This document shows, piece by piece, positions 1-64,000 of a stretch of DNA of 64,000 nt. Each line of letters begins with the position of its first letter. Within the stretch, counting starts at the first letter, position 1. The notes beneath the pieces are model-generated. The model searched no databases, was not told the origin of the DNA, and worked only from the letters and a program-made list of their open reading frames with translations. The DNA comes from a virus (Duplodnaviria > Heunggongvirae > Uroviricota > Caudoviricetes), in IMG/VR virus record IMGVR_UViG_3300031647_000750, positions 64,025-128,024 of that record. The stretch is one strand, 5' to 3'. Both the position numbers and the translations under genes were made by a program.

Positions 1-26
1 AGCGTCATTTTATTTTTAGTTATGTA

Positions 27-290
27 GTGAGTGAGTATAATTTTAAAGAAATGATACAAGCAATGGAAATAATTGATGACATTACGAAAGATATGATAGG
101 AACTTTTATTATTAATTTTAGACAACATGTATATTGGGAAACAGGTGCATTCACACAAGAGCGTGTAACTGCTATTAGTGTATTTGATCCGTTGCACTTG
201 CAACACAACGAATTTTTAGAACAACTAGACATTATAAACGCACATCAACATGTGTCGCATAATTTCCATCATTTATTAAAGGAAGTATAG
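27..290 (+). CDS. hypothetical protein
   Basis: 87-aa ORF with GTG start, abutting the next gene; no recognised motif. Confidence 0.6.
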   Translation: MSEYNFKEMIQAMEIIDDITKDMIGTFIINFRQHVYWETGAFTQERVTAISVFDPLHLQHNEFLEQLDIINAHQHVSHNFHHLLKEV

Positions 291-291
291 T

Positions 292-810
292 ATGACACTA
301 TTAACAAGCAACCACATGATAGGTAAGCAACCAACACAATTAATTAAACCTGACAAGGTAAACTTAATAATGATTATATGTAATCATTGTCCCTATGTAC
401 TGTTTAGGATGCCTGCTATTAGTCAGATCGTCAAAGACTACAAAGATCAAGTAAACATTGTAGCAGTGAACAGCAATGACGCAAGTCCAACAACAGATGA
501 TAGCAGTATGGAAGATGCTCCAGAATTAATGCCAGCATTTATAGAACGATGGGATTTGCAATGTGATTATGTATTTGATGAAGATCAAAGTATTGCACGC
601 GAGTATGATGCAGTATGTACACCAGAGTTTTATATAGTCAATGAAGAAGGCGTGATTGTATACCACGGAGAATTAGATCCTAGTCATACCTCTAATAGAC
701 TAATGCCGACGGGCAGTAGTGTTAGGCATGCACTAGACTTGACATTGGTTGGTAAACCGATTAACTGGAAACCTACTCCAAGTTTTGGTTGTAGTGTTAA
801 GTGGAAGTAG
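292..810 (+). CDS. thioredoxin-fold redoxin (AhpC/TSA, PRX-like family)
   Basis: CNHCPYV CxxC motif, AVNSND, A.CTPEFY, Y.GELD, GCSVKW C-terminus typical of PRX-like1 thioredoxin family. Confidence 0.85.
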   Translation: MTLLTSNHMIGKQPTQLIKPDKVNLIMIICNHCPYVLFRMPAISQIVKDYKDQVNIVAVNSNDASPTTDDSSMEDAPELMPAFIERWDLQCDYVFDEDQSIAREYDAVCTPEFYIVNEEGVIVYHGELDPSHTSNRLMPTGSSVRHALDLTLVGKPINWKPTPSFGCSVKWK

Positions 811-814
811 TAAC

Positions 815-2041
815 ATGAATAAGATATGCACACATGCATGGAAAGGTTTACATATAACTCCTAGTAGTGACGTTACCATGTGTTGCAAACAAAAAAGACA
901 ACTACCGTATCATACCGACTTGGTATCTAGAGACAACCGTATACACGATATACGACACAGTGAAAACTGGAATAAAGTAAGACAGAGTATGCTAGACGGC
1001 GAAGAACACGACAGTTGTAAAATGTGTTGGGACGATGAAAAAGATGGTATCACGAGTCTACGTCAAAATTCTAATAAATCTCACAGTGATTATTACGCAG
1101 AAATTCTTAACAATAACAGCGCAGAACTTATCGATGACCGATTAGGCATAGTTGATATTAGGCAGTCTAATATATGTAACATGAAATGTTTAAGTTGCTC
1201 GCCTAGGTTTAGCAGTCTATGGAATTTAGAATCATTAAAACACGATACTAAATTTACTCAACACTTGCCCGGAACTAATGTAAAGAACAACGGTGTATTA
1301 GAAGTAAACACGGATTACATTAGCGATGATATTATGGAAAATATACCATATATTAACGAGTTTTATTTTGCTGGCGGTGAGCCAATGCTTAATAAAATAC
1401 ATTGGGATATTCTCGAAGAACTAGATAGACTAGGCAGATATGATGTGAAAATTGTATACAACACAAACCTATTAAAACTAGAGTATAAAGGCAAACACAT
1501 TTTTGATTATTGGGATAAATTCACAAATTGGCACGCCGGCATCAGCATTGATGCAATTGGTGCAAGGGGCGAATATGTAAGAACTGGCACAAAATGGGAT
1601 ATATTAGATCACAATATTTCACTTGCATCTAAATATTACAAAGATAAAATAAACCTTGATGTTACTGTAAGTGCGCTAAATTTAGGAGGACTGGTTGATG
1701 TATTAGAATACACTAAGTCAAAGTCTATTGACAAAATTGTATTCACTAATTTTGTATACATGCCACAATGGATGAATACATATAATTTGCCATTGCACTA
1801 TAGACAACAAATAGTAAACGATATACAACAATTTATTGATCAGCAGACAAACTCTGAGTTTCTCAGATTTTTAAATAATAGTTTTAGCAACTTCAAAATA
1901 AAAATGAACCAAAGCCAGAGATTTGATCTCAATGAAGAGTATGGATTTAAAGAGTTTATCAAAACGCATGATAAAATAAGAGGCACCAATATATTTGAGA
2001 GTTGTCCAGAATTTATCGACTTATGGGATGATATTAAATGA
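815..2041 (+). CDS. radical SAM protein with N-terminal SPASM/twitch-like Cys cluster
   Basis: CNMKCLSC (CxxxCxxC), FAGGEPM, YNTNL, SIDAIG; N-terminal C..W...CC...C..CW; start taken at ATG 815. Confidence 0.85.
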   Translation: MNKICTHAWKGLHITPSSDVTMCCKQKRQLPYHTDLVSRDNRIHDIRHSENWNKVRQSMLDGEEHDSCKMCWDDEKDGITSLRQNSNKSHSDYYAEILNNNSAELIDDRLGIVDIRQSNICNMKCLSCSPRFSSLWNLESLKHDTKFTQHLPGTNVKNNGVLEVNTDYISDDIMENIPYINEFYFAGGEPMLNKIHWDILEELDRLGRYDVKIVYNTNLLKLEYKGKHIFDYWDKFTNWHAGISIDAIGARGEYVRTGTKWDILDHNISLASKYYKDKINLDVTVSALNLGGLVDVLEYTKSKSIDKIVFTNFVYMPQWMNTYNLPLHYRQQIVNDIQQFIDQQTNSEFLRFLNNSFSNFKIKMNQSQRFDLNEEYGFKEFIKTHDKIRGTNIFESCPEFIDLWDDIK

Positions 2042-2832
2042 ATATAGGCATAATTGGAAGCGAAGGTATCGTAGGATCAGCATTGCGTGCTGGATTTAAT
2101 CGTCTGGGATTCTCGGTGACTAGTTACGACATACTACTTAATCAGCCTATATCAAACATGTTATACACTGAAATAGTATACATATGTGTCCCAACACCAT
2201 CGCACGAAGACGGTAGTTGCAATACAGATATAGTAGAATCAGTTGTAGATGATTTGTATAAACTAGAATACAAGGGTGTCATCGCAATAAAAAGCACTGT
2301 GGGACCTGGAACAACACAGCGTCTTATAGATAAACACAATGATCAGATAGTATTTGTACCAGAATTTCTCAAAGAACGCAGTGCAGAATACGACTTCGTA
2401 TTCAATCATCGCTTACTATTAGTAGGTACACATAATGTTAATCACTATTATCTAGTGCAGTGTACGCACGGACAGTATCCACAAGACTCTATGAGAGTAA
2501 CACCAGTTGAAGCAGAGATGATGAAGTACTATTGGAATACATTCAACGCTACTCGCATAACCTTTGCTAATGTATTCTATGAGATATGTCAAGCGAACGG
2601 GGCAGAGTATGATCGAGTTAAAGAAGCATTCCTACGAAGCAGTGACATGCCAGACGAATACCTAGACGTTAAGCCTGAGTTACGAGGATACGGCGGTGCA
2701 TGTTTACCAAAAGATGTTAAGGCAACACAGCGACTATGTGATCAACATAGTCTACCATTAAAGTTCTTTGAAGCAATAGATGAGACTAATGATCTATTCC
2801 ACGCCACTGTGTTTGATGGCATGAGGAAATGA
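2038..2832 (+). CDS. UDP-glucose/GDP-mannose dehydrogenase family protein (short, no C-terminal domain)
   Basis: GIIGSEGIVG Rossmann motif, CVPTP, IKSTVGPG, PEFLKE, K...N, GYGGACLPKD catalytic Cys. Confidence 0.85.
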   Translation: MNIGIIGSEGIVGSALRAGFNRLGFSVTSYDILLNQPISNMLYTEIVYICVPTPSHEDGSCNTDIVESVVDDLYKLEYKGVIAIKSTVGPGTTQRLIDKHNDQIVFVPEFLKERSAEYDFVFNHRLLLVGTHNVNHYYLVQCTHGQYPQDSMRVTPVEAEMMKYYWNTFNATRITFANVFYEICQANGAEYDRVKEAFLRSSDMPDEYLDVKPELRGYGGACLPKDVKATQRLCDQHSLPLKFFEAIDETNDLFHATVFDGMRK

Positions 2833-3731
2833 AATTAAGGTTGGCATTGTCGAATGGTGAATATTTATATATTGATCTGGTTGACGATGATTGGATACAT
2901 CAATGGGCAAAAAAGATCACAACATTAGAATTAGATATCACGGAGCATGTAGCACTTGGGTCTATTTGTAATACAGACCACAATGTACTATTCGATTGTA
3001 TCGATAACTTTATATGCGTACTCAACGAAGAACTTTCTAATTTAGGAATAACCGTACCAGATTTTTTGCCAACTGCAATAGATCTCAAAAAATTAGATTC
3101 ACGTGATATACAAATGCATTTAAATCGTATTCATCGCTGGCTTGTTTTTATGATGTTTAGAAAATCTTATATAGTAAATAACCAAGATTATATACCCAAT
3201 AATATTAATGAACTATTTGAAACACAATATGATAATATGATGACTACGTTATTAAAGTTAAATCAATTAGTACATGCAATTGAAAGCAATTACACTAGTC
3301 CTGGGACAGACACATTCCCTGGCAATCAACATCAACATCCATATTGGGATCAAGCATTTAAGGGCGATGATGTAATTTCATTAGCAGCAGATGCGCCACT
3401 TGAGCGCATGTTATCTACAAACAATCATGATGTGTGGTTAGCAAAGCGAATACTAGGCAAAGACTTTAGAGAATGCTGGCTTGACAATGATGATCCGTCA
3501 TACGAAGATATTACCAATATAGGTGAGATATTGCATTATGCATTTGAAGTTGACCCACTTAATAATTTAGATGACTTCTACAACAGTGAGCAATTCGCTT
3601 CATGGATGAAGCAGTACGGACGTGATATAAATAATATAGGAAGAATACCAATTGGAAATATTATAGACATGCCAGATAATATATATGAAATAATGCAATG
3701 TTGCACCATAGAAAAGATAGAGATAATATGA
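2829..3731 (+). CDS. hypothetical protein
   Basis: 300-aa ORF with ATGA overlaps to both neighbours. Confidence 0.7.
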   Translation: MKLRLALSNGEYLYIDLVDDDWIHQWAKKITTLELDITEHVALGSICNTDHNVLFDCIDNFICVLNEELSNLGITVPDFLPTAIDLKKLDSRDIQMHLNRIHRWLVFMMFRKSYIVNNQDYIPNNINELFETQYDNMMTTLLKLNQLVHAIESNYTSPGTDTFPGNQHQHPYWDQAFKGDDVISLAADAPLERMLSTNNHDVWLAKRILGKDFRECWLDNDDPSYEDITNIGEILHYAFEVDPLNNLDDFYNSEQFASWMKQYGRDINNIGRIPIGNIIDMPDNIYEIMQCCTIEKIEII

Positions 3732-4102
3732 ATGTAGTAACAGTAATGAAACCAGATGTATTCACTGACTCAAGAGGAACTATACAAAGTTTCTATCCAG
3801 ACGAGAACATAGTCGAATACAATCTAATGATCACAAAGAAAGATGATGAACGTGGATACCATTATCATCCTCACTTCATAGAGTACATGCTAGTAGTAGA
3901 AGGCGAGTGCTTGTTTAAAGAATATAGCGATGAGGTATACGAAACTGTTTTAACAGTAGGTGACAGTATTAGAATACCAAAGCACACACCTCATACATTT
4001 GTGGCACTCACAGACTTCAAGTTTGTTAGTATGCTTACACAACGATGGAACGACAGCCATCCTCCAATAATAAAGGTAGACAAAAATGGAAAGTCCATTT
4101 AG
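3728..4102 (+). CDS. cupin-domain protein (sugar epimerase/isomerase-like, RmlC/WxcM-like)
   Basis: DSRG, RGYHYHP..EY.LVVEG and IPKHTPHTF cupin motifs. Confidence 0.75.
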   Translation: MNVVTVMKPDVFTDSRGTIQSFYPDENIVEYNLMITKKDDERGYHYHPHFIEYMLVVEGECLFKEYSDEVYETVLTVGDSIRIPKHTPHTFVALTDFKFVSMLTQRWNDSHPPIIKVDKNGKSI

Positions 4103-4694
4103 ATTCGTACACAAATTTGAAGAGCAGATTGCAGAATACACCGGCGCTAAGTATGCTATAGCAACCGACTGTTGTACTCATGCATTGTTCCTCAGTCTGT
4201 ATTACTATAAACAACAGAGCGATATCACCACTGTGACATTGCCAAAGAACACCTATATCAGTGTGGCAATGCAATGCAAGCATCTAGGATTAGATGTAGA
4301 GTTTGTTGACAAAGAGTGGAAAGGATGCTATACTATAGGGAATACCAATGTAGTTGATGCTGCTCCTAGACTTAGGAGAGGTCAGTATGAACCTGGCACA
4401 AATACATGTCTAAGTTTTCAGTTTAAGAAGATACTCAGCACAGTACGAGGAGGCATGATACTCACTAACGACATAGACTTCTACAACTGGGCACAACGTG
4501 CTACACATGATGGTAGAGATATGAGTGTACCATATGAACAAGACAACATTACATTCGCTGGTTGGCATTACTTTATGACACCAGAGACAGCACAAATGGG
4601 ATTAGCAAAACTACGTTACCTGCCAGACTACAATGAAGATTGTGCAGGTAGTGAAACTTATCCAGATATAAGTTATACAACGGATTTTAAATAA
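4086..4694 (+). CDS. DegT/DnrJ/EryC1/StrS family PLP aminotransferase (compact)
   Basis: FEEQIAEYTGAKYAIATDCCTHAL, VVDAA, SFQFKK catalytic Lys, GGMILTND. Confidence 0.85.
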   Translation: MESPFRFVHKFEEQIAEYTGAKYAIATDCCTHALFLSLYYYKQQSDITTVTLPKNTYISVAMQCKHLGLDVEFVDKEWKGCYTIGNTNVVDAAPRLRRGQYEPGTNTCLSFQFKKILSTVRGGMILTNDIDFYNWAQRATHDGRDMSVPYEQDNITFAGWHYFMTPETAQMGLAKLRYLPDYNEDCAGSETYPDISYTTDFK

Positions 4695-5218
4695 TGACCA
4701 CTGGAATTATAAACGGCACACCTATACATGACGATAATAAAATGTATATACATGCTAGAACAAAATTCACACAAATTTATGCAGTTGATATGGCAACACA
4801 TGGTATACATGTTGATTACGAACATGAGATAGAAGATATAGCAATTCGTTTCGTAGAATTTACTAAAAAAAATAAGTTCGTGAATCAGGTTATATCACAG
4901 AACGGATTAGTTCAAAGCAAATATCCAGTACGAGATCATCTTGAAATATTTAACATACATACTGACTTTCAAATAAGTCCAGTAACAATACCCAACCTTA
5001 TTCTAGTATTTGGTATTCATACTGAGATGTGTGTGTTAGATCACGCAGAGGCTATTAAACAACGTTTCCCAAACACACAAGTACTAATACTAAGTGACTT
5101 TTGTGCATCAAAACACGAGGGTGGATATGCATTATTTAATTACTGCCTGCGATCTAGGCGTATAGATTTTGTAGATTCTAGTAAGATGGTAATAATAAAC
5201 GAAGATTACGATTTATAA
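4694..5218 (+). CDS. cysteine hydrolase / isochorismatase-like protein
   Basis: AVDM and LVFGIHTEMCVLDHA (G..T..CV) motifs, ILSDFCAS. Confidence 0.55.
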   Translation: MTTGIINGTPIHDDNKMYIHARTKFTQIYAVDMATHGIHVDYEHEIEDIAIRFVEFTKKNKFVNQVISQNGLVQSKYPVRDHLEIFNIHTDFQISPVTIPNLILVFGIHTEMCVLDHAEAIKQRFPNTQVLILSDFCASKHEGGYALFNYCLRSRRIDFVDSSKMVIINEDYDL

Positions 5219-5227
5219 AGGATTAAA

Positions 5228-6424
5228 ATGAGACAAGTAAAGAAAGTAGATGAATGTCGCAGTTGCGGCACTGATAGTATGAATACCGTATTTGACATAG
5301 GCGATCTAAAGATCAATGCGTTCACAGTAGAACCAAATACAGATGTAGGAAATGCCCCACTTACATTGGTGCATTGTCACGTATGTGATTTAATACAACT
5401 AGACCACACTGTACGAGAACAAGAACTATACGAAAACTATTGGTACTTGTCAAGGCTCAATCAAAAGATCGTAGATAACTTGAGCAACATAGTAGATGAC
5501 ATCGCCAACGAAGTAGGACTAAACAAAGACGACATAGTATTAGACATCGGTGCTAACGATGGTACACTGCTAAGTAATTACGACAGTAAAAAAGTCACAC
5601 GAGTAGGATGTGATCCCGCAAAGAATATACATCTTGATTTAGTAAAGCATACAGATATCATGATAGGTGACTTCTTCAACTACGATAATTGGGTGTCGCG
5701 CGTAGGTATAAAAACCGCACGCGCTATCACTACCGTTGCTATGTTCTATGACTTAGATGATCCCAATAGTTTCGTACAAGACATTAAGAAAGTATTAGCG
5801 ACTGATGGTGTATGGTTATGTCAATTAATGACAGCAGAACCTATGTTAGCAAGCAACGATCTAGGCAACGTGATACATGAGCATATAGAGTATTATAGTT
5901 TCAAGAGCCTTGTTGTATTAATGGAACGTCACGGACTAGAGATATACAAAGTACTAGAGAATGATATCAATGGCGGCAGTTATCAACTATACATTAGACA
6001 TTACACAACTGGTAGCATTGAATACGCAGAAGATATTACACCAGAACGCATCTCTAAGTGGGCAGGTAATATTGCACAAAACAGAGATGATACAGTAGAC
6101 TTTCTGCGTAAAGTAGTTAACGAAGGTAAGCGCGTATACATCATGGGTGCTAGTACCAAAGGCAATACCATCATGCAGTATTACGGATTAGACAGTGAAC
6201 TAATCGCCGGAGCAGCAGAGATACATCCTGATAAGATAGGTAAGTATCTAGTAGGTAGTAGTATACCTATTGTACATGAGGATGATGCAAAGATAGATGC
6301 TGATTACTTCTTAGTGTTCCCATTCCACTTCAAAGACTTATTCGTTAATCGTATCATGAAAGATTGGATAGCAGATGGTGGTAAGTTAATATTCTGTACA
6401 CCACAGTTTGAGGTAATAGGTTAA
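5228..6424 (+). CDS. NDP-hexose C-methyltransferase (class I SAM MTase with Zn-binding N-terminus)
   Basis: CRSCG...C..C.LIQL Zn site, LDIGANDG, HEHIEYYS, GGS, GASTKGNT, K.GKY C-terminal domain. Confidence 0.9.
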   Translation: MRQVKKVDECRSCGTDSMNTVFDIGDLKINAFTVEPNTDVGNAPLTLVHCHVCDLIQLDHTVREQELYENYWYLSRLNQKIVDNLSNIVDDIANEVGLNKDDIVLDIGANDGTLLSNYDSKKVTRVGCDPAKNIHLDLVKHTDIMIGDFFNYDNWVSRVGIKTARAITTVAMFYDLDDPNSFVQDIKKVLATDGVWLCQLMTAEPMLASNDLGNVIHEHIEYYSFKSLVVLMERHGLEIYKVLENDINGGSYQLYIRHYTTGSIEYAEDITPERISKWAGNIAQNRDDTVDFLRKVVNEGKRVYIMGASTKGNTIMQYYGLDSELIAGAAEIHPDKIGKYLVGSSIPIVHEDDAKIDADYFLVFPFHFKDLFVNRIMKDWIADGGKLIFCTPQFEVIG

Positions 6425-7650
6425 TGAACATAGGATTTATAGGAACTGGCAAACTTGGAATGCCCTGCGCAGAAGCAATCGCCAAGAAAGGACATGACGT
6501 AACTGGCTACGATGTCGCAAATCATACAAGTGAGTTTGTTGAAATGCATAGTACTATCGCAGATGCAGTACACAACAGAGACATTGTATTTGTTGCAGTA
6601 CCCACGCCTCATGATAGTGAATACGATGGTCGCGCACCAACTGCACATTTAACACCAAAGGACTTTAGATACGATATTGTATCTAGCGTGTTAGAAGAAG
6701 CAAATAAACATATGACAAAGAATCAATTATTGGTTCTCATTAGTACGGTACTGCCTGGAACTGTTCGTAAACAATTCGTAGACCTTGTACCCAACACGCG
6801 TTTCATATATAACCCTTACTTAATTGCAATGGGAAGTGTCGCATGGGACATGGTTAATCCAGAAATGGTTATGATCGGCACAGCAGATGGAAGCACTACT
6901 GGTGATGCAAGTATGCTAGTTGACTTCTACAAGACTATTATGGAAAATGATCCTCGCTATGAGATCGGTACATGGGATGAATGCGAATGCATAAAAGTGT
7001 TTTACAATACATTCATTAGTGCCAAGATAGGTCTTGTCAACATGATACAAGATGTGGCACAAAAACAAGGTAACATTAATGTAGATGTAGTAACTAATGC
7101 ACTTGCTGCAAGTACTATGCGTATCATGGGTCCCCAATATATGAAGGCTGGCATGGGAGATGGCGGTGGGTGTCATCCACGCGACAATATCGCACTACGT
7201 TATATGGCAGACGAATTAAACTTAGGATATGATCTATTTGACAGTATAATGGCTGCAAGAGAAATACAGGCGAAGAACATTGCGTTGGAATTAGTGAAAT
7301 ATGCAGAGCAAGAAAAGATGCAAATTGTCATACATGGCAAGGCGTACAAGCCCAACGTAGAGTATTGTGATGGTAGTTATAGTTTACTGATTGGACATTA
7401 CTGTATAGAGGCTGGACATCAACCAGTGTATGTAGATCCGTTAACATGCGATGAATATAATCCAATTCAACCATGCGTGTTCTTATTGGCACATAGTGCT
7501 AGTACTACATATCAATATACTGGTGAAAATATTATAGATGTATTATATTGTGATGTACCAAATGGTAGTATCATAATTGATCCATGGCGTTCATATGTTA
7601 ATAAAGATTGTAAGGTAATACACTATGGGAACACTAGAAATGAAAGGTAG
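6424..7650 (+). CDS. ugd: UDP-glucose 6-dehydrogenase family
   Basis: GFIGTGKLG, VAVPTP, STVLPG, YNP, K..YN, GDGGGCHPRD, G.AYKPN. Confidence 0.9.
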   Translation: MNIGFIGTGKLGMPCAEAIAKKGHDVTGYDVANHTSEFVEMHSTIADAVHNRDIVFVAVPTPHDSEYDGRAPTAHLTPKDFRYDIVSSVLEEANKHMTKNQLLVLISTVLPGTVRKQFVDLVPNTRFIYNPYLIAMGSVAWDMVNPEMVMIGTADGSTTGDASMLVDFYKTIMENDPRYEIGTWDECECIKVFYNTFISAKIGLVNMIQDVAQKQGNINVDVVTNALAASTMRIMGPQYMKAGMGDGGGCHPRDNIALRYMADELNLGYDLFDSIMAAREIQAKNIALELVKYAEQEKMQIVIHGKAYKPNVEYCDGSYSLLIGHYCIEAGHQPVYVDPLTCDEYNPIQPCVFLLAHSASTTYQYTGENIIDVLYCDVPNGSIIIDPWRSYVNKDCKVIHYGNTRNER

Positions 7651-8362
7651 AATATTTACATTTGGTTGCAGTTTTACACACTATCATTGGCACACTTGGG
7701 CAGATATAATAAATTTTGATTTAGATAATGAATTTCAGAATTGGGGCGTAAGTGGTATTGGCAATGTTTCTATATTGCACAAGATGCTTGAGTGTGACCT
7801 AAAACATAAGTTCAATTCTAATGATATTATATTAGTAAATTGGAGTTCGTGGCATAGAGAAGATAGAATATCAATTGGCGGGAACTGGATGTGTGGTGGG
7901 AACATTTTTAATAATCCTACCTTTGACAAATCATTTATTGATACGTATTGGAATGAACACAATGATATTGTAAAAAATACATCTGCTATAATAATGGCAA
8001 ACAAAATGTTTAATATAAATTTTCAGAGTCACATGACAGACTTTGATACTTATAAAGATATATCAGATAATTATAAATATCTTTTTGATAACTTACCTAA
8101 TACAGTTATTTTTGATATTACTAATAATTCTAAGTTTAATAACAAAACATGGGATGCTCATCCAGATGTTATATGTCATCTCAATCACGTTAGTACAATA
8201 TACAATAGTCTTGACTTAACAATAAATCCAGCAACCGTTGATCATTTTAATAAATTACAAGAATATATAGTAACTGAATTAACCGACGCTGGCATTAATA
8301 TGTCGTGGGATGAAAAAAGCAAATTCTTTATAGAACTATTAGGTCGCAACAGCACTTTTTAA
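7640..8362 (+). CDS. SGNH/GDSL-like hypothetical protein
   Basis: FTFGCSFT block I-like, NWGVSGIGN block II-like, DAHP near the C-terminus. Confidence 0.5.
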   Translation: MKGRIFTFGCSFTHYHWHTWADIINFDLDNEFQNWGVSGIGNVSILHKMLECDLKHKFNSNDIILVNWSSWHREDRISIGGNWMCGGNIFNNPTFDKSFIDTYWNEHNDIVKNTSAIIMANKMFNINFQSHMTDFDTYKDISDNYKYLFDNLPNTVIFDITNNSKFNNKTWDAHPDVICHLNHVSTIYNSLDLTINPATVDHFNKLQEYIVTELTDAGINMSWDEKSKFFIELLGRNSTF

Positions 8363-8374
8363 GCATTTCTAGCC

Positions 8375-9319
8375 TCACTGTAATATATCTGACTGGGAGA
8401 ATGGTTTATCAGTTGTCCATGACACCATGTTATTCTCAAAGGCTTCAATGCTATTATATGGATTTATCATATCCCCGAACTCTCTAACGAGAGTATACCC
8501 TATCGAACGAGTCGGTGTCCCCGTCCAGGTCCCATTGGCGTTCCCATGTTTGTCAAAGCAAGGATAATTAGCAACTGGAATGTTTGATTTCCTAGTGATT
8601 AATCCAAGTCCCTCATGTCCGCCACGATTATTTCTATCTGGATAAATGTGTGTTTTTTTATTAGTTGCGAATTGCTGATCATTAGTGAGCAATAGTGAAT
8701 TAGATGCGACCAAATCCATTGTCATGCTACTGCCAAAGAAGAATATATCGTTCCATGCTACTTTTGGTGCATATGTGTTCTTGCGTCTTATATCTACTCT
8801 GGGTGTAAACATCCACGAGTCTCCTTCATTTCCAAATATATCAAATTTTGTATTTATGAATTCCGTATTGTGCCACTCAATGTAATGATCTAGGTAGGTT
8901 GACATATTAGGGTGGAATAATACATCGTATCTAGTTACAAATACTACGTCATATTGCATATCATTATTAACTTCGTAGTTACTCTTCAACATGATTGATT
9001 CACATATTTGACTAAACAGTAGTGGACCACTGCTCTCAAAGCCCCTACGAAGATCGACCTCGTACTCAACGATTAGGGTGTCTTTGGGATTATACATTGA
9101 TAACATGTCGGTTAGATATTCAGTATCTATCTTGGTGATGTCATCCCTTGATCTGTTATACTTAGTCTGATAATAATTATCATAATCCTTTGAAGCGCAA
9201 AAGAAATCTACATTAACGCCTTTGGTATTCTTGAAGAATTCTAGTGTATTAGGAGCGCAAAATTCTCCAGTACCGAATCGTCCATACAAGCAAACTGCTA
9301 TGTTCCTTATATCATTCAT
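8375..9319 (-). CDS. putative glycosyltransferase-like protein (K-I-A-x-C-x-x-G family)
   Basis: IAVCLYGR N-terminus, TRYDVLF, NDIFFFG; related to the paralogs at 12821 and 22595-26210. Confidence 0.5.
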   Translation of the reverse strand: MNDIRNIAVCLYGRFGTGEFCAPNTLEFFKNTKGVNVDFFCASKDYDNYYQTKYNRSRDDITKIDTEYLTDMLSMYNPKDTLIVEYEVDLRRGFESSGPLLFSQICESIMLKSNYEVNNDMQYDVVFVTRYDVLFHPNMSTYLDHYIEWHNTEFINTKFDIFGNEGDSWMFTPRVDIRRKNTYAPKVAWNDIFFFGSSMTMDLVASNSLLLTNDQQFATNKKTHIYPDRNNRGGHEGLGLITRKSNIPVANYPCFDKHGNANGTWTGTPTRSIGYTLVREFGDMINPYNSIEAFENNMVSWTTDKPFSQSDILQ

Positions 9320-9768
9320 TTATTTACCTTTAAAAAATCTGATTGTCTCACAGTAATATTCTGGTACTCAAGTATTCTACTTAGAAAAAAGATCTGATTC
9401 TGTTGATCCAACATTGTGGTTGTTATCTCACGCCAATTACTCATGAGTCTAAAGAACACACTATATTCGCAGACAAAATTATCAAAGCATCTTCCCTGGA
9501 TCTCATTCCTGATAAGATCTCGTTCTGTCAGTTGTTCGAAATAGATAACATCATAGTCTACCTCTAGTTCAGATACTATGTTCATATCAACCAGATCAGT
9601 GTTACATGTTCCGTACACTGTAACATTGCGTGCTGACAGTCTATCGTAACCATGTTGTTCATATAACTTAACAGCATTAACCCAATGCTTTTTAAAAATG
9701 TCACATACGGCAGCATTGCCAGTTAGTGTAGTATCTGGTGTTATATTAGAATATATTATCATACTCAT
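9316..9768 (-). CDS. hypothetical protein
   Basis: ATGA overlap with the downstream gene; start placed at 9768 to avoid the divergent gene. Confidence 0.55.
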   Translation of the reverse strand: MSMIIYSNITPDTTLTGNAAVCDIFKKHWVNAVKLYEQHGYDRLSARNVTVYGTCNTDLVDMNIVSELEVDYDVIYFEQLTERDLIRNEIQGRCFDNFVCEYSVFFRLMSNWREITTTMLDQQNQIFFLSRILEYQNITVRQSDFLKVNK

Positions 9769-9808
9769 ATTTATTCTAGAATAAATACATACTATAGAGG
9801 AAGTAACT

Positions 9809-10501
9809 ATGAAACTAATAATGCCTATGGCGGGTATGGGCAGTCGCTTTGAAGAAAAAATTAAACCATTAGTCGATGTTAATGGTGTACCTATGTTCGT
9901 TAATAGCGAGAGATGTCTAAAGATGGAATTCGACGAATATATCTTCATCACTCGTATAGAACATAATCTAAAAGAAATAATACATCAGTACTATCCAAAT
10001 GCTCATGTAATCGAAATAGACTATACCACAGAAGGTACAGCATGTAGTGTAAAGTTAGCACAAGAACACTTCAAAGATGGTAGTAGCATACTAATAAGTA
10101 ATTGCGATCAACACATAGAATGGTCTGGTACAATACCAACAGACGCTGATGTTGCTGTAGCAGTCTTTCACGATCCAGAGAAAAACCCCAAATGGTCTTT
10201 TGCTGAACTAGAAAATGATCGTGTACTCAGAGTAGCAGAGAAAGATCCTATCAGTCATTGGGCTACTGCTGGATGGTATTACTGGAAAGATGGTAGAGAC
10301 TATATCAGTGCAGCAGATGCAATGATTGCAGCAGACGATAGAGTAAACAATGAATTCTATACATGTCCTGTTATCAACTATAGCATACTAGAAGGTAAGC
10401 ATGTAGAATCATTTGAAGTAGACTCTATGCAAGGTACTGGAACACCAGAAGACTTAGCACAGTATCTCGCAAATGGCGGCGCGAGAAAAACAGAAAAATA
10501 G
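9809..10501 (+). CDS. sugar-phosphate nucleotidyltransferase-like (GT-A fold, capsule-locus type)
   Basis: MPMAGMGSRF, KPLVDV, TEGTACSV, NCDQ, VNNEFY.CP, GTPEDL. Confidence 0.85.
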   Translation: MKLIMPMAGMGSRFEEKIKPLVDVNGVPMFVNSERCLKMEFDEYIFITRIEHNLKEIIHQYYPNAHVIEIDYTTEGTACSVKLAQEHFKDGSSILISNCDQHIEWSGTIPTDADVAVAVFHDPEKNPKWSFAELENDRVLRVAEKDPISHWATAGWYYWKDGRDYISAADAMIAADDRVNNEFYTCPVINYSILEGKHVESFEVDSMQGTGTPEDLAQYLANGGARKTEK

Positions 10502-10520
10502 TTTCGCTGGCGAAACTATT

Positions 10521-10550
10521 AGCGACGAAGTCGCTGCTATTTTTTTTTTG
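10521..10550 (+). terminator. rho-independent terminator
   Basis: AGCGAC-GAA-GTCGCT stem followed by a long T run. Confidence 0.7.
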
Positions 10551-10731
10551 TAATTTTTTTTTAGCGGCTACATAATTATTCTTTAAGTTTTACACAGCGG
10601 CTCATAATTACTTAGCGACCATGTCGCTGCGAAATTTTTTTAGAGTTAACTACAATGTTATTATAATAGTCCCATACTATATCTCCTACAGCGCGGAAGA
10701 CATTTATTCACCGTAGGAGATAAATATACTT

Positions 10732-11316
10732 ATGATCAAACCCCTTATAATATTAGACTTCGACGGTACATTAGTAGACTGTAAAGAACTACATCAAGTC
10801 GGCTTTAGACAAGCAGTATTAACACAATGTCCTGACGCACTATACTTAGACGATGAAGTAGAAGGTCTACCCACCACCGCTAAGATATCTTATCTACAAG
10901 CGAAAGGACTCCCCATTGATAACCATATCAATTATCTGAAACAGTTACATACCGTAGCACACATGGATAAGTATATCGTATACAACAGTGACCTACATGC
11001 TGTACTGAGTGCATTGTGTGTAGAGTATACCGTGTCGCTGGCATCAAATGGTAGAAAGGAATTCATTGATAGAGCGTTAGAGATACTAGACTTAACAATG
11101 TTTCACTCTATATACACACCTAATGATGGTCCTAGTAAACCTGATATATGGATGTTTAAACAATGTATGATAGAGGCTAACAGTAGTCCTAACAGTACAA
11201 CCATAGTAGAAGACTCCCCAATGGGTATACAGTGTGCGATAAGTACTGGTGCTACCGTAGTAACTGTAACGTGTCAAGCAGACACTATAGTATACCTACA
11301 GTCGTTATTACCATAA
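10732..11316 (+). CDS. HAD-superfamily hydrolase/phosphatase
   Basis: LDFDGTLVD motif I, ASNG motif II, KP motif III, VEDSPMG motif IV. Confidence 0.9.
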   Translation: MIKPLIILDFDGTLVDCKELHQVGFRQAVLTQCPDALYLDDEVEGLPTTAKISYLQAKGLPIDNHINYLKQLHTVAHMDKYIVYNSDLHAVLSALCVEYTVSLASNGRKEFIDRALEILDLTMFHSIYTPNDGPSKPDIWMFKQCMIEANSSPNSTTIVEDSPMGIQCAISTGATVVTVTCQADTIVYLQSLLP

Positions 11317-11506
11317 TAATTATAGCGACAGTAACTACAATCTTTTTTGTATGATTCGGCTTAGGTAGTGGGATAGGTACTTCCATATCACCGTAACCAG
11401 ATTCCCAATCCCAGTGTGCTTTGGATTTAATCATATGAGGATGTTGTATCCTAGTCCTACGATCTTCTTCCTTTTGCTCATCGGTTAGTTTATGTTTAGT
11501 TACCAT
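11285..11506 (-). CDS. small protein with C-terminal membrane anchor
   Basis: C-terminal IVVTVAIIIMVITTVGIL. Confidence 0.55.
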   Translation of the reverse strand: MVTKHKLTDEQKEEDRRTRIQHPHMIKSKAHWDWESGYGDMEVPIPLPKPNHTKKIVVTVAIIIMVITTVGIL

Positions 11507-11693
11507 ACCATACTATTAGTTTGTGCCATAGTATTGCTAGTGAGTAGCCTTGCTTTTTACGCTGTGGTTCATAGTCTACGTCTACGTTGACGTTGACGTC
11601 TAAGCAATCGTCACACCACTCTATAGCAGAGTCTTGTGCTATTGTGCTAGTGAACGTGTCGTTACATACCTGACAGATGTACACGTAACTCAT
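11496..11693 (-). CDS. small Zn-ribbon-like protein
   Basis: CQVC...CDDC; ATGA-coupled start at 11693. Confidence 0.5.
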   Translation of the reverse strand: MSYVYICQVCNDTFTSTIAQDSAIEWCDDCLDVNVNVDVDYEPQRKKQGYSLAILWHKLIVWYGN

Positions 11694-11794
11694 GATATGC
11701 AACTTAGTTCGTATACATATATTGCTGCGGTTAGGGTTACAGAGTACATGATTAGTATTGCCCATAGGCATTTGTCAAACATTATCTTCTCCAT
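11690..11794 (-). CDS. 34-aa hydrophobic peptide
   Basis: Hand translation MEKIMFDKCLWAILIMYSVTLTAAIYVYELSCIS; stop overlaps the next ATG. Confidence 0.4.
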   Translation of the reverse strand: MEKIMFDKCLWAILIMYSVTLTAAIYVYELSCIS

Positions 11795-11797
11795 TGC

Positions 11798-11911
11798 TCA
11801 TAATCTGATGCCTATACACCATAGATCTATTCTAGCGAACCATACGCCGTTGTTCTTACCGAATCCTATACGAAGCATACGGTTATCTTTGTCTAGAGGT
11901 ATGTATGTCAT
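11798..11911 (-). CDS. 37-aa hypothetical peptide
   Basis: Hand translation MTYIPLDKDNRMLRIGFGKNNGVWFARIDLWCIGIRL. Confidence 0.4.
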   Translation of the reverse strand: MTYIPLDKDNRMLRIGFGKNNGVWFARIDLWCIGIRL

Positions 11912-12022
11912 AGAGTGCATACTGACATATCATCTAGTACATAGTCTGTCTCTTCTACCATAACCCCACCGTGTACTTGCCATGTACTAGCATAACTAAC
12001 GAAGTCGTGTGTATCTGTATAA

Positions 12023-12343
12023 TCATTGTTTTTCCGCTAATGATAGCATCTCTAATGCTTGTTGGTATTCTTCTTGTGTCATATACACATGTTGCTGAGC
12101 ATCCCAACTGGCAGCGTTAGCATCTACGATCGCTTGTGCTGTGGTAATGGTTAGATTCTGTGCAACCTCTAGTTTGGTTAACTCACTGTCATCTTCGTCA
12201 TCCCAGTCACTACCTAGTAACGCATCTAGCATCTCGCTATTGGATAGACTATCTATATAGTCTCGTATCTCTGTGTACTCACCGTGAGATCCGTGCTTGG
12301 CTACTTGGTTATGGAACACCTTCAACTGTTCTTCTAATGTCAT
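12023..12343 (-). CDS. hypothetical protein
   Basis: 106-aa acidic ORF with GAGG RBS. Confidence 0.65.
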   Translation of the reverse strand: MTLEEQLKVFHNQVAKHGSHGEYTEIRDYIDSLSNSEMLDALLGSDWDDEDDSELTKLEVAQNLTITTAQAIVDANAASWDAQQHVYMTQEEYQQALEMLSLAEKQ

Positions 12344-12347
12344 ACTG

Positions 12348-12590
12348 TTATTCCTCGTTATCTTCTACTCTATATATTATGTAGACTACTGTACTTATCA
12401 GTATGCACATGCCAATGAATGCGGTTACACCACCAGCAAAAGTAAAGTTAGTCTCACCACCAGCGTATATTATAGCGAAGATGATGGGACTAAGGGTTAG
12501 TGTTGCAGCAGCAAGTGTTAGTGCTATTGTTTTATGCAAACTGATTCTCGTATGCAGTAGCAAGTGCATCAAACTCATCATAGTATACAC
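12348..12590 (-). CDS. small two-TM membrane protein (start uncertain)
   Basis: Two hydrophobic segments; the true start is probably near 12540. Confidence 0.45.
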   Translation of the reverse strand: MYTMMSLMHLLLHTRISLHKTIALTLAAATLTLSPIIFAIIYAGGETNFTFAGGVTAFIGMCILISTVVYIIYRVEDNEE

Positions 12591-12756
12591 CCCAATCGGT
12601 TATGGCTGGTAATGCCATAACACAGTCAGCGTCTACGAAGTTCCAGTTAACATCGTGATGTTGTTCATCAGACATATCATGATAGCCGTCTACTGTAACG
12701 TAACGATTTTCTGGTGACGCTAATGCTGCTTCAAATGCTTGTGCTAATGCAATCAT
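12532..12756 (-). CDS. hypothetical early protein
   Basis: Directly downstream of the conserved promoter module and GAGAG RBS. Confidence 0.7.
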   Translation of the reverse strand: MIALAQAFEAALASPENRYVTVDGYHDMSDEQHHDVNWNFVDADCVMALPAITDWGVYYDEFDALATAYENQFA

Positions 12757-12788
12757 TGTCTTGCTCTCTTTAATTAACTTATGTAACT

Positions 12789-12817
12789 ATTATACCGTAA
12801 GGATCCTTACTTGTCAA
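12789..12817 (-). promoter_or_regulatory. early promoter with dyad spacer
   Basis: TTGACA-AGTAAGGATCCTTACGG-TATAAT (17-nt spacer). Confidence 0.85.
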
Positions 12818-12820
12818 GTA

Positions 12821-13663
12821 TTAAGTGGGAGGTCTACCTACACTTCTTTTATTTTTCATATCATCTGTTATACTATGCCACGTGTCGTATATACTCTTGT
12901 CCATTACTAGTTGTCTATCTGAATTTCTAAATGCCTGTATTATTCTTAGAATCTCTGTAGGCAGAAACTCATAATTAAAGAACCCAATGCTTAGGTCATT
13001 GCTAGGCGTATTGCAAAAACTTGTTTCTATATTATTCGATATTATTTGTTCAGTTGGTGTGGTGTATATATAGTCTTGCAATTTGCGATTAACTGCAAAT
13101 ATATAATCGCTCCACTTGAAGTCTCCTAACGGAAACTGTGACGAGTAGTGAATTTCTGGATTACATGTTGCTAGTGTAGGCATCTCATTATCACAATTGC
13201 TTAACGAATATATACTACTAATCATCTCCAGTCTGGGAGCCATGTCCCACCTAAACTTAATAATCCAATCGTACTCTCCTAACGATTTTGCTAATTTTAT
13301 TCCTTCAAACCACATGTACGCTTGGGCATAGTAATTATACATCACTACATCATCTGTGCTCATGGTGTCAATGATCAGTCGTTGTCTATTTTTATTTAGT
13401 ACACCTGTCATTGTTTCATTTTTATAATCTGTTTCGAAATTAAGTTTCTTGACTGACTTAAACATATCTAATTTTTTTGAGAGTTTACAGTGATCCCATG
13501 TAATACCATAGTAATCAATATCCATTGCTCGACTACATTCATCATTAAATTTAGTATATTCGTCTGGAATGCACATGGGCGGAGTTGCAGTACTAGCATC
13601 ATTCTCCCAAGATCTTGTTTCTCCTGTGAGTACTATTGCAACTCTTAATGGTGTATCAAGCAT
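12821..13663 (-). CDS. putative glycosyltransferase-like protein (same family as 22595-26210)
   Basis: VAIVLTGETRSW, YGITW, KFRWD, SDYIFA. Confidence 0.55.
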   Translation of the reverse strand: MLDTPLRVAIVLTGETRSWENDASTATPPMCIPDEYTKFNDECSRAMDIDYYGITWDHCKLSKKLDMFKSVKKLNFETDYKNETMTGVLNKNRQRLIIDTMSTDDVVMYNYYAQAYMWFEGIKLAKSLGEYDWIIKFRWDMAPRLEMISSIYSLSNCDNEMPTLATCNPEIHYSSQFPLGDFKWSDYIFAVNRKLQDYIYTTPTEQIISNNIETSFCNTPSNDLSIGFFNYEFLPTEILRIIQAFRNSDRQLVMDKSIYDTWHSITDDMKNKRSVGRPPT

Positions 13664-13871
13664 TGTTAATCATTCTCCCAAGATAGATCACTTCATTGGC
13701 TATCTTCGCGTCTAGTCCATAATACTCTGCAAATCTATCAACTGTAAGGAAATTATTAAAGTAATCTAAGAACAGATCTTCTAGGAATACACCAGACTTA
13801 TTGTCTCCAGATACTGTTGTGTTGTAGTTGTCGATGGTAGTCTCAATGAGATCAGAAATTAATTCAGACAT
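13656..13871 (-). CDS. hypothetical protein
   Basis: 71 aa; LFLDYFNNFLTVDRFAEYYG; ATGCTTGA overlap with the next gene. Confidence 0.65.
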   Translation of the reverse strand: MSELISDLIETTIDNYNTTVSGDNKSGVFLEDLFLDYFNNFLTVDRFAEYYGLDAKIANEVIYLGRMINNA

Positions 13872-13894
13872 AATATACTCCGTAGTGTTAAGGT

Positions 13895-14278
13895 TTATCC
13901 AGTGAATGAGTAAGGCTTGTTGAATGAACCAATGTTCATACTAACGTAGTGTGAACGGTGGAAATAGTCAGTCATTGCATCAGACTCGTCGAAGAAGTCT
14001 GGGCCTTTCATAGCAGCATGTAGTTCGTTTAGAAAGTCTTTAATGGTAACGTTATCAGCATAATGGTTGTCTATGTGATACTCGTTCACTTCAAGATACT
14101 CACGTGCCCATTGTGCATTCTCTAAGTACTGACTGAAGTCTAATGCACCACCTGATACTTTAACGACTAAGGTAGAATAGTTCTGAACAGAGATAGAACC
14201 TTTCATCTTGTACTTCTTCAACACTGCTTTGATCGCTGGTGCCAAACTCGCTTTGTCTTCTTTAGATACATACGCCAT
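13895..14278 (-). CDS. conserved phage hypothetical protein
   Basis: MAYVSKEDKASLAPAIKAVLKKY start behind promoter module and AGGA RBS. Confidence 0.75.
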   Translation of the reverse strand: MAYVSKEDKASLAPAIKAVLKKYKMKGSISVQNYSTLVVKVSGGALDFSQYLENAQWAREYLEVNEYHIDNHYADNVTIKDFLNELHAAMKGPDFFDESDAMTDYFHRSHYVSMNIGSFNKPYSFTG

Positions 14279-14318
14279 GATATAATTCCTTGCTTTGATT
14301 AACTTAACTTCTATAACT

Positions 14319-14347
14319 ATTATAACGTAAGGAGCCTCACTTGTCAA
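14319..14347 (-). promoter_or_regulatory. early promoter with dyad spacer
   Basis: TTGACA-AGTGAGGCTCCTTACGT-TATAAT. Confidence 0.85.
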
Positions 14348-14371
14348 CCCCTTATAGTGAATTAATTGTAA

Positions 14372-14470
14372 TTAACTCTTGATAGCACGTACGATACGCA
14401 ATGGTACTATCCACAATGAGTATGTAAGGAGTACTGATACTAAAACATAAACTAACAAGTCACTAGACAT
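14372..14470 (-). CDS. 32-aa single-TM peptide
   Basis: MSSDLLVYVLVSVLLTYSLWIVPLRIVRAIKS; has its own promoter and AGGA RBS. Confidence 0.55.
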   Translation of the reverse strand: MSSDLLVYVLVSVLLTYSLWIVPLRIVRAIKS

Positions 14471-14507
14471 AATGCGTTCCTTTTGGTTAACTCTTTATCT
14501 TGTAACC

Positions 14508-14536
14508 ATTATATAACAAGGAGCCTCACTTGTCAA
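14508..14536 (-). promoter_or_regulatory. early promoter with dyad spacer
   Basis: TTGACA-AGTGAGGCTCCTTGTTA-TATAAT. Confidence 0.8.
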
Positions 14537-14570
14537 CTATTTAAGTGCATTTAATCCCATTAATTTACTA

Positions 14571-14599
14571 TTGACACTACATCATTATACATATATAGT
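14571..14599 (+). promoter_or_regulatory. sigma70-type promoter
   Basis: TTGACA-17 nt-TATAGT with no ORF before the next promoter. Confidence 0.5.
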
Positions 14600-14684
14600 A
14601 TATACACACCGCAGACAGCCGTACAGTAAGACTCAACAGTAACTGTACGTATGACTATCATAGTAACTAATTGTATCAAATCAC

Positions 14685-14713
14685 TTGACAGGTAATGATC
14701 CTTAGTATATAAT
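14685..14713 (+). promoter_or_regulatory. early promoter of the REase-MTase operon
   Basis: TTGACA-GGTAATGATCCTTAGTA-TATAAT then AGTTACATAAGTTAAT. Confidence 0.85.
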
Positions 14714-14744
14714 AGTTACATAAGTTAATTTTAAAGGAAGTACC

Positions 14745-15314
14745 ATGAACACATCAACGTATGCAGACGACCTGCGTAATGCGATCAATCTAGTTGACTA
14801 CACCAACCTAGTAGCCGCGTTAGGTACACAGTTGAACTCACCCAAAGATCGCTTCGATAAGAGCGACATCATTGAACAATGTATTGACGTATACTCTAAT
14901 GGTAGACTATCATGGGTAGACGAAGTAGGACGTGATCATCGTGATAACAAACTCAACGTTGATCTAGAGTTCAAGTATGTAACCAATGGTATGTTCACCC
15001 CATTGAAACGCGAGAAGAAGATGGTCAAAGTTAAACTAAAGAATAGTCTAGGCTCATCTAAAGGTACTAACATAGATCATCCCGCTGACTTCTATATGAT
15101 TGGTCAACAAGACGCTATCGCTATCATCAGTTGGGATGATGTCAAACCATTCCTAGTCGCTGTACCAGACGGCATAGAAAGTCACATACCGTTTGAGGCA
15201 CTAACGTTCTTAATGAAGCCTACCAATGTGGTTAACAACAATACAATGAACCTAGACTATAAAGCAGTCAAAGCCCAAGCACAACGAAAGATCATAGAGG
15301 ATGCTCGTGTATAA
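14745..15314 (+). CDS. putative PD-(D/E)xK restriction endonuclease
   Basis: E..I...GRDH.D....DLEFK (D...ExK) pattern; 14-nt overlap with the DNA MTase. Confidence 0.5.
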   Translation: MNTSTYADDLRNAINLVDYTNLVAALGTQLNSPKDRFDKSDIIEQCIDVYSNGRLSWVDEVGRDHRDNKLNVDLEFKYVTNGMFTPLKREKKMVKVKLKNSLGSSKGTNIDHPADFYMIGQQDAIAIISWDDVKPFLVAVPDGIESHIPFEALTFLMKPTNVVNNNTMNLDYKAVKAQAQRKIIEDARV

Positions 15315-16173
15315 CGTATATAACCAAAACTGTATAGAAGGTATGAGAGACAACGTTGACTCTAACTCAGTCGATCTTATCTTCACAGATCCACCATACG
15401 GCATAGAGGGCGACAAACTAGATGCTCACTATAACCGTGACGAATCCAATGTAGTTCCTGGCTATGTGGAAGTACCACTAGAGACATACGGACAGTTCTC
15501 ATTAGATTGGATTACTCAGTGCGCTAGAGTATTACGTCCTGGTGGTTCAATGTATATCGTTAGCGGTTACACTAACCTACACCATATACTCAACGCATTA
15601 CATTCTACTGATCTTACCGAAGTGAACCATATCATAGCGGAATACTCTTTCGGTGTGAGTACTACGAAGAAGTATGTCAGTAGTCATTACCATGTATTGT
15701 TCTGGACTAAACCACCAGCAAAGAAACAACAACGTACATTCAATACAAACGCATACTATGCTGATAGTAAAGATAGTTACCATGATAGACTAACTGTGCA
15801 GAAGATGCCTCGTAGTCATAAGCCGGGACAAATAAAGAATAAGAATCAGTTGAGTGAAGACTTCATTGAAAAGTTCATCATGTATAGTTCCAATAGAGGC
15901 GACATAGTGATGGACCCGTTCTGTGGTGGTTTCACTACCGCTAGGACAGCATTGCGTTACGGTAGAGAGTTCGTAGGCTTTGAACAGAACACCAACGCAT
16001 ACGATACCTTCCTACCAACGTTGGCTAATGTAGAGAGTAAAGATGATCCCACTGTGGTGTCACCTGATCCTGTAGAGTTAGCGAAGCGTGTTAAGATGCG
16101 TGAGGGTTGGAAGCGTGATAGAGCGAAGAAGAAGGCTGAACTACCCAGTGATCTGTTCAGTGAAGATAATTAA
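15301..16173 (+). CDS. beta-class N6A/N4C DNA methyltransferase
   Basis: N-terminal LIFTDPPY (motif IV), RVLRPGGS, C-terminal VMDPFCGGFTT (motif I), FVGFE. Confidence 0.9.
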   Translation: MLVYNVYNQNCIEGMRDNVDSNSVDLIFTDPPYGIEGDKLDAHYNRDESNVVPGYVEVPLETYGQFSLDWITQCARVLRPGGSMYIVSGYTNLHHILNALHSTDLTEVNHIIAEYSFGVSTTKKYVSSHYHVLFWTKPPAKKQQRTFNTNAYYADSKDSYHDRLTVQKMPRSHKPGQIKNKNQLSEDFIEKFIMYSSNRGDIVMDPFCGGFTTARTALRYGREFVGFEQNTNAYDTFLPTLANVESKDDPTVVSPDPVELAKRVKMREGWKRDRAKKKAELPSDLFSEDN

Positions 16174-16187
16174 TTTACAATAAACAC

Positions 16188-16216
16188 TTGACAAGCAATG
16201 TGCCTTACGTTATAAT
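16188..16216 (+). promoter_or_regulatory. early promoter module
   Basis: TTGACA-AGCAATGTGCCTTACGT-TATAAT. Confidence 0.85.
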
Positions 16217-16250
16217 AGTTAAGTAAGTTAATCAACGCAAGGAACAACAG

Positions 16251-16601
16251 ATGAAATACGCAATCTACCAAATCCAACTGTCAAACGCTCAATACGATCT
16301 TATCAATGCAGAAGGACACGATTCTGTTCACAAGCAATCAATGAAACTAGACATGGGTCTTAGAAAAAATGACACTGGCGCTGTTGCTAAGGAAGCATTT
16401 GATTTAGGTTACTACACACATGTTTCAAACATCGATGCGTATACATTAGAAGGTGTATTCCACGTAGGCAATATGGGACCAGAGACAGATATTGAAAGAC
16501 TTTCTAGAATGAGTTCTATAAGTGTTGGAGATATTATTGAAGATGAAAATGGAAAGCAATCAGTTGTTGCTAACTACGGATTCCAAGAAGTTTCAAAATA
16601 A
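16251..16601 (+). CDS. hypothetical early protein (possibly YodL-like)
   Basis: YAIYQI...SISVGDII pattern reminiscent of YodL-like domains. Confidence 0.6.
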   Translation: MKYAIYQIQLSNAQYDLINAEGHDSVHKQSMKLDMGLRKNDTGAVAKEAFDLGYYTHVSNIDAYTLEGVFHVGNMGPETDIERLSRMSSISVGDIIEDENGKQSVVANYGFQEVSK

Positions 16602-16604
16602 AGG

Positions 16605-16633
16605 TTGACAAGTAAGACGTCTTACCTTATAAT
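16605..16633 (+). promoter_or_regulatory. early promoter with perfect 14-bp dyad
   Basis: TTGACA-A-GTAAGACGTCTTAC-CT-TATAAT. Confidence 0.9.
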
Positions 16634-16664
16634 AGTTATATAAGTTAATTAAAGAGAGAACGAT

Positions 16665-17192
16665 ATGACTACTAGAAACCAACAAGTTAAGATGATTGCT
16701 GAAGAGATCAAAGAATCTGTTCGCCCGTTAATGGCTAAATGGGTAGATGATCGTGTCAAGTATCTTCTTAACACTAGAACATGGATGCAGTCAGATGAGA
16801 CTCAATCTGCTATCGATGAAAAATATAATAAGATGAAGCCAATTGCAGGCAGGTATTTTATGCGTTCCGATGCACGTAATAGTGTATATGAAAATGCTGG
16901 TATTAGTAAAGGTGACAAACAACTAATCGCTTACTACGGTCAAGATGATTGGTTACTTAAAGCCCAGAAGGATGCTGAGGCAAAACTATTAAAGATCGAA
17001 GTTGCTGTCTTTAAGAAAGTTACATTCGATGTTGATACAGTTGAAAAGATACGTATCATTGAAGGGCGTGACGGTTACATGGAAGGTTCATGGAAATTGA
17101 ATAACGATAAGGTGTTCTCATTTGAAACATTTTACGCTGGTGGTTATAACATACAATGTCTTCACGTTCGCACCAAATATAAATTAAAATAA
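16665..17192 (+). CDS. hypothetical early protein
   Basis: Behind promoter module; C-terminal AGGYNIQCLH.R motif. Confidence 0.75.
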   Translation: MTTRNQQVKMIAEEIKESVRPLMAKWVDDRVKYLLNTRTWMQSDETQSAIDEKYNKMKPIAGRYFMRSDARNSVYENAGISKGDKQLIAYYGQDDWLLKAQKDAEAKLLKIEVAVFKKVTFDVDTVEKIRIIEGRDGYMEGSWKLNNDKVFSFETFYAGGYNIQCLHVRTKYKLK

Positions 17193-17213
17193 ATTAATTA
17201 AAGAGAGACCGAT

Positions 17214-17414
17214 ATGATTACCGAACTTAAAGCACAGTTGGTACATGCACAAGATACATGGGCAGCGTCCGAAGAAGATTGGATGAATACGATCAATCGT
17301 GGTAGGTATTCAGCACAGTATAACGCTTACATGAAGGCTGCTGCCGATTGGAAAATAGTTGTCGAGATACAGGCAGAAATAAAAGAATTAGAGAAAACTA
17401 TGCATTGCGCGTAG
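17214..17414 (+). CDS. hypothetical coiled-coil protein
   Basis: Preceded by the downstream half of the promoter module (AATTAATTAAAGAGAG). Confidence 0.65.
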   Translation: MITELKAQLVHAQDTWAASEEDWMNTINRGRYSAQYNAYMKAAADWKIVVEIQAEIKELEKTMHCA

Positions 17415-17490
17415 ACTAACACAACTATGCATACGGATCTTTACTGTAGTATTTCATAATAGCGAGTCTCATAATCTCGCATTCTCTTAG

Positions 17491-17524
17491 TGAACATTAT
17501 TTAACTGTGATGTTCATTTTTTTT
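17491..17524 (+). terminator. rho-independent terminator
   Basis: TGAACAT...ATGTTCA stem followed by a T run. Confidence 0.55.
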
Positions 17525-17654
17525 GTCTAAAATATATCCGTGACTATACACACCTCGATAGTCACACACGTGAAATCCATTTTTATATATGTTATAATAG
17601 ACTGACGGACTACGTTCCCTGACCACGCATTAAATAATTTAATTACAATAACAC

Positions 17655-17683
17655 TTGACAACCAAGGCTCCTTACGTTATAAT
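17655..17683 (+). promoter_or_regulatory. early promoter module
   Basis: TTGACA-ACCAAGGCTCCTTACGT-TATAAT. Confidence 0.85.
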
Positions 17684-17717
17684 AGTTATATAAGTTAATC
17701 AAGAGAAGGAAGTAATT

Positions 17718-18053
17718 ATGTCTTATTCAGCAATGGCAGTAACTGATTCACTAGGAAGGGGTTTGAAGATGGGGATGGACTTCTCTACTCTTTCCGTTGC
17801 AGAGGTAGGCGAACGCATTGACCCTTGGGTTAGAGAAGTATCATACAAAGGTAAGACTACTTTGTCTCAACTGTTCACTTCCGATAAATTCATTAAGTTC
17901 GACCTTCTTGCTCGTATCGTTCAACGTACTGATAAAGTAGATATGAACGACGAAATCTCTCTATACGCATCTGGTTACATCAAAGAACTTAGAATCGGCA
18001 ACAAAAAGTATAGGACTGTTAACTCTTCATACTTAGGTTCTCGTTCACTTTAA
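17718..18053 (+). CDS. hypothetical early protein
   Basis: Behind promoter module with AAGGA RBS. Confidence 0.7.
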   Translation: MSYSAMAVTDSLGRGLKMGMDFSTLSVAEVGERIDPWVREVSYKGKTTLSQLFTSDKFIKFDLLARIVQRTDKVDMNDEISLYASGYIKELRIGNKKYRTVNSSYLGSRSL

Positions 18054-18067
18054 ATTAATATAAAGCC

Positions 18068-18096
18068 TTGACAAGTAAGGCGCCTTATAGTATAAT
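18068..18096 (+). promoter_or_regulatory. early promoter with dyad spacer
   Basis: TTGACA-AG-TAAGGCGCCTTA-TAG-TATAAT. Confidence 0.9.
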
Positions 18097-18131
18097 AGTT
18101 ATATAAGTTAATTAAGAGAAGGGAAGTTATT

Positions 18132-18596
18132 ATGTCAAATGTATCTGATGCACATATCCTAAACGATCTAGAGTATCGTGGTATTGATGATTTCCTTTCT
18201 GAGATGGAAGTAGGACTAGTTGTCCCAACTTGTTTCGTTGAGCGTATCAAGGCTATCATTAAAGAAAACTATGACATTGATCTAGTTGCTAAACCTGGCA
18301 TGTTGGATAACCTACATGAAGGTGTGTTCTGTTCAATGCCTTACAATGATACTAGTGTAACACTAGTGTCTTCATACTGTCAAAGAGAAAATATTATGTC
18401 ACGAATGGCTCCAATTACAAATGAATTAACCATGCTGTACTCTATCGTAGATGATCTAACTAATCTACAAGGGTCTGCACTTCCTCTACAATACCAACGC
18501 ATTGACGCGCTTATTGAGAAGTATGAATTAAAGGTTAAAGACGCACAGCAAACTTCATGGGAAGATGCTCGTAACGCATTCCATACACTAGACTAA
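18132..18596 (+). CDS. hypothetical early protein
   Basis: Behind promoter module. Confidence 0.7.
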   Translation: MSNVSDAHILNDLEYRGIDDFLSEMEVGLVVPTCFVERIKAIIKENYDIDLVAKPGMLDNLHEGVFCSMPYNDTSVTLVSSYCQRENIMSRMAPITNELTMLYSIVDDLTNLQGSALPLQYQRIDALIEKYELKVKDAQQTSWEDARNAFHTLD

Positions 18597-18614
18597 ATTA
18601 ATTCCCGAAAAGAG

Positions 18615-18643
18615 TTGACAAGTAAGGCTCTTTACGTTATAAT
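18615..18643 (+). promoter_or_regulatory. early promoter module
   Basis: TTGACA-AGTAAGGCTCTTTACGT-TATAAT. Confidence 0.85.
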
Positions 18644-18670
18644 AGTTAATTAAATCAAAGAGAGAATATC

Positions 18671-18943
18671 ATGGCTATGCTAAACACTGTTCAAGATCAA
18701 ATAGGTCGTATGTCTTCAGACGAACTAAACAAAGTAGTAGAATCAGTTAAACTACGTAGGACTTACTTAGCCCGTCAAACAACTAACAGCATTGTCATCG
18801 GTGACAAAGTTCAATTCAATGGTGGACCAAAGCATGGGACTATCACTGGTAAAGTGGTTAAAGTCAACATCAAAACCATCGTAGTAGACTCTGGTCCTAA
18901 TAACTGGAAAGTATCTGCCAACCTTATCTCTAAGGTATCATAA
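18671..18943 (+). CDS. small KOW/SH3-like protein
   Basis: GDKVQF.G...ITGKVVKVNIKTIVV...WKVS beta-barrel pattern. Confidence 0.6.
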   Translation: MAMLNTVQDQIGRMSSDELNKVVESVKLRRTYLARQTTNSIVIGDKVQFNGGPKHGTITGKVVKVNIKTIVVDSGPNNWKVSANLISKVS

Positions 18944-18961
18944 CCATTACAATAACACAAT

Positions 18962-18989
18962 AAAGGTATGCTAATCACATACCTTTTTT
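18962..18989 (+). terminator. rho-independent terminator
   Basis: AAAGGTATG-loop-CATACCTTTTTT. Confidence 0.7.
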
Positions 18990-19027
18990 ATATATAACAA
19001 TAATATATAACAAGGCATCATACCTTA

Positions 19028-19445
19028 ATAAGTCATATCTCCCCTAGTAGAACTCCAATCATATACCAAGTAACGATACACATAACAATAAGTCAATCAT
19101 CCCCTAGTACAACTCCAACAATAACTACATTCTCCCCTACCATAACCCCACAACAATAGACGGACATAGTAATACATACTATAAGTCATATCTCCCCTAG
19201 TAGAACTCCAATCATATACACTATAACTACATTCTCCCCTAGTAGAACTCCACAATATATACAATAGTATATCATAACCCCAGCAATATATACAATAGTA
19301 TATCACACCTTAATAAGTCATATCTCCCCTAGTAGAACTCCAATATAATACACAATATACACAGTAAGGCACTATACATGGGACACCAACTGTAGGAGTA
19401 GTGTAACATACTATACAAGTCATATCTCCCCTAGTGTAACTCCAA
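19028..19445. repeat. iteron-like direct-repeat array (7 CCCCTA cores)
   Basis: ATAAGTCATATCTCCCCTAGTAGAACTCCAAT and variants at about 19028, 19088, 19181, 19313, 19417; ATAACTACATTCTCCCCTA at 19121, 19223. Confidence 0.9.
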
Positions 19446-19514
19446 TGTCTACGCCTCACTGTAGGATTATAGTAGGATACCATAATGGGCTGTATAGTAG
19501 GGTTTTACCATAGC

Positions 19515-19675
19515 CTTTATATTTTTAGTCACACAGGGCGAGAGGGTGTTTAGATAATTATCAACGTTTAAGCATCATTCAGCCAGTATAGACTCATAAT
19601 AGGGCTACAATAGGGCTATAAATCGGTAGTCTTTATATTTTAGTCCGGGTAAGGCGAGAGGGTGTTTAGATAATT
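19515..19675. repeat. pair of ~45-bp direct repeats
   Basis: CTTTATATTTT(T)AGTC-n6/7-GGCGAGAGGGTGTTTAGATAATT at about 19515 and 19631. Confidence 0.85.
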
Positions 19676-20021
19676 TTGAGCCTTATTTTGTATATACAAT
19701 TAATTAATAATTAAGCCGCAACAGTCTCCCAACGATGGTAGAATGATAGTGATACACTGCCTAACGCTGTGTGGTATGATATGAGAGCGTGTATGGGTGT
19801 GTGTTACGAGAGTAGAGTCTAGTGTAGTATAGAGTGTTCCTAGTGTGTATAGGTTATAGTTTCTGTAGGGGAGAGTATAGTTATAGTTTAGTGTGAGTAT
19901 GTTATAGAGAGAGTAGTTGTTTATGTAGTTGTTATGGTTATGCGTGTTAAGAAATATGATAAAAGAGGGTAAAAATTTTGGTGATGTATTTGTATTATAT
20001 TTAATTAATTTAATTAAGTTA

Positions 20022-20050
20022 TTGACAAGTGAGAGTCCTTACTGTATACT
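20022..20050 (+). promoter_or_regulatory. early promoter module
   Basis: TTGACA-AGTGAGAGTCCTTACTG-TATACT. Confidence 0.75.
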
Positions 20051-20064
20051 AGTTATATGAGTTA

Positions 20065-20250
20065 ATGAAATGGGAAGAGATTATGAAGGTATTATTGATT
20101 GGTATGTTGTTCAGTTTTATAGGTGTGTTACTATATGTATTTTCGGTAGGATTTGGTCCTGAGGTATTTGGAGTAGTTTATATTCTAGTGATTCTATTGT
20201 TTGGATTGTATTTGTTAAGGTTGAAGAGGTTGGAAAATTCTGATGAATAA
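20065..20250 (+). CDS. small two-TM membrane protein
   Basis: Two hydrophobic helices flanking GFGP. Confidence 0.65.
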   Translation: MKWEEIMKVLLIGMLFSFIGVLLYVFSVGFGPEVFGVVYILVILLFGLYLLRLKRLENSDE

Positions 20251-20326
20251 GGTATTATTGAGTAAGATGTCTTATTGTGTTAAATGTTAAAAAAAATTCG
20301 TTGGTTTGTGTTATGGGAGATTGGTG

Positions 20327-20599
20327 ATGGCTGTCTTTATTGGAAGTATGAGGGCTGAATTGATTGAGCGTTATGGTGCGATAAAGCAGAGTGATGGAAC
20401 TTATGTAGATGAATTTGGTGCGATTAGTTGGTTTAATGAAAAAGGTCAATGGCATCGTGAAGATGGTCCTGCTAGTATATTTGTAGACACTAGTGTTGAG
20501 TGGTTTTTCAATGGTGTAAATTATCCATTTAATCAGTGGTGTAAAATTGTAGGAATAAGTGAAGAGTATAAGATGATGTTGAGGTTACAGTATGGGTGA
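20327..20599 (+). CDS. HREDGPA-motif protein, paralog 1
   Basis: QSDGTY, HREDGPA, C-terminal MMLRLQYG; start at ATG 20327 after GGGAG. Confidence 0.85.
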   Translation: MAVFIGSMRAELIERYGAIKQSDGTYVDEFGAISWFNEKGQWHREDGPASIFVDTSVEWFFNGVNYPFNQWCKIVGISEEYKMMLRLQYG

Positions 20600-20882
20600 T
20601 CGTTATGAGTATTGCGAGAGGACTAAGTTGTCACATCATATAGAAGATTATAAGGCTGAGTTGCAGAGTGATGGTTCGTATTTGCATAATGATGGTGATG
20701 TGTATTGGTATAAAGATGGTAATATACATAGAGAAGATGGACCTGCTGTGATAAGGTGTGACACGGATGGTGGTTATGTACAGTGGCATTTGGGTAATAA
20801 TAAGTATTCATTTGACGATTGGTGTAGATTCACTAATTGTAGTGATGAACGTAAGATGATGTTGAGGTTACAGTATGGGTAG
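20592..20882 (+). CDS. HREDGPA-motif protein, paralog 2
   Basis: LQSDGSYLH, HREDGPA, MMLRLQYG. Confidence 0.85.
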   Translation: MGDRYEYCERTKLSHHIEDYKAELQSDGSYLHNDGDVYWYKDGNIHREDGPAVIRCDTDGGYVQWHLGNNKYSFDDWCRFTNCSDERKMMLRLQYG

Positions 20883-21204
20883 CATCAGCATCAGAGTTAG
20901 TTCTTTGTGGGAGCCATATACGGGCAGTAGTACCAGATTGGAAGATCATATAAAAGATTGGAACGCGACACAATTAGAAGATGGTTCATGGTTGCATGAT
21001 CACGGACATGTATATTGGTATAATGATCTTGGTGGTCTACACAGAGAAGATGGTCCTGCTATAACATCGCCACCGAACAAATATGGTGTAGTAGAAGTAT
21101 GGTGGTATTTGAATGATAGTCATTGTCGTTCATTTGAAGAGTGGTTGATTAATGTTAAGATTAGTGATGAACGTAAGATGATGTATAGGTTGCAGTATGG
21201 ATGA
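20875..21204 (+). CDS. HREDGPA-motif protein, paralog 3
   Basis: DGSWLH, HREDGPA, MMYRLQYG. Confidence 0.85.
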   Translation: MGSISIRVSSLWEPYTGSSTRLEDHIKDWNATQLEDGSWLHDHGHVYWYNDLGGLHREDGPAITSPPNKYGVVEVWWYLNDSHCRSFEEWLINVKISDERKMMYRLQYG

Positions 21205-21478
21205 TTTTGTTAATAACTTTAATGCGAGGTACGATCATATAAAGAATTATAGTGCTGCGTTGCAGAGTGATGGTACGTGGTTGCATGATGATGGTGATGT
21301 GTTTCGTTACGATCATTTGGGTCGGGTACATTGTGAATTTGGTCCTGCTATATTGCATCATATAGAGGGTGATGGATGGTATTTAGATGGTATTGAGTAT
21401 GGTACATTTGAAGAGTGGTTGATTGATACTGCGGTTGATGAAGAGACAAAGATGATGTTGAGGTTGCAGTATGCGTGA
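21197..21478 (+). CDS. HREDGPA-motif protein, paralog 4
   Basis: LQSDGTWLH, HCEFGPA, MMLRLQYA. Confidence 0.85.
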   Translation: MDDFVNNFNARYDHIKNYSAALQSDGTWLHDDGDVFRYDHLGRVHCEFGPAILHHIEGDGWYLDGIEYGTFEEWLIDTAVDEETKMMLRLQYA

Positions 21479-21788
21479 GAGTTATGGCGAGATAATGCAA
21501 AGGATAGCACTGAGTGATATGAAGATGTCCATGAGTGATAGGGATCGTCATATCAATGCGTATGATGCATGTCGTCAAAGTGATGGCTCATACTTGCATA
21601 GTGATCGCGATGTGTATTGGTATAATGAGGAGGGACAAGTACATAGAGAAGATGGTCCGTCTATTATATATAGGTTGGGTGGATTGTATTGGTATTTAAA
21701 TGGTTTTGATTATACATTTAATGAATGGTGTAATACATTGAATAAGACAGATGAAGAGAAGATGTTGTTGAGGTTACAGTATGGTTGA
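21471..21788 (+). CDS. HREDGPA-motif protein, paralog 5
   Basis: QSDGSYLH, HREDGPS, MLLRLQYG. Confidence 0.85.
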   Translation: MRESYGEIMQRIALSDMKMSMSDRDRHINAYDACRQSDGSYLHSDRDVYWYNEEGQVHREDGPSIIYRLGGLYWYLNGFDYTFNEWCNTLNKTDEEKMLLRLQYG

Positions 21789-22095
21789 TTATTACGATAC
21801 AAATTGTTATAGTAGTGAATTTGCGTATCATGAGGATTCGTTCAATATGGAATTGCAAGATGATGGTAGTTATTTACATGATGATGGTGAATATTTTTGG
21901 TATAATGAAGCAGGTGAAATACATCGTGAAGATGGTCCTGCTATTACCAATGAGTCAGATGTTCTTGATAGTAGATCTAGTAGATCTCACAGTTGGTGTC
22001 TTAATGGTGAGGATTTAAGTTTTAAAGAATTTTTGGAGGTATCCCCAACGAGTGATGAGGTTAAGATGATGTTGAGGTTACAGTATGATAGATAA
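21781..22095 (+). CDS. HREDGPA-motif protein, paralog 6
   Basis: LQDDGSYLH, HREDGPA, MMLRLQYDR. Confidence 0.85.
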   Translation: MVDYYDTNCYSSEFAYHEDSFNMELQDDGSYLHDDGEYFWYNEAGEIHREDGPAITNESDVLDSRSSRSHSWCLNGEDLSFKEFLEVSPTSDEVKMMLRLQYDR

Positions 22096-22174
22096 ATTAA
22101 TTGGAGTAAAAGAGTATGCTTAGTACATTTGCATATGTAAGTCGTGAAGCATTAAAACATGCGCAGGGGTATGA

Positions 22175-22600
22175 ATGATATTTATAGCACATAGAGGTAA
22201 CACCGAGGGACCTAGTTCGTCTGAGAATGAGTTGGAATATATGAAGCACGCCTACAACATGGGTTATGGTGTTGAGTGTGATCTACAGTTATTTAATAAT
22301 AAGTTATATTTTGGACATGATGAGCCGCAGCGTCTTGTTGATCATAAATTTATAAGAAAAGATAATGTATTCTGTCATGCAAAGACAGTTGATGTGTTAT
22401 CTATATTAATTAATTTAGGAGTTAATTGTTTCTTTCACGAGACCGATGAAGTAACGCTAACGAGTAGAGGACAGATATGGTGTTATCCTGGAGTACATCC
22501 AGACAATGAAAATGCTATCTGGTTAGATTTGCAAGGTAAATCATTGCCCGATGTAGTAGGAAATATCTATGGTATCTGTAGTGATTATAAGTTGTTATAG
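22175..22600 (+). CDS. glycerophosphodiester phosphodiesterase-like (short, capsule-locus type)
   Basis: IAHRGN, VECD, FGHDEP, HAK, FFHETD, GICSD. Confidence 0.75.
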   Translation: MIFIAHRGNTEGPSSSENELEYMKHAYNMGYGVECDLQLFNNKLYFGHDEPQRLVDHKFIRKDNVFCHAKTVDVLSILINLGVNCFFHETDEVTLTSRGQIWCYPGVHPDNENAIWLDLQGKSLPDVVGNIYGICSDYKLL

Positions 22601-23476
22601 AAATCGACTTTCCAAATAAGTCATAGAAACACATCCAGGTAGTTTGCATACACCTTCCATTTTAATAAGATCGGTCATGCACCATGTCCAGAAAGTATGA
22701 TATAATGCTCTATTCATCTGTAAACATTTTATATTATCGCCGATCATCGGATGGAAGCATAAATCTATTGCGTCAAATATATCGACAGCATTTATTTTTT
22801 CTTTTGCCAATGATGAGAAGCCGAAGAATATATCATCGACGCATGCCTTATATGCATGGTAAATTATAGTATTATTGCCGAATAAAATATTAAGATTACC
22901 AGCAGATGAAAACGATACTGAATGAAAAGATGTAATTATATCTATTAAATATGGTGCCCAATAATCTATTACAAGATTATATTCATCATCACTGGTGTTG
23001 GAGTTATCTTTAGTGAACACAAGATCCCATCTCCATCGCAGATATATATCATATCCGTCATCTGCTAGTTGGAATGATTTCCAACCAGATACATGTTGTC
23101 CATAGCCAGCGCGACAATTTTGTAATATTTTATTGATATGATCATCAGAAAGGTTATCATATTCTAATGTAGTCATATCAAACCCGTCTTGATCGCTAGG
23201 ATCATAATTAAACAGATCACATAGTTCATCATTAAGTGTTATGCGATTAATCCAATCTTTCTTAACCCAATCATCTATTATTACTTGATCTTCTATTATT
23301 AATTTTTTAAATTTCACATGTTCTTCGGATGGCGGTATACAATGACTCCATGTATGGCCAACGACATCTACCTCATGCCCTGCTGCTTCTAAAGTAGATA
23401 TAAAGTATGCTAAGTTTTTTGATGGATAGTCGTGCCAATCACGCGTCTGTCCGGATATGCATATTGCTATTTTCAT
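22595..23476 (-). CDS. putative glycosyltransferase-like paralog D
   Basis: MKIAICISGQTRDW, VGHTW, YGQH.SGWKSF, RWRWDL, VDDIFF. Confidence 0.6.
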   Translation of the reverse strand: MKIAICISGQTRDWHDYPSKNLAYFISTLEAAGHEVDVVGHTWSHCIPPSEEHVKFKKLIIEDQVIIDDWVKKDWINRITLNDELCDLFNYDPSDQDGFDMTTLEYDNLSDDHINKILQNCRAGYGQHVSGWKSFQLADDGYDIYLRWRWDLVFTKDNSNTSDDEYNLVIDYWAPYLIDIITSFHSVSFSSAGNLNILFGNNTIIYHAYKACVDDIFFGFSSLAKEKINAVDIFDAIDLCFHPMIGDNIKCLQMNRALYHTFWTWCMTDLIKMEGVCKLPGCVSMTYLESRFL

Positions 23477-23483
23477 AATATTT

Positions 23484-24377
23484 TTACTTCCTGAAATGTG
23501 ATCTAGATGTTTCTATTTCTCTAAGGTATCTAACGTCATTGTAAGTAGCACGAGCGATATTTGGGAATAGGGATGATCCTATTTCTCTAGTCATGTTTAT
23601 ATTTATATATGTCCATAGGAAGTGATATCCGCCACGTTTGCAATCGTATTCGTTATCACGTGCATATGTATCGATTGCATTGAATATATTGATATTATCT
23701 ATTTTTTGTTTTGCATTATTTGTGAATATAAAGTATTGATCATCGACGATCACTGCTGATGATGATTCTAGATGTATCTGTTCTCCGCAGAAATGGAATC
23801 CAGTATTTATTTTGGTTGCGTATTCAAACAAATCATTTAAATATGCAATCCAATAATCTATGTTATTCTTATAATCCTCTTCGACTACTCCAGCATGTAC
23901 TGTGCTAAAGATAAGATCCCACCGCCACCGTAGATATATATCAGAGTCATCATCTGCTAATTGGAATGATTTCCAACCAGAAATATGTTGTCCTATTTGG
24001 CTGCGAGTATACGCTAGCATGTCGTTTATTTGATCTTTTGATAAGTTATTGTATTCTAATTTTTTGGTTGATTTTTCTTGATCTTCCATTGAATAATCAA
24101 AGAATTGTGTCATCTCATTATCGATTACGATGCGTTTATTCCAGTCTTGTTTTACCCAATCTTCTATGACGACTTGGTCATCTACTACTAGTTTTTTAAA
24201 CTGAACTATATCCTGTGAAGGGTATTGAAAAGGTTCATTGCGGTATGACCATGTGTGTGCAACCACGTCCACTGTATGTCCTAGTTGTTCTAGTTGTGAA
24301 ACAAAATACCCTAAATTTTTAGATGGGTATCCATCCCACGATCTAGTTTGTCCTGAGACGCATATTGTGATTTTCAT
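23484..24377 (-). CDS. putative glycosyltransferase-like paralog C
   Basis: MKITICVSGQTRSW, GQHISGWKSF, RWRWDL, VDDQYF. Confidence 0.6.
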   Translation of the reverse strand: MKITICVSGQTRSWDGYPSKNLGYFVSQLEQLGHTVDVVAHTWSYRNEPFQYPSQDIVQFKKLVVDDQVVIEDWVKQDWNKRIVIDNEMTQFFDYSMEDQEKSTKKLEYNNLSKDQINDMLAYTRSQIGQHISGWKSFQLADDDSDIYLRWRWDLIFSTVHAGVVEEDYKNNIDYWIAYLNDLFEYATKINTGFHFCGEQIHLESSSAVIVDDQYFIFTNNAKQKIDNINIFNAIDTYARDNEYDCKRGGYHFLWTYININMTREIGSSLFPNIARATYNDVRYLREIETSRSHFRK

Positions 24378-24381
24378 TTAA

Positions 24382-25272
24382 TTATTCCTTGGCGTATTTA
24401 CGTTGTGGTCGGTTGCCTCTATGAGGACTGTATGTGGTACGTGCAATAGGTGGAAGCATGTTAAGTCCTGATAGTTCGGTTAATCCAATATTAATAAATC
24501 TCCATAAATGTTGTTCTGCTGTTCGAGTCATAGAATTGTCATTAATTACAGCATATGCATCTATGGCTTCAAATATATCGATATTATCTATTTTTTGCTT
24601 TGCTTTATTTGTGAATATAAAGTATTGATCGTCTACAATTGCTTCTCCATCAGTCAATAAAACTGAAGACCCGCAAAAATAGAAATCGGCTGTCATGTGA
24701 TTAGATGCGTATGTAAACAAATCATTTAGGTGATCAGTCCAGTAATTTATATTATTTTTGTAATCGTCTTCGTCCACGAACCGATTGAGTGTATTAAAGA
24801 TAAGATCCCATCGCCATCGTAAATATATATCTGAGTCACTGTCGGCTAGTTGGAATGATTTCCATCCAGAAATGTGTTGTGCGTATTCATTGCGTGACCA
24901 TTCCAGCATATCGTTTCGTATGTATTCTGGTATACGATCATAAGCCATATCATCTCGTGGTGGGAAATCTGTATCATCATTATTATTATTTTGTGGTGCA
25001 TACTCAAAATAATCGCATAGATCATTATCGATTATGACACGGTTATGCCAATCTTGTTTAATCCAATCATCAATCATCGACGAGTTATTTAATTCTATAT
25101 TTTTAAATTGTACAAGATCTTGTGTTGGTGTATCGCAATTATCCCAAGTATGGCCTACTACATTTACAGTATGTCCCATTTGTTCTAACACGGAAATGAA
25201 ATACTGTAAATTATTAGATGGATGATCATTCCAAGATCTAGTCTGACCTGATACGCAGATGGATATTTTCAT
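24382..25272 (-). CDS. putative glycosyltransferase-like paralog B
   Basis: MKISICVSGQTRSW, QHISGWKSF, RWRWDL, VDDQYF. Confidence 0.6.
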   Translation of the reverse strand: MKISICVSGQTRSWNDHPSNNLQYFISVLEQMGHTVNVVGHTWDNCDTPTQDLVQFKNIELNNSSMIDDWIKQDWHNRVIIDNDLCDYFEYAPQNNNNDDTDFPPRDDMAYDRIPEYIRNDMLEWSRNEYAQHISGWKSFQLADSDSDIYLRWRWDLIFNTLNRFVDEDDYKNNINYWTDHLNDLFTYASNHMTADFYFCGSSVLLTDGEAIVDDQYFIFTNKAKQKIDNIDIFEAIDAYAVINDNSMTRTAEQHLWRFINIGLTELSGLNMLPPIARTTYSPHRGNRPQRKYAKE

Positions 25273-26210
25273 TACATTTTTGCATCTATTAGCAATGCTT
25301 CTTCGTGTAATTCGTCTATTTTCATTTGATTGCGATTTGCTTCATCTATTTTCAACTGAAAACGTGCTGGTCTATATGTCGCACGTACACATGCTGGTAG
25401 ACTACATGATCCGTCTAGTTCAGGATATTGGGTCATTATATATGTCCACAATGTATGATATACTTCTCTGTTAAGCACATTGTCGTTTACGTTAGAGTAT
25501 TCATGTATTGCATCAAATATATCTAAAAGATCTATACGCTCTTTTGCGCGTGAGGTGAATGCAAAGAATGTATCATCGACGCATACACTATTCACTGCAT
25601 GAACAATAGTAGATCCGCCGAAATGCACATCGATTCCGTCGCTTGATGATCCCGTTAACATTGCACATTGTTCGAATAGGTCGTTTAAATAGTGCATCCA
25701 ATAATCTATATTATCTTTGTATTCATCTTCTATTACACCTATTTGAAGTTTATTAAAGATAATATCCCATCTCCATCTGATATACAGGTGAGCATCATTG
25801 TCTGCCAATTGAAAAGATTTATATCCGGAAATATGTTGTCCATATGCATGACGACATCCATATGCGAGTTCGTATTGATCATCCTTAGATAGGTTGTCAT
25901 ATTCAAATGTGTTAAACTCATGACTTTCCCGTCCATGGTAGTCGAATCTTTCAGCAACCAAATCACTAATAGAAAGTCGGTGCATCCAATCTTCCTTGAC
26001 CCATTCTTCTATCATTGCCTGATCATCGATTACAAGTTTATCAAACGTCACGTGGTGTTGTAAAGGTACTTCGCAATGTGACCACGTATGTCCTACTACT
26101 TTCACTTGATGTCCAAAATCTTTTAAGCGTGTAATAAAGTATCCTAAATTTTTAGATGGGTAGTTGTTCCAGTCGCGGGTCTCGCCAGATATGCATATTG
26201 TTATTTTCAT
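25272..26210 (-). CDS. putative glycosyltransferase-like paralog A
   Basis: MKITICISGETRDW, YGQHISGYKSF, RWRWDI, VDDTFF. Confidence 0.6.
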   Translation of the reverse strand: MKITICISGETRDWNNYPSKNLGYFITRLKDFGHQVKVVGHTWSHCEVPLQHHVTFDKLVIDDQAMIEEWVKEDWMHRLSISDLVAERFDYHGRESHEFNTFEYDNLSKDDQYELAYGCRHAYGQHISGYKSFQLADNDAHLYIRWRWDIIFNKLQIGVIEDEYKDNIDYWMHYLNDLFEQCAMLTGSSSDGIDVHFGGSTIVHAVNSVCVDDTFFAFTSRAKERIDLLDIFDAIHEYSNVNDNVLNREVYHTLWTYIMTQYPELDGSCSLPACVRATYRPARFQLKIDEANRNQMKIDELHEEALLIDAKM

Positions 26211-26225
26211 AATATTGATTCCTGT

Positions 26226-26795
26226 TTATAATCCTAATATGTTATATGCTTCATTGGGAAGCCCGTGTGATTTCATTCGTTCTGGATGCCATAGTACTGT
26301 TACTATATTATCCATTATCCAACTTTCACAGTATCCTTCGGTATCTGTAGCAAGACAAGTTGCACCGATTGGAATACTATTTAATACTTCCTCGTGTCTG
26401 CTATGCACATTTATGCTACGATTATTGTAGCATATAGTATGATTTTCTGTATGGTTATCGTTTGGTTTAATGTCACCACCCAGTTGCATGGTGAGGAATT
26501 GTGTTCCTCTACTGATGCCTAGTATGGGTTTATTGTGTAGTCTAGCGATGTCTAGTGTTTGTTTTTCTATTTGCAATCGTATGTTATTATATTGCCAATT
26601 ATCTGACATCATGCTATTGCCGCCAGAGAACACGATGATGTCACAATTAATTATTGCGTCAGTATTAAAGTGTTTTAAGTTATTTGGTATTGGGTATAAT
26701 GTATGACCTGCGAACATGTCATAGAAGCCGTGGTCGATACTATCATAAGGTCCGTTACGAAAGTCAATTACACGTTGAGTAATCGCTATATTCAT
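26226..26795 (-). CDS. class I glutamine amidotransferase-like / gamma-glutamyl hydrolase (peptidase C26-like), nucleophile Cys replaced by Ser
   Basis: FSGGN, PILGISRGTQ (canonical GICRG), VHSRH, LWHPER. Confidence 0.8.
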   Translation of the reverse strand: MNIAITQRVIDFRNGPYDSIDHGFYDMFAGHTLYPIPNNLKHFNTDAIINCDIIVFSGGNSMMSDNWQYNNIRLQIEKQTLDIARLHNKPILGISRGTQFLTMQLGGDIKPNDNHTENHTICYNNRSINVHSRHEEVLNSIPIGATCLATDTEGYCESWIMDNIVTVLWHPERMKSHGLPNEAYNILGL

Positions 26796-26829
26796 TTATT
26801 AATTCCTATATTCATTTATTAATTCCTAT
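26786..26829. repeat. 20-bp tandem duplication spanning RBS and start codon
   Basis: CTATATTCATTTATTAATTC twice plus a partial third copy. Confidence 0.85.
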
Positions 26830-26837
26830 TATAAGAC

Positions 26838-26845
26838 TATTTATA
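26838..26845 (-). promoter_or_regulatory. T4-type late promoter
   Basis: TATAAATA(GTC) on the minus strand upstream of the GATase-GT operon. Confidence 0.65.
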
Positions 26846-26867
26846 TTGATTTAATTATGTATTAATC

Positions 26868-26896
26868 TTGACATGTAATGTGTATTGCTGTATAAT
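26868..26896 (+). promoter_or_regulatory. early promoter
   Basis: TTGACA-TGTAATGTGTATTGCTG-TATAAT. Confidence 0.75.
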
Positions 26897-26927
26897 TAAT
26901 ATATAAATTAATGACAGGAAGCATGTG

Positions 26928-27098
26928 ATGAAATATACAGTAATTTACAGTGATGGTACTGAGCAAATGTTTTATATACGTGGAATGGCAGAGATGAATG
27001 CTCGCTTATATGACGGTCGTGTAGTAGGCAAGCCTAAGTTAACATTAGTAACGGATGAACCATCGCAACCAATGCTTCCAGCATGGGTAGCAGCATAA
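26928..27098 (+). CDS. 56-aa hypothetical protein
   Basis: Hand translation MKYTVIYSDGTEQMFYIRG...PAWVAA; AGGA RBS behind a promoter. Confidence 0.6.
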   Translation: MKYTVIYSDGTEQMFYIRGMAEMNARLYDGRVVGKPKLTLVTDEPSQPMLPAWVAA

Positions 27099-27125
27099 AT
27101 TGAAATAAAAGAGAGAGAGAGTATA

Positions 27126-27437
27126 ATGAGAACTAAAGAAGAGATTTTAACAAATATTGAAGAAGTAATGACAAAGTATGTGACACCTAATGTTGCCGCA
27201 CATGGTGGTAAGGTGAATGTACTAGGATTTGATATGAACACTGGTATATTGAGTACCCAACTAAGTGGTAGTTGTAGTGGATGTGCGAGTAGTGCAGCAA
27301 CGTTGAAGATGGGTATTGAGAATACATTAATGCATTTTATCCCAGAGATTACAGAAGTTACGGGCGAAGATGATCCTAATTTCAACCAACCATATTATTC
27401 GGATGATGGTGGTTATCCCGACTTTAATGATTATTAA
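27126..27437 (+). CDS. NifU/NfuA C-terminal Fe-S carrier domain protein
   Basis: VTPNVAAHGGKV, LSGSCSGC.SSAATLKMGIE. Confidence 0.9.
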   Translation: MRTKEEILTNIEEVMTKYVTPNVAAHGGKVNVLGFDMNTGILSTQLSGSCSGCASSAATLKMGIENTLMHFIPEITEVTGEDDPNFNQPYYSDDGGYPDFNDY

Positions 27438-28543
27438 TGGGAGTTAGTTTGATGGAAACATTATACAAGCGTGATACAAAAGGCAACGTAAGAAGTTGGG
27501 TTACAGAAGTTGAAGATGACCAATGGCGAACGGTTGCTGGTATCCACAATGGTACCTTGGTTACATCAGGCTGGCGCAAGAGTGATGCAAAGAATGTAGG
27601 TAAGGCAAATGCAACTACAGGACATGAACAAGCACTTGCAGAAGCACTTGCAAAACATAATAAACAATTAGAGAAAGAGTATTTCACTAACATAGAAGAT
27701 ATTGATAATTTTCATTTGTTTAAACCTATGCTTGCTGCTGATTATGCTAAGTTAAAGAAGCCCGTACAGTTCCCAGTATACTCGCAACCTAAGTTAGATG
27801 GTATTCGTTGTATCGCACGCAGAGATGGTTTGTGGTCACGATCAGGTAAACAGCATATTTCCATACCTCATATCTGGGAAGCATTAGCGCCATTATTTGA
27901 AGAGACGCCTGATCTAGTATTAGATGGTGAGTTATACAACCATGAACTCAAAGATGATTTCAATAAGATTGTTTCATTGGTACGCAAAGCAAAGCCGAGT
28001 GCAGATGATTTAGTAGAATCAAAGAAGTTAGTTCAGTATCATGTATATGATATATATGAAGAAGATACATTTGAATCTAGGACGAGGTCATATCATGATG
28101 TTGTTAACATCTTGATTAACGATCAGTGCATTCAAGCAGTGCCTACTACTATTATTGATACACAAGATCAATTGAATGATACCTATGGTGACTACCTAGA
28201 GAATGGGTATGAAGGTCAGATGGTTCGTCTTGATGGTCAATATGAGAACAAGCGGTCAAAGAATTTATTGAAGCGTAAAGAGTTTGTTACAGATGAATTT
28301 GATGTAGTAGAAGTACTTGAAGGAAAAGGTAATTGGTCTGGTTGTGCAAAGAAGATTGTAATTGCATTGTCAGATGGTACTACATCCGAAGCGGGTTGTC
28401 GTGGGACCCAAGCACAGATGGCAACGTTATTGAATGGTGATAAGCCTGATTGGGCAACGATTAGATACTTTGGGTTCACACCAGATGGTAAGTTGCGTTT
28501 TGGTGTAATGATTGATCATGGCTTTGGCGAAAGAAAAGATTGA
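27437..28543 (+). CDS. ATP-dependent DNA ligase
   Basis: PML, QPKLDGIRC motif I, LDGELY, YHVYDI, EGQMVR, LLKRK. Confidence 0.95.
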   Translation: MGVSLMETLYKRDTKGNVRSWVTEVEDDQWRTVAGIHNGTLVTSGWRKSDAKNVGKANATTGHEQALAEALAKHNKQLEKEYFTNIEDIDNFHLFKPMLAADYAKLKKPVQFPVYSQPKLDGIRCIARRDGLWSRSGKQHISIPHIWEALAPLFEETPDLVLDGELYNHELKDDFNKIVSLVRKAKPSADDLVESKKLVQYHVYDIYEEDTFESRTRSYHDVVNILINDQCIQAVPTTIIDTQDQLNDTYGDYLENGYEGQMVRLDGQYENKRSKNLLKRKEFVTDEFDVVEVLEGKGNWSGCAKKIVIALSDGTTSEAGCRGTQAQMATLLNGDKPDWATIRYFGFTPDGKLRFGVMIDHGFGERKD

Positions 28544-28549
28544 GGTAAT

Positions 28550-28732
28550 ATGAGATATAGTAATCCGTGGAATGGTGGTAGTCAATTCTATAAAGGTAAA
28601 CATAAAAGTCTTCCTATTGCTGAAAATGATAAAGAATATCAAGAGTATTGTAAAAGGAAAAAGAACAAAGACAAGTTATTGGATTATAAAGAGTGGTGTT
28701 TAAATCAACGCCGTGATCATGGAATGTTTTAG
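28550..28732 (+). CDS. hypothetical protein
   Basis: 60 aa with GAGG RBS. Confidence 0.55.
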   Translation: MRYSNPWNGGSQFYKGKHKSLPIAENDKEYQEYCKRKKNKDKLLDYKEWCLNQRRDHGMF

Positions 28733-28749
28733 TGATCTTAAATTAACTA

Positions 28750-28779
28750 TTGACAAGTAAGGTATATTGGTGGTATAAT
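28750..28779 (+). promoter_or_regulatory. early promoter module (18-nt spacer)
   Basis: TTGACAAGTAAGG...TATAATAGTT. Confidence 0.7.
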
Positions 28780-28802
28780 AGTTTTATAAATTAATTATTG
28801 GA

Positions 28803-29219
28803 ATGATAATGACGCGTATTAATCTTGTACCACCTAGTGAGTTAGCCGATCAGCATTTAGTTGCAGAGTATAGAGAAATCTTTATGGTCGGTTCATCGTT
28901 ACAGCGTTCAATCGTTAGTAAGAATTGGACAACAACTAAAGTAACACTGCCTAAGATATTCACTTTGAATACAGGTCATGTCAAGTTCTTTTATGATAAG
29001 GGTAAGTATCTATCAGATAGGTACGATGATATTCGTGTAGAAATGATTTTGCGTGGAATGAATCCTGATCCTGCTAGAGTATTTAAATCATGGCAGTTCC
29101 CAACCGAACTATACAAGTCTTACACACCTACACCAGATGCGCTAGACATTATACGTGAGCGCATTGCATATCGTATTAGCGAGAAGCCAACTTGGTATCG
29201 TTGGAGTCCTCATATTTAA
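28803..29219 (+). CDS. denV: pyrimidine-dimer DNA glycosylase / endonuclease V
   Basis: MTRINLVPPSELADQHLVAEYREI, LNTGHVKFFYDKG.YL..RY, KP.WYR. Confidence 0.95.
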   Translation: MIMTRINLVPPSELADQHLVAEYREIFMVGSSLQRSIVSKNWTTTKVTLPKIFTLNTGHVKFFYDKGKYLSDRYDDIRVEMILRGMNPDPARVFKSWQFPTELYKSYTPTPDALDIIRERIAYRISEKPTWYRWSPHI

Positions 29220-29224
29220 GAGAG

Positions 29225-29232
29225 TATAAATA
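29225..29232 (+). promoter_or_regulatory. T4-type late promoter
   Basis: TATAAATA(GTCG). Confidence 0.7.
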
Positions 29233-29257
29233 GTCGTATACAAGGAAGAGCTTAATA

Positions 29258-29779
29258 ATGATTACAAAAGAAATATCAACATGTTCACCTGAATTAATTA
29301 ATTTCATAAAACAATGCGTCGACAGAGACTATAAAAACAATATATCTTTAAAGCATATGAAATTTGAATGGTGCATAGATCAAGGTGGTCAGTGGTATGC
29401 TACACACGATACCAATGGTGAAATTATAAGTGTTAGTGGCATTCATCCATTCAAAGATGGATATCGTGCGTTGTTTAGAGGTGCACAACTACAGTCTCGT
29501 CCAATCAAGGGACTTAGCAGATACCAAATGCAAAGTTGGGGAATATATGATCATTTACCATTGCAGATACAATTTGCAAACGGTAAACCTATATATATCA
29601 CTACCAATGTAAGCAACGATGAAAGTGGAAGAATGAATAGAATACATAAGAGTTTTGCAGTGATGGCTAAAGGCGACATGGTTGAATACGTGGGTGATGA
29701 AGAACTATTTTATGTGAAACAAAGTGTTTGGAAACTAAACAACGATAAATATTTTGAAATAAGGAGTAGATATGCATAA
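29258..29779 (+). CDS. hypothetical protein, possibly GNAT-like
   Basis: IISVSGIHPF..GYRALFRG beta-strand pattern. Confidence 0.45.
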   Translation: MITKEISTCSPELINFIKQCVDRDYKNNISLKHMKFEWCIDQGGQWYATHDTNGEIISVSGIHPFKDGYRALFRGAQLQSRPIKGLSRYQMQSWGIYDHLPLQIQFANGKPIYITTNVSNDESGRMNRIHKSFAVMAKGDMVEYVGDEELFYVKQSVWKLNNDKYFEIRSRYA

Positions 29780-30854
29780 CATGTATAACGTAATAGGCGC
29801 AGGAACAACAGGATGGATTGCATGTTTATACTTGTTAAAAGCAGATAAACCAGTTACTCTCTATAAAGATCCTAGCGTAGATATTCGCAAGGTTGGTGAA
29901 AGCACAGTACCTACAATAAATGAAATACCTCGTCTTATGGGCATGAGTGATCAGGAATTCTTAAATAGAGTAAATGGTTATTTCAAATACGGAACAATGT
30001 TTAGTGGATGGAAAGATGCGAACAGTTGGATGTATTTTTTTGCCAATGAGCCAGACAGTACAACAACTGATAGACATCAAACATATGCATATCACATAGA
30101 CGCACCTGGATTCTGCGAAGTGCTACAAGAATGGTGTGAGCAACAAGATAATTTTAGAATTATAAATTCTAAGTTTACAAAAGATCAGTATACTAAAGAA
30201 GAATTTTATATTGATGCAACTGGACAAAATGGAGTGCTATCAGAACAAGTTGGGATTGTGCATAATACAAGTGATTTCCTAATAAATGATTATGCTGTAA
30301 TAGGAAACGACAAAACAAGTTACGTGCCTTATACACATTCACAGACAATGAGCAACGGGTGGTTATGGAGTATTAGTTTACAGTCGCGAATGAGTCATGG
30401 GTATGTATTTAGTTCACAATATCAAACGGTTGAAGATGCTATTGCAGAGTTCGAAAAGTACACAGGTATAAAGCATGAAACTGTAATAAATTTTGAGACC
30501 CGCATTCCAGAACAAGCATGGAAAGATAATGTATTGTTCTTAGGACTCAGTGCAGGATTTATTGAACCATTGAATGCTACAGCAAACTTTGCAGCACAAA
30601 GTGGAATAAAAAACTTTTTACTACTAGAAGATAACCCAGCAATTTATAATAGATTGATTAACAAAACATATAATGGTATACACAAATGGATTAAAGCATT
30701 ATATAGTTGTAATACATGCACTGGAGAATATTGGGATTATTATAAAACTAATCGCGAACAAGCAATAAAGGATATAGATTTTTACAGCGAGGAAGGACAT
30801 CAAGGTTTGATGGGCAAGCACAGTTGGAATTTACTGAAAGAGAACATGCTATGA
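29772..30854 (+). CDS. flavin-dependent tryptophan halogenase-like oxidoreductase
   Basis: GAGTTGW, VGESTVP, AYHID, IDATG, GWLWSISL (WxWxI), GLSAGFIEPL. Confidence 0.85.
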   Translation: MHNMYNVIGAGTTGWIACLYLLKADKPVTLYKDPSVDIRKVGESTVPTINEIPRLMGMSDQEFLNRVNGYFKYGTMFSGWKDANSWMYFFANEPDSTTTDRHQTYAYHIDAPGFCEVLQEWCEQQDNFRIINSKFTKDQYTKEEFYIDATGQNGVLSEQVGIVHNTSDFLINDYAVIGNDKTSYVPYTHSQTMSNGWLWSISLQSRMSHGYVFSSQYQTVEDAIAEFEKYTGIKHETVINFETRIPEQAWKDNVLFLGLSAGFIEPLNATANFAAQSGIKNFLLLEDNPAIYNRLINKTYNGIHKWIKALYSCNTCTGEYWDYYKTNREQAIKDIDFYSEEGHQGLMGKHSWNLLKENML

Positions 30855-31141
30855 AAGGTTGGTTTAGTTGGAATCATTTAAGAATGGCAGAATATTATAA
30901 TGGAGGATTGCGTAAAAATGGCGTAGTACTTTATTTTAAACATATGTATACTGGATTTAGAGAGGCGGGTAAGCAGTTGCTTATGGCATGTGCTAGTATC
31001 ATACATGCAATATTCCCTCCATTATTTGATTTTAAACTACTTGAAGTAGTTATCGATCAAACAATTGGACTACATAGATTCCTACCGAACCACCCACTTT
31101 GGAAAAAACTAAAAGATGAACTTGATTCAGATACTAAATGA
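30851..31141 (+). CDS. DUF6356-like small protein
   Basis: HL...YFKHM..GF......ASIIHAIFP.LF pattern. Confidence 0.5.
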   Translation: MKGWFSWNHLRMAEYYNGGLRKNGVVLYFKHMYTGFREAGKQLLMACASIIHAIFPPLFDFKLLEVVIDQTIGLHRFLPNHPLWKKLKDELDSDTK

Positions 31142-31165
31142 AGGTTGTACGAGACGAATTAAAAG

Positions 31166-31852
31166 ATGATTGACTTTGACAGATGCTTACACGAAGGATA
31201 TATGATGTTTAGCAGTGGATCAACTGGTCCACCAAAGAAGTTGTGGCAAAGTCCGCGAAAGATTAGCATATCTAATGTACTAGCCAGAAATACACAAAGT
31301 ATTGACTATAAAAGTAGAATATATACTGTATGCAAGTTAGAACATGCGGGTGGGTTACTAGCGCAAACACTTCCAGCACACGAAATAGGTGCGTACGTAG
31401 AGTTTGAAACGTTTAACGCACGAACATGGTGTGACAAAATGGAAACATTTACACACAGTCATTTGACCCCTAAAATGGCAAGAGTGCTGACAAAGACAAA
31501 GCAGTGGAAAGCAGTAGATTTGTATGGAAAGATTATTGTATGCGGAAGCGACAGAGTGCCTGCTAGTACTGTAAATGCGTTTACTGAAAAAGGTGCAACA
31601 TTTATTGTTAATTGGGGAATGACGGAAATTGGTCCAGTGGTCATTAACAAGACATATCGCCCAGGCGACATTGCAGAAGATTACAATGGACTAACTGTAT
31701 TAGGTGATACGTTTAATTGCGAATACTTTGTAAGCGACGATGAATTAGTAGTAAAAAGCAATGCGTGCATTCATGACGGATGGTTTCACACTGGAGACCT
31801 GGTCAAAGTAGTAGATGGAATAATGTATTATATTGGACGAAAAGATGCGTAA
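31166..31852 (+). CDS. AMP-binding (ANL) adenylation enzyme, truncated
   Basis: FSSGSTGPPK (A3), WGMTE (A5), WFHTGDL (A7), IGRKD (A8); no C-terminal subdomain. Confidence 0.8.
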   Translation: MIDFDRCLHEGYMMFSSGSTGPPKKLWQSPRKISISNVLARNTQSIDYKSRIYTVCKLEHAGGLLAQTLPAHEIGAYVEFETFNARTWCDKMETFTHSHLTPKMARVLTKTKQWKAVDLYGKIIVCGSDRVPASTVNAFTEKGATFIVNWGMTEIGPVVINKTYRPGDIAEDYNGLTVLGDTFNCEYFVSDDELVVKSNACIHDGWFHTGDLVKVVDGIMYYIGRKDA

Positions 31853-31860
31853 TATAAATA
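31853..31860 (+). promoter_or_regulatory. T4-type late promoter
   Basis: TATAAATA(GTCG). Confidence 0.7.
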
Positions 31861-31881
31861 GTCGCATACGAGGAATTAATA

Positions 31882-33408
31882 ATGATTAGATGGGGGATTT
31901 GTGCAGGGAGTCATGATGCTGCTTTGGCTGTATTTGACGGAACAAAATTACTATTCGCAGCACACAGTGAGCGATCAAGTGGTATCAAGAACGACAAACT
32001 ATTGAATGATGAAATAATCAGTCAAGCATTATTGTTAGGTGATCCGAAAGAAGTTCATTGGTATGAGAACGATTTTACCAAGCGATTACGTCAGATCAAA
32101 GCGGGTCAGTACAAGACTGCATTCACTAAAGAAACCCCGATAACAACTCTGCGCGATTTAGGTATCGATACTACATTATTCCCCAACGTAGATCCGTTCA
32201 CTACTCGCACAATGACCTATCATCCACATCACAGAAGTCACGCAGCCGCAGGCTATTACACCTCTCCTTATGATGATGCTGCTGTATTAGTAATTGATTC
32301 TATTGGTGAATTTGAGACACTAACAGTTTGGCATGGCGAAGGTGATAAATTAACAAAGAAATTTAGTCAATCATATCCAAATAGTATTGGATTATGGTAT
32401 AGCGCAATGACTCAGAGAATTGGTTTAAAGCCAAACGAAGATGAGTATATCTTAATGGGATGGGCAGCAATTGGTGACTCAGCCAAATACTTTTATGATA
32501 TATTGAATGACTTCTTTGAGCCGTTAGAGTATGGTTCGTTGAATATAAAATTCAAACAGAACTTACATAGAGGTTGTCGACAGTGGCGTCCTGACTTAAA
32601 TACAGTACAAGATTACGCAGACATAGCCGCATCAACGCAGGCAGTGTATGAGCATGTATTCAAACATTTATTGGTTGAGACATCGCTGTTGATTAAATCA
32701 GATAACATTGTGCTTATGGGTGGCTGTGCATTAAATTGCGTTGCTAATAGTATTGCACATAAGTTTTATGATGGTGTATGGATAATGCCTAATCCGGGTG
32801 ATGCAGGTAGTGCTATTGGTTGTGTATTAGATCATTTGCGTACACATGTTGAATGGAATAGTCCTTACTTGGGATATAATATTGCTGGTGATTACCCAGT
32901 GAAAGCAGCGATGAAAGAATTGACAACGATTGGTATGGTTGGCGTAGCGAGTGGTAGAGCAGAGTTCGGTCCTAGAGCATTGGGTAATAGAAGTTTGTTA
33001 GCAGATCCTCGTGGAAGTGAAATGCAAGATTTGGTTAACACAGTGAAGCAGCGACAGGCATTCAGACCATTTGCACCTGTGATTATGGAAGAGCATTTGC
33101 ATGATTACTTTGAAATGCCACAAGGCTGTAACACGAGTCCGTATATGCAATTCGTTGGTGTGTGTAAGCGCCCAGATTTGTTTCCTGCTATATCACATTA
33201 TGATAATACTAGTAGAGTACAGACAGTGACACGAGAGCAGCATCCGGGATTGTATTCATTGTTAGAAAAATGGTATGAAGAGACAGGATGCCCGATGTTG
33301 TTGAATACAAGTTTGAATATTAAAGGTGAACCAATGGTTGACACCGAAACTGACGCATTGCGTTGGACTGAAAAGTATAATGTAAAGGTGGTAACGAAAG
33401 ATGTTTAA
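31882..33408 (+). CDS. carbamoyltransferase (NodU/CmcH/TobZ family)
   Basis: HDAA, HHRSHAAAGYYTS, IDSIGE, GGCALNC, GDAGSA, EFGPRALGNRS, RPFAP, LNTSLN. Confidence 0.95.
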   Translation: MIRWGICAGSHDAALAVFDGTKLLFAAHSERSSGIKNDKLLNDEIISQALLLGDPKEVHWYENDFTKRLRQIKAGQYKTAFTKETPITTLRDLGIDTTLFPNVDPFTTRTMTYHPHHRSHAAAGYYTSPYDDAAVLVIDSIGEFETLTVWHGEGDKLTKKFSQSYPNSIGLWYSAMTQRIGLKPNEDEYILMGWAAIGDSAKYFYDILNDFFEPLEYGSLNIKFKQNLHRGCRQWRPDLNTVQDYADIAASTQAVYEHVFKHLLVETSLLIKSDNIVLMGGCALNCVANSIAHKFYDGVWIMPNPGDAGSAIGCVLDHLRTHVEWNSPYLGYNIAGDYPVKAAMKELTTIGMVGVASGRAEFGPRALGNRSLLADPRGSEMQDLVNTVKQRQAFRPFAPVIMEEHLHDYFEMPQGCNTSPYMQFVGVCKRPDLFPAISHYDNTSRVQTVTREQHPGLYSLLEKWYEETGCPMLLNTSLNIKGEPMVDTETDALRWTEKYNVKVVTKDV

Positions 33409-33514
33409 TCCAGTTAAGTGGGTAAAAAGAAAACTAGCAGAGCGTAAGTATAAGAAGCGTATGGAAGCGAAGTTAAAGAAATTGCAAGAGCAAGATCCGT
33501 ATATATACGACTAA
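33401..33514 (+). CDS. 37-aa basic peptide
   Basis: Hand translation MFNPVKWVKRKLAERKYKKRMEAKLKKLQEQDPYIYD. Confidence 0.55.
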   Translation: MFNPVKWVKRKLAERKYKKRMEAKLKKLQEQDPYIYD

Positions 33515-33525
33515 TAGGTAAGACA

Positions 33526-33777
33526 ATCAAAATATTAATATGTGGCTTGCCCGGAAGTGGCAAGTCAACAGTCAACAAGAATATCATTGAAGCATTGTCT
33601 GTTGCAGGTTATACAATTGATGAAGAATATATGATACAATGGATGCCAAACATCGTAGACATTAGTTACGGACGAGGTGTTGGTTATACATTCACACAGC
33701 ATGACTTGGGTGCAGAGATGCATGACATTAGTGCTACGAAGATCCGTGCTAAGATGCGCGAAGAAGGAAGTCTTTGA
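33526..33777 (+). pseudogene. fused remnant: P-loop kinase N-terminus joined to cytidyltransferase-like C-terminus
   Basis: IKILICGLPGSGKST joined to ...SYGRGVGY...ISATKIR; ATC at the expected start; GTCAACA tandem at the junction. Confidence 0.6.
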
Positions 33778-34166
33778 AGTATAGAATCAAGCGTTGGAAT
33801 TCGTTGATAGACTTCCGTGATTATCTAGTAAAATCAAAGTCAGAGATAGTTGTTGATTTTAATGGACATACGTTGGTAACTGATCAAGGTCGTTATGGTC
33901 TTGCATTTGGTATTTTAACATTCCAAGAAGAACTAATCGTTATTAAGAAACCACCAGTTAAGAAAGCAACAGTTAAGAAAGCGGTAGTTAAAAAAGCGGT
34001 AGTTAAAAAAGCGACAGTTAAGAAAGCAACAGTTAAGAAAGCGGTAGTTAAAAAAGCGGTAGTTAAAAAAGCACCAGTAAAGAAAGCAGTTGCAAAGAAA
34101 GCAGTTGTTAAGAAAGCACCAGTAAAGAAAGCAGTTGTTAAGAAAGTGGTAATTAAAACCAAATAA
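33774..34166 (+). CDS. histone H1/Hc2-like protein with 13 (V/A)KK(A/V)x pentapeptide repeats
   Basis: TTG start with AAGGAAG RBS; ~60-aa N-terminal domain then a Lys/Ala/Val tail. Confidence 0.8.
   Translation: MKYRIKRWNSLIDFRDYLVKSKSEIVVDFNGHTLVTDQGRYGLAFGILTFQEELIVIKKPPVKKATVKKAVVKKAVVKKATVKKATVKKAVVKKAVVKKAPVKKAVAKKAVVKKAPVKKAVVKKVVIKTK
33957..34151 (+). repeat. 15-bp coding tandem repeat x13
   Basis: GT(T/A)AA(G/A)AAAGC(A/G)nnn units. Confidence 0.9.
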
Positions 34167-34226
34167 AACATCTTGCATAAATCATAAAATAATGATATAA
34201 TAATTGAGAGATGACAGAGATTATAC

Positions 34227-35210
34227 ATGAGAAAAATACCGAAACAAGATGACATTAAGTACTTCTACAAGCGACTCGATCAGCAAGACATAATTAATAA
34301 AGTACCTAAAGGTGATTACATTGCTGTATTTGGCACAAGTCATACATATGGATTATGTGACCGTGGCGAAGATGGCAGAGATGGAGATTTATTAGATGAA
34401 GACGGTATGTGGGTGTTTTCATTAGGTAAGAAGTTGGGAATAGAAGTATTTAACGTATCTATGCCTGGCAATTACAATATTAATATGGTACGTCAGATGA
34501 CAGACTTTTTTGAATTACCAAAAGAAGTAATTTCACGTTGTAAATTAATAATCGCAGAACCACGAGTGGGTGATACCGCTGGTATTATGTGTACCGATGT
34601 GATTGAAGAACTTGATGTATCTGTAAAAGAGTTAAATCAAGTACTCACAAATAGTTATGCATTTAATGTGTTGAACAAAAAGCAATACATATGGGAAACT
34701 AATGTGTACGCGCAGTTTACTAACCCAGCCAGTCAGAATATGACGACAGAAGATTATGCACGACGATTAATAGGAAATGTGGGACACTATGAAGATGATA
34801 TACCGCCGCCATCTGTACTAAAGAATGTGACAAACTATATAGATCATCATACGCGTACTTCTGCTATTTCAATTTCTTCCCTACTGAGGGACTATGAGAA
34901 TATCCGAACAATGAAGCAATTTGCAAGTATGGCAAATATACCGTTTATGTGGTTTTGTTTTGATAGTCAAAACATACTAGACGATGAAGAAGTTGCTTTA
35001 TGTGAAAAAATATATACAGAGACTTCGACTATATTTGATGCTCGCATATCAAAATTGGAACTTGGCGTAGTAGATGAATATGAACTAAGATTTGGCGAAG
35101 ATGCATTATATGGAGAGCAATGTAATTGTGGTCATTTTAGCGAAGTAGTAAATAATTGGGTGAGTAACATGGTACATAAACAGATAATTGAACTAGGATA
35201 TGAACTATGA
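34227..35210 (+). CDS. SGNH/GDSL-like hypothetical protein
   Basis: AVFGTSHTYG, FNVSMPG, CNCGHF. Confidence 0.5.
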   Translation: MRKIPKQDDIKYFYKRLDQQDIINKVPKGDYIAVFGTSHTYGLCDRGEDGRDGDLLDEDGMWVFSLGKKLGIEVFNVSMPGNYNINMVRQMTDFFELPKEVISRCKLIIAEPRVGDTAGIMCTDVIEELDVSVKELNQVLTNSYAFNVLNKKQYIWETNVYAQFTNPASQNMTTEDYARRLIGNVGHYEDDIPPPSVLKNVTNYIDHHTRTSAISISSLLRDYENIRTMKQFASMANIPFMWFCFDSQNILDDEEVALCEKIYTETSTIFDARISKLELGVVDEYELRFGEDALYGEQCNCGHFSEVVNNWVSNMVHKQIIELGYEL

Positions 35211-35881
35211 ATTTGAAAATACTAAACGAGTTAGATAGAATACTAAAAAACAATCCAACATTGGTTTCAAACGATCAGAGTTTGTGTCAAGTTATTAATG
35301 GGGTATTTAATATCTCATTAGCATCAGTCGATGGGAGCAATGTCTATAAGTTGGCAGATACGATTGATGATGCTGTGCTACACAATTACTTTTCCAATGT
35401 TTGGCAAGCAGAAACAAAGAAATACAAGTACAGTGGATTAAGTATCATTGATGAAGTTAATGCATTGAAGCCTCGTAAGGTGATTGACTTGGGGTGTGGA
35501 TATAATGAATTCAAAGGTAAGATTGACAACTTGATTGGAGTTGATCCGTATAATAAAAAAGCAGATATTACTTCATCTATTTTAGGTTATAAGACTAGTG
35601 AAAAGTTTGATGTTGCTATCTGTTTAGGTAGTATTAATTTTGGTAGTTCAGATAAAATAATTGCTGAATTGGCATCGGCGGTCAATCTAGTTACCGATGG
35701 TGGGTTGTTATATTTCAGAGTGAATCCGGGAACACAGCACGAAGCACCAGAAAGCAAGTGGATTAATTTCTACGATTGGGACCCAGTATTCGTATCGAAT
35801 ATAGCACAACATTTAGACTGTGAGTTGTTAACATTGCGTCAAGACTTGAATCGATTGTACTTTGTAATGAAGAAGCGATAA
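35207..35881 (+). CDS. class I SAM-dependent methyltransferase
   Basis: VIDLGCGYN, GVDPY, FDVAICLGSINFG. Confidence 0.8.
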   Translation: MNLKILNELDRILKNNPTLVSNDQSLCQVINGVFNISLASVDGSNVYKLADTIDDAVLHNYFSNVWQAETKKYKYSGLSIIDEVNALKPRKVIDLGCGYNEFKGKIDNLIGVDPYNKKADITSSILGYKTSEKFDVAICLGSINFGSSDKIIAELASAVNLVTDGGLLYFRVNPGTQHEAPESKWINFYDWDPVFVSNIAQHLDCELLTLRQDLNRLYFVMKKR

Positions 35882-36575
35882 TGATTTTACATATACCACA
35901 TTCATCTACCTATATTCCATTGGATATAGAATTTGATAAAAAAGATGTAAGTGATGATATTCAGCGAATGACTGATTGGCACACTGATGATTTATTTGAT
36001 TGTGAGCATACTATTGTTAAATTAGAAGTTAGTCGATTGATATGCGATGTTGAACGCTTCATTGAGAATGAAGAAATGGATGCAGTGGGTATGGGAATAT
36101 GTTATACGACTGATTCGTTTGGTGCACCGTTAAGGGCAGTGTCAGATGAAGAGAAAGATCGTATTGTAAATCAATATTACATTCCGCATCATGCGAAATT
36201 GTACGAGTCTGTAAGAGATGAATTAGAAGAAAATGGACAAGTCATGATTGTAGACTGTCATAGTTTTTCTAATGAGCAATTACCTCATGAACCATCTGGT
36301 GAACGACCTGATTTTTGTATAGGTACTGATTCGTATCATACACCAGTGTCATTGATTGTAAGATTGCAGGAAGAATTGAAGATACTTGGTTACACTAGCG
36401 TAGTAACGAACCATTTGCTGGTACAATTGTACCGATGGAGTATTATCATACAAATGATAATGTGAAATCAATAATGATTGAAGTTAATAGATCATTGTAT
36501 ATGAAGAACAGTTCTGAATATGCAAAGATGAAAGGAATAATCACCAATTTGATAAATATTATCAATAAGTATTAA
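35881..36575 (+). pseudogene. N-formylglutamate amidohydrolase family, frameshifted at ~36405
   Basis: LHIPHSS, TDWHTD, SRLICDVERF, YY.PHH, DCHSF, RPDFCIG; NEPFAGT...IMIEVNR continues in the -1 frame to TAA 36575. Confidence 0.8.
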
Positions 36576-36586
36576 AAGGGATTATT

Positions 36587-37150
36587 ATGAAAATTAACGA
36601 AATTATAGAAGCAATAGGCGATTCACCTAGTGAATTTGGACAACGACTATCACAAGAAGATGATGATAATTTTCAACAAGTTCCTGGCAGAGTATTCGCT
36701 CAAGCGGTATCACGTATAAAGCAGAACGACTTAGCAAGAGGTGATGCAGCGAAGGGTCTTGAAACTTTGCATGTATACCCAGCAAATGAATACAATGGTA
36801 TGAATTGTTTCATTGGTAAGAACAACTCAAGTGGTTATGCGATTGCACATGGTGATGAATTAGTTTCTGTGTTTAGTTCACAGGGATCATCGGGTAGTGC
36901 TATCATGCAAGATGCGATAAAGAATGGTGCTTCTCGTCTAGATTGTTTTGCTATTAGAAAAGAAGATGTATCTATTGAAGGTGGATTGTACAGCTTGTAT
37001 TCTCGTCATGGATTTAGCATTGACAAGAGTATGAATGATGGTGAACCTGGACAACCATATTCGATTCAGAATGGCGTAAGTTCGTACGTAGACGATAATG
37101 AGAAAGTGCATCCAAATGATCCGCGTGTTGTTATCTTCATGAAAAGATAA
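36587..37150 (+). CDS. hypothetical protein, GNAT-like fold suspected
   Basis: ELVSVFS..GSG.AIM..AI.NGA.RLDCF...LY..YSRHGF pattern. Confidence 0.45.
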   Translation: MKINEIIEAIGDSPSEFGQRLSQEDDDNFQQVPGRVFAQAVSRIKQNDLARGDAAKGLETLHVYPANEYNGMNCFIGKNNSSGYAIAHGDELVSVFSSQGSSGSAIMQDAIKNGASRLDCFAIRKEDVSIEGGLYSLYSRHGFSIDKSMNDGEPGQPYSIQNGVSSYVDDNEKVHPNDPRVVIFMKR

Positions 37151-37184
37151 AAAAAGATAAATAAAACTATAGTTAATTATATAC

Positions 37185-37213
37185 TTGACATCTGTTGTCA
37201 TGCAGTGTATAAT
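37185..37213 (+). promoter_or_regulatory. sigma70-type promoter of tctA-tctC
   Basis: TTGACA-17 nt-TATAAT. Confidence 0.75.
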
Positions 37214-37370
37214 AACTACATAAATAAAAGAGTAGTGCAGATTTGTACTACTTCATTTCACAGCATAGTATAACAATAGCCGAGCGGCGATGTTCATATT
37301 ATAAATCAAATTTCTAAAAACCGTCACGCTATATGTGTGTCTTTCGCATGCTTAATTTAAGAGAACATAA

Positions 37371-38816
37371 ATGGAATATTTTACTATACTAATGGCTGGT
37401 ATTGCTTACGGATTTATCGTAGGTTTAATTCCAGTAGCAGGAGCAACAGTTGGATTAATCGCCATCTACTCATTCGTTGGGTATTTTGATGATCCGTATA
37501 TGTTGGTTGTGTTTACGACTGCGATAGTTGTATCGTCTAGTATTGGTGATAGTTTCTGTGGTGTCGTTATGAATATCCCAGGAGCAGGTGGTGCAGCAGC
37601 GACCATGATTGATGGATTTCCTATGAGTCGTAAAGGTGAAGCAGCAAGAGCATTAAGTGCGGCAATATCTACATCATGGGCGAATGGATTAATATGGGGA
37701 TTGTTAGTATTTTTGTTTTTACCATATTATTCAAAGATTGTTTTGTATTTTGGTACACAAGAGATGTTTACCTTCTTGATTTTTTCAATGACTTGTGTTA
37801 TATTCATAAGTAGCAAATATTATGTTAGAGGATTCATTGCGTTAATAGGTGGTTTTGTAGTTGGTCACATTGGAATGGACCCACAAACAGCAGCGCCACG
37901 TTGGACAATGGGTTGGGAATATCTTGGTGATGGTATACAGATGATACCTGTTATGGCTGGTGTTTTAGCGTTCCCAGAACTAATAAGTGCATATCGTATG
38001 AAAGCGGAAAAGATATTCCTAGACAATGCAAAGATTAAATCACAATTGATTCAAGGTATTAAAGATAGTTGGAAATATAAATGGGATGGTTTGCGAGGCG
38101 GTTTCATCGGCGGTTTCATTGGATTGATCCCGGGCATTGGTGGTAACATAGCAGATTGGTTTGCATATAGTCAGACAGTTGCAGCAACAAAGAATGATGA
38201 TGAGAAAGTAGGAAACGGACATGTACGAGGGGTAATTGGATGCGAAGGTGCAAACAATGCACAGAAGGCAACTAGTTATGTTCCTACTATATTGTTTGGT
38301 ATTCCTGGCGCACCATTTGAAGTGATCATAATGGGATTGCTTATGTATGTTGGTTTGGAGTTAGGCACGCCAGCAGTGTTGGCTGATACAAGATTCTTTG
38401 ATGCATTGTTGAGCAGTTATATGTGGAGTCTGTTAATCATATTACCTATTTCATATATGTTTATCAAGTATGCAGTTAAGATAACCAATATTCCGTTTCA
38501 GTGGTACTTCTGGCCAATCTTAGCGAGTTTGATTTGGTCTAGTACGCAGTACACAGGATTAAAAGAAGATTATATGATGCTTGCGATATGTTGTGTTGCA
38601 GGCATGGTGTTAAAGTACTTGAAGTTTAGTAGAGTAAGTTTTTTGATAGGATTTATCTTATCAGCAAGAATAGAATCTAGTTATTTGCAATTTACTGGAT
38701 TATACGAGTGGGGTGATTTGCTAAGTAACCCATTAGCAATCATATTTTTATTATTAGCAGCATTAGCTGCATATTGGGGCGCGTTTAAAAACAATGCACG
38801 CATTGATTTTGTTTAG
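37371..38816 (+). CDS. tctA: tripartite tricarboxylate transporter large permease
   Basis: GLIPVAG, NIPGAGGAAATMIDGFPM..KGEAARAL, G.IPGIGG, EGANNA, .P..LFGIPG; many TM helices. Confidence 0.9.
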   Translation: MEYFTILMAGIAYGFIVGLIPVAGATVGLIAIYSFVGYFDDPYMLVVFTTAIVVSSSIGDSFCGVVMNIPGAGGAAATMIDGFPMSRKGEAARALSAAISTSWANGLIWGLLVFLFLPYYSKIVLYFGTQEMFTFLIFSMTCVIFISSKYYVRGFIALIGGFVVGHIGMDPQTAAPRWTMGWEYLGDGIQMIPVMAGVLAFPELISAYRMKAEKIFLDNAKIKSQLIQGIKDSWKYKWDGLRGGFIGGFIGLIPGIGGNIADWFAYSQTVAATKNDDEKVGNGHVRGVIGCEGANNAQKATSYVPTILFGIPGAPFEVIIMGLLMYVGLELGTPAVLADTRFFDALLSSYMWSLLIILPISYMFIKYAVKITNIPFQWYFWPILASLIWSSTQYTGLKEDYMMLAICCVAGMVLKYLKFSRVSFLIGFILSARIESSYLQFTGLYEWGDLLSNPLAIIFLLLAALAAYWGAFKNNARIDFV

Positions 38817-38828
38817 GAGAAATAACAA

Positions 38829-39890
38829 ATGAAGAAGTTAGTAATCGCAACGTTAGTTGCACTAGGAATGACAGTATCATCACTGCCTGCTATGGCAGAT
38901 TTCACATTCATCGTACCGCAGAAGCCAGGTTCAGGCACATCGGTATGGACAGCAATCGTTGCTGGTGAATTAGAGAAGCATTTAGGTGAGAAGATCAAGA
39001 TCGTTAATATCCCAGGAGCGAATGATATCCCAGGCTTTAACAAATTCCACAATGATCTACAGCATGACGACAAGACTGTTATGGTGTCGCATGGTGGTAA
39101 CGGAGTGTCGTATTTGGTAGACCCAGTTGACTATGACTATTACCAGTATGACCCAATCGGTATGATGAACTTGACTATTATCAACGGACACTCTCCTGGT
39201 TTTAATCCATACACAGGTGTTATTAAATTCAGTGCTGGTTCTGGTATGAACCCAGATATGATGGCACACATCTTATTGAAAGGTGGACCTGATCTTACTA
39301 TGGCACAGGCAGAAGAGATTTTTGCTAGTCAGTACAAGTACATCAAAGGTATGTCAGGTGGTGATCGTAGACTTAGTTTTCAGCGTGGCGGTGAACTTAA
39401 CGTAACTCGTGAGTCTACAGCAGCATACAATAAGTATTACAATGGTAAGGAATTTTCTAAAGTATGGTTCTCACAAGGTGTATTTAACCTAGAGACAGGC
39501 GAAATTGATGCTGATCCTAACTGGCCTAACCTTTCAATTCATGAAGTATTTGAAGCGAAATGGGGTGTTGCACCACAAGGTGAATTCTGGGAAGCATTTG
39601 AACTTGTACGTAACTTCCGTGACGTGATGCAGAAAGCATTATGGATTAAGAAGGGTAGCCCTGAGACAGATCGTTTACGCGCAGCGTTCCGAGCAATGGC
39701 AGCAGATCCTGTATCAATGGCGAAGATTTACGAAAAGACAGGCAAGTATGATTGGATTATCGGTGAAGATATGGTAGATGCGTTAGATATTCTGCGTGAG
39801 CAAATTAAGCCAACCACACTACGCAATCTTGTAAGTTTCTTACAAGTCACTGGTAAGCCAGCGATTCTTAAAGAAGATTTAATCAAGTAA
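38829..39890 (+). CDS. tctC: TTT periplasmic solute-binding protein (TctC/Bug-like)
   Basis: Signal peptide, FIVPQKPGSGT, VNIPGA; follows tctA. Confidence 0.75.
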   Translation: MKKLVIATLVALGMTVSSLPAMADFTFIVPQKPGSGTSVWTAIVAGELEKHLGEKIKIVNIPGANDIPGFNKFHNDLQHDDKTVMVSHGGNGVSYLVDPVDYDYYQYDPIGMMNLTIINGHSPGFNPYTGVIKFSAGSGMNPDMMAHILLKGGPDLTMAQAEEIFASQYKYIKGMSGGDRRLSFQRGGELNVTRESTAAYNKYYNGKEFSKVWFSQGVFNLETGEIDADPNWPNLSIHEVFEAKWGVAPQGEFWEAFELVRNFRDVMQKALWIKKGSPETDRLRAAFRAMAADPVSMAKIYEKTGKYDWIIGEDMVDALDILREQIKPTTLRNLVSFLQVTGKPAILKEDLIK

Positions 39891-39899
39891 TATGATTTT

Positions 39900-39928
39900 A
39901 GAACTAGTGGACAATGTCTGCTAGTTCT
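39900..39928 (+). terminator. hairpin, probable terminator
   Basis: AGAACTAGTGGAC-AAT-GTCTGCTAGTTCT 13-bp stem. Confidence 0.6.
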
Positions 39929-39948
39929 TATTCAGCAAGGACAACAGT

Positions 39949-40569
39949 ATGAAGACACTTGTTATTATGACAGGTCCACAAGGAGCAGGCAATCATCTGT
40001 TCAGTAAGGCATTGGCAACAAACCCATCGGTATTTGGTTGGAACAACCTACTTGATACTTATTGGGAAGGTCATGATCAAGAACCATTTGCAGAGTATTG
40101 GATTAATCCAACTAAGTTAAGTGAGTTTGATTGGGATATGTCAGATGTGTTTGTTACTAGTATTAGTTGTCCTTTCATTTATAAAGGCATTGAGTTACAA
40201 CCTAATTACGATGATTTTATAAATGAAGCAAGTAAGTATGTTGATGTAAAGATATTAGTTATTGGTCGTGATGTTAATATATTGAATCATCAGCAAATCC
40301 GAGTACGAGGTAAAGAGACTACCCCTGTATTTCAGCAAGCAATTGGTAATCTATTACCATTAAATCCTATGTTTGTTTCACAAGAGTTATTATATTTGTA
40401 TGGTCAATCGTATTTAAATTCAATAGAGAGTTATATCGGTTTACCTTTAACGAATGGAACATTGCTATTCAACGACATATTAAAAGTCAATGCAAATGCA
40501 AAATATATAGAACCAGTGATATCACATTGGTTAGATGAAGAAGTAAGAAAAGCGTGTGACAATAAATGA
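39949..40569 (+). CDS. sulfotransferase-like P-loop protein
   Basis: TGPQGAGNHLFSKAL resembles the 5'-PSB loop; IGRD. Confidence 0.45.
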   Translation: MKTLVIMTGPQGAGNHLFSKALATNPSVFGWNNLLDTYWEGHDQEPFAEYWINPTKLSEFDWDMSDVFVTSISCPFIYKGIELQPNYDDFINEASKYVDVKILVIGRDVNILNHQQIRVRGKETTPVFQQAIGNLLPLNPMFVSQELLYLYGQSYLNSIESYIGLPLTNGTLLFNDILKVNANAKYIEPVISHWLDEEVRKACDNK

Positions 40570-40805
40570 AAATTAGAACACACGATCCAGCCACTATTGT
40601 TATAGTAGTGAGGTGGCCACGTAGTCCTGAATCATCTGACCCCAATGAACATTACCGTCCTTGGATGGAAGATCATGTAGGGAAACAGGGAGTTGATTGG
40701 GATTGGGGTCTGATCAATGATGATGCATCAAAGGACAACCTGAGTATTAGATTTAAACGAGATTTTGAAGCGTTAGCAATGCAAGCAAAACTAATGTGGG
40801 CTTAG
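40566..40805 (+). CDS. hypothetical protein
   Basis: W.EDHVG.QG.DW.W...IRF......A.L.W small-domain pattern. Confidence 0.65.
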   Translation: MKIRTHDPATIVIVVRWPRSPESSDPNEHYRPWMEDHVGKQGVDWDWGLINDDASKDNLSIRFKRDFEALAMQAKLMWA

Positions 40806-40813
40806 TATAAATA
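40806..40813 (+). promoter_or_regulatory. T4-type late promoter
   Basis: TATAAATA upstream of GGAGG RBS. Confidence 0.65.
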
Positions 40814-40848
40814 CATGTAGTTGTGATTATATTAGGAGGTAAGCAATA

Positions 40849-41298
40849 ATGGACGTATTTGATACACTTGGCATGGAATTTGTTGACATCATAGGGCCAT
40901 GGATTGCTGTCTTAGTATCCATTTCGGCTGCATTATGGTTTAAAGATTTCACTACCAATTTAATATATGGTATAAAGTTCAAAATGAATCCCTCATTCAA
41001 TGAAGGTGATGCGGTTGTATTAAATGACGAAGATGCTATTATTGTTAAAATAGGTTGGGGTGAGTCAGTGTTCGGTGTGTACAGTAAAAAAGGATATACT
41101 TGGCGCTATGTACAAAACGATAGACTACACTTACTTAAACTTGAAAAAATAGTAAACAAGAACTTACATCTTGACACCGATGCAGAAAGAGGCAGACGTA
41201 TGCAAGCATTGCTAGATTTAGCACAATCAGATCAAATAGACAGCAATAGAAAAGATATTGAAAAATTAACTACCCAACTAAACAACAAATCAGAATAA
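40849..41298 (+). CDS. minimal MscS-like (mechanosensitive channel beta-domain) protein
   Basis: TM helix, FKDFTTNLIYG, FNEGDAVVL, IVKIG, VQN. Confidence 0.55.
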   Translation: MDVFDTLGMEFVDIIGPWIAVLVSISAALWFKDFTTNLIYGIKFKMNPSFNEGDAVVLNDEDAIIVKIGWGESVFGVYSKKGYTWRYVQNDRLHLLKLEKIVNKNLHLDTDAERGRRMQALLDLAQSDQIDSNRKDIEKLTTQLNNKSE

Positions 41299-41334
41299 TT
41301 CTGATTGATATCAGACCCCACACATAGGTAACAA

Positions 41335-42780
41335 ATGAATAACAAATCAAATTTAAGACTCAACCAAGGAAGACGTATAGTACATTTTATTTCAAATGGA
41401 GCTATGATAGATGAACTATCGTCGCACGCTGAATATGTCACAAAACTAAGAAAAATTGCTGAAATATCAATGACAAATTCATGTGATCATAGTATTTTAT
41501 CTAGTCTAGATAATCTTAATCACAATAAATTGAGATCAAATTTAATATCAGTCACTGAAATGAATTTTGAGATGGCAGTAATTTGGTTTGAGGGATCATG
41601 GGTCTTATCAAATGATTTTGAAGATGAATTATTAAGTGCATATGATAATGAATGGTCAAAGACAGATTGGTTGGCTGCTGGTCACATCATAGATCGTCGT
41701 CCAAACACAGAGATGGCTACGTTTGATTCGCAATGTGTTATTATCAATCTTAAAGCATTAAAATCGTTGGATTATCCTAGATTGATGAAACGACAGCCGT
41801 TACAATCGCCTGTATATGAAAGTAGCGAAGAACATATACATGATGATTATACTCCAATGTATCTTAAACCTACTGGAAAATTTAGCGAAGCAAAAGAACA
41901 AGGTAATGGTTATATAGATGCATTAATTCATATAGCATTGAGCAATGATATGTATATACACAATTTGTCATATAGTATCCGAGATGAGAAGTATTGTTGT
42001 TATCCCGCAGATGATATTGAAGAAACAAAAGAATGGTTAAATATGGATTTCTCAACCAAATCGCTATCACAAATTAGAAAAATAGCAGATAGAATTAGTG
42101 AAGATAAAGAAGAACTGTTTGGATATAAGTATATGGATAAGATGATATTATATATAACAAATACTGAATCAGTTCCAAAAAAAGGTGCTATCAAATATAG
42201 TCATAATGTCATGACTTGTCCTGCCAGCGGATTGCATCAGTTTATGCATATGATAAACGCAAGAGATACCTTAGAGAAAGTCATATGGACGGATTTCAGT
42301 GAAGCAGGGCTATGGTGGGTTGAATTCTTGTTAACAAATTGGGATGGAACTGATTTCATTGGATTCTATAAAGCACATAAACATCATATTCATGATGTCT
42401 ATGATATTGACGACGATACTATATTATATGATGAAGATTTAATTCATGGTTTCATGGAAGAAGTAGGTGACACTTGGTTAGATGATTGGGCTCATATTAA
42501 AAGTTTAGATCATACTTTTATGAAAATTAATATGGTAACTGAATGGAAAAGATTAGTTGATGCGATTGGTAATGATAATACAGTATTTCTACAAGTGAGT
42601 AATATTTGGCAATATGAAATTAATTATGTCAATACAACACATTTCCAAGCACAAGCAGCGTACATTAATCTGATTAATGAAGTGTTATCTAATAATAAAG
42701 ATTTGTTCGTAACTGGTGATACTCCAAGTGGAGTATATCAAGGATATCGTAATATGAAAGAGATTGCAAGTATTTTTTAA
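41335..42780 (+). CDS. hypothetical protein
   Basis: 481-aa ORF; no confident motif. Confidence 0.75.
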   Translation: MNNKSNLRLNQGRRIVHFISNGAMIDELSSHAEYVTKLRKIAEISMTNSCDHSILSSLDNLNHNKLRSNLISVTEMNFEMAVIWFEGSWVLSNDFEDELLSAYDNEWSKTDWLAAGHIIDRRPNTEMATFDSQCVIINLKALKSLDYPRLMKRQPLQSPVYESSEEHIHDDYTPMYLKPTGKFSEAKEQGNGYIDALIHIALSNDMYIHNLSYSIRDEKYCCYPADDIEETKEWLNMDFSTKSLSQIRKIADRISEDKEELFGYKYMDKMILYITNTESVPKKGAIKYSHNVMTCPASGLHQFMHMINARDTLEKVIWTDFSEAGLWWVEFLLTNWDGTDFIGFYKAHKHHIHDVYDIDDDTILYDEDLIHGFMEEVGDTWLDDWAHIKSLDHTFMKINMVTEWKRLVDAIGNDNTVFLQVSNIWQYEINYVNTTHFQAQAAYINLINEVLSNNKDLFVTGDTPSGVYQGYRNMKEIASIF

Positions 42781-42781
42781 C

Positions 42782-42810
42782 TTGACAAAACAGTAAAAAT
42801 ATTATATAAT
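42782..42810 (+). promoter_or_regulatory. sigma70-type promoter
   Basis: TTGACA-17 nt-TATAAT. Confidence 0.7.
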
Positions 42811-42834
42811 AATTACTAATCATAAGGATAGTAT

Positions 42835-43539
42835 ATGTTAGATGTAATAATGCTTTCGTATGGCGAACCATCTGCCGACGAAAACTTCGAAAATTTAAAA
42901 AAGATAGCACCTCATGCACAGCGTGTAGATAGGGTTGATGGATTGTTGAATGCACATCAGGCAGCAGCGAACCTATCATCTACTGATTATTTCTATGTGG
43001 TTGATGCCGACGCTATCATCAGTCAGAATTTTGCGTTCAAATTTGAACCTAGTGCGAATCGTGATGCATATCCTGGCGTACCAGAGACAGAGTGTGTGTT
43101 CACGTACCGTAGTCATAATCCTATTAATGATTTGGTTTATGGTTATGGTGGAGTGAAGTTATTCCCTAAGAAAAAACTATTGGCAACTACCGAGTTCAAA
43201 GTAGATATGACTACTAGTATTGGTGCAATATTTAAACCATTATATGAGATCGCTAACATCACTGCGTTCAATACAGATCCTTTCAATACATGGCGCAGTG
43301 CGTTTCGTGAATGTACAAAACTAGCGAGTAACATCATAGATCACAATAAGCAAATAGACGATGCATATCGTTTAGCAGTGTGGACATCGCGTGGTGAAAA
43401 TAGACCATTCGGTGAGTATGCATTGATTGGTGCAGAGCAAGGTAAAGGGTTTGGTGAAGATTACAAAGACAATCCTGATGCATTAAAGAAGATCAATGAT
43501 TGGGAATGGTTGAAGAAAGTGTTCAATGAATCAGTCTGA
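42835..43539 (+). CDS. GT-A-like glycosyltransferase, phage type
   Basis: LSYGEP.ADENF, YVVDADA (DxD), NDLVYGYGGVKL, WRSAFREC.KL. Confidence 0.65.
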   Translation: MLDVIMLSYGEPSADENFENLKKIAPHAQRVDRVDGLLNAHQAAANLSSTDYFYVVDADAIISQNFAFKFEPSANRDAYPGVPETECVFTYRSHNPINDLVYGYGGVKLFPKKKLLATTEFKVDMTTSIGAIFKPLYEIANITAFNTDPFNTWRSAFRECTKLASNIIDHNKQIDDAYRLAVWTSRGENRPFGEYALIGAEQGKGFGEDYKDNPDALKKINDWEWLKKVFNESV

Positions 43540-44449
43540 TTTTATTAATAGACATGCATGGTTGTATGGGTTGCAAGAATACTTTATTGGTACAGCGTAT
43601 GCAGCAGATTTTGATTTACTATTCAAGGCATTGATGCATGATAATGGTTATCGTAAACGTGATCTATTGATACGACTTTCGCATATGGATAATTCTGCTA
43701 TAGAGTTTGACGAGCAAAAAATGTGCAGTTTTTATAATTGTATAATGCATAAAGACTTGCCTGACTATGATGTGACACAGTCCAAACTAATCGGTTTAGT
43801 GAAGCATTTTGTTAAAGATGATTACACGCCCGCTGCATACAGATTCATACGTTCATTCGATGAAGACTTGGTGCCCGACTTTAATGATTTCTACAGTCGT
43901 GGGCAAATTGCTAGCAAGAAGTGGTTAGTTGAAGAATTAAGCAAAGTAGTTGATCAGAATGTATTAGGAAATGTAGCAGTATTTGGTGCATGGTATAACT
44001 TCATTGCACACATGTTGTTTGAGAAATTTAATATAGATAAGATGTATTCGATTGATATAGATGGAGATGTTATTCACCATATTAAAAAAATGATGAGAAA
44101 TCAAATCAACAGTGGTCAATTAGTTCCAATCACATTAGATGCATCGACTATTAAATGGTTTAATAATGATATAGTAGTAAATACAGACGCAGGTGCAACG
44201 CATTGCAACGACATAGATCTTGTGATTAACACTAGTTGTGAACATATGTCAGATGATTGGTTTAATAATCTACCCACAGGCACAATTGTTTTACTACAGA
44301 CTAATAATTACTTTGACAATATACAGCATAGTAATTGCGTCAAGACATTAAATGATGCACTCGATAAATATAAAATGTCAAATATTCTATACAAGGGTAC
44401 ATTAAAAACTGAGTTGTATGATAGATTTATGATCATAGGAGTAAAGTAA
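43526..44449 (+). CDS. class I SAM-dependent methyltransferase-like
   Basis: SRGQIASK.W, VFGAWY, SIDID, VINTSCEHM, LQTNNY. Confidence 0.7.
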   Translation: MNQSDFINRHAWLYGLQEYFIGTAYAADFDLLFKALMHDNGYRKRDLLIRLSHMDNSAIEFDEQKMCSFYNCIMHKDLPDYDVTQSKLIGLVKHFVKDDYTPAAYRFIRSFDEDLVPDFNDFYSRGQIASKKWLVEELSKVVDQNVLGNVAVFGAWYNFIAHMLFEKFNIDKMYSIDIDGDVIHHIKKMMRNQINSGQLVPITLDASTIKWFNNDIVVNTDAGATHCNDIDLVINTSCEHMSDDWFNNLPTGTIVLLQTNNYFDNIQHSNCVKTLNDALDKYKMSNILYKGTLKTELYDRFMIIGVK

Positions 44450-44450
44450 A

Positions 44451-44699
44451 ATGGACGAGATAGTTACATTCGTTGTGGAAGATTTCATATATCCAAGTGA
44501 ATATTCAGATGGAATGTATATGTATCTCGTAGTTGCAAATAGAATTACTGGTAGAATTTGTAATATGGGATTCAAGTACGAAGAAGATTTTACATTTGAT
44601 TCAAGTGGAATGCGATCTACGGGTCATCGTATATTTGAATATAGATTTAAGAAAGCAGAAGATGCAATGTTAGTTAGGATACAAGGAATAGAGAATTAA
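44451..44699 (+). CDS. hypothetical protein
   Basis: YRFKKAEDAMLVRI C-terminus; tight spacing. Confidence 0.65.
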   Translation: MDEIVTFVVEDFIYPSEYSDGMYMYLVVANRITGRICNMGFKYEEDFTFDSSGMRSTGHRIFEYRFKKAEDAMLVRIQGIEN

Positions 44700-44945
44700 A
44701 TGGATAATGAATTGTGGGATTTAATCTTAGACGGATACGATCTAAGAGAATTACAAAGAGAATCCGCACGTGCTATTAGCACTATGAAAGCAGATAATGA
44801 CTCAATCTATAAATTTAATAAAGTAGCACAGCATAACAGTCAGTTATGGTATCGTGCAGTGATTAAATATTATATGGAAGAGCATGGTGGGTTGCCTAGT
44901 CAGATTGGACCGGGCGTTGATGTGAAGTTGATACTAGATGATTGA
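44700..44945 (+). CDS. hypothetical protein
   Basis: 81 aa; tight spacing. Confidence 0.65.
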   Translation: MDNELWDLILDGYDLRELQRESARAISTMKADNDSIYKFNKVAQHNSQLWYRAVIKYYMEEHGGLPSQIGPGVDVKLILDD

Positions 44946-45291
44946 GTTATTTTACGCAAACGTAGTATACGTTGCATATAGATTAATCATAACAGCACAC
45001 GTAATCAAGTTTTTTAATAGATATGTAAACTATTATGTCGCTGTACTGATTGCAGCACAATTGAGTTTCATGTATGATAATGGATTGTTTGCATTACTAT
45101 TTAATGCTCAGAAATTACCAGTATTTGCAGAATTAATTGTGGCTGATATACTTTATACATTAAGAGTATTGATTGCTTGGTTTGTTATAAAACAATTATG
45201 GAATGTAACCAACAATTATTATGTTGCAGTATTTATTGGTGCGGAGATGACCTTCGTAGTAGATTATTTTATCTTTAATCAAGTGTATTGA
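44938..45291 (+). CDS. small multi-pass membrane protein
   Basis: Several hydrophobic helices; internal NYYVAV(L/F)I.A duplication. Confidence 0.65.
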   Translation: MIELFYANVVYVAYRLIITAHVIKFFNRYVNYYVAVLIAAQLSFMYDNGLFALLFNAQKLPVFAELIVADILYTLRVLIAWFVIKQLWNVTNNYYVAVFIGAEMTFVVDYFIFNQVY

Positions 45292-45313
45292 AGAAACTAG
45301 GAAATAGATAACA

Positions 45314-46402
45314 ATGTATAAGTATAAAGATATAAAACAATTACACTTAGAAGTGACCCAGCGATGTAATGCGTCATGTACTATGTGTGATCGTAATGAA
45401 AATGGTGGTGCAGTCAACAAACATATCAAAGACAATCTGGCTGAGTTGACGCTAGATGATTGCATTGATATGTTCCCGCCTGATTTCATTTCGCAATTAG
45501 ATACGATGTATATGTGTGGTAATTTGGGTGATCCCATTTCCGCATCAGATGCATTGGAAATATTTGAATGGTTTCGTGCATGTAACGATGAAATGTGGTT
45601 GAGCATGAATACCAATGCAGGTGCAAGATCTGCGGAATGGTGGACACAATTGGCACAGGTCATTGGTAAAAACGGCGCAGTGATATTTAGTGTTGATGGA
45701 TTAGAAAATACGAATCATTTGTACAGACAGGGCGTTAAGTGGGAGATTGTTGAGAGAAACATGAAAGCATTTATCGCTGCTGGCGGCAGAGCAAGATGGG
45801 ATTATCTAATCTTTGAGCATAGTGAATGTGATGTAGATCGTGCAGAACAACTAGCGAAAGAATGGGGTGTTGAGAAATTCATCAAGAAGAAAACAGGTAG
45901 ATTCATTAGTGCAACTAGTGAAAAGAAAGAAACACATCAAGGTACGAATCGTAAAGGAGCAGTAACACAAGTACTCGCGAAGCCTAAGAAAGCAGAGCAT
46001 CAGAATTTGGAATTATTGAAGCAAGCAGAGATAGAAAAAACATATGGTTCAATGAAACAATACTATGACACTGCTAAGATTAATTGCAAAGTAGCAAAAG
46101 ATAAGAATATATTTGTAACAGCAGAGGGCATTTTGATGCCATGCTGTTGGACAGCAGGAAGAATGTACAAGTGGTGGCATGATGATCCTAAAGTAGAACA
46201 GATCTGGGATTTCATTGATAACGCGGGTGGTAAAGATGCGCTGAGTGTGAAACTACATGGCATTGAAGGTGTATTCAATACTGGCGTAATGAAGGATATA
46301 CAAGACAGTTGGGCAAAGAATAGTATAGAAGATGGCAAGTTGGGCGTATGTTCAATGAAATGCGGCGCAGAGTTTGATCCGTTTGCAGCACAATTTAAGT
46401 AA
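45314..46402 (+). CDS. radical SAM / SPASM-twitch protein
   Basis: CNASCTMC, CGNLGDP, TNAG, FSVDGL, LMPCCW, CSMKC. Confidence 0.85.
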   Translation: MYKYKDIKQLHLEVTQRCNASCTMCDRNENGGAVNKHIKDNLAELTLDDCIDMFPPDFISQLDTMYMCGNLGDPISASDALEIFEWFRACNDEMWLSMNTNAGARSAEWWTQLAQVIGKNGAVIFSVDGLENTNHLYRQGVKWEIVERNMKAFIAAGGRARWDYLIFEHSECDVDRAEQLAKEWGVEKFIKKKTGRFISATSEKKETHQGTNRKGAVTQVLAKPKKAEHQNLELLKQAEIEKTYGSMKQYYDTAKINCKVAKDKNIFVTAEGILMPCCWTAGRMYKWWHDDPKVEQIWDFIDNAGGKDALSVKLHGIEGVFNTGVMKDIQDSWAKNSIEDGKLGVCSMKCGAEFDPFAAQFK

Positions 46403-46412
46403 CAGGAGAATT

Positions 46413-47369
46413 ATGATGGGATTAAGAACAAAGTTGAAGGGTATTATTCGTAATTTAGATAACAATGCCAATATTGCCCAAGAACATTGGATGCGATCTG
46501 GTTACAAGGGTTTTAGGGATCAAATGTATAGTTACATAGATCAGTCGAATCATTGGAAATTGCAGATTCAAGAATCGGAACATGATGAGTTTTATGAAAC
46601 CCAGCATATGCTAGTGGTAGGTTGTGGATTTGTTGGCAATACATTCGCTGATTATATTGAAAAAACAAGCAAAGTTAAGGTATCACGCATTGATCCTGTC
46701 GTGTATCCGAATAATCACATAGAAGATTACAAAACTGCTACCTGTGCGATAGTAGCAGTACCTACACCGTCGTTAGATAATGGTGAATGTGATGATAGTA
46801 TTGTGCGATCTGTAATTGATGAATTGATGACACTTAATAACGATATTCATATTTTATTAAAGAGTACGGTATCGCCAGATATGATGTCTAAGTATCCAGA
46901 CAATGTTACTTATTGTCCAGAATTCCTACGTGCTGAAACTGCTAAGGAAGATTTTGATAATCAGAAAACACTAATCATTGGTGTGGCAGATAAATCAGCA
47001 ACAGAAGGGTATTACTGGGAAAAAATGTTACTCGGTCCACTGAATCCAACAAAGTTTATGATTACTGATAGAAATACAGCAAGCATGATAAAATATGTTC
47101 ACAACACATGGCTCGCTACAAAGGTAGCATTTTTTCATGAAGTTTATGATAAGACAAAAGATTTTGATTACGATTATAATCATATGATTAATATATTGGC
47201 AACGTTTGAGAACATAGGACCTAGTCATATGCAAGCACAAAATTGCAAAGGTACATTAGGATTTTCTGGTTATTGTTTCCCTAAAGACACATTAGCATTC
47301 CAGAAATTTACTGGTAGTAATATATTGAAACAAGTGATTGATACGAATAATGAATTGTTAAAATTGTGA
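46413..47369 (+). CDS. UDP-glucose dehydrogenase-like with N-terminal extension
   Basis: VVGCGFVG, AVPTP, KSTV, PEFLRA, KY.HN, GFSGYCFPKD. Confidence 0.8.
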   Translation: MMGLRTKLKGIIRNLDNNANIAQEHWMRSGYKGFRDQMYSYIDQSNHWKLQIQESEHDEFYETQHMLVVGCGFVGNTFADYIEKTSKVKVSRIDPVVYPNNHIEDYKTATCAIVAVPTPSLDNGECDDSIVRSVIDELMTLNNDIHILLKSTVSPDMMSKYPDNVTYCPEFLRAETAKEDFDNQKTLIIGVADKSATEGYYWEKMLLGPLNPTKFMITDRNTASMIKYVHNTWLATKVAFFHEVYDKTKDFDYDYNHMINILATFENIGPSHMQAQNCKGTLGFSGYCFPKDTLAFQKFTGSNILKQVIDTNNELLKL

Positions 47370-47492
47370 TGTACGTGATGTATCTGATATCATGGAACAT
47401 GATTTTTTCACTAACCATATATCACAAGAAAATTGGAATAGTGACACACCACCAAATATGTGCGTGGCTTGTTGTCACCATGAGGAATAAAA

Positions 47493-47600
47493 ATGAAGAT
47501 CAAACTAGAGATAGAAATCGATACAGATAACGAGCAAGATCGAAATACTATTGAAGAAATTATTCAAAAGTTAGTAGAACTACAAGAAATGATGGAATAA
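47493..47600 (+). CDS. 35-aa acidic peptide
   Basis: Hand translation MKIKLEIEIDTDNEQDRNTIEEIIQKLVELQEMME; GAGG RBS. Confidence 0.55.
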   Translation: MKIKLEIEIDTDNEQDRNTIEEIIQKLVELQEMME

Positions 47601-47702
47601 AAAATGAAGATAGAAAATAACAATAGTATGATATTTGATGCAGAGGGATATCGTGCATACCACCCCGTGGGATGAAATAAGTGAAATAATTTATAATAAG
47701 GG

Positions 47703-47731
47703 TTGACAAGTAAGAACTATTGTTATACAAT
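47703..47731 (+). promoter_or_regulatory. early promoter module
   Basis: TTGACAAGTAAG...TACAAT-AGTTAAGTAAGTTAATCAA. Confidence 0.75.
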
Positions 47732-47768
47732 AGTTAAGTAAGTTAATCAATCAAGAAAGGAAGTACAC

Positions 47769-49919
47769 ATGGGTTCATTACAGTTGGCAAAAGTAATTAA
47801 GGCAGCAGTCAGAGTAACCAATACAAAATCAACATTCAAATATAGCAAAGCGAGATACACGCATTATAGTGTAGCCGAATATTTAAAAATGTTGGGTGGT
47901 CATGATGGTCAGCAACTTGCAATCGCACATGGACAGCGTTCTCCTGTATATGGCCCATTGAAAATGATGCATTTGGTGTCTAGCATATTTAATGGAATGT
48001 CAATTCCAGAATTAACATGTGCACGTCACTCTATTCAACATTATGAGGATACCATTAAAACGTCTTTAGAGATTCCACCGCACATCATTACTAAAGGCGA
48101 GAATGCAACACTGTTAAATCGTAAAAATATGACGTATATTAAGAAGAATATTGATTTCATCCTTGATCTTATTGATGGACAACAGCGTACTATTTCACTA
48201 TCAGTTGCCTTCAATGGATCATATAATGGTGATATTATGTACCTAAAATTAGATGATGTAAATGTAGATGAAGATGGTGCAATTGAGTTCAATAAAAGTG
48301 ATTTTGCATTTTATTCGTCTGCTGCTGATGCACCTGTTAACTCTATATGTATTTCACGTATGCGTGAATTTGAGAATTTCACCAGCGAAGATATTTACAA
48401 TGAATTGGAATTGCAATCAAACACTGACGATGAACGAGAGAAACTTCTAACTATCATTGATCAGATGCATGATGCAATCTTTGATAGAGAATTATTGACG
48501 CTTAAATATTACTCAAACCCTAGTGCAGCCGAAAGAACAGAACTATTTGTAACGCCAAATTCGACAAGCACGGATGTAACTGATATTGATTTGTGTTACA
48601 ATGCGTTATCAGAAAAATATTATGATGAAATGAATCAATTGTCTGAGCGATTGGGCAAATTCTTTATGTCTTATGGCGTGTCAGATGCTAAAGTTTCAAG
48701 AGATTTCGCATTGCGGTTAATGATTGTAACATGTAGCCCAAAGCACTCAAAAATGAATGATCACGTGACTCGGTTAGGAGAGGGTAAAGACCCATTTGGA
48801 AAGTATGAGCATTGTTATCTTGATTTTATTGGTCGTCTAGATGATATGTTATCACGTATAGACAATGAATTAAAATCAAATGGTGTATTACGTTCATCTA
48901 TTGCAGATCAATTTGCGTATGTAAATAATGATGAAGCAATTGTTGCAACACTAACATTATTTATTGTAATGGCATATGAAGCGTCAAAAAATAATGCAAA
49001 CATGTTAAGTAGTAAAATGTCTGGACCTAAATTAGATCAAATGCTATATATGTTTTCACGACACAGGTCGCTGAATGTACTAGCACAAAATGTGAATAAG
49101 CAAGAGAAAGCCAATCGGTTCCGTATGATTTCGGATGCAGCAAGGGCAATGGTTTATGGTGTTAAGCGTGATGATGAAGTTGAAATTGGTAAGGTATTTA
49201 AGCCGTTAACATGGACAGGTTCAGAAATTGGTTACAATGCTATTGATCAGACGTTGTTCGTAGAGGTAGGTGCAGTACCAAACTTTATGCAAAGTATCAA
49301 ACATGACGCTGCATATGTTGCACTATCTGTATTTACAGATGGTAATCAAAGAAAGCCTGATACACAACTTGAACACATTGTATCCCAACAGGTTGTTGCG
49401 AAGAATGCCTTTGACGTGTTGATTAATCAGCGATCAACAGGTTATGTCGATCATAGAGGATTGTCTGCCTTCGTTAAAGATACCAATAATACACTTGCAA
49501 ACATGTGTATTCTGCCTCAAACGGTAAACGCATCTTTGAGCGCGTGTCCAACAGTGGTTAGCAAAATAAGTAAGTTATCAGATGCTACTGAGTTCTCTTC
49601 GGGCATACTAAGTATGGTACTACGTGAATATGGAATTGGCAATTATGTAGAGGCGGCAGAAGGGGCATTGTTCATAGAGAATGCACCATTCCAAGCCTTC
49701 GCTATTTACTGTAAGAATGTTAGGATGCAGCAATTTACTAATAATCTTATGTTAAGTAATATGAATAAGCCGACACAAGTTGCTATGACGATAGATGAAA
49801 TGCTAGAACGATTCTTCAAAACGTACTTAGTAACTGAGTTAGGTACGAGTAAGTATGGTACTGAACTAGATGATAAGTTAAAGGCAGCAGTTAAGGATTA
49901 TGGGTATATCATTGGATAA
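47769..49919 (+). CDS. DUF262 + DUF1524(HNH) GmrSD/SspE-like nuclease
   Basis: QR..V...L..SIFNGMSIP and LIDGQQRT (DUF262); C-terminal EHIVSQ...LANMCIL...N (HNH-like). Confidence 0.75.
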   Translation: MGSLQLAKVIKAAVRVTNTKSTFKYSKARYTHYSVAEYLKMLGGHDGQQLAIAHGQRSPVYGPLKMMHLVSSIFNGMSIPELTCARHSIQHYEDTIKTSLEIPPHIITKGENATLLNRKNMTYIKKNIDFILDLIDGQQRTISLSVAFNGSYNGDIMYLKLDDVNVDEDGAIEFNKSDFAFYSSAADAPVNSICISRMREFENFTSEDIYNELELQSNTDDEREKLLTIIDQMHDAIFDRELLTLKYYSNPSAAERTELFVTPNSTSTDVTDIDLCYNALSEKYYDEMNQLSERLGKFFMSYGVSDAKVSRDFALRLMIVTCSPKHSKMNDHVTRLGEGKDPFGKYEHCYLDFIGRLDDMLSRIDNELKSNGVLRSSIADQFAYVNNDEAIVATLTLFIVMAYEASKNNANMLSSKMSGPKLDQMLYMFSRHRSLNVLAQNVNKQEKANRFRMISDAARAMVYGVKRDDEVEIGKVFKPLTWTGSEIGYNAIDQTLFVEVGAVPNFMQSIKHDAAYVALSVFTDGNQRKPDTQLEHIVSQQVVAKNAFDVLINQRSTGYVDHRGLSAFVKDTNNTLANMCILPQTVNASLSACPTVVSKISKLSDATEFSSGILSMVLREYGIGNYVEAAEGALFIENAPFQAFAIYCKNVRMQQFTNNLMLSNMNKPTQVAMTIDEMLERFFKTYLVTELGTSKYGTELDDKLKAAVKDYGYIIG

Positions 49920-49926
49920 TATAAAA

Positions 49927-49978
49927 GTCAGGGTAAATGTAAAGTTTACCTTGACAAATATAATTTATGATGTATAAT
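49927..49978 (+). promoter_or_regulatory. hairpin overlapping the -35 of the gp45 operon promoter
   Basis: GTCAGGGTAAA-7 nt-TTTACCTTGAC stem; TTGACA-16 nt-TATAAT. Confidence 0.6.
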
Positions 49979-50023
49979 AATAACACTAATTGATAATAAT
50001 ATTAATTAAAATTGGAGAAGTAA

Positions 50024-50779
50024 ATGAATACACGTGACGTAATACAAGATATTGTAAAACACACAGCAGGTCCCGCTGGATTTACAGCAGTTAAATTAAC
50101 AAGTTCTGATACAGAAACAACACTTGACGCGATGAACGCAGATCGTACAGTTATCTTGAAGGGTAAACTTCATAACGCTGCACCTGAGTTTCAAGGTGAA
50201 ATCGGTATGGGTAATCTAGGCTTCTTAGCAGGAGTTTCTGGTCTTGGTGCATATTCAACTCAATCAGAGAATGCTACTGTCACAGTAGTAACACGAGATC
50301 GCAATGGTGTTGATACGCCTGATCATTTGTTATTCAAAGATGGTGATGGTAATAAAGATCAGTATCGCTTTATGAGTAAAGAGATTATAGATCAAACATT
50401 AAAAACTGTTACATTCAAAGGTGTTGAATGGGATATCGCATTTGAACCTACCAAAGCGAAAGTAACAGAATTGCAACAAGTCGCAGCAATCTATGGTGAC
50501 ATTGAACCTAACTTTACTGTTAAGACAGAAGATGGTAACTTGGTTGTTACTGTTGGTGCAGCAGATGGTTCTTATACAGGTAAGCGTATCTTTGCAACCA
50601 ATGTAAATGGTACATTATCACAAGGCTATGCATGGCCTCTATCGCAAGTATTGGCTATCCTAAAATTGGGTATGTCTAGTTCATGTGTAATGCAAATTTC
50701 AGCACGCGGCGCTCTACAGATTTCAGTAGATTCTGGCATTGCTAAGTATGACTATATCCTTCCTGCTCTAACGGTGTAA
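50024..50779 (+). CDS. gp45: T4-like DNA polymerase sliding clamp
   Basis: 251 aa, two-domain clamp-like pattern, C-terminal SVDSG.A.YDYILPA. Confidence 0.75.
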   Translation: MNTRDVIQDIVKHTAGPAGFTAVKLTSSDTETTLDAMNADRTVILKGKLHNAAPEFQGEIGMGNLGFLAGVSGLGAYSTQSENATVTVVTRDRNGVDTPDHLLFKDGDGNKDQYRFMSKEIIDQTLKTVTFKGVEWDIAFEPTKAKVTELQQVAAIYGDIEPNFTVKTEDGNLVVTVGAADGSYTGKRIFATNVNGTLSQGYAWPLSQVLAILKLGMSSSCVMQISARGALQISVDSGIAKYDYILPALTV

Positions 50780-50782
50780 TGT

Positions 50783-52276
50783 ATGGCGAATTTGACTGAT
50801 ACTAATGAAGATTACGCTGTATGGCTACCTAGCATCAGCAATTTCTATAATAATATCATTACACGGTATCACCATCAGGGGGATGGTTATTTTCCTCCTG
50901 AGCGTATACCCGTGGGACTTGAACATGGTTTAGCAGGTTGTAATTTCTTAAAAGAAGATGATTCATATTTTCAATATAAATGGGGATTATATTCGGTTGG
51001 ACATGCTCAGCGAGATATCACTAAGACTGATAAGCGTGACATGATCATTCAAACACGTGATAGAAGTAAGACTTTTATCATGGGTGATTCTGGTGGTTAT
51101 CAAATCGTAACTGGTGTTATCAAGTGTGATTGGAAGAATTTCAAGACAGATGATAGTTTACGTCATCAAGTGTTGAATTGGCTTGAACACACCGCAGATT
51201 ATAGTATGATTCTTGATGTTCCCACGCTTGCCACATTGCCGCAGTATTCAGCGACTAGTGGTATCAAAGATTTCCAACAGTGTCTTGATTATACTAAGTT
51301 TAATGCTGACTTCTTTGTAAAGAACAGAAAGTTTGAAACTAAATACTTAAATGTTATGCAAGGTATGAATGAGCAAGAATCTCGTGTATGGTATGATGCA
51401 GTTAAGCATTATCCATTTGAGGGTTGGGCATTTTCTGGTGCTTGTAAGTCAAACAAAATTGATATCTTATTACGCAGACTAATTCAGATGCGTGATGACA
51501 AATTACTTGAGCGAGGCGAACGAGATTTAGTTCATGTGCTAGGTGTAGGCAAACTCGAACTTGCTGTAGTTTATACTGCAATAAAACGAGCGTTGCGCGA
51601 GCATGTAAATTCTGATATGGAATTTACATTTGACGCAGCATCGCCATTCATTGGTGCATCGAAGGGTGAAATCTACGCTGAATCAATATATAAGAGTGAA
51701 TCATTTAGGTTACAGACTGATCGATTCATTAATGATAAATCATTAAAGGGTAGTACAGTACGGTTGCCTTATCGTTCACCTATTGCAGATCGTTTAACGA
51801 TGGGCGATATGTGTTATCAAGGAGTAGGTGCGCTTGATAAGAACGGAGATGTATCAAAGACAAGTTGGGATTCATTGACTTATATGTTGATGCAAGGTCA
51901 CAACACGTATTCTCATATTGAATCTATTCAACGAGCAAATCGCTTTGCAGATGCTACCATGCCATTAATTAATACAGATCATAACTTATGGTCACAAGTA
52001 AGTGGTAAGGGCAAAGCCCGACAGATTGATGATCATATTCCAGTAGAAGTGGTTTATATGATCAATTTCATTGAGAAATTGTTTAAGAGTGAAACTCCTA
52101 TGACAATGATTAATGAGGCTGAAAGTTTGTTTGCTAAGTTCAGTAGACAGAAATCAGTAAAGAACAGTGACGTATTATTTTCTAATCTATTTCAGATGGG
52201 TGATGATGCAACTGTAGACTCTGATGAGGAAATCGAACAAGATATCTCAGAAGAATTTTTAGAAACATTAACTTAA
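50783..52276 (+). CDS. TGT-superfamily base-exchange enzyme, DpdA-like 7-deazaguanine DNA transglycosylase
   Basis: MGDSGGYQI, ILDVP, GWAFSG, HVLGVG, TFDAASP, HN; lacks the CxCxxC Zn site; folE and queE nearby. Confidence 0.75.
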   Translation: MANLTDTNEDYAVWLPSISNFYNNIITRYHHQGDGYFPPERIPVGLEHGLAGCNFLKEDDSYFQYKWGLYSVGHAQRDITKTDKRDMIIQTRDRSKTFIMGDSGGYQIVTGVIKCDWKNFKTDDSLRHQVLNWLEHTADYSMILDVPTLATLPQYSATSGIKDFQQCLDYTKFNADFFVKNRKFETKYLNVMQGMNEQESRVWYDAVKHYPFEGWAFSGACKSNKIDILLRRLIQMRDDKLLERGERDLVHVLGVGKLELAVVYTAIKRALREHVNSDMEFTFDAASPFIGASKGEIYAESIYKSESFRLQTDRFINDKSLKGSTVRLPYRSPIADRLTMGDMCYQGVGALDKNGDVSKTSWDSLTYMLMQGHNTYSHIESIQRANRFADATMPLINTDHNLWSQVSGKGKARQIDDHIPVEVVYMINFIEKLFKSETPMTMINEAESLFAKFSRQKSVKNSDVLFSNLFQMGDDATVDSDEEIEQDISEEFLETLT

Positions 52277-52300
52277 CTTAAACTAAACGGAGAAATCAAC

Positions 52301-52507
52301 ATGGCTAAGAAAATTAGACTTATTGACGATGTAGAAAATAATGATTCATTATCATTGACAGAAGCACCGAAGGGTGATATGATTGATACAGCATTTACAA
52401 AAGAAGACGCTGCAACACTTATGAAACTTGCAGAAGCGATTGATTGGAAATTATGGGAGTTGTTAAAATTCACTCGTAAATTCGAAGCAACCGAAGATGA
52501 AACATAA
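52301..52507 (+). CDS. hypothetical protein
   Basis: AIDWKLWELLK; GGAG RBS. Confidence 0.7.
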   Translation: MAKKIRLIDDVENNDSLSLTEAPKGDMIDTAFTKEDAATLMKLAEAIDWKLWELLKFTRKFEATEDET

Positions 52508-52537
52508 CTTTAACTATTAACTAATTGGTATATTATT

Positions 52538-52900
52538 ATGACCACAGATACAGCAGCACCAGCATCCCAGTATAAGCCCTCGGCGCCTCGTCTACCATCA
52601 CTATACATTAGTGGGTATTACACCTTACACGATATTAAGTTTGATTTGTTGAAGATCATTGAGCCATACGATGGTTATATGTTTAATCGCAAAGATACCG
52701 AACATGTTCGTGGATTGTTTAATAACTTTTTGAGTGATCTTCGTCGTGCATACAAGTTGCGTGAATACAATATCTATACTACCGTGAAGGATAATGCTAT
52801 TACATTTGATGTAACAGTAAAGATTCACAAAGATCGTGCAGTAAAGAAATTGAAAATCCACGTAGGTCGTTTGAACTACGTATCTCCAACTCACTCTTAG
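52538..52900 (+). CDS. hypothetical protein
   Basis: 120 aa; operon position. Confidence 0.65.
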   Translation: MTTDTAAPASQYKPSAPRLPSLYISGYYTLHDIKFDLLKIIEPYDGYMFNRKDTEHVRGLFNNFLSDLRRAYKLREYNIYTTVKDNAITFDVTVKIHKDRAVKKLKIHVGRLNYVSPTHS

Positions 52901-52909
52901 GAGTATAAG

Positions 52910-53596
52910 ATGTCAGTATCAAGTAAAATTAAACAGCGCCTCACTGATGCCGATCATCGACATTGGGCAGGGGATAATATTTCAGAATATATCATGGATG
53001 GTGAACACGATGAACTTATTGTAGAACTTACTGAAAAGTTCGAAGGTGTTCTTAATAGTTTAATAATTGATACAGTCAATGATCCCAATTCGCAAGATAC
53101 TGGACGACGACTTGCTAAAATGTATGTGACAGAATTAATGAGTGGGCGTTATTATCCTGCTCCTTCTGCTACTGCATTTCCAAACAATAGCAGTGATCCG
53201 TTTAAAGGTATGTTGGTAGTTAGATCTGAAATCAAATCAATGTGTTCACATCATCATCAACCTGTAACTGGTGTTGTTTATATTGGCATCTTACCGGAAG
53301 ATAAAGTAATTGGATTAAGTAAGTACACGCGTATTGCACAATGGTGTGCAAGGCGTGGAACGCTTCAAGAAGAACTTGCAAATGATATTGCTCGTGAAAT
53401 TGAGAAGGCTACCGATAGTAAGCATCTTGCAGTGTATATTCAAGCCGAGCATGGCTGTTGCACTAATCGAGGCATTATGGCACATAGTTCGTTAACACAA
53501 ACTACTGTACTTAGAGGTAATTTCTTCGTTAAGGCTTCTGTTAAAGAAGAGTTCTTTGATAATATTAAAATGCAACAATCATTTGCACCGAGGTAA
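52910..53596 (+). CDS. folE: GTP cyclohydrolase I
   Basis: DT..RLAKMY, SMCSHHHQP, GLSKYTRI, LQEEL, AEHGCC..RG, T..LRG.F. Confidence 0.95.
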   Translation: MSVSSKIKQRLTDADHRHWAGDNISEYIMDGEHDELIVELTEKFEGVLNSLIIDTVNDPNSQDTGRRLAKMYVTELMSGRYYPAPSATAFPNNSSDPFKGMLVVRSEIKSMCSHHHQPVTGVVYIGILPEDKVIGLSKYTRIAQWCARRGTLQEELANDIAREIEKATDSKHLAVYIQAEHGCCTNRGIMAHSSLTQTTVLRGNFFVKASVKEEFFDNIKMQQSFAPR

Positions 53597-53598
53597 TT

Positions 53599-54144
53599 AT
53601 GAATAAAAGAGTATATTACAGTTGGGAAGACGTTGAGCATATGCTTGCGACAATCAATAATGAAATGGCAGCCGATGGTTGGCGCCCAGACTACATTGTA
53701 GGTATGACACGTGGCGGTCTGGTACCAGCAGTTATGTTGAGCAACTTGACTGGCATTAAAATGCATGCACTAGGTAAAGATGACACCAATGCGTGGATGT
53801 CAGAAGATGCAGTGGGATGGGAAGACACTACTAATGACGGTGATGCTATCGTTCCAGATGTAAACCATCCTAATAATAGATCTAACATTCTTGTTATCGA
53901 TGATATCAATCATTCTGGTAAATCTTTTAATTGGCTAAAGTCTGATTGGAAAAGTACATCGGCTCAACCTGACTTTGCATGGGATGATATCTGGCATGGA
54001 AATGTTAGATTTGCATCATTGGTAGACAATGAAGCAAGTTTATTCACAGATGTTGATTATGCAGCAATCGAGATGAATAAGATCGACAAGCCTGTATGGT
54101 GTGTATTCCCTTGGGAAGCAGAACGCGATTATGGCAACTTATAA
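53599..54144 (+). CDS. type I phosphoribosyltransferase (xanthine-guanine PRTase-like)
   Basis: YSWEDV, VGMTRGGLVPA, LVIDDINHSGKS PRPP loop, WCVFPWE. Confidence 0.85.
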   Translation: MNKRVYYSWEDVEHMLATINNEMAADGWRPDYIVGMTRGGLVPAVMLSNLTGIKMHALGKDDTNAWMSEDAVGWEDTTNDGDAIVPDVNHPNNRSNILVIDDINHSGKSFNWLKSDWKSTSAQPDFAWDDIWHGNVRFASLVDNEASLFTDVDYAAIEMNKIDKPVWCVFPWEAERDYGNL

Positions 54145-54442
54145 TAACCAATCAGATGTATGTGTAGACACAATAGATGGTTCATCTATAACAACTGACT
54201 TCATACATCCGAGTTATGCTGTTGGCAGACTAACGTCAGATATGCGTAATAGTGTTATCATAAATACACCAGATGGTAATACTATTGATCTAGTAGAATC
54301 ATTAAATGAATCCAATATGTTACTAGGTGTTATGACTACCTTATTGAATAATCTCATCAAAGAGAATCCTAGCATCACTAGTGCACAATCTATTGAGGAA
54401 TTATTAGATCAGCAAAAAATGATGAATAAGTTAGCCAAATAA
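54131..54442 (+). CDS. hypothetical protein
   Basis: 103 aa; 14-nt overlap with the PRTase. Confidence 0.6.
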   Translation: MATYNNQSDVCVDTIDGSSITTDFIHPSYAVGRLTSDMRNSVIINTPDGNTIDLVESLNESNMLLGVMTTLLNNLIKENPSITSAQSIEELLDQQKMMNKLAK

Positions 54443-54444
54443 GG

Positions 54445-54473
54445 TTGACAAGTAATGATTCTTGCTGTATACT
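54445..54473 (+). promoter_or_regulatory. early promoter module
   Basis: TTGACA-AGTAATGATTCTTGCTG-TATACT then ATAAGTTAATTAA. Confidence 0.75.
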
Positions 54474-54506
54474 TAATATATAAGTTAATTAAACAGTGAG
54501 AACATT

Positions 54507-57266
54507 ATGATTAAATTTAAAAAGACAATTACTGCATTATCAATTGCATTGGCAATGGGTTTCACAGCAGTACCTATTCAGGCAGAAGCAGCGTATAAGT
54601 CATACTATGATTACGCGTCTAGCATCAAACGCCAACGTTCACAAATTAATTTCGTAACCACTATGTTAAGAAGTTATACTCGCACTGTTAAAGTATATGG
54701 TAATCTTATCAGCAAATATGGCGCTAAGTATGGTCATTACTCTTGGTTCCGTCCTATCATTCAACGCCACGCATTCTATGAAACAGAAGTAGCGCGTTAC
54801 ACACAATTATTAAATTCCATTCAAGACACATCAGTCACGATAGTTTCTTCTTCTACTCGTGTTGAACCATATGTACAAACTACAAATAGCAAGCCAGTAT
54901 TGATCTCGTCTACTGACACGGTTGAAAAAGAAACTGATGCTGGTATGATTTCTGAATATGCAGTTTTGACACTGGTGTCTGAAATCATCACTACTGTTCG
55001 TACATTTGAAATGACTATTATTGATACATCGTACAGTGATGGTACAAATGATTCAAAGCGCACAGCAAAACTACTAGACACTACAAACACACCAAATCGT
55101 GAAACAACTCGTGATCGTGAATTGATTCGTAGTTATCCTGTTCCTGTTATTGTGGATGAATCGCCTGTACAAGTAGCAGAAGGCGAAACAGGTATAAAGA
55201 CAGTCGATGCAATGACGGTTGAAGAATATCTTGCTCGTGATGATGTTGATTATTCACAGACAGACACATATCGTCAAGCAGCATGGAATACTAATTCACG
55301 CACTAACGCAGATTTCATCGAGCGAGAGAGTGGTTTGGCGCCTTATGCTAGATCATTAGATGCCATTGGTGCACCAGAAGCATGGGCACGTGGTTGGACA
55401 GGCAAGGGATCTATCATTGGTATTGTAGATTCTGGCATTGATCTAGATCATAGTGAATTTGCTGGTAAGATTATCGATGCAAAATGTTTCACACGAGCGT
55501 GTGATCTTGGTTATGAAACAGTGCACGATATCACGAAGGTTAGTCATGGAACGCACGTTGCAGGCATCGCATCTGCAAGTTTAGATGGTGTAGGTACCAC
55601 AGGCGTAGCACCAGATGCAAAGTTATTGATTGCAAAGGCAAGCACAGGCACCTACGGATCGTTTGATTTAAAAGCCGCAGCAAAGGGTATTGCTTGGGCA
55701 GCAGCGAATGGTGCTGATGTCATTAACTTGAGTGCAAACTATAATGTAGATACAACATACAAAAATAGCATTCTAGAGATCGGTGATGGATTCTATCGTT
55801 CAACTGATCAACGTGGTCGTGATGGAAAAACTTATGAAACGAATGGGTATTCGTTCTTACAGACAGATTGGTTGCCAGAAGATATGAAAGCAGCGATGGA
55901 AGGTCATGAATCTGTTTTAGTTGCAGCCGCTGGTAATCAGGGTTTAGATTTTAGTACATTCCCTGCGCATTATGCAGTACTTGAAAACGATGATGGTACA
56001 TTGGCATTAGACGGGCGTGTTATTGTAGCGGGTTCTTATGACTTGCGTAGTGAGCAAATTTCTAGATGGAGTAACAAGGCTGGTACTGTATGTTTTGATT
56101 ATGATGAAACAGCAGACATGTGCAATACTGATCACCGTGTAAGTGATTACTTTTTGATGGCACCTGGCTCATATGTAGCATCTACTGATAGCAATGGGGA
56201 GTATCGTTTAAATACTGGTACATCAATGGCGGCACCTATGATCGCTGGTGCAGTCGCAGTGGTCAAGCAGATGTGGCCACACATGAAAGGTGAGAATCTT
56301 GCTAAGTTATTATTGAATACTGGTGATAAAGATATTCCTAATTATGATGTAAATGTTCACGGACAAGGGCTACTTGATTTGGCAGAAGCAACTACACCAC
56401 AAGGTGTTGTTGGTATACCTACCACGGGTCGCGTAGAAGGTGGTAAGACTTCAGTTACGAATTCGGGCACTGCTAGTGTATCGGGTGTTAATATTTCAGC
56501 ATTGTCATCAATGATGGTAGTTGATGATTATGATCGTGACTTCTATGTAAACGGCAATGATTTAATTCAAAGTATTGATACTCGTACAGTACATACAACT
56601 CATGCAGCACAAAGTGGTATAGCAGCAGATCAGTATGCAGGCTTCTCTACTGGTATTCGATTATCTGCACAGGGAATTGATTATAGTGTCAGTGATGAAG
56701 GTGCACATATTGCTACTACACTTAACGACATTACGATCGGTGCAGTAGTAGAGAGCAACACATTCTTAGGTAATTATGCAGATAGTATGCTGATCGATGT
56801 TAACGGTGCCAATACATTATACATGGGTTACAATAAAGAATATGAAACTAATGGTGTGACTTATTTCGGAGGTGCAAATATTGGTTTAACATCATTGAAT
56901 GTTGGTGATAATGCAATGATGAAATCTGCAAGTTCATTAGTAAGTAACTCTGCCACACTTGGTGCTAAGTTTAAAACTGCACATGGTACATTCGGATTTG
57001 TTGCAGCACTACCAGTAGCGATCGCCCAAGGTGATGCTAAATTTGATGTAGCAGCATCGGTATCGTCAGTGGGTGATATTACCACGAACCATATGACAAG
57101 TTCATTGTCATCACAGACGCGTGAGTATAATCTTGGCATGTTCTATGATACCGCTATTACTGATAACGTAGACATTGAAATGTTTGCAGAAGCACGTAAT
57201 AACTATACAGGTACAGCAGGATTACTTGCAATGGAAGCAGGTGTGACGTTAACTGGAACATTCTAA
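54507..57266 (+). CDS. secreted subtilase (S8) with autotransporter-like beta-rich C-terminus
   Basis: Signal peptide; GIVDSGID, HGTHVAGIA, AAGN, GTSMAAP triad; GQGLLDL; alternating beta strands ending in F. Confidence 0.9.
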   Translation: MIKFKKTITALSIALAMGFTAVPIQAEAAYKSYYDYASSIKRQRSQINFVTTMLRSYTRTVKVYGNLISKYGAKYGHYSWFRPIIQRHAFYETEVARYTQLLNSIQDTSVTIVSSSTRVEPYVQTTNSKPVLISSTDTVEKETDAGMISEYAVLTLVSEIITTVRTFEMTIIDTSYSDGTNDSKRTAKLLDTTNTPNRETTRDRELIRSYPVPVIVDESPVQVAEGETGIKTVDAMTVEEYLARDDVDYSQTDTYRQAAWNTNSRTNADFIERESGLAPYARSLDAIGAPEAWARGWTGKGSIIGIVDSGIDLDHSEFAGKIIDAKCFTRACDLGYETVHDITKVSHGTHVAGIASASLDGVGTTGVAPDAKLLIAKASTGTYGSFDLKAAAKGIAWAAANGADVINLSANYNVDTTYKNSILEIGDGFYRSTDQRGRDGKTYETNGYSFLQTDWLPEDMKAAMEGHESVLVAAAGNQGLDFSTFPAHYAVLENDDGTLALDGRVIVAGSYDLRSEQISRWSNKAGTVCFDYDETADMCNTDHRVSDYFLMAPGSYVASTDSNGEYRLNTGTSMAAPMIAGAVAVVKQMWPHMKGENLAKLLLNTGDKDIPNYDVNVHGQGLLDLAEATTPQGVVGIPTTGRVEGGKTSVTNSGTASVSGVNISALSSMMVVDDYDRDFYVNGNDLIQSIDTRTVHTTHAAQSGIAADQYAGFSTGIRLSAQGIDYSVSDEGAHIATTLNDITIGAVVESNTFLGNYADSMLIDVNGANTLYMGYNKEYETNGVTYFGGANIGLTSLNVGDNAMMKSASSLVSNSATLGAKFKTAHGTFGFVAALPVAIAQGDAKFDVAASVSSVGDITTNHMTSSLSSQTREYNLGMFYDTAITDNVDIEMFAEARNNYTGTAGLLAMEAGVTLTGTF

Positions 57267-57284
57267 AATATAACAATAACAAAT

Positions 57285-57303
57285 AGGGACGCAATGCGTC
57301 CCT
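57285..57303 (+). terminator. hairpin, probable terminator
   Basis: AGGGACGC-AAT-GCGTCCCT. Confidence 0.55.
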
Positions 57304-57322
57304 TAGTCATGAGAAAGAAACA

Positions 57323-57766
57323 ATGAATAATAAACAAGTAGTAGGATTCACCTGTAGTACATTTGATTTGCTACACTCTGGTCACATACAGATGTTACGT
57401 GATGCAAAAGAACACTGTGACTATTTAATATGTGGATTGCAAATTGATCCTACCATTGATAGATCAGAGAAGAACGCACCCATACAGACAGTGGTTGAAC
57501 GATATAATCAGTTACAAGCAGTTAAGTACGTAGATGAAATCATTCCGTATGCGACTGAGGAAGACCTAAAAGATATACTAGAAATGTATAATATTAATGT
57601 CCGTATCTTAGGTGAAGAATATAGAAACAAAGAATTCACAGGCAAAGATATATGTAGTCGCCGTAGCATACAGTTATTTTTTAACAATCGTGATCATCGT
57701 TTTTCTAGCAGTGATTTACGTAAGCGTATAGCAGATAGTCAAAAGCACAAAGAAGAAATAAAATGA
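57323..57766 (+). CDS. glycerol-3-phosphate cytidylyltransferase (TagD-like)
   Basis: TFDLLHSGH (HIGH), ER...L.AVKYVDEI, RDHRFSSS.LR. Confidence 0.9.
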   Translation: MNNKQVVGFTCSTFDLLHSGHIQMLRDAKEHCDYLICGLQIDPTIDRSEKNAPIQTVVERYNQLQAVKYVDEIIPYATEEDLKDILEMYNINVRILGEEYRNKEFTGKDICSRRSIQLFFNNRDHRFSSSDLRKRIADSQKHKEEIK

Positions 57767-58083
57767 AACAAGAATATAGGGTATGGAATTACTTAGAATC
57801 GGAAATGACGATTGATGGAAATTGGGTGTCACATAACCATAAAATGTTTACAGCTAACAAGCGCACCAACCAGAATCATAGTTGTCGTGATATAATGCTT
57901 ATGTTTCTTACCGACAATCAAGCACCTAGTAACTTCTTATTAGAGATGGGTGTGTCGTTACGTGTTGAACATACAAGAGATGATAACCTAAGAGAATCAA
58001 GATTTGCTATTATTGCAGAAATGACACCTAATGAAAATAGGTTGTGGGAAGAGCATCGTTTTTTACAGAAATTACAGGCGTAG
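57763..58083 (+). CDS. hypothetical protein
   Basis: ATGA overlap. Confidence 0.65.
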   Translation: MKQEYRVWNYLESEMTIDGNWVSHNHKMFTANKRTNQNHSCRDIMLMFLTDNQAPSNFLLEMGVSLRVEHTRDDNLRESRFAIIAEMTPNENRLWEEHRFLQKLQA

Positions 58084-58098
58084 GTAGAGGAATACATT

Positions 58099-58776
58099 AT
58101 GAAGATAAAAATTGGCAAATATCCTGATCGTTGGATTAGCAGAGTACATACTAACCACATGGAAAAGAAGTATGGTTTCCTATGGGAAATGAACGACAAG
58201 GAACTGAACGACAAAGAGCCAGTTGTTCCTACACGGTTTGATAACTCAGTTGAGGTGCTTGAAGATTGCTTGCAAACTTTATACAACTGGTCAGTTAACT
58301 TGATAGCAGATCGTCAAACACAAACTGTAAAGGTTCATATTGATAAATGGGATACATGGAGCATGGATTCTACATTAGCCCCTATCATCCATCCAATGCT
58401 AATACAACTTAACGCAACCAATCATGGTGCACCTAATGTATCATTTACAGATGTGCCTAAAAGATTACGTCCGAGTAAGAAGCAAAGTAACGCATACAAT
58501 GAAAAGGGCGATGTCGATGACAAGCACTTTGAACGTTGGGATTGGATCATGGGCGAAATGATTTGGGCATTTGAACAAAAGTTAGGCGATGATGGGTGGG
58601 AACAACAGTATTATAAATATGAAGATATTCCAGTAGATGAAAAATCAGAAGACTTTAGCGAAAGACTAGGTATTAAACTGGTGTGGGAAGACAATGAAGG
58701 TCGTGAGAAGCATCAAGCGAGAATGTCTAATGGGTTTAGATTGTTTGGGGTTTATTTTGAGTGCCTTTGGGATTAA
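58099..58776 (+). CDS. conserved phage hypothetical protein
   Basis: HIDKWDTWSMDSTLA.II.PML.QL, RWDWI..EMIWAF, GFRLFG.Y...LWD. Confidence 0.75.
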   Translation: MKIKIGKYPDRWISRVHTNHMEKKYGFLWEMNDKELNDKEPVVPTRFDNSVEVLEDCLQTLYNWSVNLIADRQTQTVKVHIDKWDTWSMDSTLAPIIHPMLIQLNATNHGAPNVSFTDVPKRLRPSKKQSNAYNEKGDVDDKHFERWDWIMGEMIWAFEQKLGDDGWEQQYYKYEDIPVDEKSEDFSERLGIKLVWEDNEGREKHQARMSNGFRLFGVYFECLWD

Positions 58777-58807
58777 TATGAACAATGGGCGTATAGAAGC
58801 GATAATT

Positions 58808-59083
58808 ATGAATAAAGAAAAAATAAAAGAATTGATGGTTATCACAGCAGAAGAATGTGGTGAATTGACGCAAGCATGTTGTAAGATATATCGCTGGGAT
58901 ATAGACAGCATATATGAAAATGGTTCAAACAAACAGCGATTACTTGAGGAAGCAGGTGATGTTATGGCGATGATTTCTATAATGGTTGATAATGATCTAT
59001 TGACAGAACAAGAATTAAATGATAGAATAGATTATAAGAAACGAAAATTAAAAGAGTGGAGTAGTTTATTTGATGAAACTTAG
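58808..59083 (+). CDS. mazG: MazG-like nucleotide pyrophosphohydrolase
   Basis: EECGELTQA ... EEAGDV EXXE/EXXD motifs. Confidence 0.8.
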   Translation: MNKEKIKELMVITAEECGELTQACCKIYRWDIDSIYENGSNKQRLLEEAGDVMAMISIMVDNDLLTEQELNDRIDYKKRKLKEWSSLFDET

Positions 59084-59957
59084 ATACAGTGAAGCATTCT
59101 ATTCGCTTCAAGGTGAAGGTAAATTTGTAGGTGTGCCTAGTGTATTCTTGCGTACTTTCGGTTGCAATTTTCGCTGCAAATCATTTTCAATGTCGAGTGA
59201 AGAACGTGAATCTATCAAAGACGAACGATACAATCCAGAAGTAAAGAAATTGATTGATGATGGTGTACATATAAATGCTACGCTATTGGAAGACTTACCT
59301 ATCATTCATACAGGCTGTGATACATACGCGAGTATCTACCCAGAGTTCAAGCACTTGATGTTTGATCGTACTGTAGATGAAGTAGTTGATCACTTGTTAT
59401 CGCTTACGCCAAACGGTAAGTGGATGATGGATAATGGTCAAGATATTCACTTAGTGATTACTGGTGGCGAACCTTTATTGGCATGGCAACGTATGTATGT
59501 GGATATATTTGAACATCCTCGTATGAGTGATTTAAGAAATGTTACATTTGAAACAAACACAACTCAGTCATTACATGACGAGTTATTTGAATATCTAGAT
59601 AATAAAGATACAATCACAGTAACGTGGAGTTGTTCACCTAAACTATTGGTTAGTGGCGAATCTCATGAAGATGCGATTAAGCCTGGTGTTGCTGTTCAGT
59701 ATCGTCTAGTTACTGGTAATAATTTATATCTTAAATTTGTTGTATCTAATGCGGCAGATGTAGCAGAAGTAGATGAGGTAGTGACAGAGTATCGTAATTT
59801 TGGTATTGAATGTCCTGTATATCTTATGCCAATAGGTGGTCGCTCAGAAGAGTACGATTTATCAGTAAGAGATATTGCACAGTTGGCATTAGAAAAAGGT
59901 TATAGATTTAGCCCAAGATTGCACATAGATTTATATGGTAATAATTGGGGTACATAA
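59070..59957 (+). CDS. queE: 7-carboxy-7-deazaguanine synthase (radical SAM), long-insert type
   Basis: E.FYSLQGEG..VG.PSVFLRTFGCNFRC...GCDT, ITGGEPLL, FETN, CSPK, SPRLH..L.GN.WGT. Confidence 0.9.
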   Translation: MMKLRYSEAFYSLQGEGKFVGVPSVFLRTFGCNFRCKSFSMSSEERESIKDERYNPEVKKLIDDGVHINATLLEDLPIIHTGCDTYASIYPEFKHLMFDRTVDEVVDHLLSLTPNGKWMMDNGQDIHLVITGGEPLLAWQRMYVDIFEHPRMSDLRNVTFETNTTQSLHDELFEYLDNKDTITVTWSCSPKLLVSGESHEDAIKPGVAVQYRLVTGNNLYLKFVVSNAADVAEVDEVVTEYRNFGIECPVYLMPIGGRSEEYDLSVRDIAQLALEKGYRFSPRLHIDLYGNNWGT

Positions 59958-59998
59958 ATAGTACAAGCAATATAAAATGGAGATTTACAAAACAAATT

Positions 59999-61096
59999 AT
60001 GAATAATTATATTTTTACAAGTGAAAGTGTTAGCGAAGGACATCCCGACAAAGTAGCAGATCAAATATCTGATGCGCTTGTTGATGCAGGATTTAAAGTC
60101 GGCAATGAAACCACACGTGTCGCAATTGAGACATTAGTTACTACCAATATGGTTACAGTTGCAGGAGAGGTTAAAAACTTCTTTGTAACAAATCAAGAAG
60201 TAGAGCAAATAATTCGTGATACGGTTCGTAGAATTGGTTATGAACAAGATGGTTTTCATTGGGAAGTTATAGAGATACATAATGTTATACATACGCAAAG
60301 TGATGATATTGCATTAGGCACAGATGACTTTGGTGCAGGTGATCAGGGCATCATGTTTGGTTACGCATGCAATGACAATGATGCATATCTACCAGCACCA
60401 ATTTACTACGCACATGAAGTTCTAAAAGCATTACAGAGAGTAAAATCATCAGAATCAATTGATCCCATATTGGGACCAGATGCAAAGTCGCAAGTATCAG
60501 TAGAATACAAAGATGGCAAAGTATCGCGTATTGACCAAGTAGTTATTTCAACACAGCATAAAGAAGGTCGTTACATAGAAGCATGCATTCTTGCTAGGAA
60601 TGCAGCAGAAATTGTATTGAAAGGTTTAATTGACAACGATACTGTGTGGCATATCAATCCTACGGGTAATTTTGTTATTGGAGGACCTGATGGCGATACT
60701 GGTGTTACTGGTCGTAAGATCATTGTAGATACATATGGTGGTTTTGCACCGCATGGTGGTGGTGCATTTAGTGGTAAAGATCCTACTAAGGTAGATCGTA
60801 GTGCAGCGTATATGGCACGATGGTTGGCAAAGAATGTAGTAGCAAGTAAGATGGCTACATGGTGTCAGATTCAATTGAGTTATGCTATTGGTGTTAAAGA
60901 GCCTACTAGTATCTACATTGATAGTGATGGTAGTAACAGTGAGATTGAGTCATTCATTCGTGATAATATTGATTTAACACCGAAGGCTATTATTGATAGG
61001 TTTGATTTATTTAACTTTACTGACTATAGCACCAACTGCGTGTATGGTCATTTTGGAAACAAAGATGTTCCGTGGGAAAAGATTGGTTGGGAATAG
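59999..61096 (+). CDS. metK: S-adenosylmethionine synthetase
   Basis: FTSESVSEGHPDK, GAGDQG, GPDAKSQV, GGP.GDTG.TGRKI, GGGAFSGKDP.KVDRS. Confidence 0.97.
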   Translation: MNNYIFTSESVSEGHPDKVADQISDALVDAGFKVGNETTRVAIETLVTTNMVTVAGEVKNFFVTNQEVEQIIRDTVRRIGYEQDGFHWEVIEIHNVIHTQSDDIALGTDDFGAGDQGIMFGYACNDNDAYLPAPIYYAHEVLKALQRVKSSESIDPILGPDAKSQVSVEYKDGKVSRIDQVVISTQHKEGRYIEACILARNAAEIVLKGLIDNDTVWHINPTGNFVIGGPDGDTGVTGRKIIVDTYGGFAPHGGGAFSGKDPTKVDRSAAYMARWLAKNVVASKMATWCQIQLSYAIGVKEPTSIYIDSDGSNSEIESFIRDNIDLTPKAIIDRFDLFNFTDYSTNCVYGHFGNKDVPWEKIGWE

Positions 61097-61126
61097 TTCC
61101 GACCAATAATATAAAAAGAGGTAGTA

Positions 61127-61402
61127 ATGTTTAAAAGATTAAAAAAACTGTTAGGTTTTTCATCAGACAATTCTGGTGTAACGACTAAAGAGAAAGCAAC
61201 CGCACGTAATGAACCGTATGTAAATGTGGTGAAAGTAAATATTGACAAAGATAATCCATCTGATGGATATTTTGAATTAGAATGGAATCAAGTATTCATT
61301 CGTCAATTGATGGATGCTGGTTATTCTGGTGATAATGAAGAAGCGATCATTGATCAATGGTTTACTGCCCTATGTGGTAGTGTATCAGAAGCAGAATATT
61401 AA
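61127..61402 (+). CDS. conserved phage hypothetical protein
   Basis: EPYV.V......NP.DGYFELEWN..F...L..AGY. Confidence 0.7.
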   Translation: MFKRLKKLLGFSSDNSGVTTKEKATARNEPYVNVVKVNIDKDNPSDGYFELEWNQVFIRQLMDAGYSGDNEEAIIDQWFTALCGSVSEAEY

Positions 61403-61414
61403 TATCAAAATCGC

Positions 61415-61443
61415 TTGACAACCCCATGATAATAATGTATAAT
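61415..61443 (+). promoter_or_regulatory. sigma70-type promoter
   Basis: TTGACA-17 nt-TATAAT. Confidence 0.7.
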
Positions 61444-61480
61444 CATTACATACAATTTAATCATAAAGAGAAGACAAGAA

Positions 61481-62470
61481 ATGAGTAATACATATCTGTT
61501 AGTAGACGCGATGCATATGTTTCACCGCGCAAAGCACGTAGTACGTGGTGATGACATGAGCATGAAAATTGGCATGGCATTCCATATCATGTTCAATAGT
61601 ATCAACAAAGTGTGGCGTGAGCAGAACGGTACACACGTGGTAATGTGCTTAGAGGGTCGCAGTTGGCGTAAAGACTTCTATGAGCCGTACAAGCGCAATC
61701 GTGCTGAACTACGTGCAAAGAAGTCGGTACAAGAACAACGTGACGATAGTGAGTTCTTTGAAGCATATGAACATTTTCAAGATTTCGTAACTAACAAAAC
61801 AAATATGACTTGTCTTCGTCATGAAGAATGTGAGGCTGATGATTTTGTCGCTCGTTTTATTCAGAATCATCCCGATGATAAGCATGTAATTGTAAGTGGA
61901 GACTCAGATTTCTATCAATTACTCGCACCTAATGTTACTCAATATAATGGTATCACTGATAACTTAATCAAGTTAGATGGCATCGTGGATGGCAATGGTC
62001 GTCCTGTTAAAGACAAGAAGACTAATGAACAGAAGATGCCGGGTGATCCTAAATGGTTGTTGTTTGAAAAATGTGTACGTGGTGATACCGCAGACAACAT
62101 CTTTAGTGCATATCCTGGTGTACGTAAGAAAGGTAGTAAGAATAAGATTGGTCTAGAAGAAGCATTTGCTGATAAAGAAACCCAAGGTTTCAATTGGAAT
62201 AACTTTATGTTGCAGCGTTGGACAGATCATAATGGCGATGAACATCGTGTACTTGATGATTATACGCGCAATCTGGCATTAATTGATCTGACTGCACAAC
62301 CTGATAATATTAAAGAAGCATTAGATACTTCTATTGTAGAACAAGTGCAGAAGCCCGCTATTGGTCAAGTGGGATTACATTTTATGAGATTCTGTGGTCA
62401 ATGGGATCTTGAACGTATTGGACAAGATGCAACGACTCATGCTATCTATTTGACAGCAGCATATAAGTAG
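61481..62470 (+). CDS. rnh: T4-like RNase H / 5'-3' exonuclease (FEN family)
   Basis: LLVD, SWRK..Y..YK.NR, EADD, SGDSDF.QL, GD..DNI. Confidence 0.9.
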   Translation: MSNTYLLVDAMHMFHRAKHVVRGDDMSMKIGMAFHIMFNSINKVWREQNGTHVVMCLEGRSWRKDFYEPYKRNRAELRAKKSVQEQRDDSEFFEAYEHFQDFVTNKTNMTCLRHEECEADDFVARFIQNHPDDKHVIVSGDSDFYQLLAPNVTQYNGITDNLIKLDGIVDGNGRPVKDKKTNEQKMPGDPKWLLFEKCVRGDTADNIFSAYPGVRKKGSKNKIGLEEAFADKETQGFNWNNFMLQRWTDHNGDEHRVLDDYTRNLALIDLTAQPDNIKEALDTSIVEQVQKPAIGQVGLHFMRFCGQWDLERIGQDATTHAIYLTAAYK

Positions 62471-62562
62471 AATCCATTCTGTTAGGTGTTTCATTTTTGT
62501 ATTTTACGCTAAATAAGTATATAATACAGAATAATGTATATATATGGAGACACTTAACAGAA

Positions 62563-62862
62563 ATGGCAAGACCTAAACCTACAATAATAATAGAATACGT
62601 GGATAGAAATTACAACGCAGAACAGATATTGAGAGCAGAAGCGGTGTATGCAGTATACTATGACGGATCACCTGTCAATCTAAGATCATTGAATACATTG
62701 ATTGATTATCCAGGTCCGAAATATAAGAAGTCGAGTTTCCAAAATAGTGGTCATGCATTCAATCTATCTGATCGTATGAATAAATTATTTAAAACAGACT
62801 TATTTACAGTTGTTAAATTAATAGAAGGAGAAGTTATTACTCGTGGAAATGACAAGAGTTGA
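62563..62862 (+). CDS. conserved jumbo-phage hypothetical protein
   Basis: MARPKP.II.E, PGPKYKK.SF.N.GHAFNL. Confidence 0.7.
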   Translation: MARPKPTIIIEYVDRNYNAEQILRAEAVYAVYYDGSPVNLRSLNTLIDYPGPKYKKSSFQNSGHAFNLSDRMNKLFKTDLFTVVKLIEGEVITRGNDKS

Positions 62863-63175
62863 GTCAATTCAAACTCAAATAGTTACTACACTAAATAATA
62901 TGTCTTCGGTTGAAATAACCACTGAAGACATCTTCTATAATAAATTTACAATTCGTTTAACCACTAATGGGAAAACTAGATTCATAAAACTATATGACAA
63001 CTGGGAATTTCAATTAGAATCAAAAATCAAATCTGGACAACTCATTGATCTATTCAGAAAGATGAGTTATCCATATTATCTAAGCACTACTAAATTAATC
63101 CTGTTTTCAGAAGAAGATGCATTCATGGTAAAGTTAGCAGGCATAGATGGATGGTTAGAAGGAAAATCAACTTAA
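62849..63175 (+). CDS. hypothetical protein
   Basis: LILFSEEDAFMVKL; 14-nt overlap. Confidence 0.65.
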   Translation: MTRVESIQTQIVTTLNNMSSVEITTEDIFYNKFTIRLTTNGKTRFIKLYDNWEFQLESKIKSGQLIDLFRKMSYPYYLSTTKLILFSEEDAFMVKLAGIDGWLEGKST

Positions 63176-63178
63176 CAC

Positions 63179-63202
63179 AGCCCGATATGTACGGGCTTTT
63201 TT
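63179..63202 (+). terminator. rho-independent terminator
   Basis: AGCCCG-ATATGTA-CGGGCT followed by a T run. Confidence 0.75.
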
Positions 63203-63276
63203 GTGGGCTAAATATATTATTAGTAATATTGGTGGTTAATTCATAAATAGAAGTAGTTAAGGAGAAGATATTTATT

Positions 63277-63831
63277 ATGAACTTATTATATAAAATCGTA
63301 TTTAAAATTACTTTAGTAGTATTATTAGGATTAGCACAATTTACTTCGGTTACATACGCATCAGTAATTGAAACAGAATCAACAAGTAACAGTACCGTTA
63401 CAACCAATGGTACAAATACAACAACAGTAAAAAGTCCACCTCCGAGTGCAATCAGTCCTAGTATCAACGCTAGTAACAGTGATTTATGTACAGTGGGAAT
63501 ATCAGGTGCAGTGCAAACGCAGATACTAGGTATTAGTGGTGGAAGCACAGTGCGAGATATGAACTGTGAACGTTTAAAATTATCCAAAACAATATATGAC
63601 ATGGGCATGAAAGTTGCCGCAGTAAGTGTTATGTGTCAAGATACCAGAATATTCAATGCTATGAAAATGGCAGGAACACCTTGTCCATATTTGGGTACAA
63701 TTGGCGCAGAGGCTCAGACGCAGTGGGATGATAATACAGAAATGCAACCAGCGCAAATAGAGGAAACCGAAAAAGATGATAAATTTAAAACAATTGGCGG
63801 CCTTCTTTTGTTTCTGCTTATTCTTCTCTAG
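63277..63831 (+). CDS. secreted/membrane Cys-containing hypothetical protein
   Basis: Signal peptide, PPPSAISP, several Cys, C-terminal hydrophobic anchor. Confidence 0.7.
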   Translation: MNLLYKIVFKITLVVLLGLAQFTSVTYASVIETESTSNSTVTTNGTNTTTVKSPPPSAISPSINASNSDLCTVGISGAVQTQILGISGGSTVRDMNCERLKLSKTIYDMGMKVAAVSVMCQDTRIFNAMKMAGTPCPYLGTIGAEAQTQWDDNTEMQPAQIEETEKDDKFKTIGGLLLFLLILL

Positions 63832-64000
63832 TCTTGCACTAGCCGATACAACCAATGGGGACGGTAGTTACACTACTGATCCTATTACCTCCAAACCAGA
63901 AGACGGAATTATTACCAGTCAATGTCAGCCTGGACAAACCAGTGCCATGCAAATAAACAACACTGAAATAATGTTTGGTCAGTGTTACGATACGTTTGCT
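63776..64000 (+). CDS. secreted protein, truncated by the window edge
   Basis: Hand translation MINLKQLAAFFCFCLFFSSLALA-DTTNGDG signal peptide; open to the end. Confidence 0.6.
   Translation, partial: MINLKQLAAFFCFCLFFSSLALADTTNGDGSYTTDPITSKPEDGIITSQCQPGQTSAMQINNTEIMFGQCYDTFA

Follow-up and report, generated by a model that had tools for sequence, protein, structure and literature searches.

The early promoters of phage T4 have an extended consensus beyond the hexamers, with an UP-like A/T tract and a -35 of the GTTTAC type, and in T4-type phages early promoters are switched off via the polymerase rather than by operators. In MerR-type promoters, a dyad operator is located in an overlong spacer of 19–20 bp. 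The early promoters of phage N4 are hairpins read by a single-subunit virion RNA polymerase and are not known to carry sigma-70 hexamers. In a further described arrangement, the PeSL (promoter-early stem-loop), an AT-rich stop region is joined to a strong sigma-70 promoter, a stem-loop, a Shine-Dalgarno sequence (SD) and an ATG; the stem-loop lies mostly between -35 and -10 or over the -10 and has its G-T pairs indicated (Arbiol et al. 2010, PMC2839356). The sequence and position of the stem-loop vary among T4-like lineages, down to AGNA-loop-TCNT, and the -35 of PST/T4 is TTTACW (Comeau et al. 2014, PMC4122927).

A first-pass annotation of the window (the whole 64-kb stretch of viral DNA analysed here) had reported 14 copies of TTGACA-spacer-TAYAMT, most followed by a leader and a purine-rich ribosome binding site (RBS). 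All 14 were recovered by pattern match, and the pattern is far above chance, with 21 matches in the window versus 0.81 expected and never more than 4 in any of 100 shuffles. Thirteen sites have a 17-bp spacer and one has a spacer of 18 bp. The leader AGTTAnnTAAGTTAAT is exact in seven and has at most three mismatches in 12, and a purine-rich RBS and an ATG, 24–41 nt past the -10, are present at every site. The copies are listed below, each spanning the -35 through the last base ahead of the ATG, together with one half and one degenerate cassette.

12757..12817, minus strand: cassette 1, perfect dyad GTAAGG-AT-CCTTAC; 74-aa ORF 12532-12756, conserved in relative L011
14279..14347, minus: cassette 2, dyad with one G.T pair; 127-aa ORF 13898-14278 (phrog_10415)
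14471..14536, minus: cassette 3, right arm degenerate, leader divergent (8 mismatches); 32-aa ORF 14372-14470
14685..14744, plus: cassette 4; 189-aa ORFan 14745-15314 and overlapping N6_N4 DNA methylase gene 15301-16173
16188..16250, plus: cassette 5; 116-aa ORFan 16251-16601
16605..16664, plus: cassette 6, perfect dyad GTAAGA-CG-TCTTAC; 175-aa ORFan 16665-17192
17190..17213, plus: half cassette, 3' part of the leader and RBS without promoter; 66-aa ORF 17214-17414
17655..17717, plus: cassette 7; 111-aa ORFan 17718-18053
18068..18131, plus: cassette 8; 154-aa ORFan 18132-18596
18615..18670, plus: cassette 9, leader shortened; 90-aa ORF 18671-18943, conserved in L011
20022..20082, plus: cassette 10, -10 TATACT; small ORF ending at 20250, ATG at 20065 or 20083
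20252..20290, plus: degenerate cassette, spacer unit GTAAGA-TG-TCTTAT retained, both hexamers decayed; precedes a paralogous small-gene array
26868..26927, plus: cassette 11, dispersed copy, TATTGC-type right arm; 56-aa ORF 26928-27098
28750..28802, plus: cassette 12, 18-bp spacer, dyad with only 2/6 Watson-Crick pairs; denV-like pyrimidine-dimer glycosylase gene 28803-29219
47703..47768, plus: cassette 13, -10 TACAAT, dyad 3/6; GmrSD_N-domain protein 47769-49919
54445..54506, plus: cassette 14, -10 TATACT, dyad 3/6; subtilase 54507-57266

The 14 sites are genuine copies of a plug-in unit of about 60–70 bp made of a host-type promoter, a leader and a ribosome site. Common to the copies are an AT-rich upstream tract with a stop codon (that of the methylase gene in cassette 5), optimal hexamers at optimal spacing, a conserved spacer, a conserved leader with the 9-nt core TAAGTTAAT, and the RBS. 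They form one co-regulated promoter family, very probably read by host sigma-70-type RNA polymerase. This family heads the methylase operon, the denV-like, GmrSD-like and subtilase genes, and a row of small ORFans. Pfam matches (N6_N4 methylase, Pyr_excise, GmrSD_N, subtilase S8) bear out these named members of the regulon proposed in the first-pass annotation; the 189-aa protein taken there for the restriction partner of the methylase had no family match. Most cassette-driven genes are ORFans without Pfam or PHROG match, and for nine of the 14 first genes no homologue was found when part of the 1.1 Mb of retrieved related contigs was searched.

The source is a giant (jumbo) uncultured, Gp23-bearing, T4-related phage. 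Its capsid gene is of the T4 Gp23 type (E 5e-84), its RNase H is nearest to that of PA5oct-type jumbo phages (51% identity), and the 192-kb record is 52% complete by CheckV, which estimates the full genome at about 370 kb. With a search pattern that left the spacer free, the same promoter family was recovered from about 26 related IMG/VR contigs.

The published PeSL model accounts for the anatomy of the cassettes, and we put at roughly 75% the probability that they are portable early-gene cassettes of that published kind. PeSLs (RB49/phi1; PST/T4; nt-1/KVP40) are likewise repeated intergenic cassettes with an upstream stop in an AT-rich tract and SD and ATG at the 3' end. They too occur in T4-type phages, prefer ORFans in variable regions, and show identity bounded by the cassette, half cassettes and breakpoints between relatives. 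Those of RB49/phi1 also share the near-perfect TTGACA-N17-TATAAT and an inverted repeat between -35 and -10, their commonest position. The half cassette at 17190..17213 may be compared with the degraded “1/2 PeSLs” (PMC4122927). What differs is the carrier, an uncultured jumbo lineage of about 370 kb, the additional leader core, and the inverted repeat itself, which is here AT-rich, 5–6 bp long, mostly imperfect and weak rather than a G-run/C-run terminator.

In each unit, the AT-rich tract with the stop of the preceding gene is followed by perfect sigma-70-type -35 and -10 hexamers at 17 bp, the 5' leader and a strong RBS ending at the ATG. Host RNA polymerase would fire these promoters immediately upon infection, so that any gene behind a cassette would be expressed early; the early set would then comprise ORFans, the DNA methylase, the denV-like glycosylase, the GmrSD-like protein and the subtilase. 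The spacer dyad, which is short, AT-rich and decayed in most copies and whose arms vary independently, would be an inherited component of the cassette, forming at most a feeble hairpin in read-through RNA.

The stem-loop of the RB49/phi1 PeSLs is a stable terminator or attenuator, whereas folding of the present dyads, with arms of 5–6 bp and loops of 2–4 nt, gave, as RNA, -3.8 kcal/mol at best and a family mean of -1.1 versus -0.55 for shuffles, and several copies did not fold at all. No terminator was found at the cassettes by a terminator scan (5 in the region versus 7.3 expected), nor any U-tract after the dyad, and both results, like the weak folds, count against the PeSL reading. The weak folds also bear on the cruciform, one of the two switches suggested in the first-pass annotation, and more widely on a dyad extruded as an N4-like DNA hairpin or cruciform for a polymerase or a switch protein. 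N4 early promoters likewise contain a short inverted repeat, and among 55 unique 14-mers the non-Watson-Crick pairs are mainly G.T on the sense strand (75, versus 14 A.C), as for single-strand folding. However, this excess is fully accounted for by column composition. Perfect hexamers at 17 bp point to ordinary duplex recognition and, since N4 early promoters have no such hexamers, rule out promoters of the N4 type; extrusion of these weak dyads is hardly credible.

The dyads quoted in the first-pass annotation are present in the sequence, and the consensus spacer GTAAGG-nn-CCTTAC is palindromic beyond chance: a 6-bp inverted repeat has a probability of 0.0034 in a random 17-mer, and pairing in register reached 85.5% versus 44–63% in slid controls. 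Yet only two of the 14 copies are perfect (6/6), and five have 5/6 pairs. Base changes in one arm were said to be matched in the other, suggesting selection for symmetry. When right-arm letters were permuted among the 14 copies, 58.06±2.58 Watson-Crick pairs were obtained, versus 58/84 observed (p=0.60). Similarly, the 55 unique 14-mers, relatives included, had 205/330 pairs versus 203.1±5.5 (p=0.41). With the independent tool count_structure_pairs, 46 rows were 85.5% paired versus 84.6±1.3 (156 of 500 shuffles as high), with a covariation score of 0.317 versus 0.307. Compensating base changes between the arms were thus absent in all three tests, and the two apparently compensated dyads, at 16605 (A:T, cassette 6) and 26868 (T:A, cassette 11), are the yield of two columns varying independently. 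The dyad is without signature of structure or of a symmetric operator under selection; the claim of selected symmetry is not supported, and no positive evidence remains for a special operator switch.

Within this genome every one of the 14 dyads begins at one and the same spacer position, as had been noted, but in relatives the same 14-nt unit sits 1 or 2 bp farther from the -35, so that its position is not locked. Its internal spacing is unchanged across the two registers and its left arm is identical in every lineage; it may therefore be recognised as a unit, which counts against a reading by PeSLs only. Orthologous family promoters differ at 0, 2 and 8 of 17 spacer positions, all remaining family-type: in relative G004, the spacer and leader of cassette 14 are identical while the subtilase protein is only 74% identical, and the spacer of cassette 13 differs at 8/17 positions and is still of the family type. 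In contrast, of six orthologous pairs of non-family promoters, five differ at 4–11 of 17 spacer positions and one (49951) is unchanged. Pure neutrality is therefore insufficient, and the pattern calls for conversion by paralogous copies or for some function.

Because the motif is kept where other spacers drift, a protein site has some standing: a dimeric phage-encoded (or host) regulator, bound to the 14-nt dyad between the two hexamers, would shut off the whole early regulon or set its timing. The perfect 6+6 consensus would suit it, as would the invariant left arm and constant unit spacing, and a degenerate form of the dyad occurs 19 times versus 3.6 expected, while being close to chance level outside promoters. 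Absence of covariation is no argument per se against a protein site. We nevertheless hold such a regulator unlikely, as nothing positive points that way. Conservation is asymmetric, high in the left arm and the TT and low in the remaining right arm; a degenerate right half-site (YHTTRY) is a poor fit to a symmetric dimer, as is the scarcity of symmetric copies, and whole lineages have altered outer right-arm bases with the left arm unchanged. The half-site centres are merely 8 bp apart, T4-type early shut-off acts on the polymerase, and no DNA-binding family was found among the cassette-driven genes conserved across lineages. The MerR-type geometry invoked in the first-pass annotation is not supported, given the 17-bp spacers and the perfect hexamers, which require no DNA-twisting activator. 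Twelve of the 14 dyads are moreover imperfect, and a search of 526 kb of clade sequence detected its positive controls but no MerR-family gene.

Alternatively, the spacer bases could contact RNA polymerase, through an extended -10 (TRTG-like) in the right half and, in the left half, an element close to the -35, in which case the palindrome would be a by-product. T4 early promoters likewise are numerous, strong, read by the host polymerase and conserved at positions outside the hexamers, although their -35 is GTTTAC rather than the TTGACA found here, and the present spacer motif is clade-specific. An invariant TT at -18/-17 with R next to it at -16 and a frequent G at -14, a perfect TRTG in one lineage (TTGTGT immediately before the -10), and a TGn immediately before the -10 from the right arm of the shifted subfamily agree with such contacts, and optimal hexamers and spacing throughout are expected under selection for maximum strength. 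Even so, promoter strength is an improbable explanation of the motif: in the shifted subfamily, the left arm is kept despite having moved 2 bp with respect to the -35, which a polymerase contact should not allow, and the non-family promoters of this phage combine perfect hexamers with unconstrained spacers, so that the motif is unnecessary for a consensus promoter.

For PeSL-type cassettes, the dispersal of the same 65 bp through the genome suggests homologous recombination or gene conversion between copies, which would keep the cassettes alike and let genes be exchanged, inverted, lost and gained. Lineage-specific variants are common to paralogous copies, and the nearest neighbour of a copy lies in the same lineage more often than expected (0.318 versus 0.211, p=0.048), which is modest evidence for concerted evolution. 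In each of two pairs of copies, identity runs from a few bases before the -35 up to the ATG, and the sequences beyond are unrelated. Cassette 7 matches another cassette of this genome, 97 kb distant (G000:179106), at 61 of 62 bases from the -35 to just before the ATG, with unrelated flanks and downstream genes. Half and degenerate cassettes both occur in the window. Only three cassette genes are shared with L011, one in inverted orientation, and other genes lie between them; the ORF behind cassette 2 is 68.5% identical to its L011 counterpart, where the relative orientation is opposite. Among contigs at least 93% identical, 21 of 118 homology breakpoints, a tally in which some events are counted from more than one contig, lay no more than 60 bp from a consensus promoter, versus 4.7±2.1 expected. 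A clear case is the G011/G010 pair, in which the replacement starts 18 bp upstream of a cassette.

In the window, the pattern TTGACA, 15-19 nt, TAYAMT has 21 matches where 0.81 would be expected and 100 shuffles gave 4 at most, and all 14 promoters listed in the first-pass annotation are among these matches. The hexamers agree at 12 of 12 positions in 11 of the 14 copies, and the spacer is 17 bp long in 13 copies and 18 bp in one. Comparison of the flanks showed that the 14 copies have in common an AATTAA-type AT-rich tract upstream of the promoter and a spacer close to A-GTAAGG-nn-CCTTAC-GT. They are followed by a leader close to AGTTAnnTAAGTTAAT (exact in 7/14, at most three mismatches in 12/14) and, in all 14, by a purine-rich RBS and an ATG located 24-41 nt after the -10. 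The information profile places the conservation between about -20 and +25. The 14 sites thus form a genuine, clearly delimited promoter family, and its units from AT-rich tract to ATG, called hereafter cassettes, are predicted to be strong sigma-70-like promoters. Over the whole 192-kb record, 53 promoters have a perfect -35, and approximately 19 carry the family spacer, some of them far outside the window.

Relatives were collected by scanning IMG/VR with a spacer-free pattern, which gave 41 loci; 26 related contigs among these were searched whole, most of them fetched in full. The resulting sample consisted of 153 distinct promoter modules, whose spacers were not chosen for the inverted repeat (called hereafter the dyad, or 14-nt unit, with two arms of six positions). 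None of 50,697 phage records contained the cassette in a cultured relative.

It had been proposed that base changes in one arm of the dyad are matched in the other. For the 14 window copies, 58 of 84 pairs were Watson-Crick, against 58.06±2.58 when the right-arm letters at the six arm positions were dealt at random among copies (p=0.60). Similarly, the 55 unique 14-mers obtained with the relatives included gave 205 pairs out of 330 versus 203.1±5.5 (p=0.41), or 280 versus 278.3 with G.T pairs also counted. In an independent count on 46 aligned promoters, 85.5% of positions were paired versus 84.6±1.3 (156 of 500 shuffles were as high), and the covariation score was 0.317 versus 0.307. Arm covariation thus left no signal in any of the three tests (14 window copies, 55 unique spacers, 46 rows). 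The copies that look compensated (A:T at 16605, T:A at 26868) are offset by equally many half-changed ones, and dyad pair 5/10 is G:C in 22 cases, T:A in 6, G:A in 13 and T:C in 6. Perfect palindromes were found in only two of the 14 window copies. Once relatives are added the arms vary independently: the symmetry is not under selection, and the claim of a co-varying operator is not supported.

The palindromic consensus itself is real, as in-register pairing is far above that of slid controls (44-63%), and a 6-bp inverted repeat is expected in 0.34% of random 17-mers of the same composition. Together with a few seemingly compensated copies, such a consensus is no evidence of selected symmetry. 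Tolerance of G.U on the sense strand, which would have pointed to an RNA or single-stranded DNA hairpin, was considered in view of 75 G.T against 14 A.C pairs. It was rejected, because the number of paired positions does not change when the columns are shuffled and column composition explains the excess.

The first-pass annotation had also likened the dyads to MerR-type operators and to N4 hairpin promoters, acting as a global switch. MerR-type promoters have an overlong spacer of 19-20 bp and need an activator-induced distortion, whereas here the spacer is an optimal 17 bp between perfect hexamers. As to the symmetric spacer operator of MerR-type promoters, the consensus here is palindromic, but its right half is degenerate and perfect copies number only 2/14. 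No MerR-family gene (PF13411) was found in five incomplete records of the clade (526 kb), with positive controls matching in 12 of 14 genomes. N4-type promoters are defined by a hairpin, lack sigma-70 hexamers and are served by a virion-packaged single-subunit RNA polymerase. In contrast, perfect TTGACA and TATAAT are present here, and the hairpin is weak or absent: by RNA folding the best copies reach -3.8 kcal/mol, the family mean is -1.1 versus -0.55 for shuffled sequences, and several copies have no fold. A cruciform is not credible with AT-rich arms of 5-6 bp. A terminator function was disfavoured: neither terminator-like sites nor a U-tract were found at the cassettes.

The organization of the cassettes resembles that of the promoter-early stem-loops (PeSLs), portable early-gene cassettes of T4-type phages that combine a strong sigma-70 promoter and a stem-loop with a stop codon in the AT-rich region upstream and with an SD and ATG at the other end (Arbiol et al., PMC2839356). 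Both are repeated intergenic cassettes of about 60-100 bp whose conservation begins in the AT-rich stop region and extends as far as the start codon, both have SD and start codon at the 3' end, and in both an inverted repeat is placed between -35 and -10. The present family differs by the feebleness of its inverted repeat (best -3.8, mean -1.1 kcal/mol, 2/14 perfect), by an additional conserved leader core and by its phage lineage. Among T4-like lineages, the sequence and position of the PeSL stem-loop vary, down to AGNA-loop-TCNT, the stems of PST-type PeSLs are very short, and half-degraded cassettes occur (Comeau et al., PMC4122927). Two incomplete cassettes were found in the window:

17190-17213, leader-only half cassette
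20252-20290, decayed cassette, spacer unit still kept

Judged by its layout, the cassette family is probably a further member of the PeSL design, which it extends to jumbo relatives of T4 from an uncultured branch. The early promoter, leader and RBS, supplied ready-made, double in this design as a recombination handle; PeSLs recombine with each other and are associated with ORFans in hyperplastic regions (PMC2839356).

Recombination between PeSLs yields indels, replacements or mini-circles, and several comparative observations here are consistent with exchanges of this kind. Two cassettes of the window's own record, 97 kb apart (G000:81679 and G000:179106), show an identity that starts a few bases before the -35 and ends at the ATG, and so do two copies within the related locus L014. 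In both pairs, the flanks on either side and the driven genes are unrelated. The boundaries (-35 to ATG) are unusually sharp here. Preceding genes have their stop codons within the AT-rich tract of the cassettes. Locus L011 (10.5 kb) carries six cassettes and shares only three of the cassette-driven genes with the window; these stand in a different order, one of them inverted, with different ORFans in between. Between G011 and G010, a replacement of 8 kb versus 5 kb starts 18 bp upstream of a cassette. Of the 118 internal homology breakpoints counted in contig pairs with an identity of 93% or more, 21 fell within 60 bp of a consensus promoter, versus 4.7±2.1 expected, an enrichment that is indicative and not exact because the same events are counted in several contigs.

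At a larger scale, the array of small paralogous genes at 20.3-22.1 kb of the window has relatives that adjoin the L011 cassette region (L011:91-733), and the other side of that region is occupied by core genes that lie 35 kb from the array in the window's genome. This placement points to a large-scale rearrangement around the cassette region.

Ten cassettes are clustered within 12.7-20.1 kb. The genes that had been named behind the cassettes were confirmed by Pfam for the N6_N4 methylase, Pyr_excise (denV-like), GmrSD_N and the subtilase, but the 189-aa putative restriction partner matched nothing in Pfam or PHROGs, and almost all small cassette-driven genes were likewise without a match in either. 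For nine of the 14 cassettes, a search of related contigs, covering part of the 1.1 Mb fetched, gave no homologue of the first gene. In contrast, core genes had orthologues at 70-99% identity in related contigs. The cassettes are thus preferentially associated with ORFans, as PeSLs are in hyperplastic regions. The cassette-driven gene best conserved across lineages is the following:

13898-14278, (-) strand, 68.5% identity in L011; phrog_10415, function unknown

The nearest ESM Atlas clusters of its product are viral hypothetical proteins, and in one cluster 19% of the members carry LPD29. It was dropped as a candidate regulator, being merely a widespread viral protein of unknown function. The cassette family marks the accessory genes presumably expressed first, namely the methylase, the denV-like repair enzyme, the GmrSD-like nuclease, the subtilase and many ORFans. 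It also provides a ready list of portable promoters of predicted high strength.

The 192-kb IMG/VR record, of which the window covers bases 64025-128024, was rated 52% complete by CheckV, so the phage is probably jumbo. A T4-type Gp23 capsid gene (Pfam PF07068, E 5e-84) lies in the same record, and the phage hosting the cassettes is T4-type. Its RNase H has its closest counterparts, at 51% identity, in the PA5oct-type jumbo phages, whose hosts are Gram-negative. Given the Gp23 and RNase H results, an earlier guess of a Gram-positive, SPO1-like host was discarded. A profile search for AsiA (PF09010), the T4-style early shut-off factor, gave no match, and its control matched nowhere either.

Conservation within the spacer is lopsided: AGTAAGG, which directly follows the -35, and TT at -18/-17 hardly vary, in contrast to the loop and the remainder of the right arm. 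Right-end variants are lineage-specific (GTGT before the -10 in one lineage, GGTA in another), recur among paralogous copies, several of which have leader variants to match, and leave the left arm unchanged. Orthologous family promoters keep a family-type spacer, with 0/17, 2/17 and 8/17 differences, the unchanged one preceding a subtilase only 74% identical between orthologues. Perfect-hexamer promoters outside the family served as an internal neutral control:

37185, 42782, 49951, 61415, (+) strand, non-family perfect-hexamer promoters

In non-family promoters the spacers had drifted at 4-11 of 17 positions in five of six orthologous pairs, with hexamers kept, the sixth (49951) being unchanged. 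Within this set, 42782, 49951 and 61415 were compared with their relatives: two spacers had drifted (4 and 7 of 17), that of 49951 had not, and the hexamers were kept. The spacer motif is therefore maintained either by conversion from many paralogous copies or by a function.

Recognition of the motif by a protein would be one such function. No lineage departs from the common left arm, the TT is conserved, and the motif is kept in orthologues where other spacers drift. The dyad had been described as locked in position, which it is not: in relatives its distance from the -35 can also be greater by 1 or 2 bp, and the 14-nt unit keeps its internal spacing in two registers. On the other hand, the right half is degenerate, and only two of the 14 copies are perfect. 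Stand-alone dyads, for instance at a regulator's own gene, were searched for, and only 5 sites lay outside promoters, about the chance level. We consider an operator unlikely, the small share of probability left to it being due to the constant left arm and to the unit spacing kept in two registers. The 14-nt unit would then be a clade-specific site read by an early-promoter regulator, or by an RNA-level factor on read-through transcripts, a proposal we hold to be equally doubtful. If true, a giant T4-related phage would have an operator-based switch of its early regulon, replacing or adding to polymerase modification. A direct contact of the motif with polymerase, suggested by the resemblance of its right end to TRTG/TGn extended -10 elements, seems very improbable.

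In several cassettes of loci L050 and L052 (contig G008), the spacer ends with TTGTGT before the -10, a perfect TRTG extended -10. The leader of the same copies starts with TATTGT and not AGTTAT, and this co-change is lineage-wide across paralogous cassettes.

Right arm and loop (e.g. 14319-14347, 17655-17683) read CTCCTTA, the same letters as the 16S rRNA 3' end, and the left arm resembles a Shine-Dalgarno sequence (TAAGG). A pairing in read-through RNA between the right arm, similar to an anti-Shine-Dalgarno sequence, and the RBS of the same cassette was rejected as not module-specific (duplex energy -4.64 versus -4.41±0.20 with the RBS regions of other modules, p=0.13).

A hairpin of 9-10 bp that has T-runs on either strand and resembles a bidirectional terminator (18962-18986) closes the cassette array just before a non-coding repeat region of approximately 1 kb. 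Outside the window, a classical intrinsic terminator with a GC stem followed by a T-run (G000:C1, about 179040-179075) lies directly upstream of cassette 179106. Cassettes in core regions are thus preceded by a terminator of their own, which distinguishes them from those of the array.

The late-promoter motif TATAAATA was not enriched in the window (10 versus 12.5 expected). Between the divergent cassettes 14536(-) and 14685(+), an extra near-consensus promoter, TTGACA-17-TATAGT (14571-14599, + strand), has neither the spacer nor the leader of the family. No obvious ORF lies between it and the next cassette, and a short transcript might arise from it.
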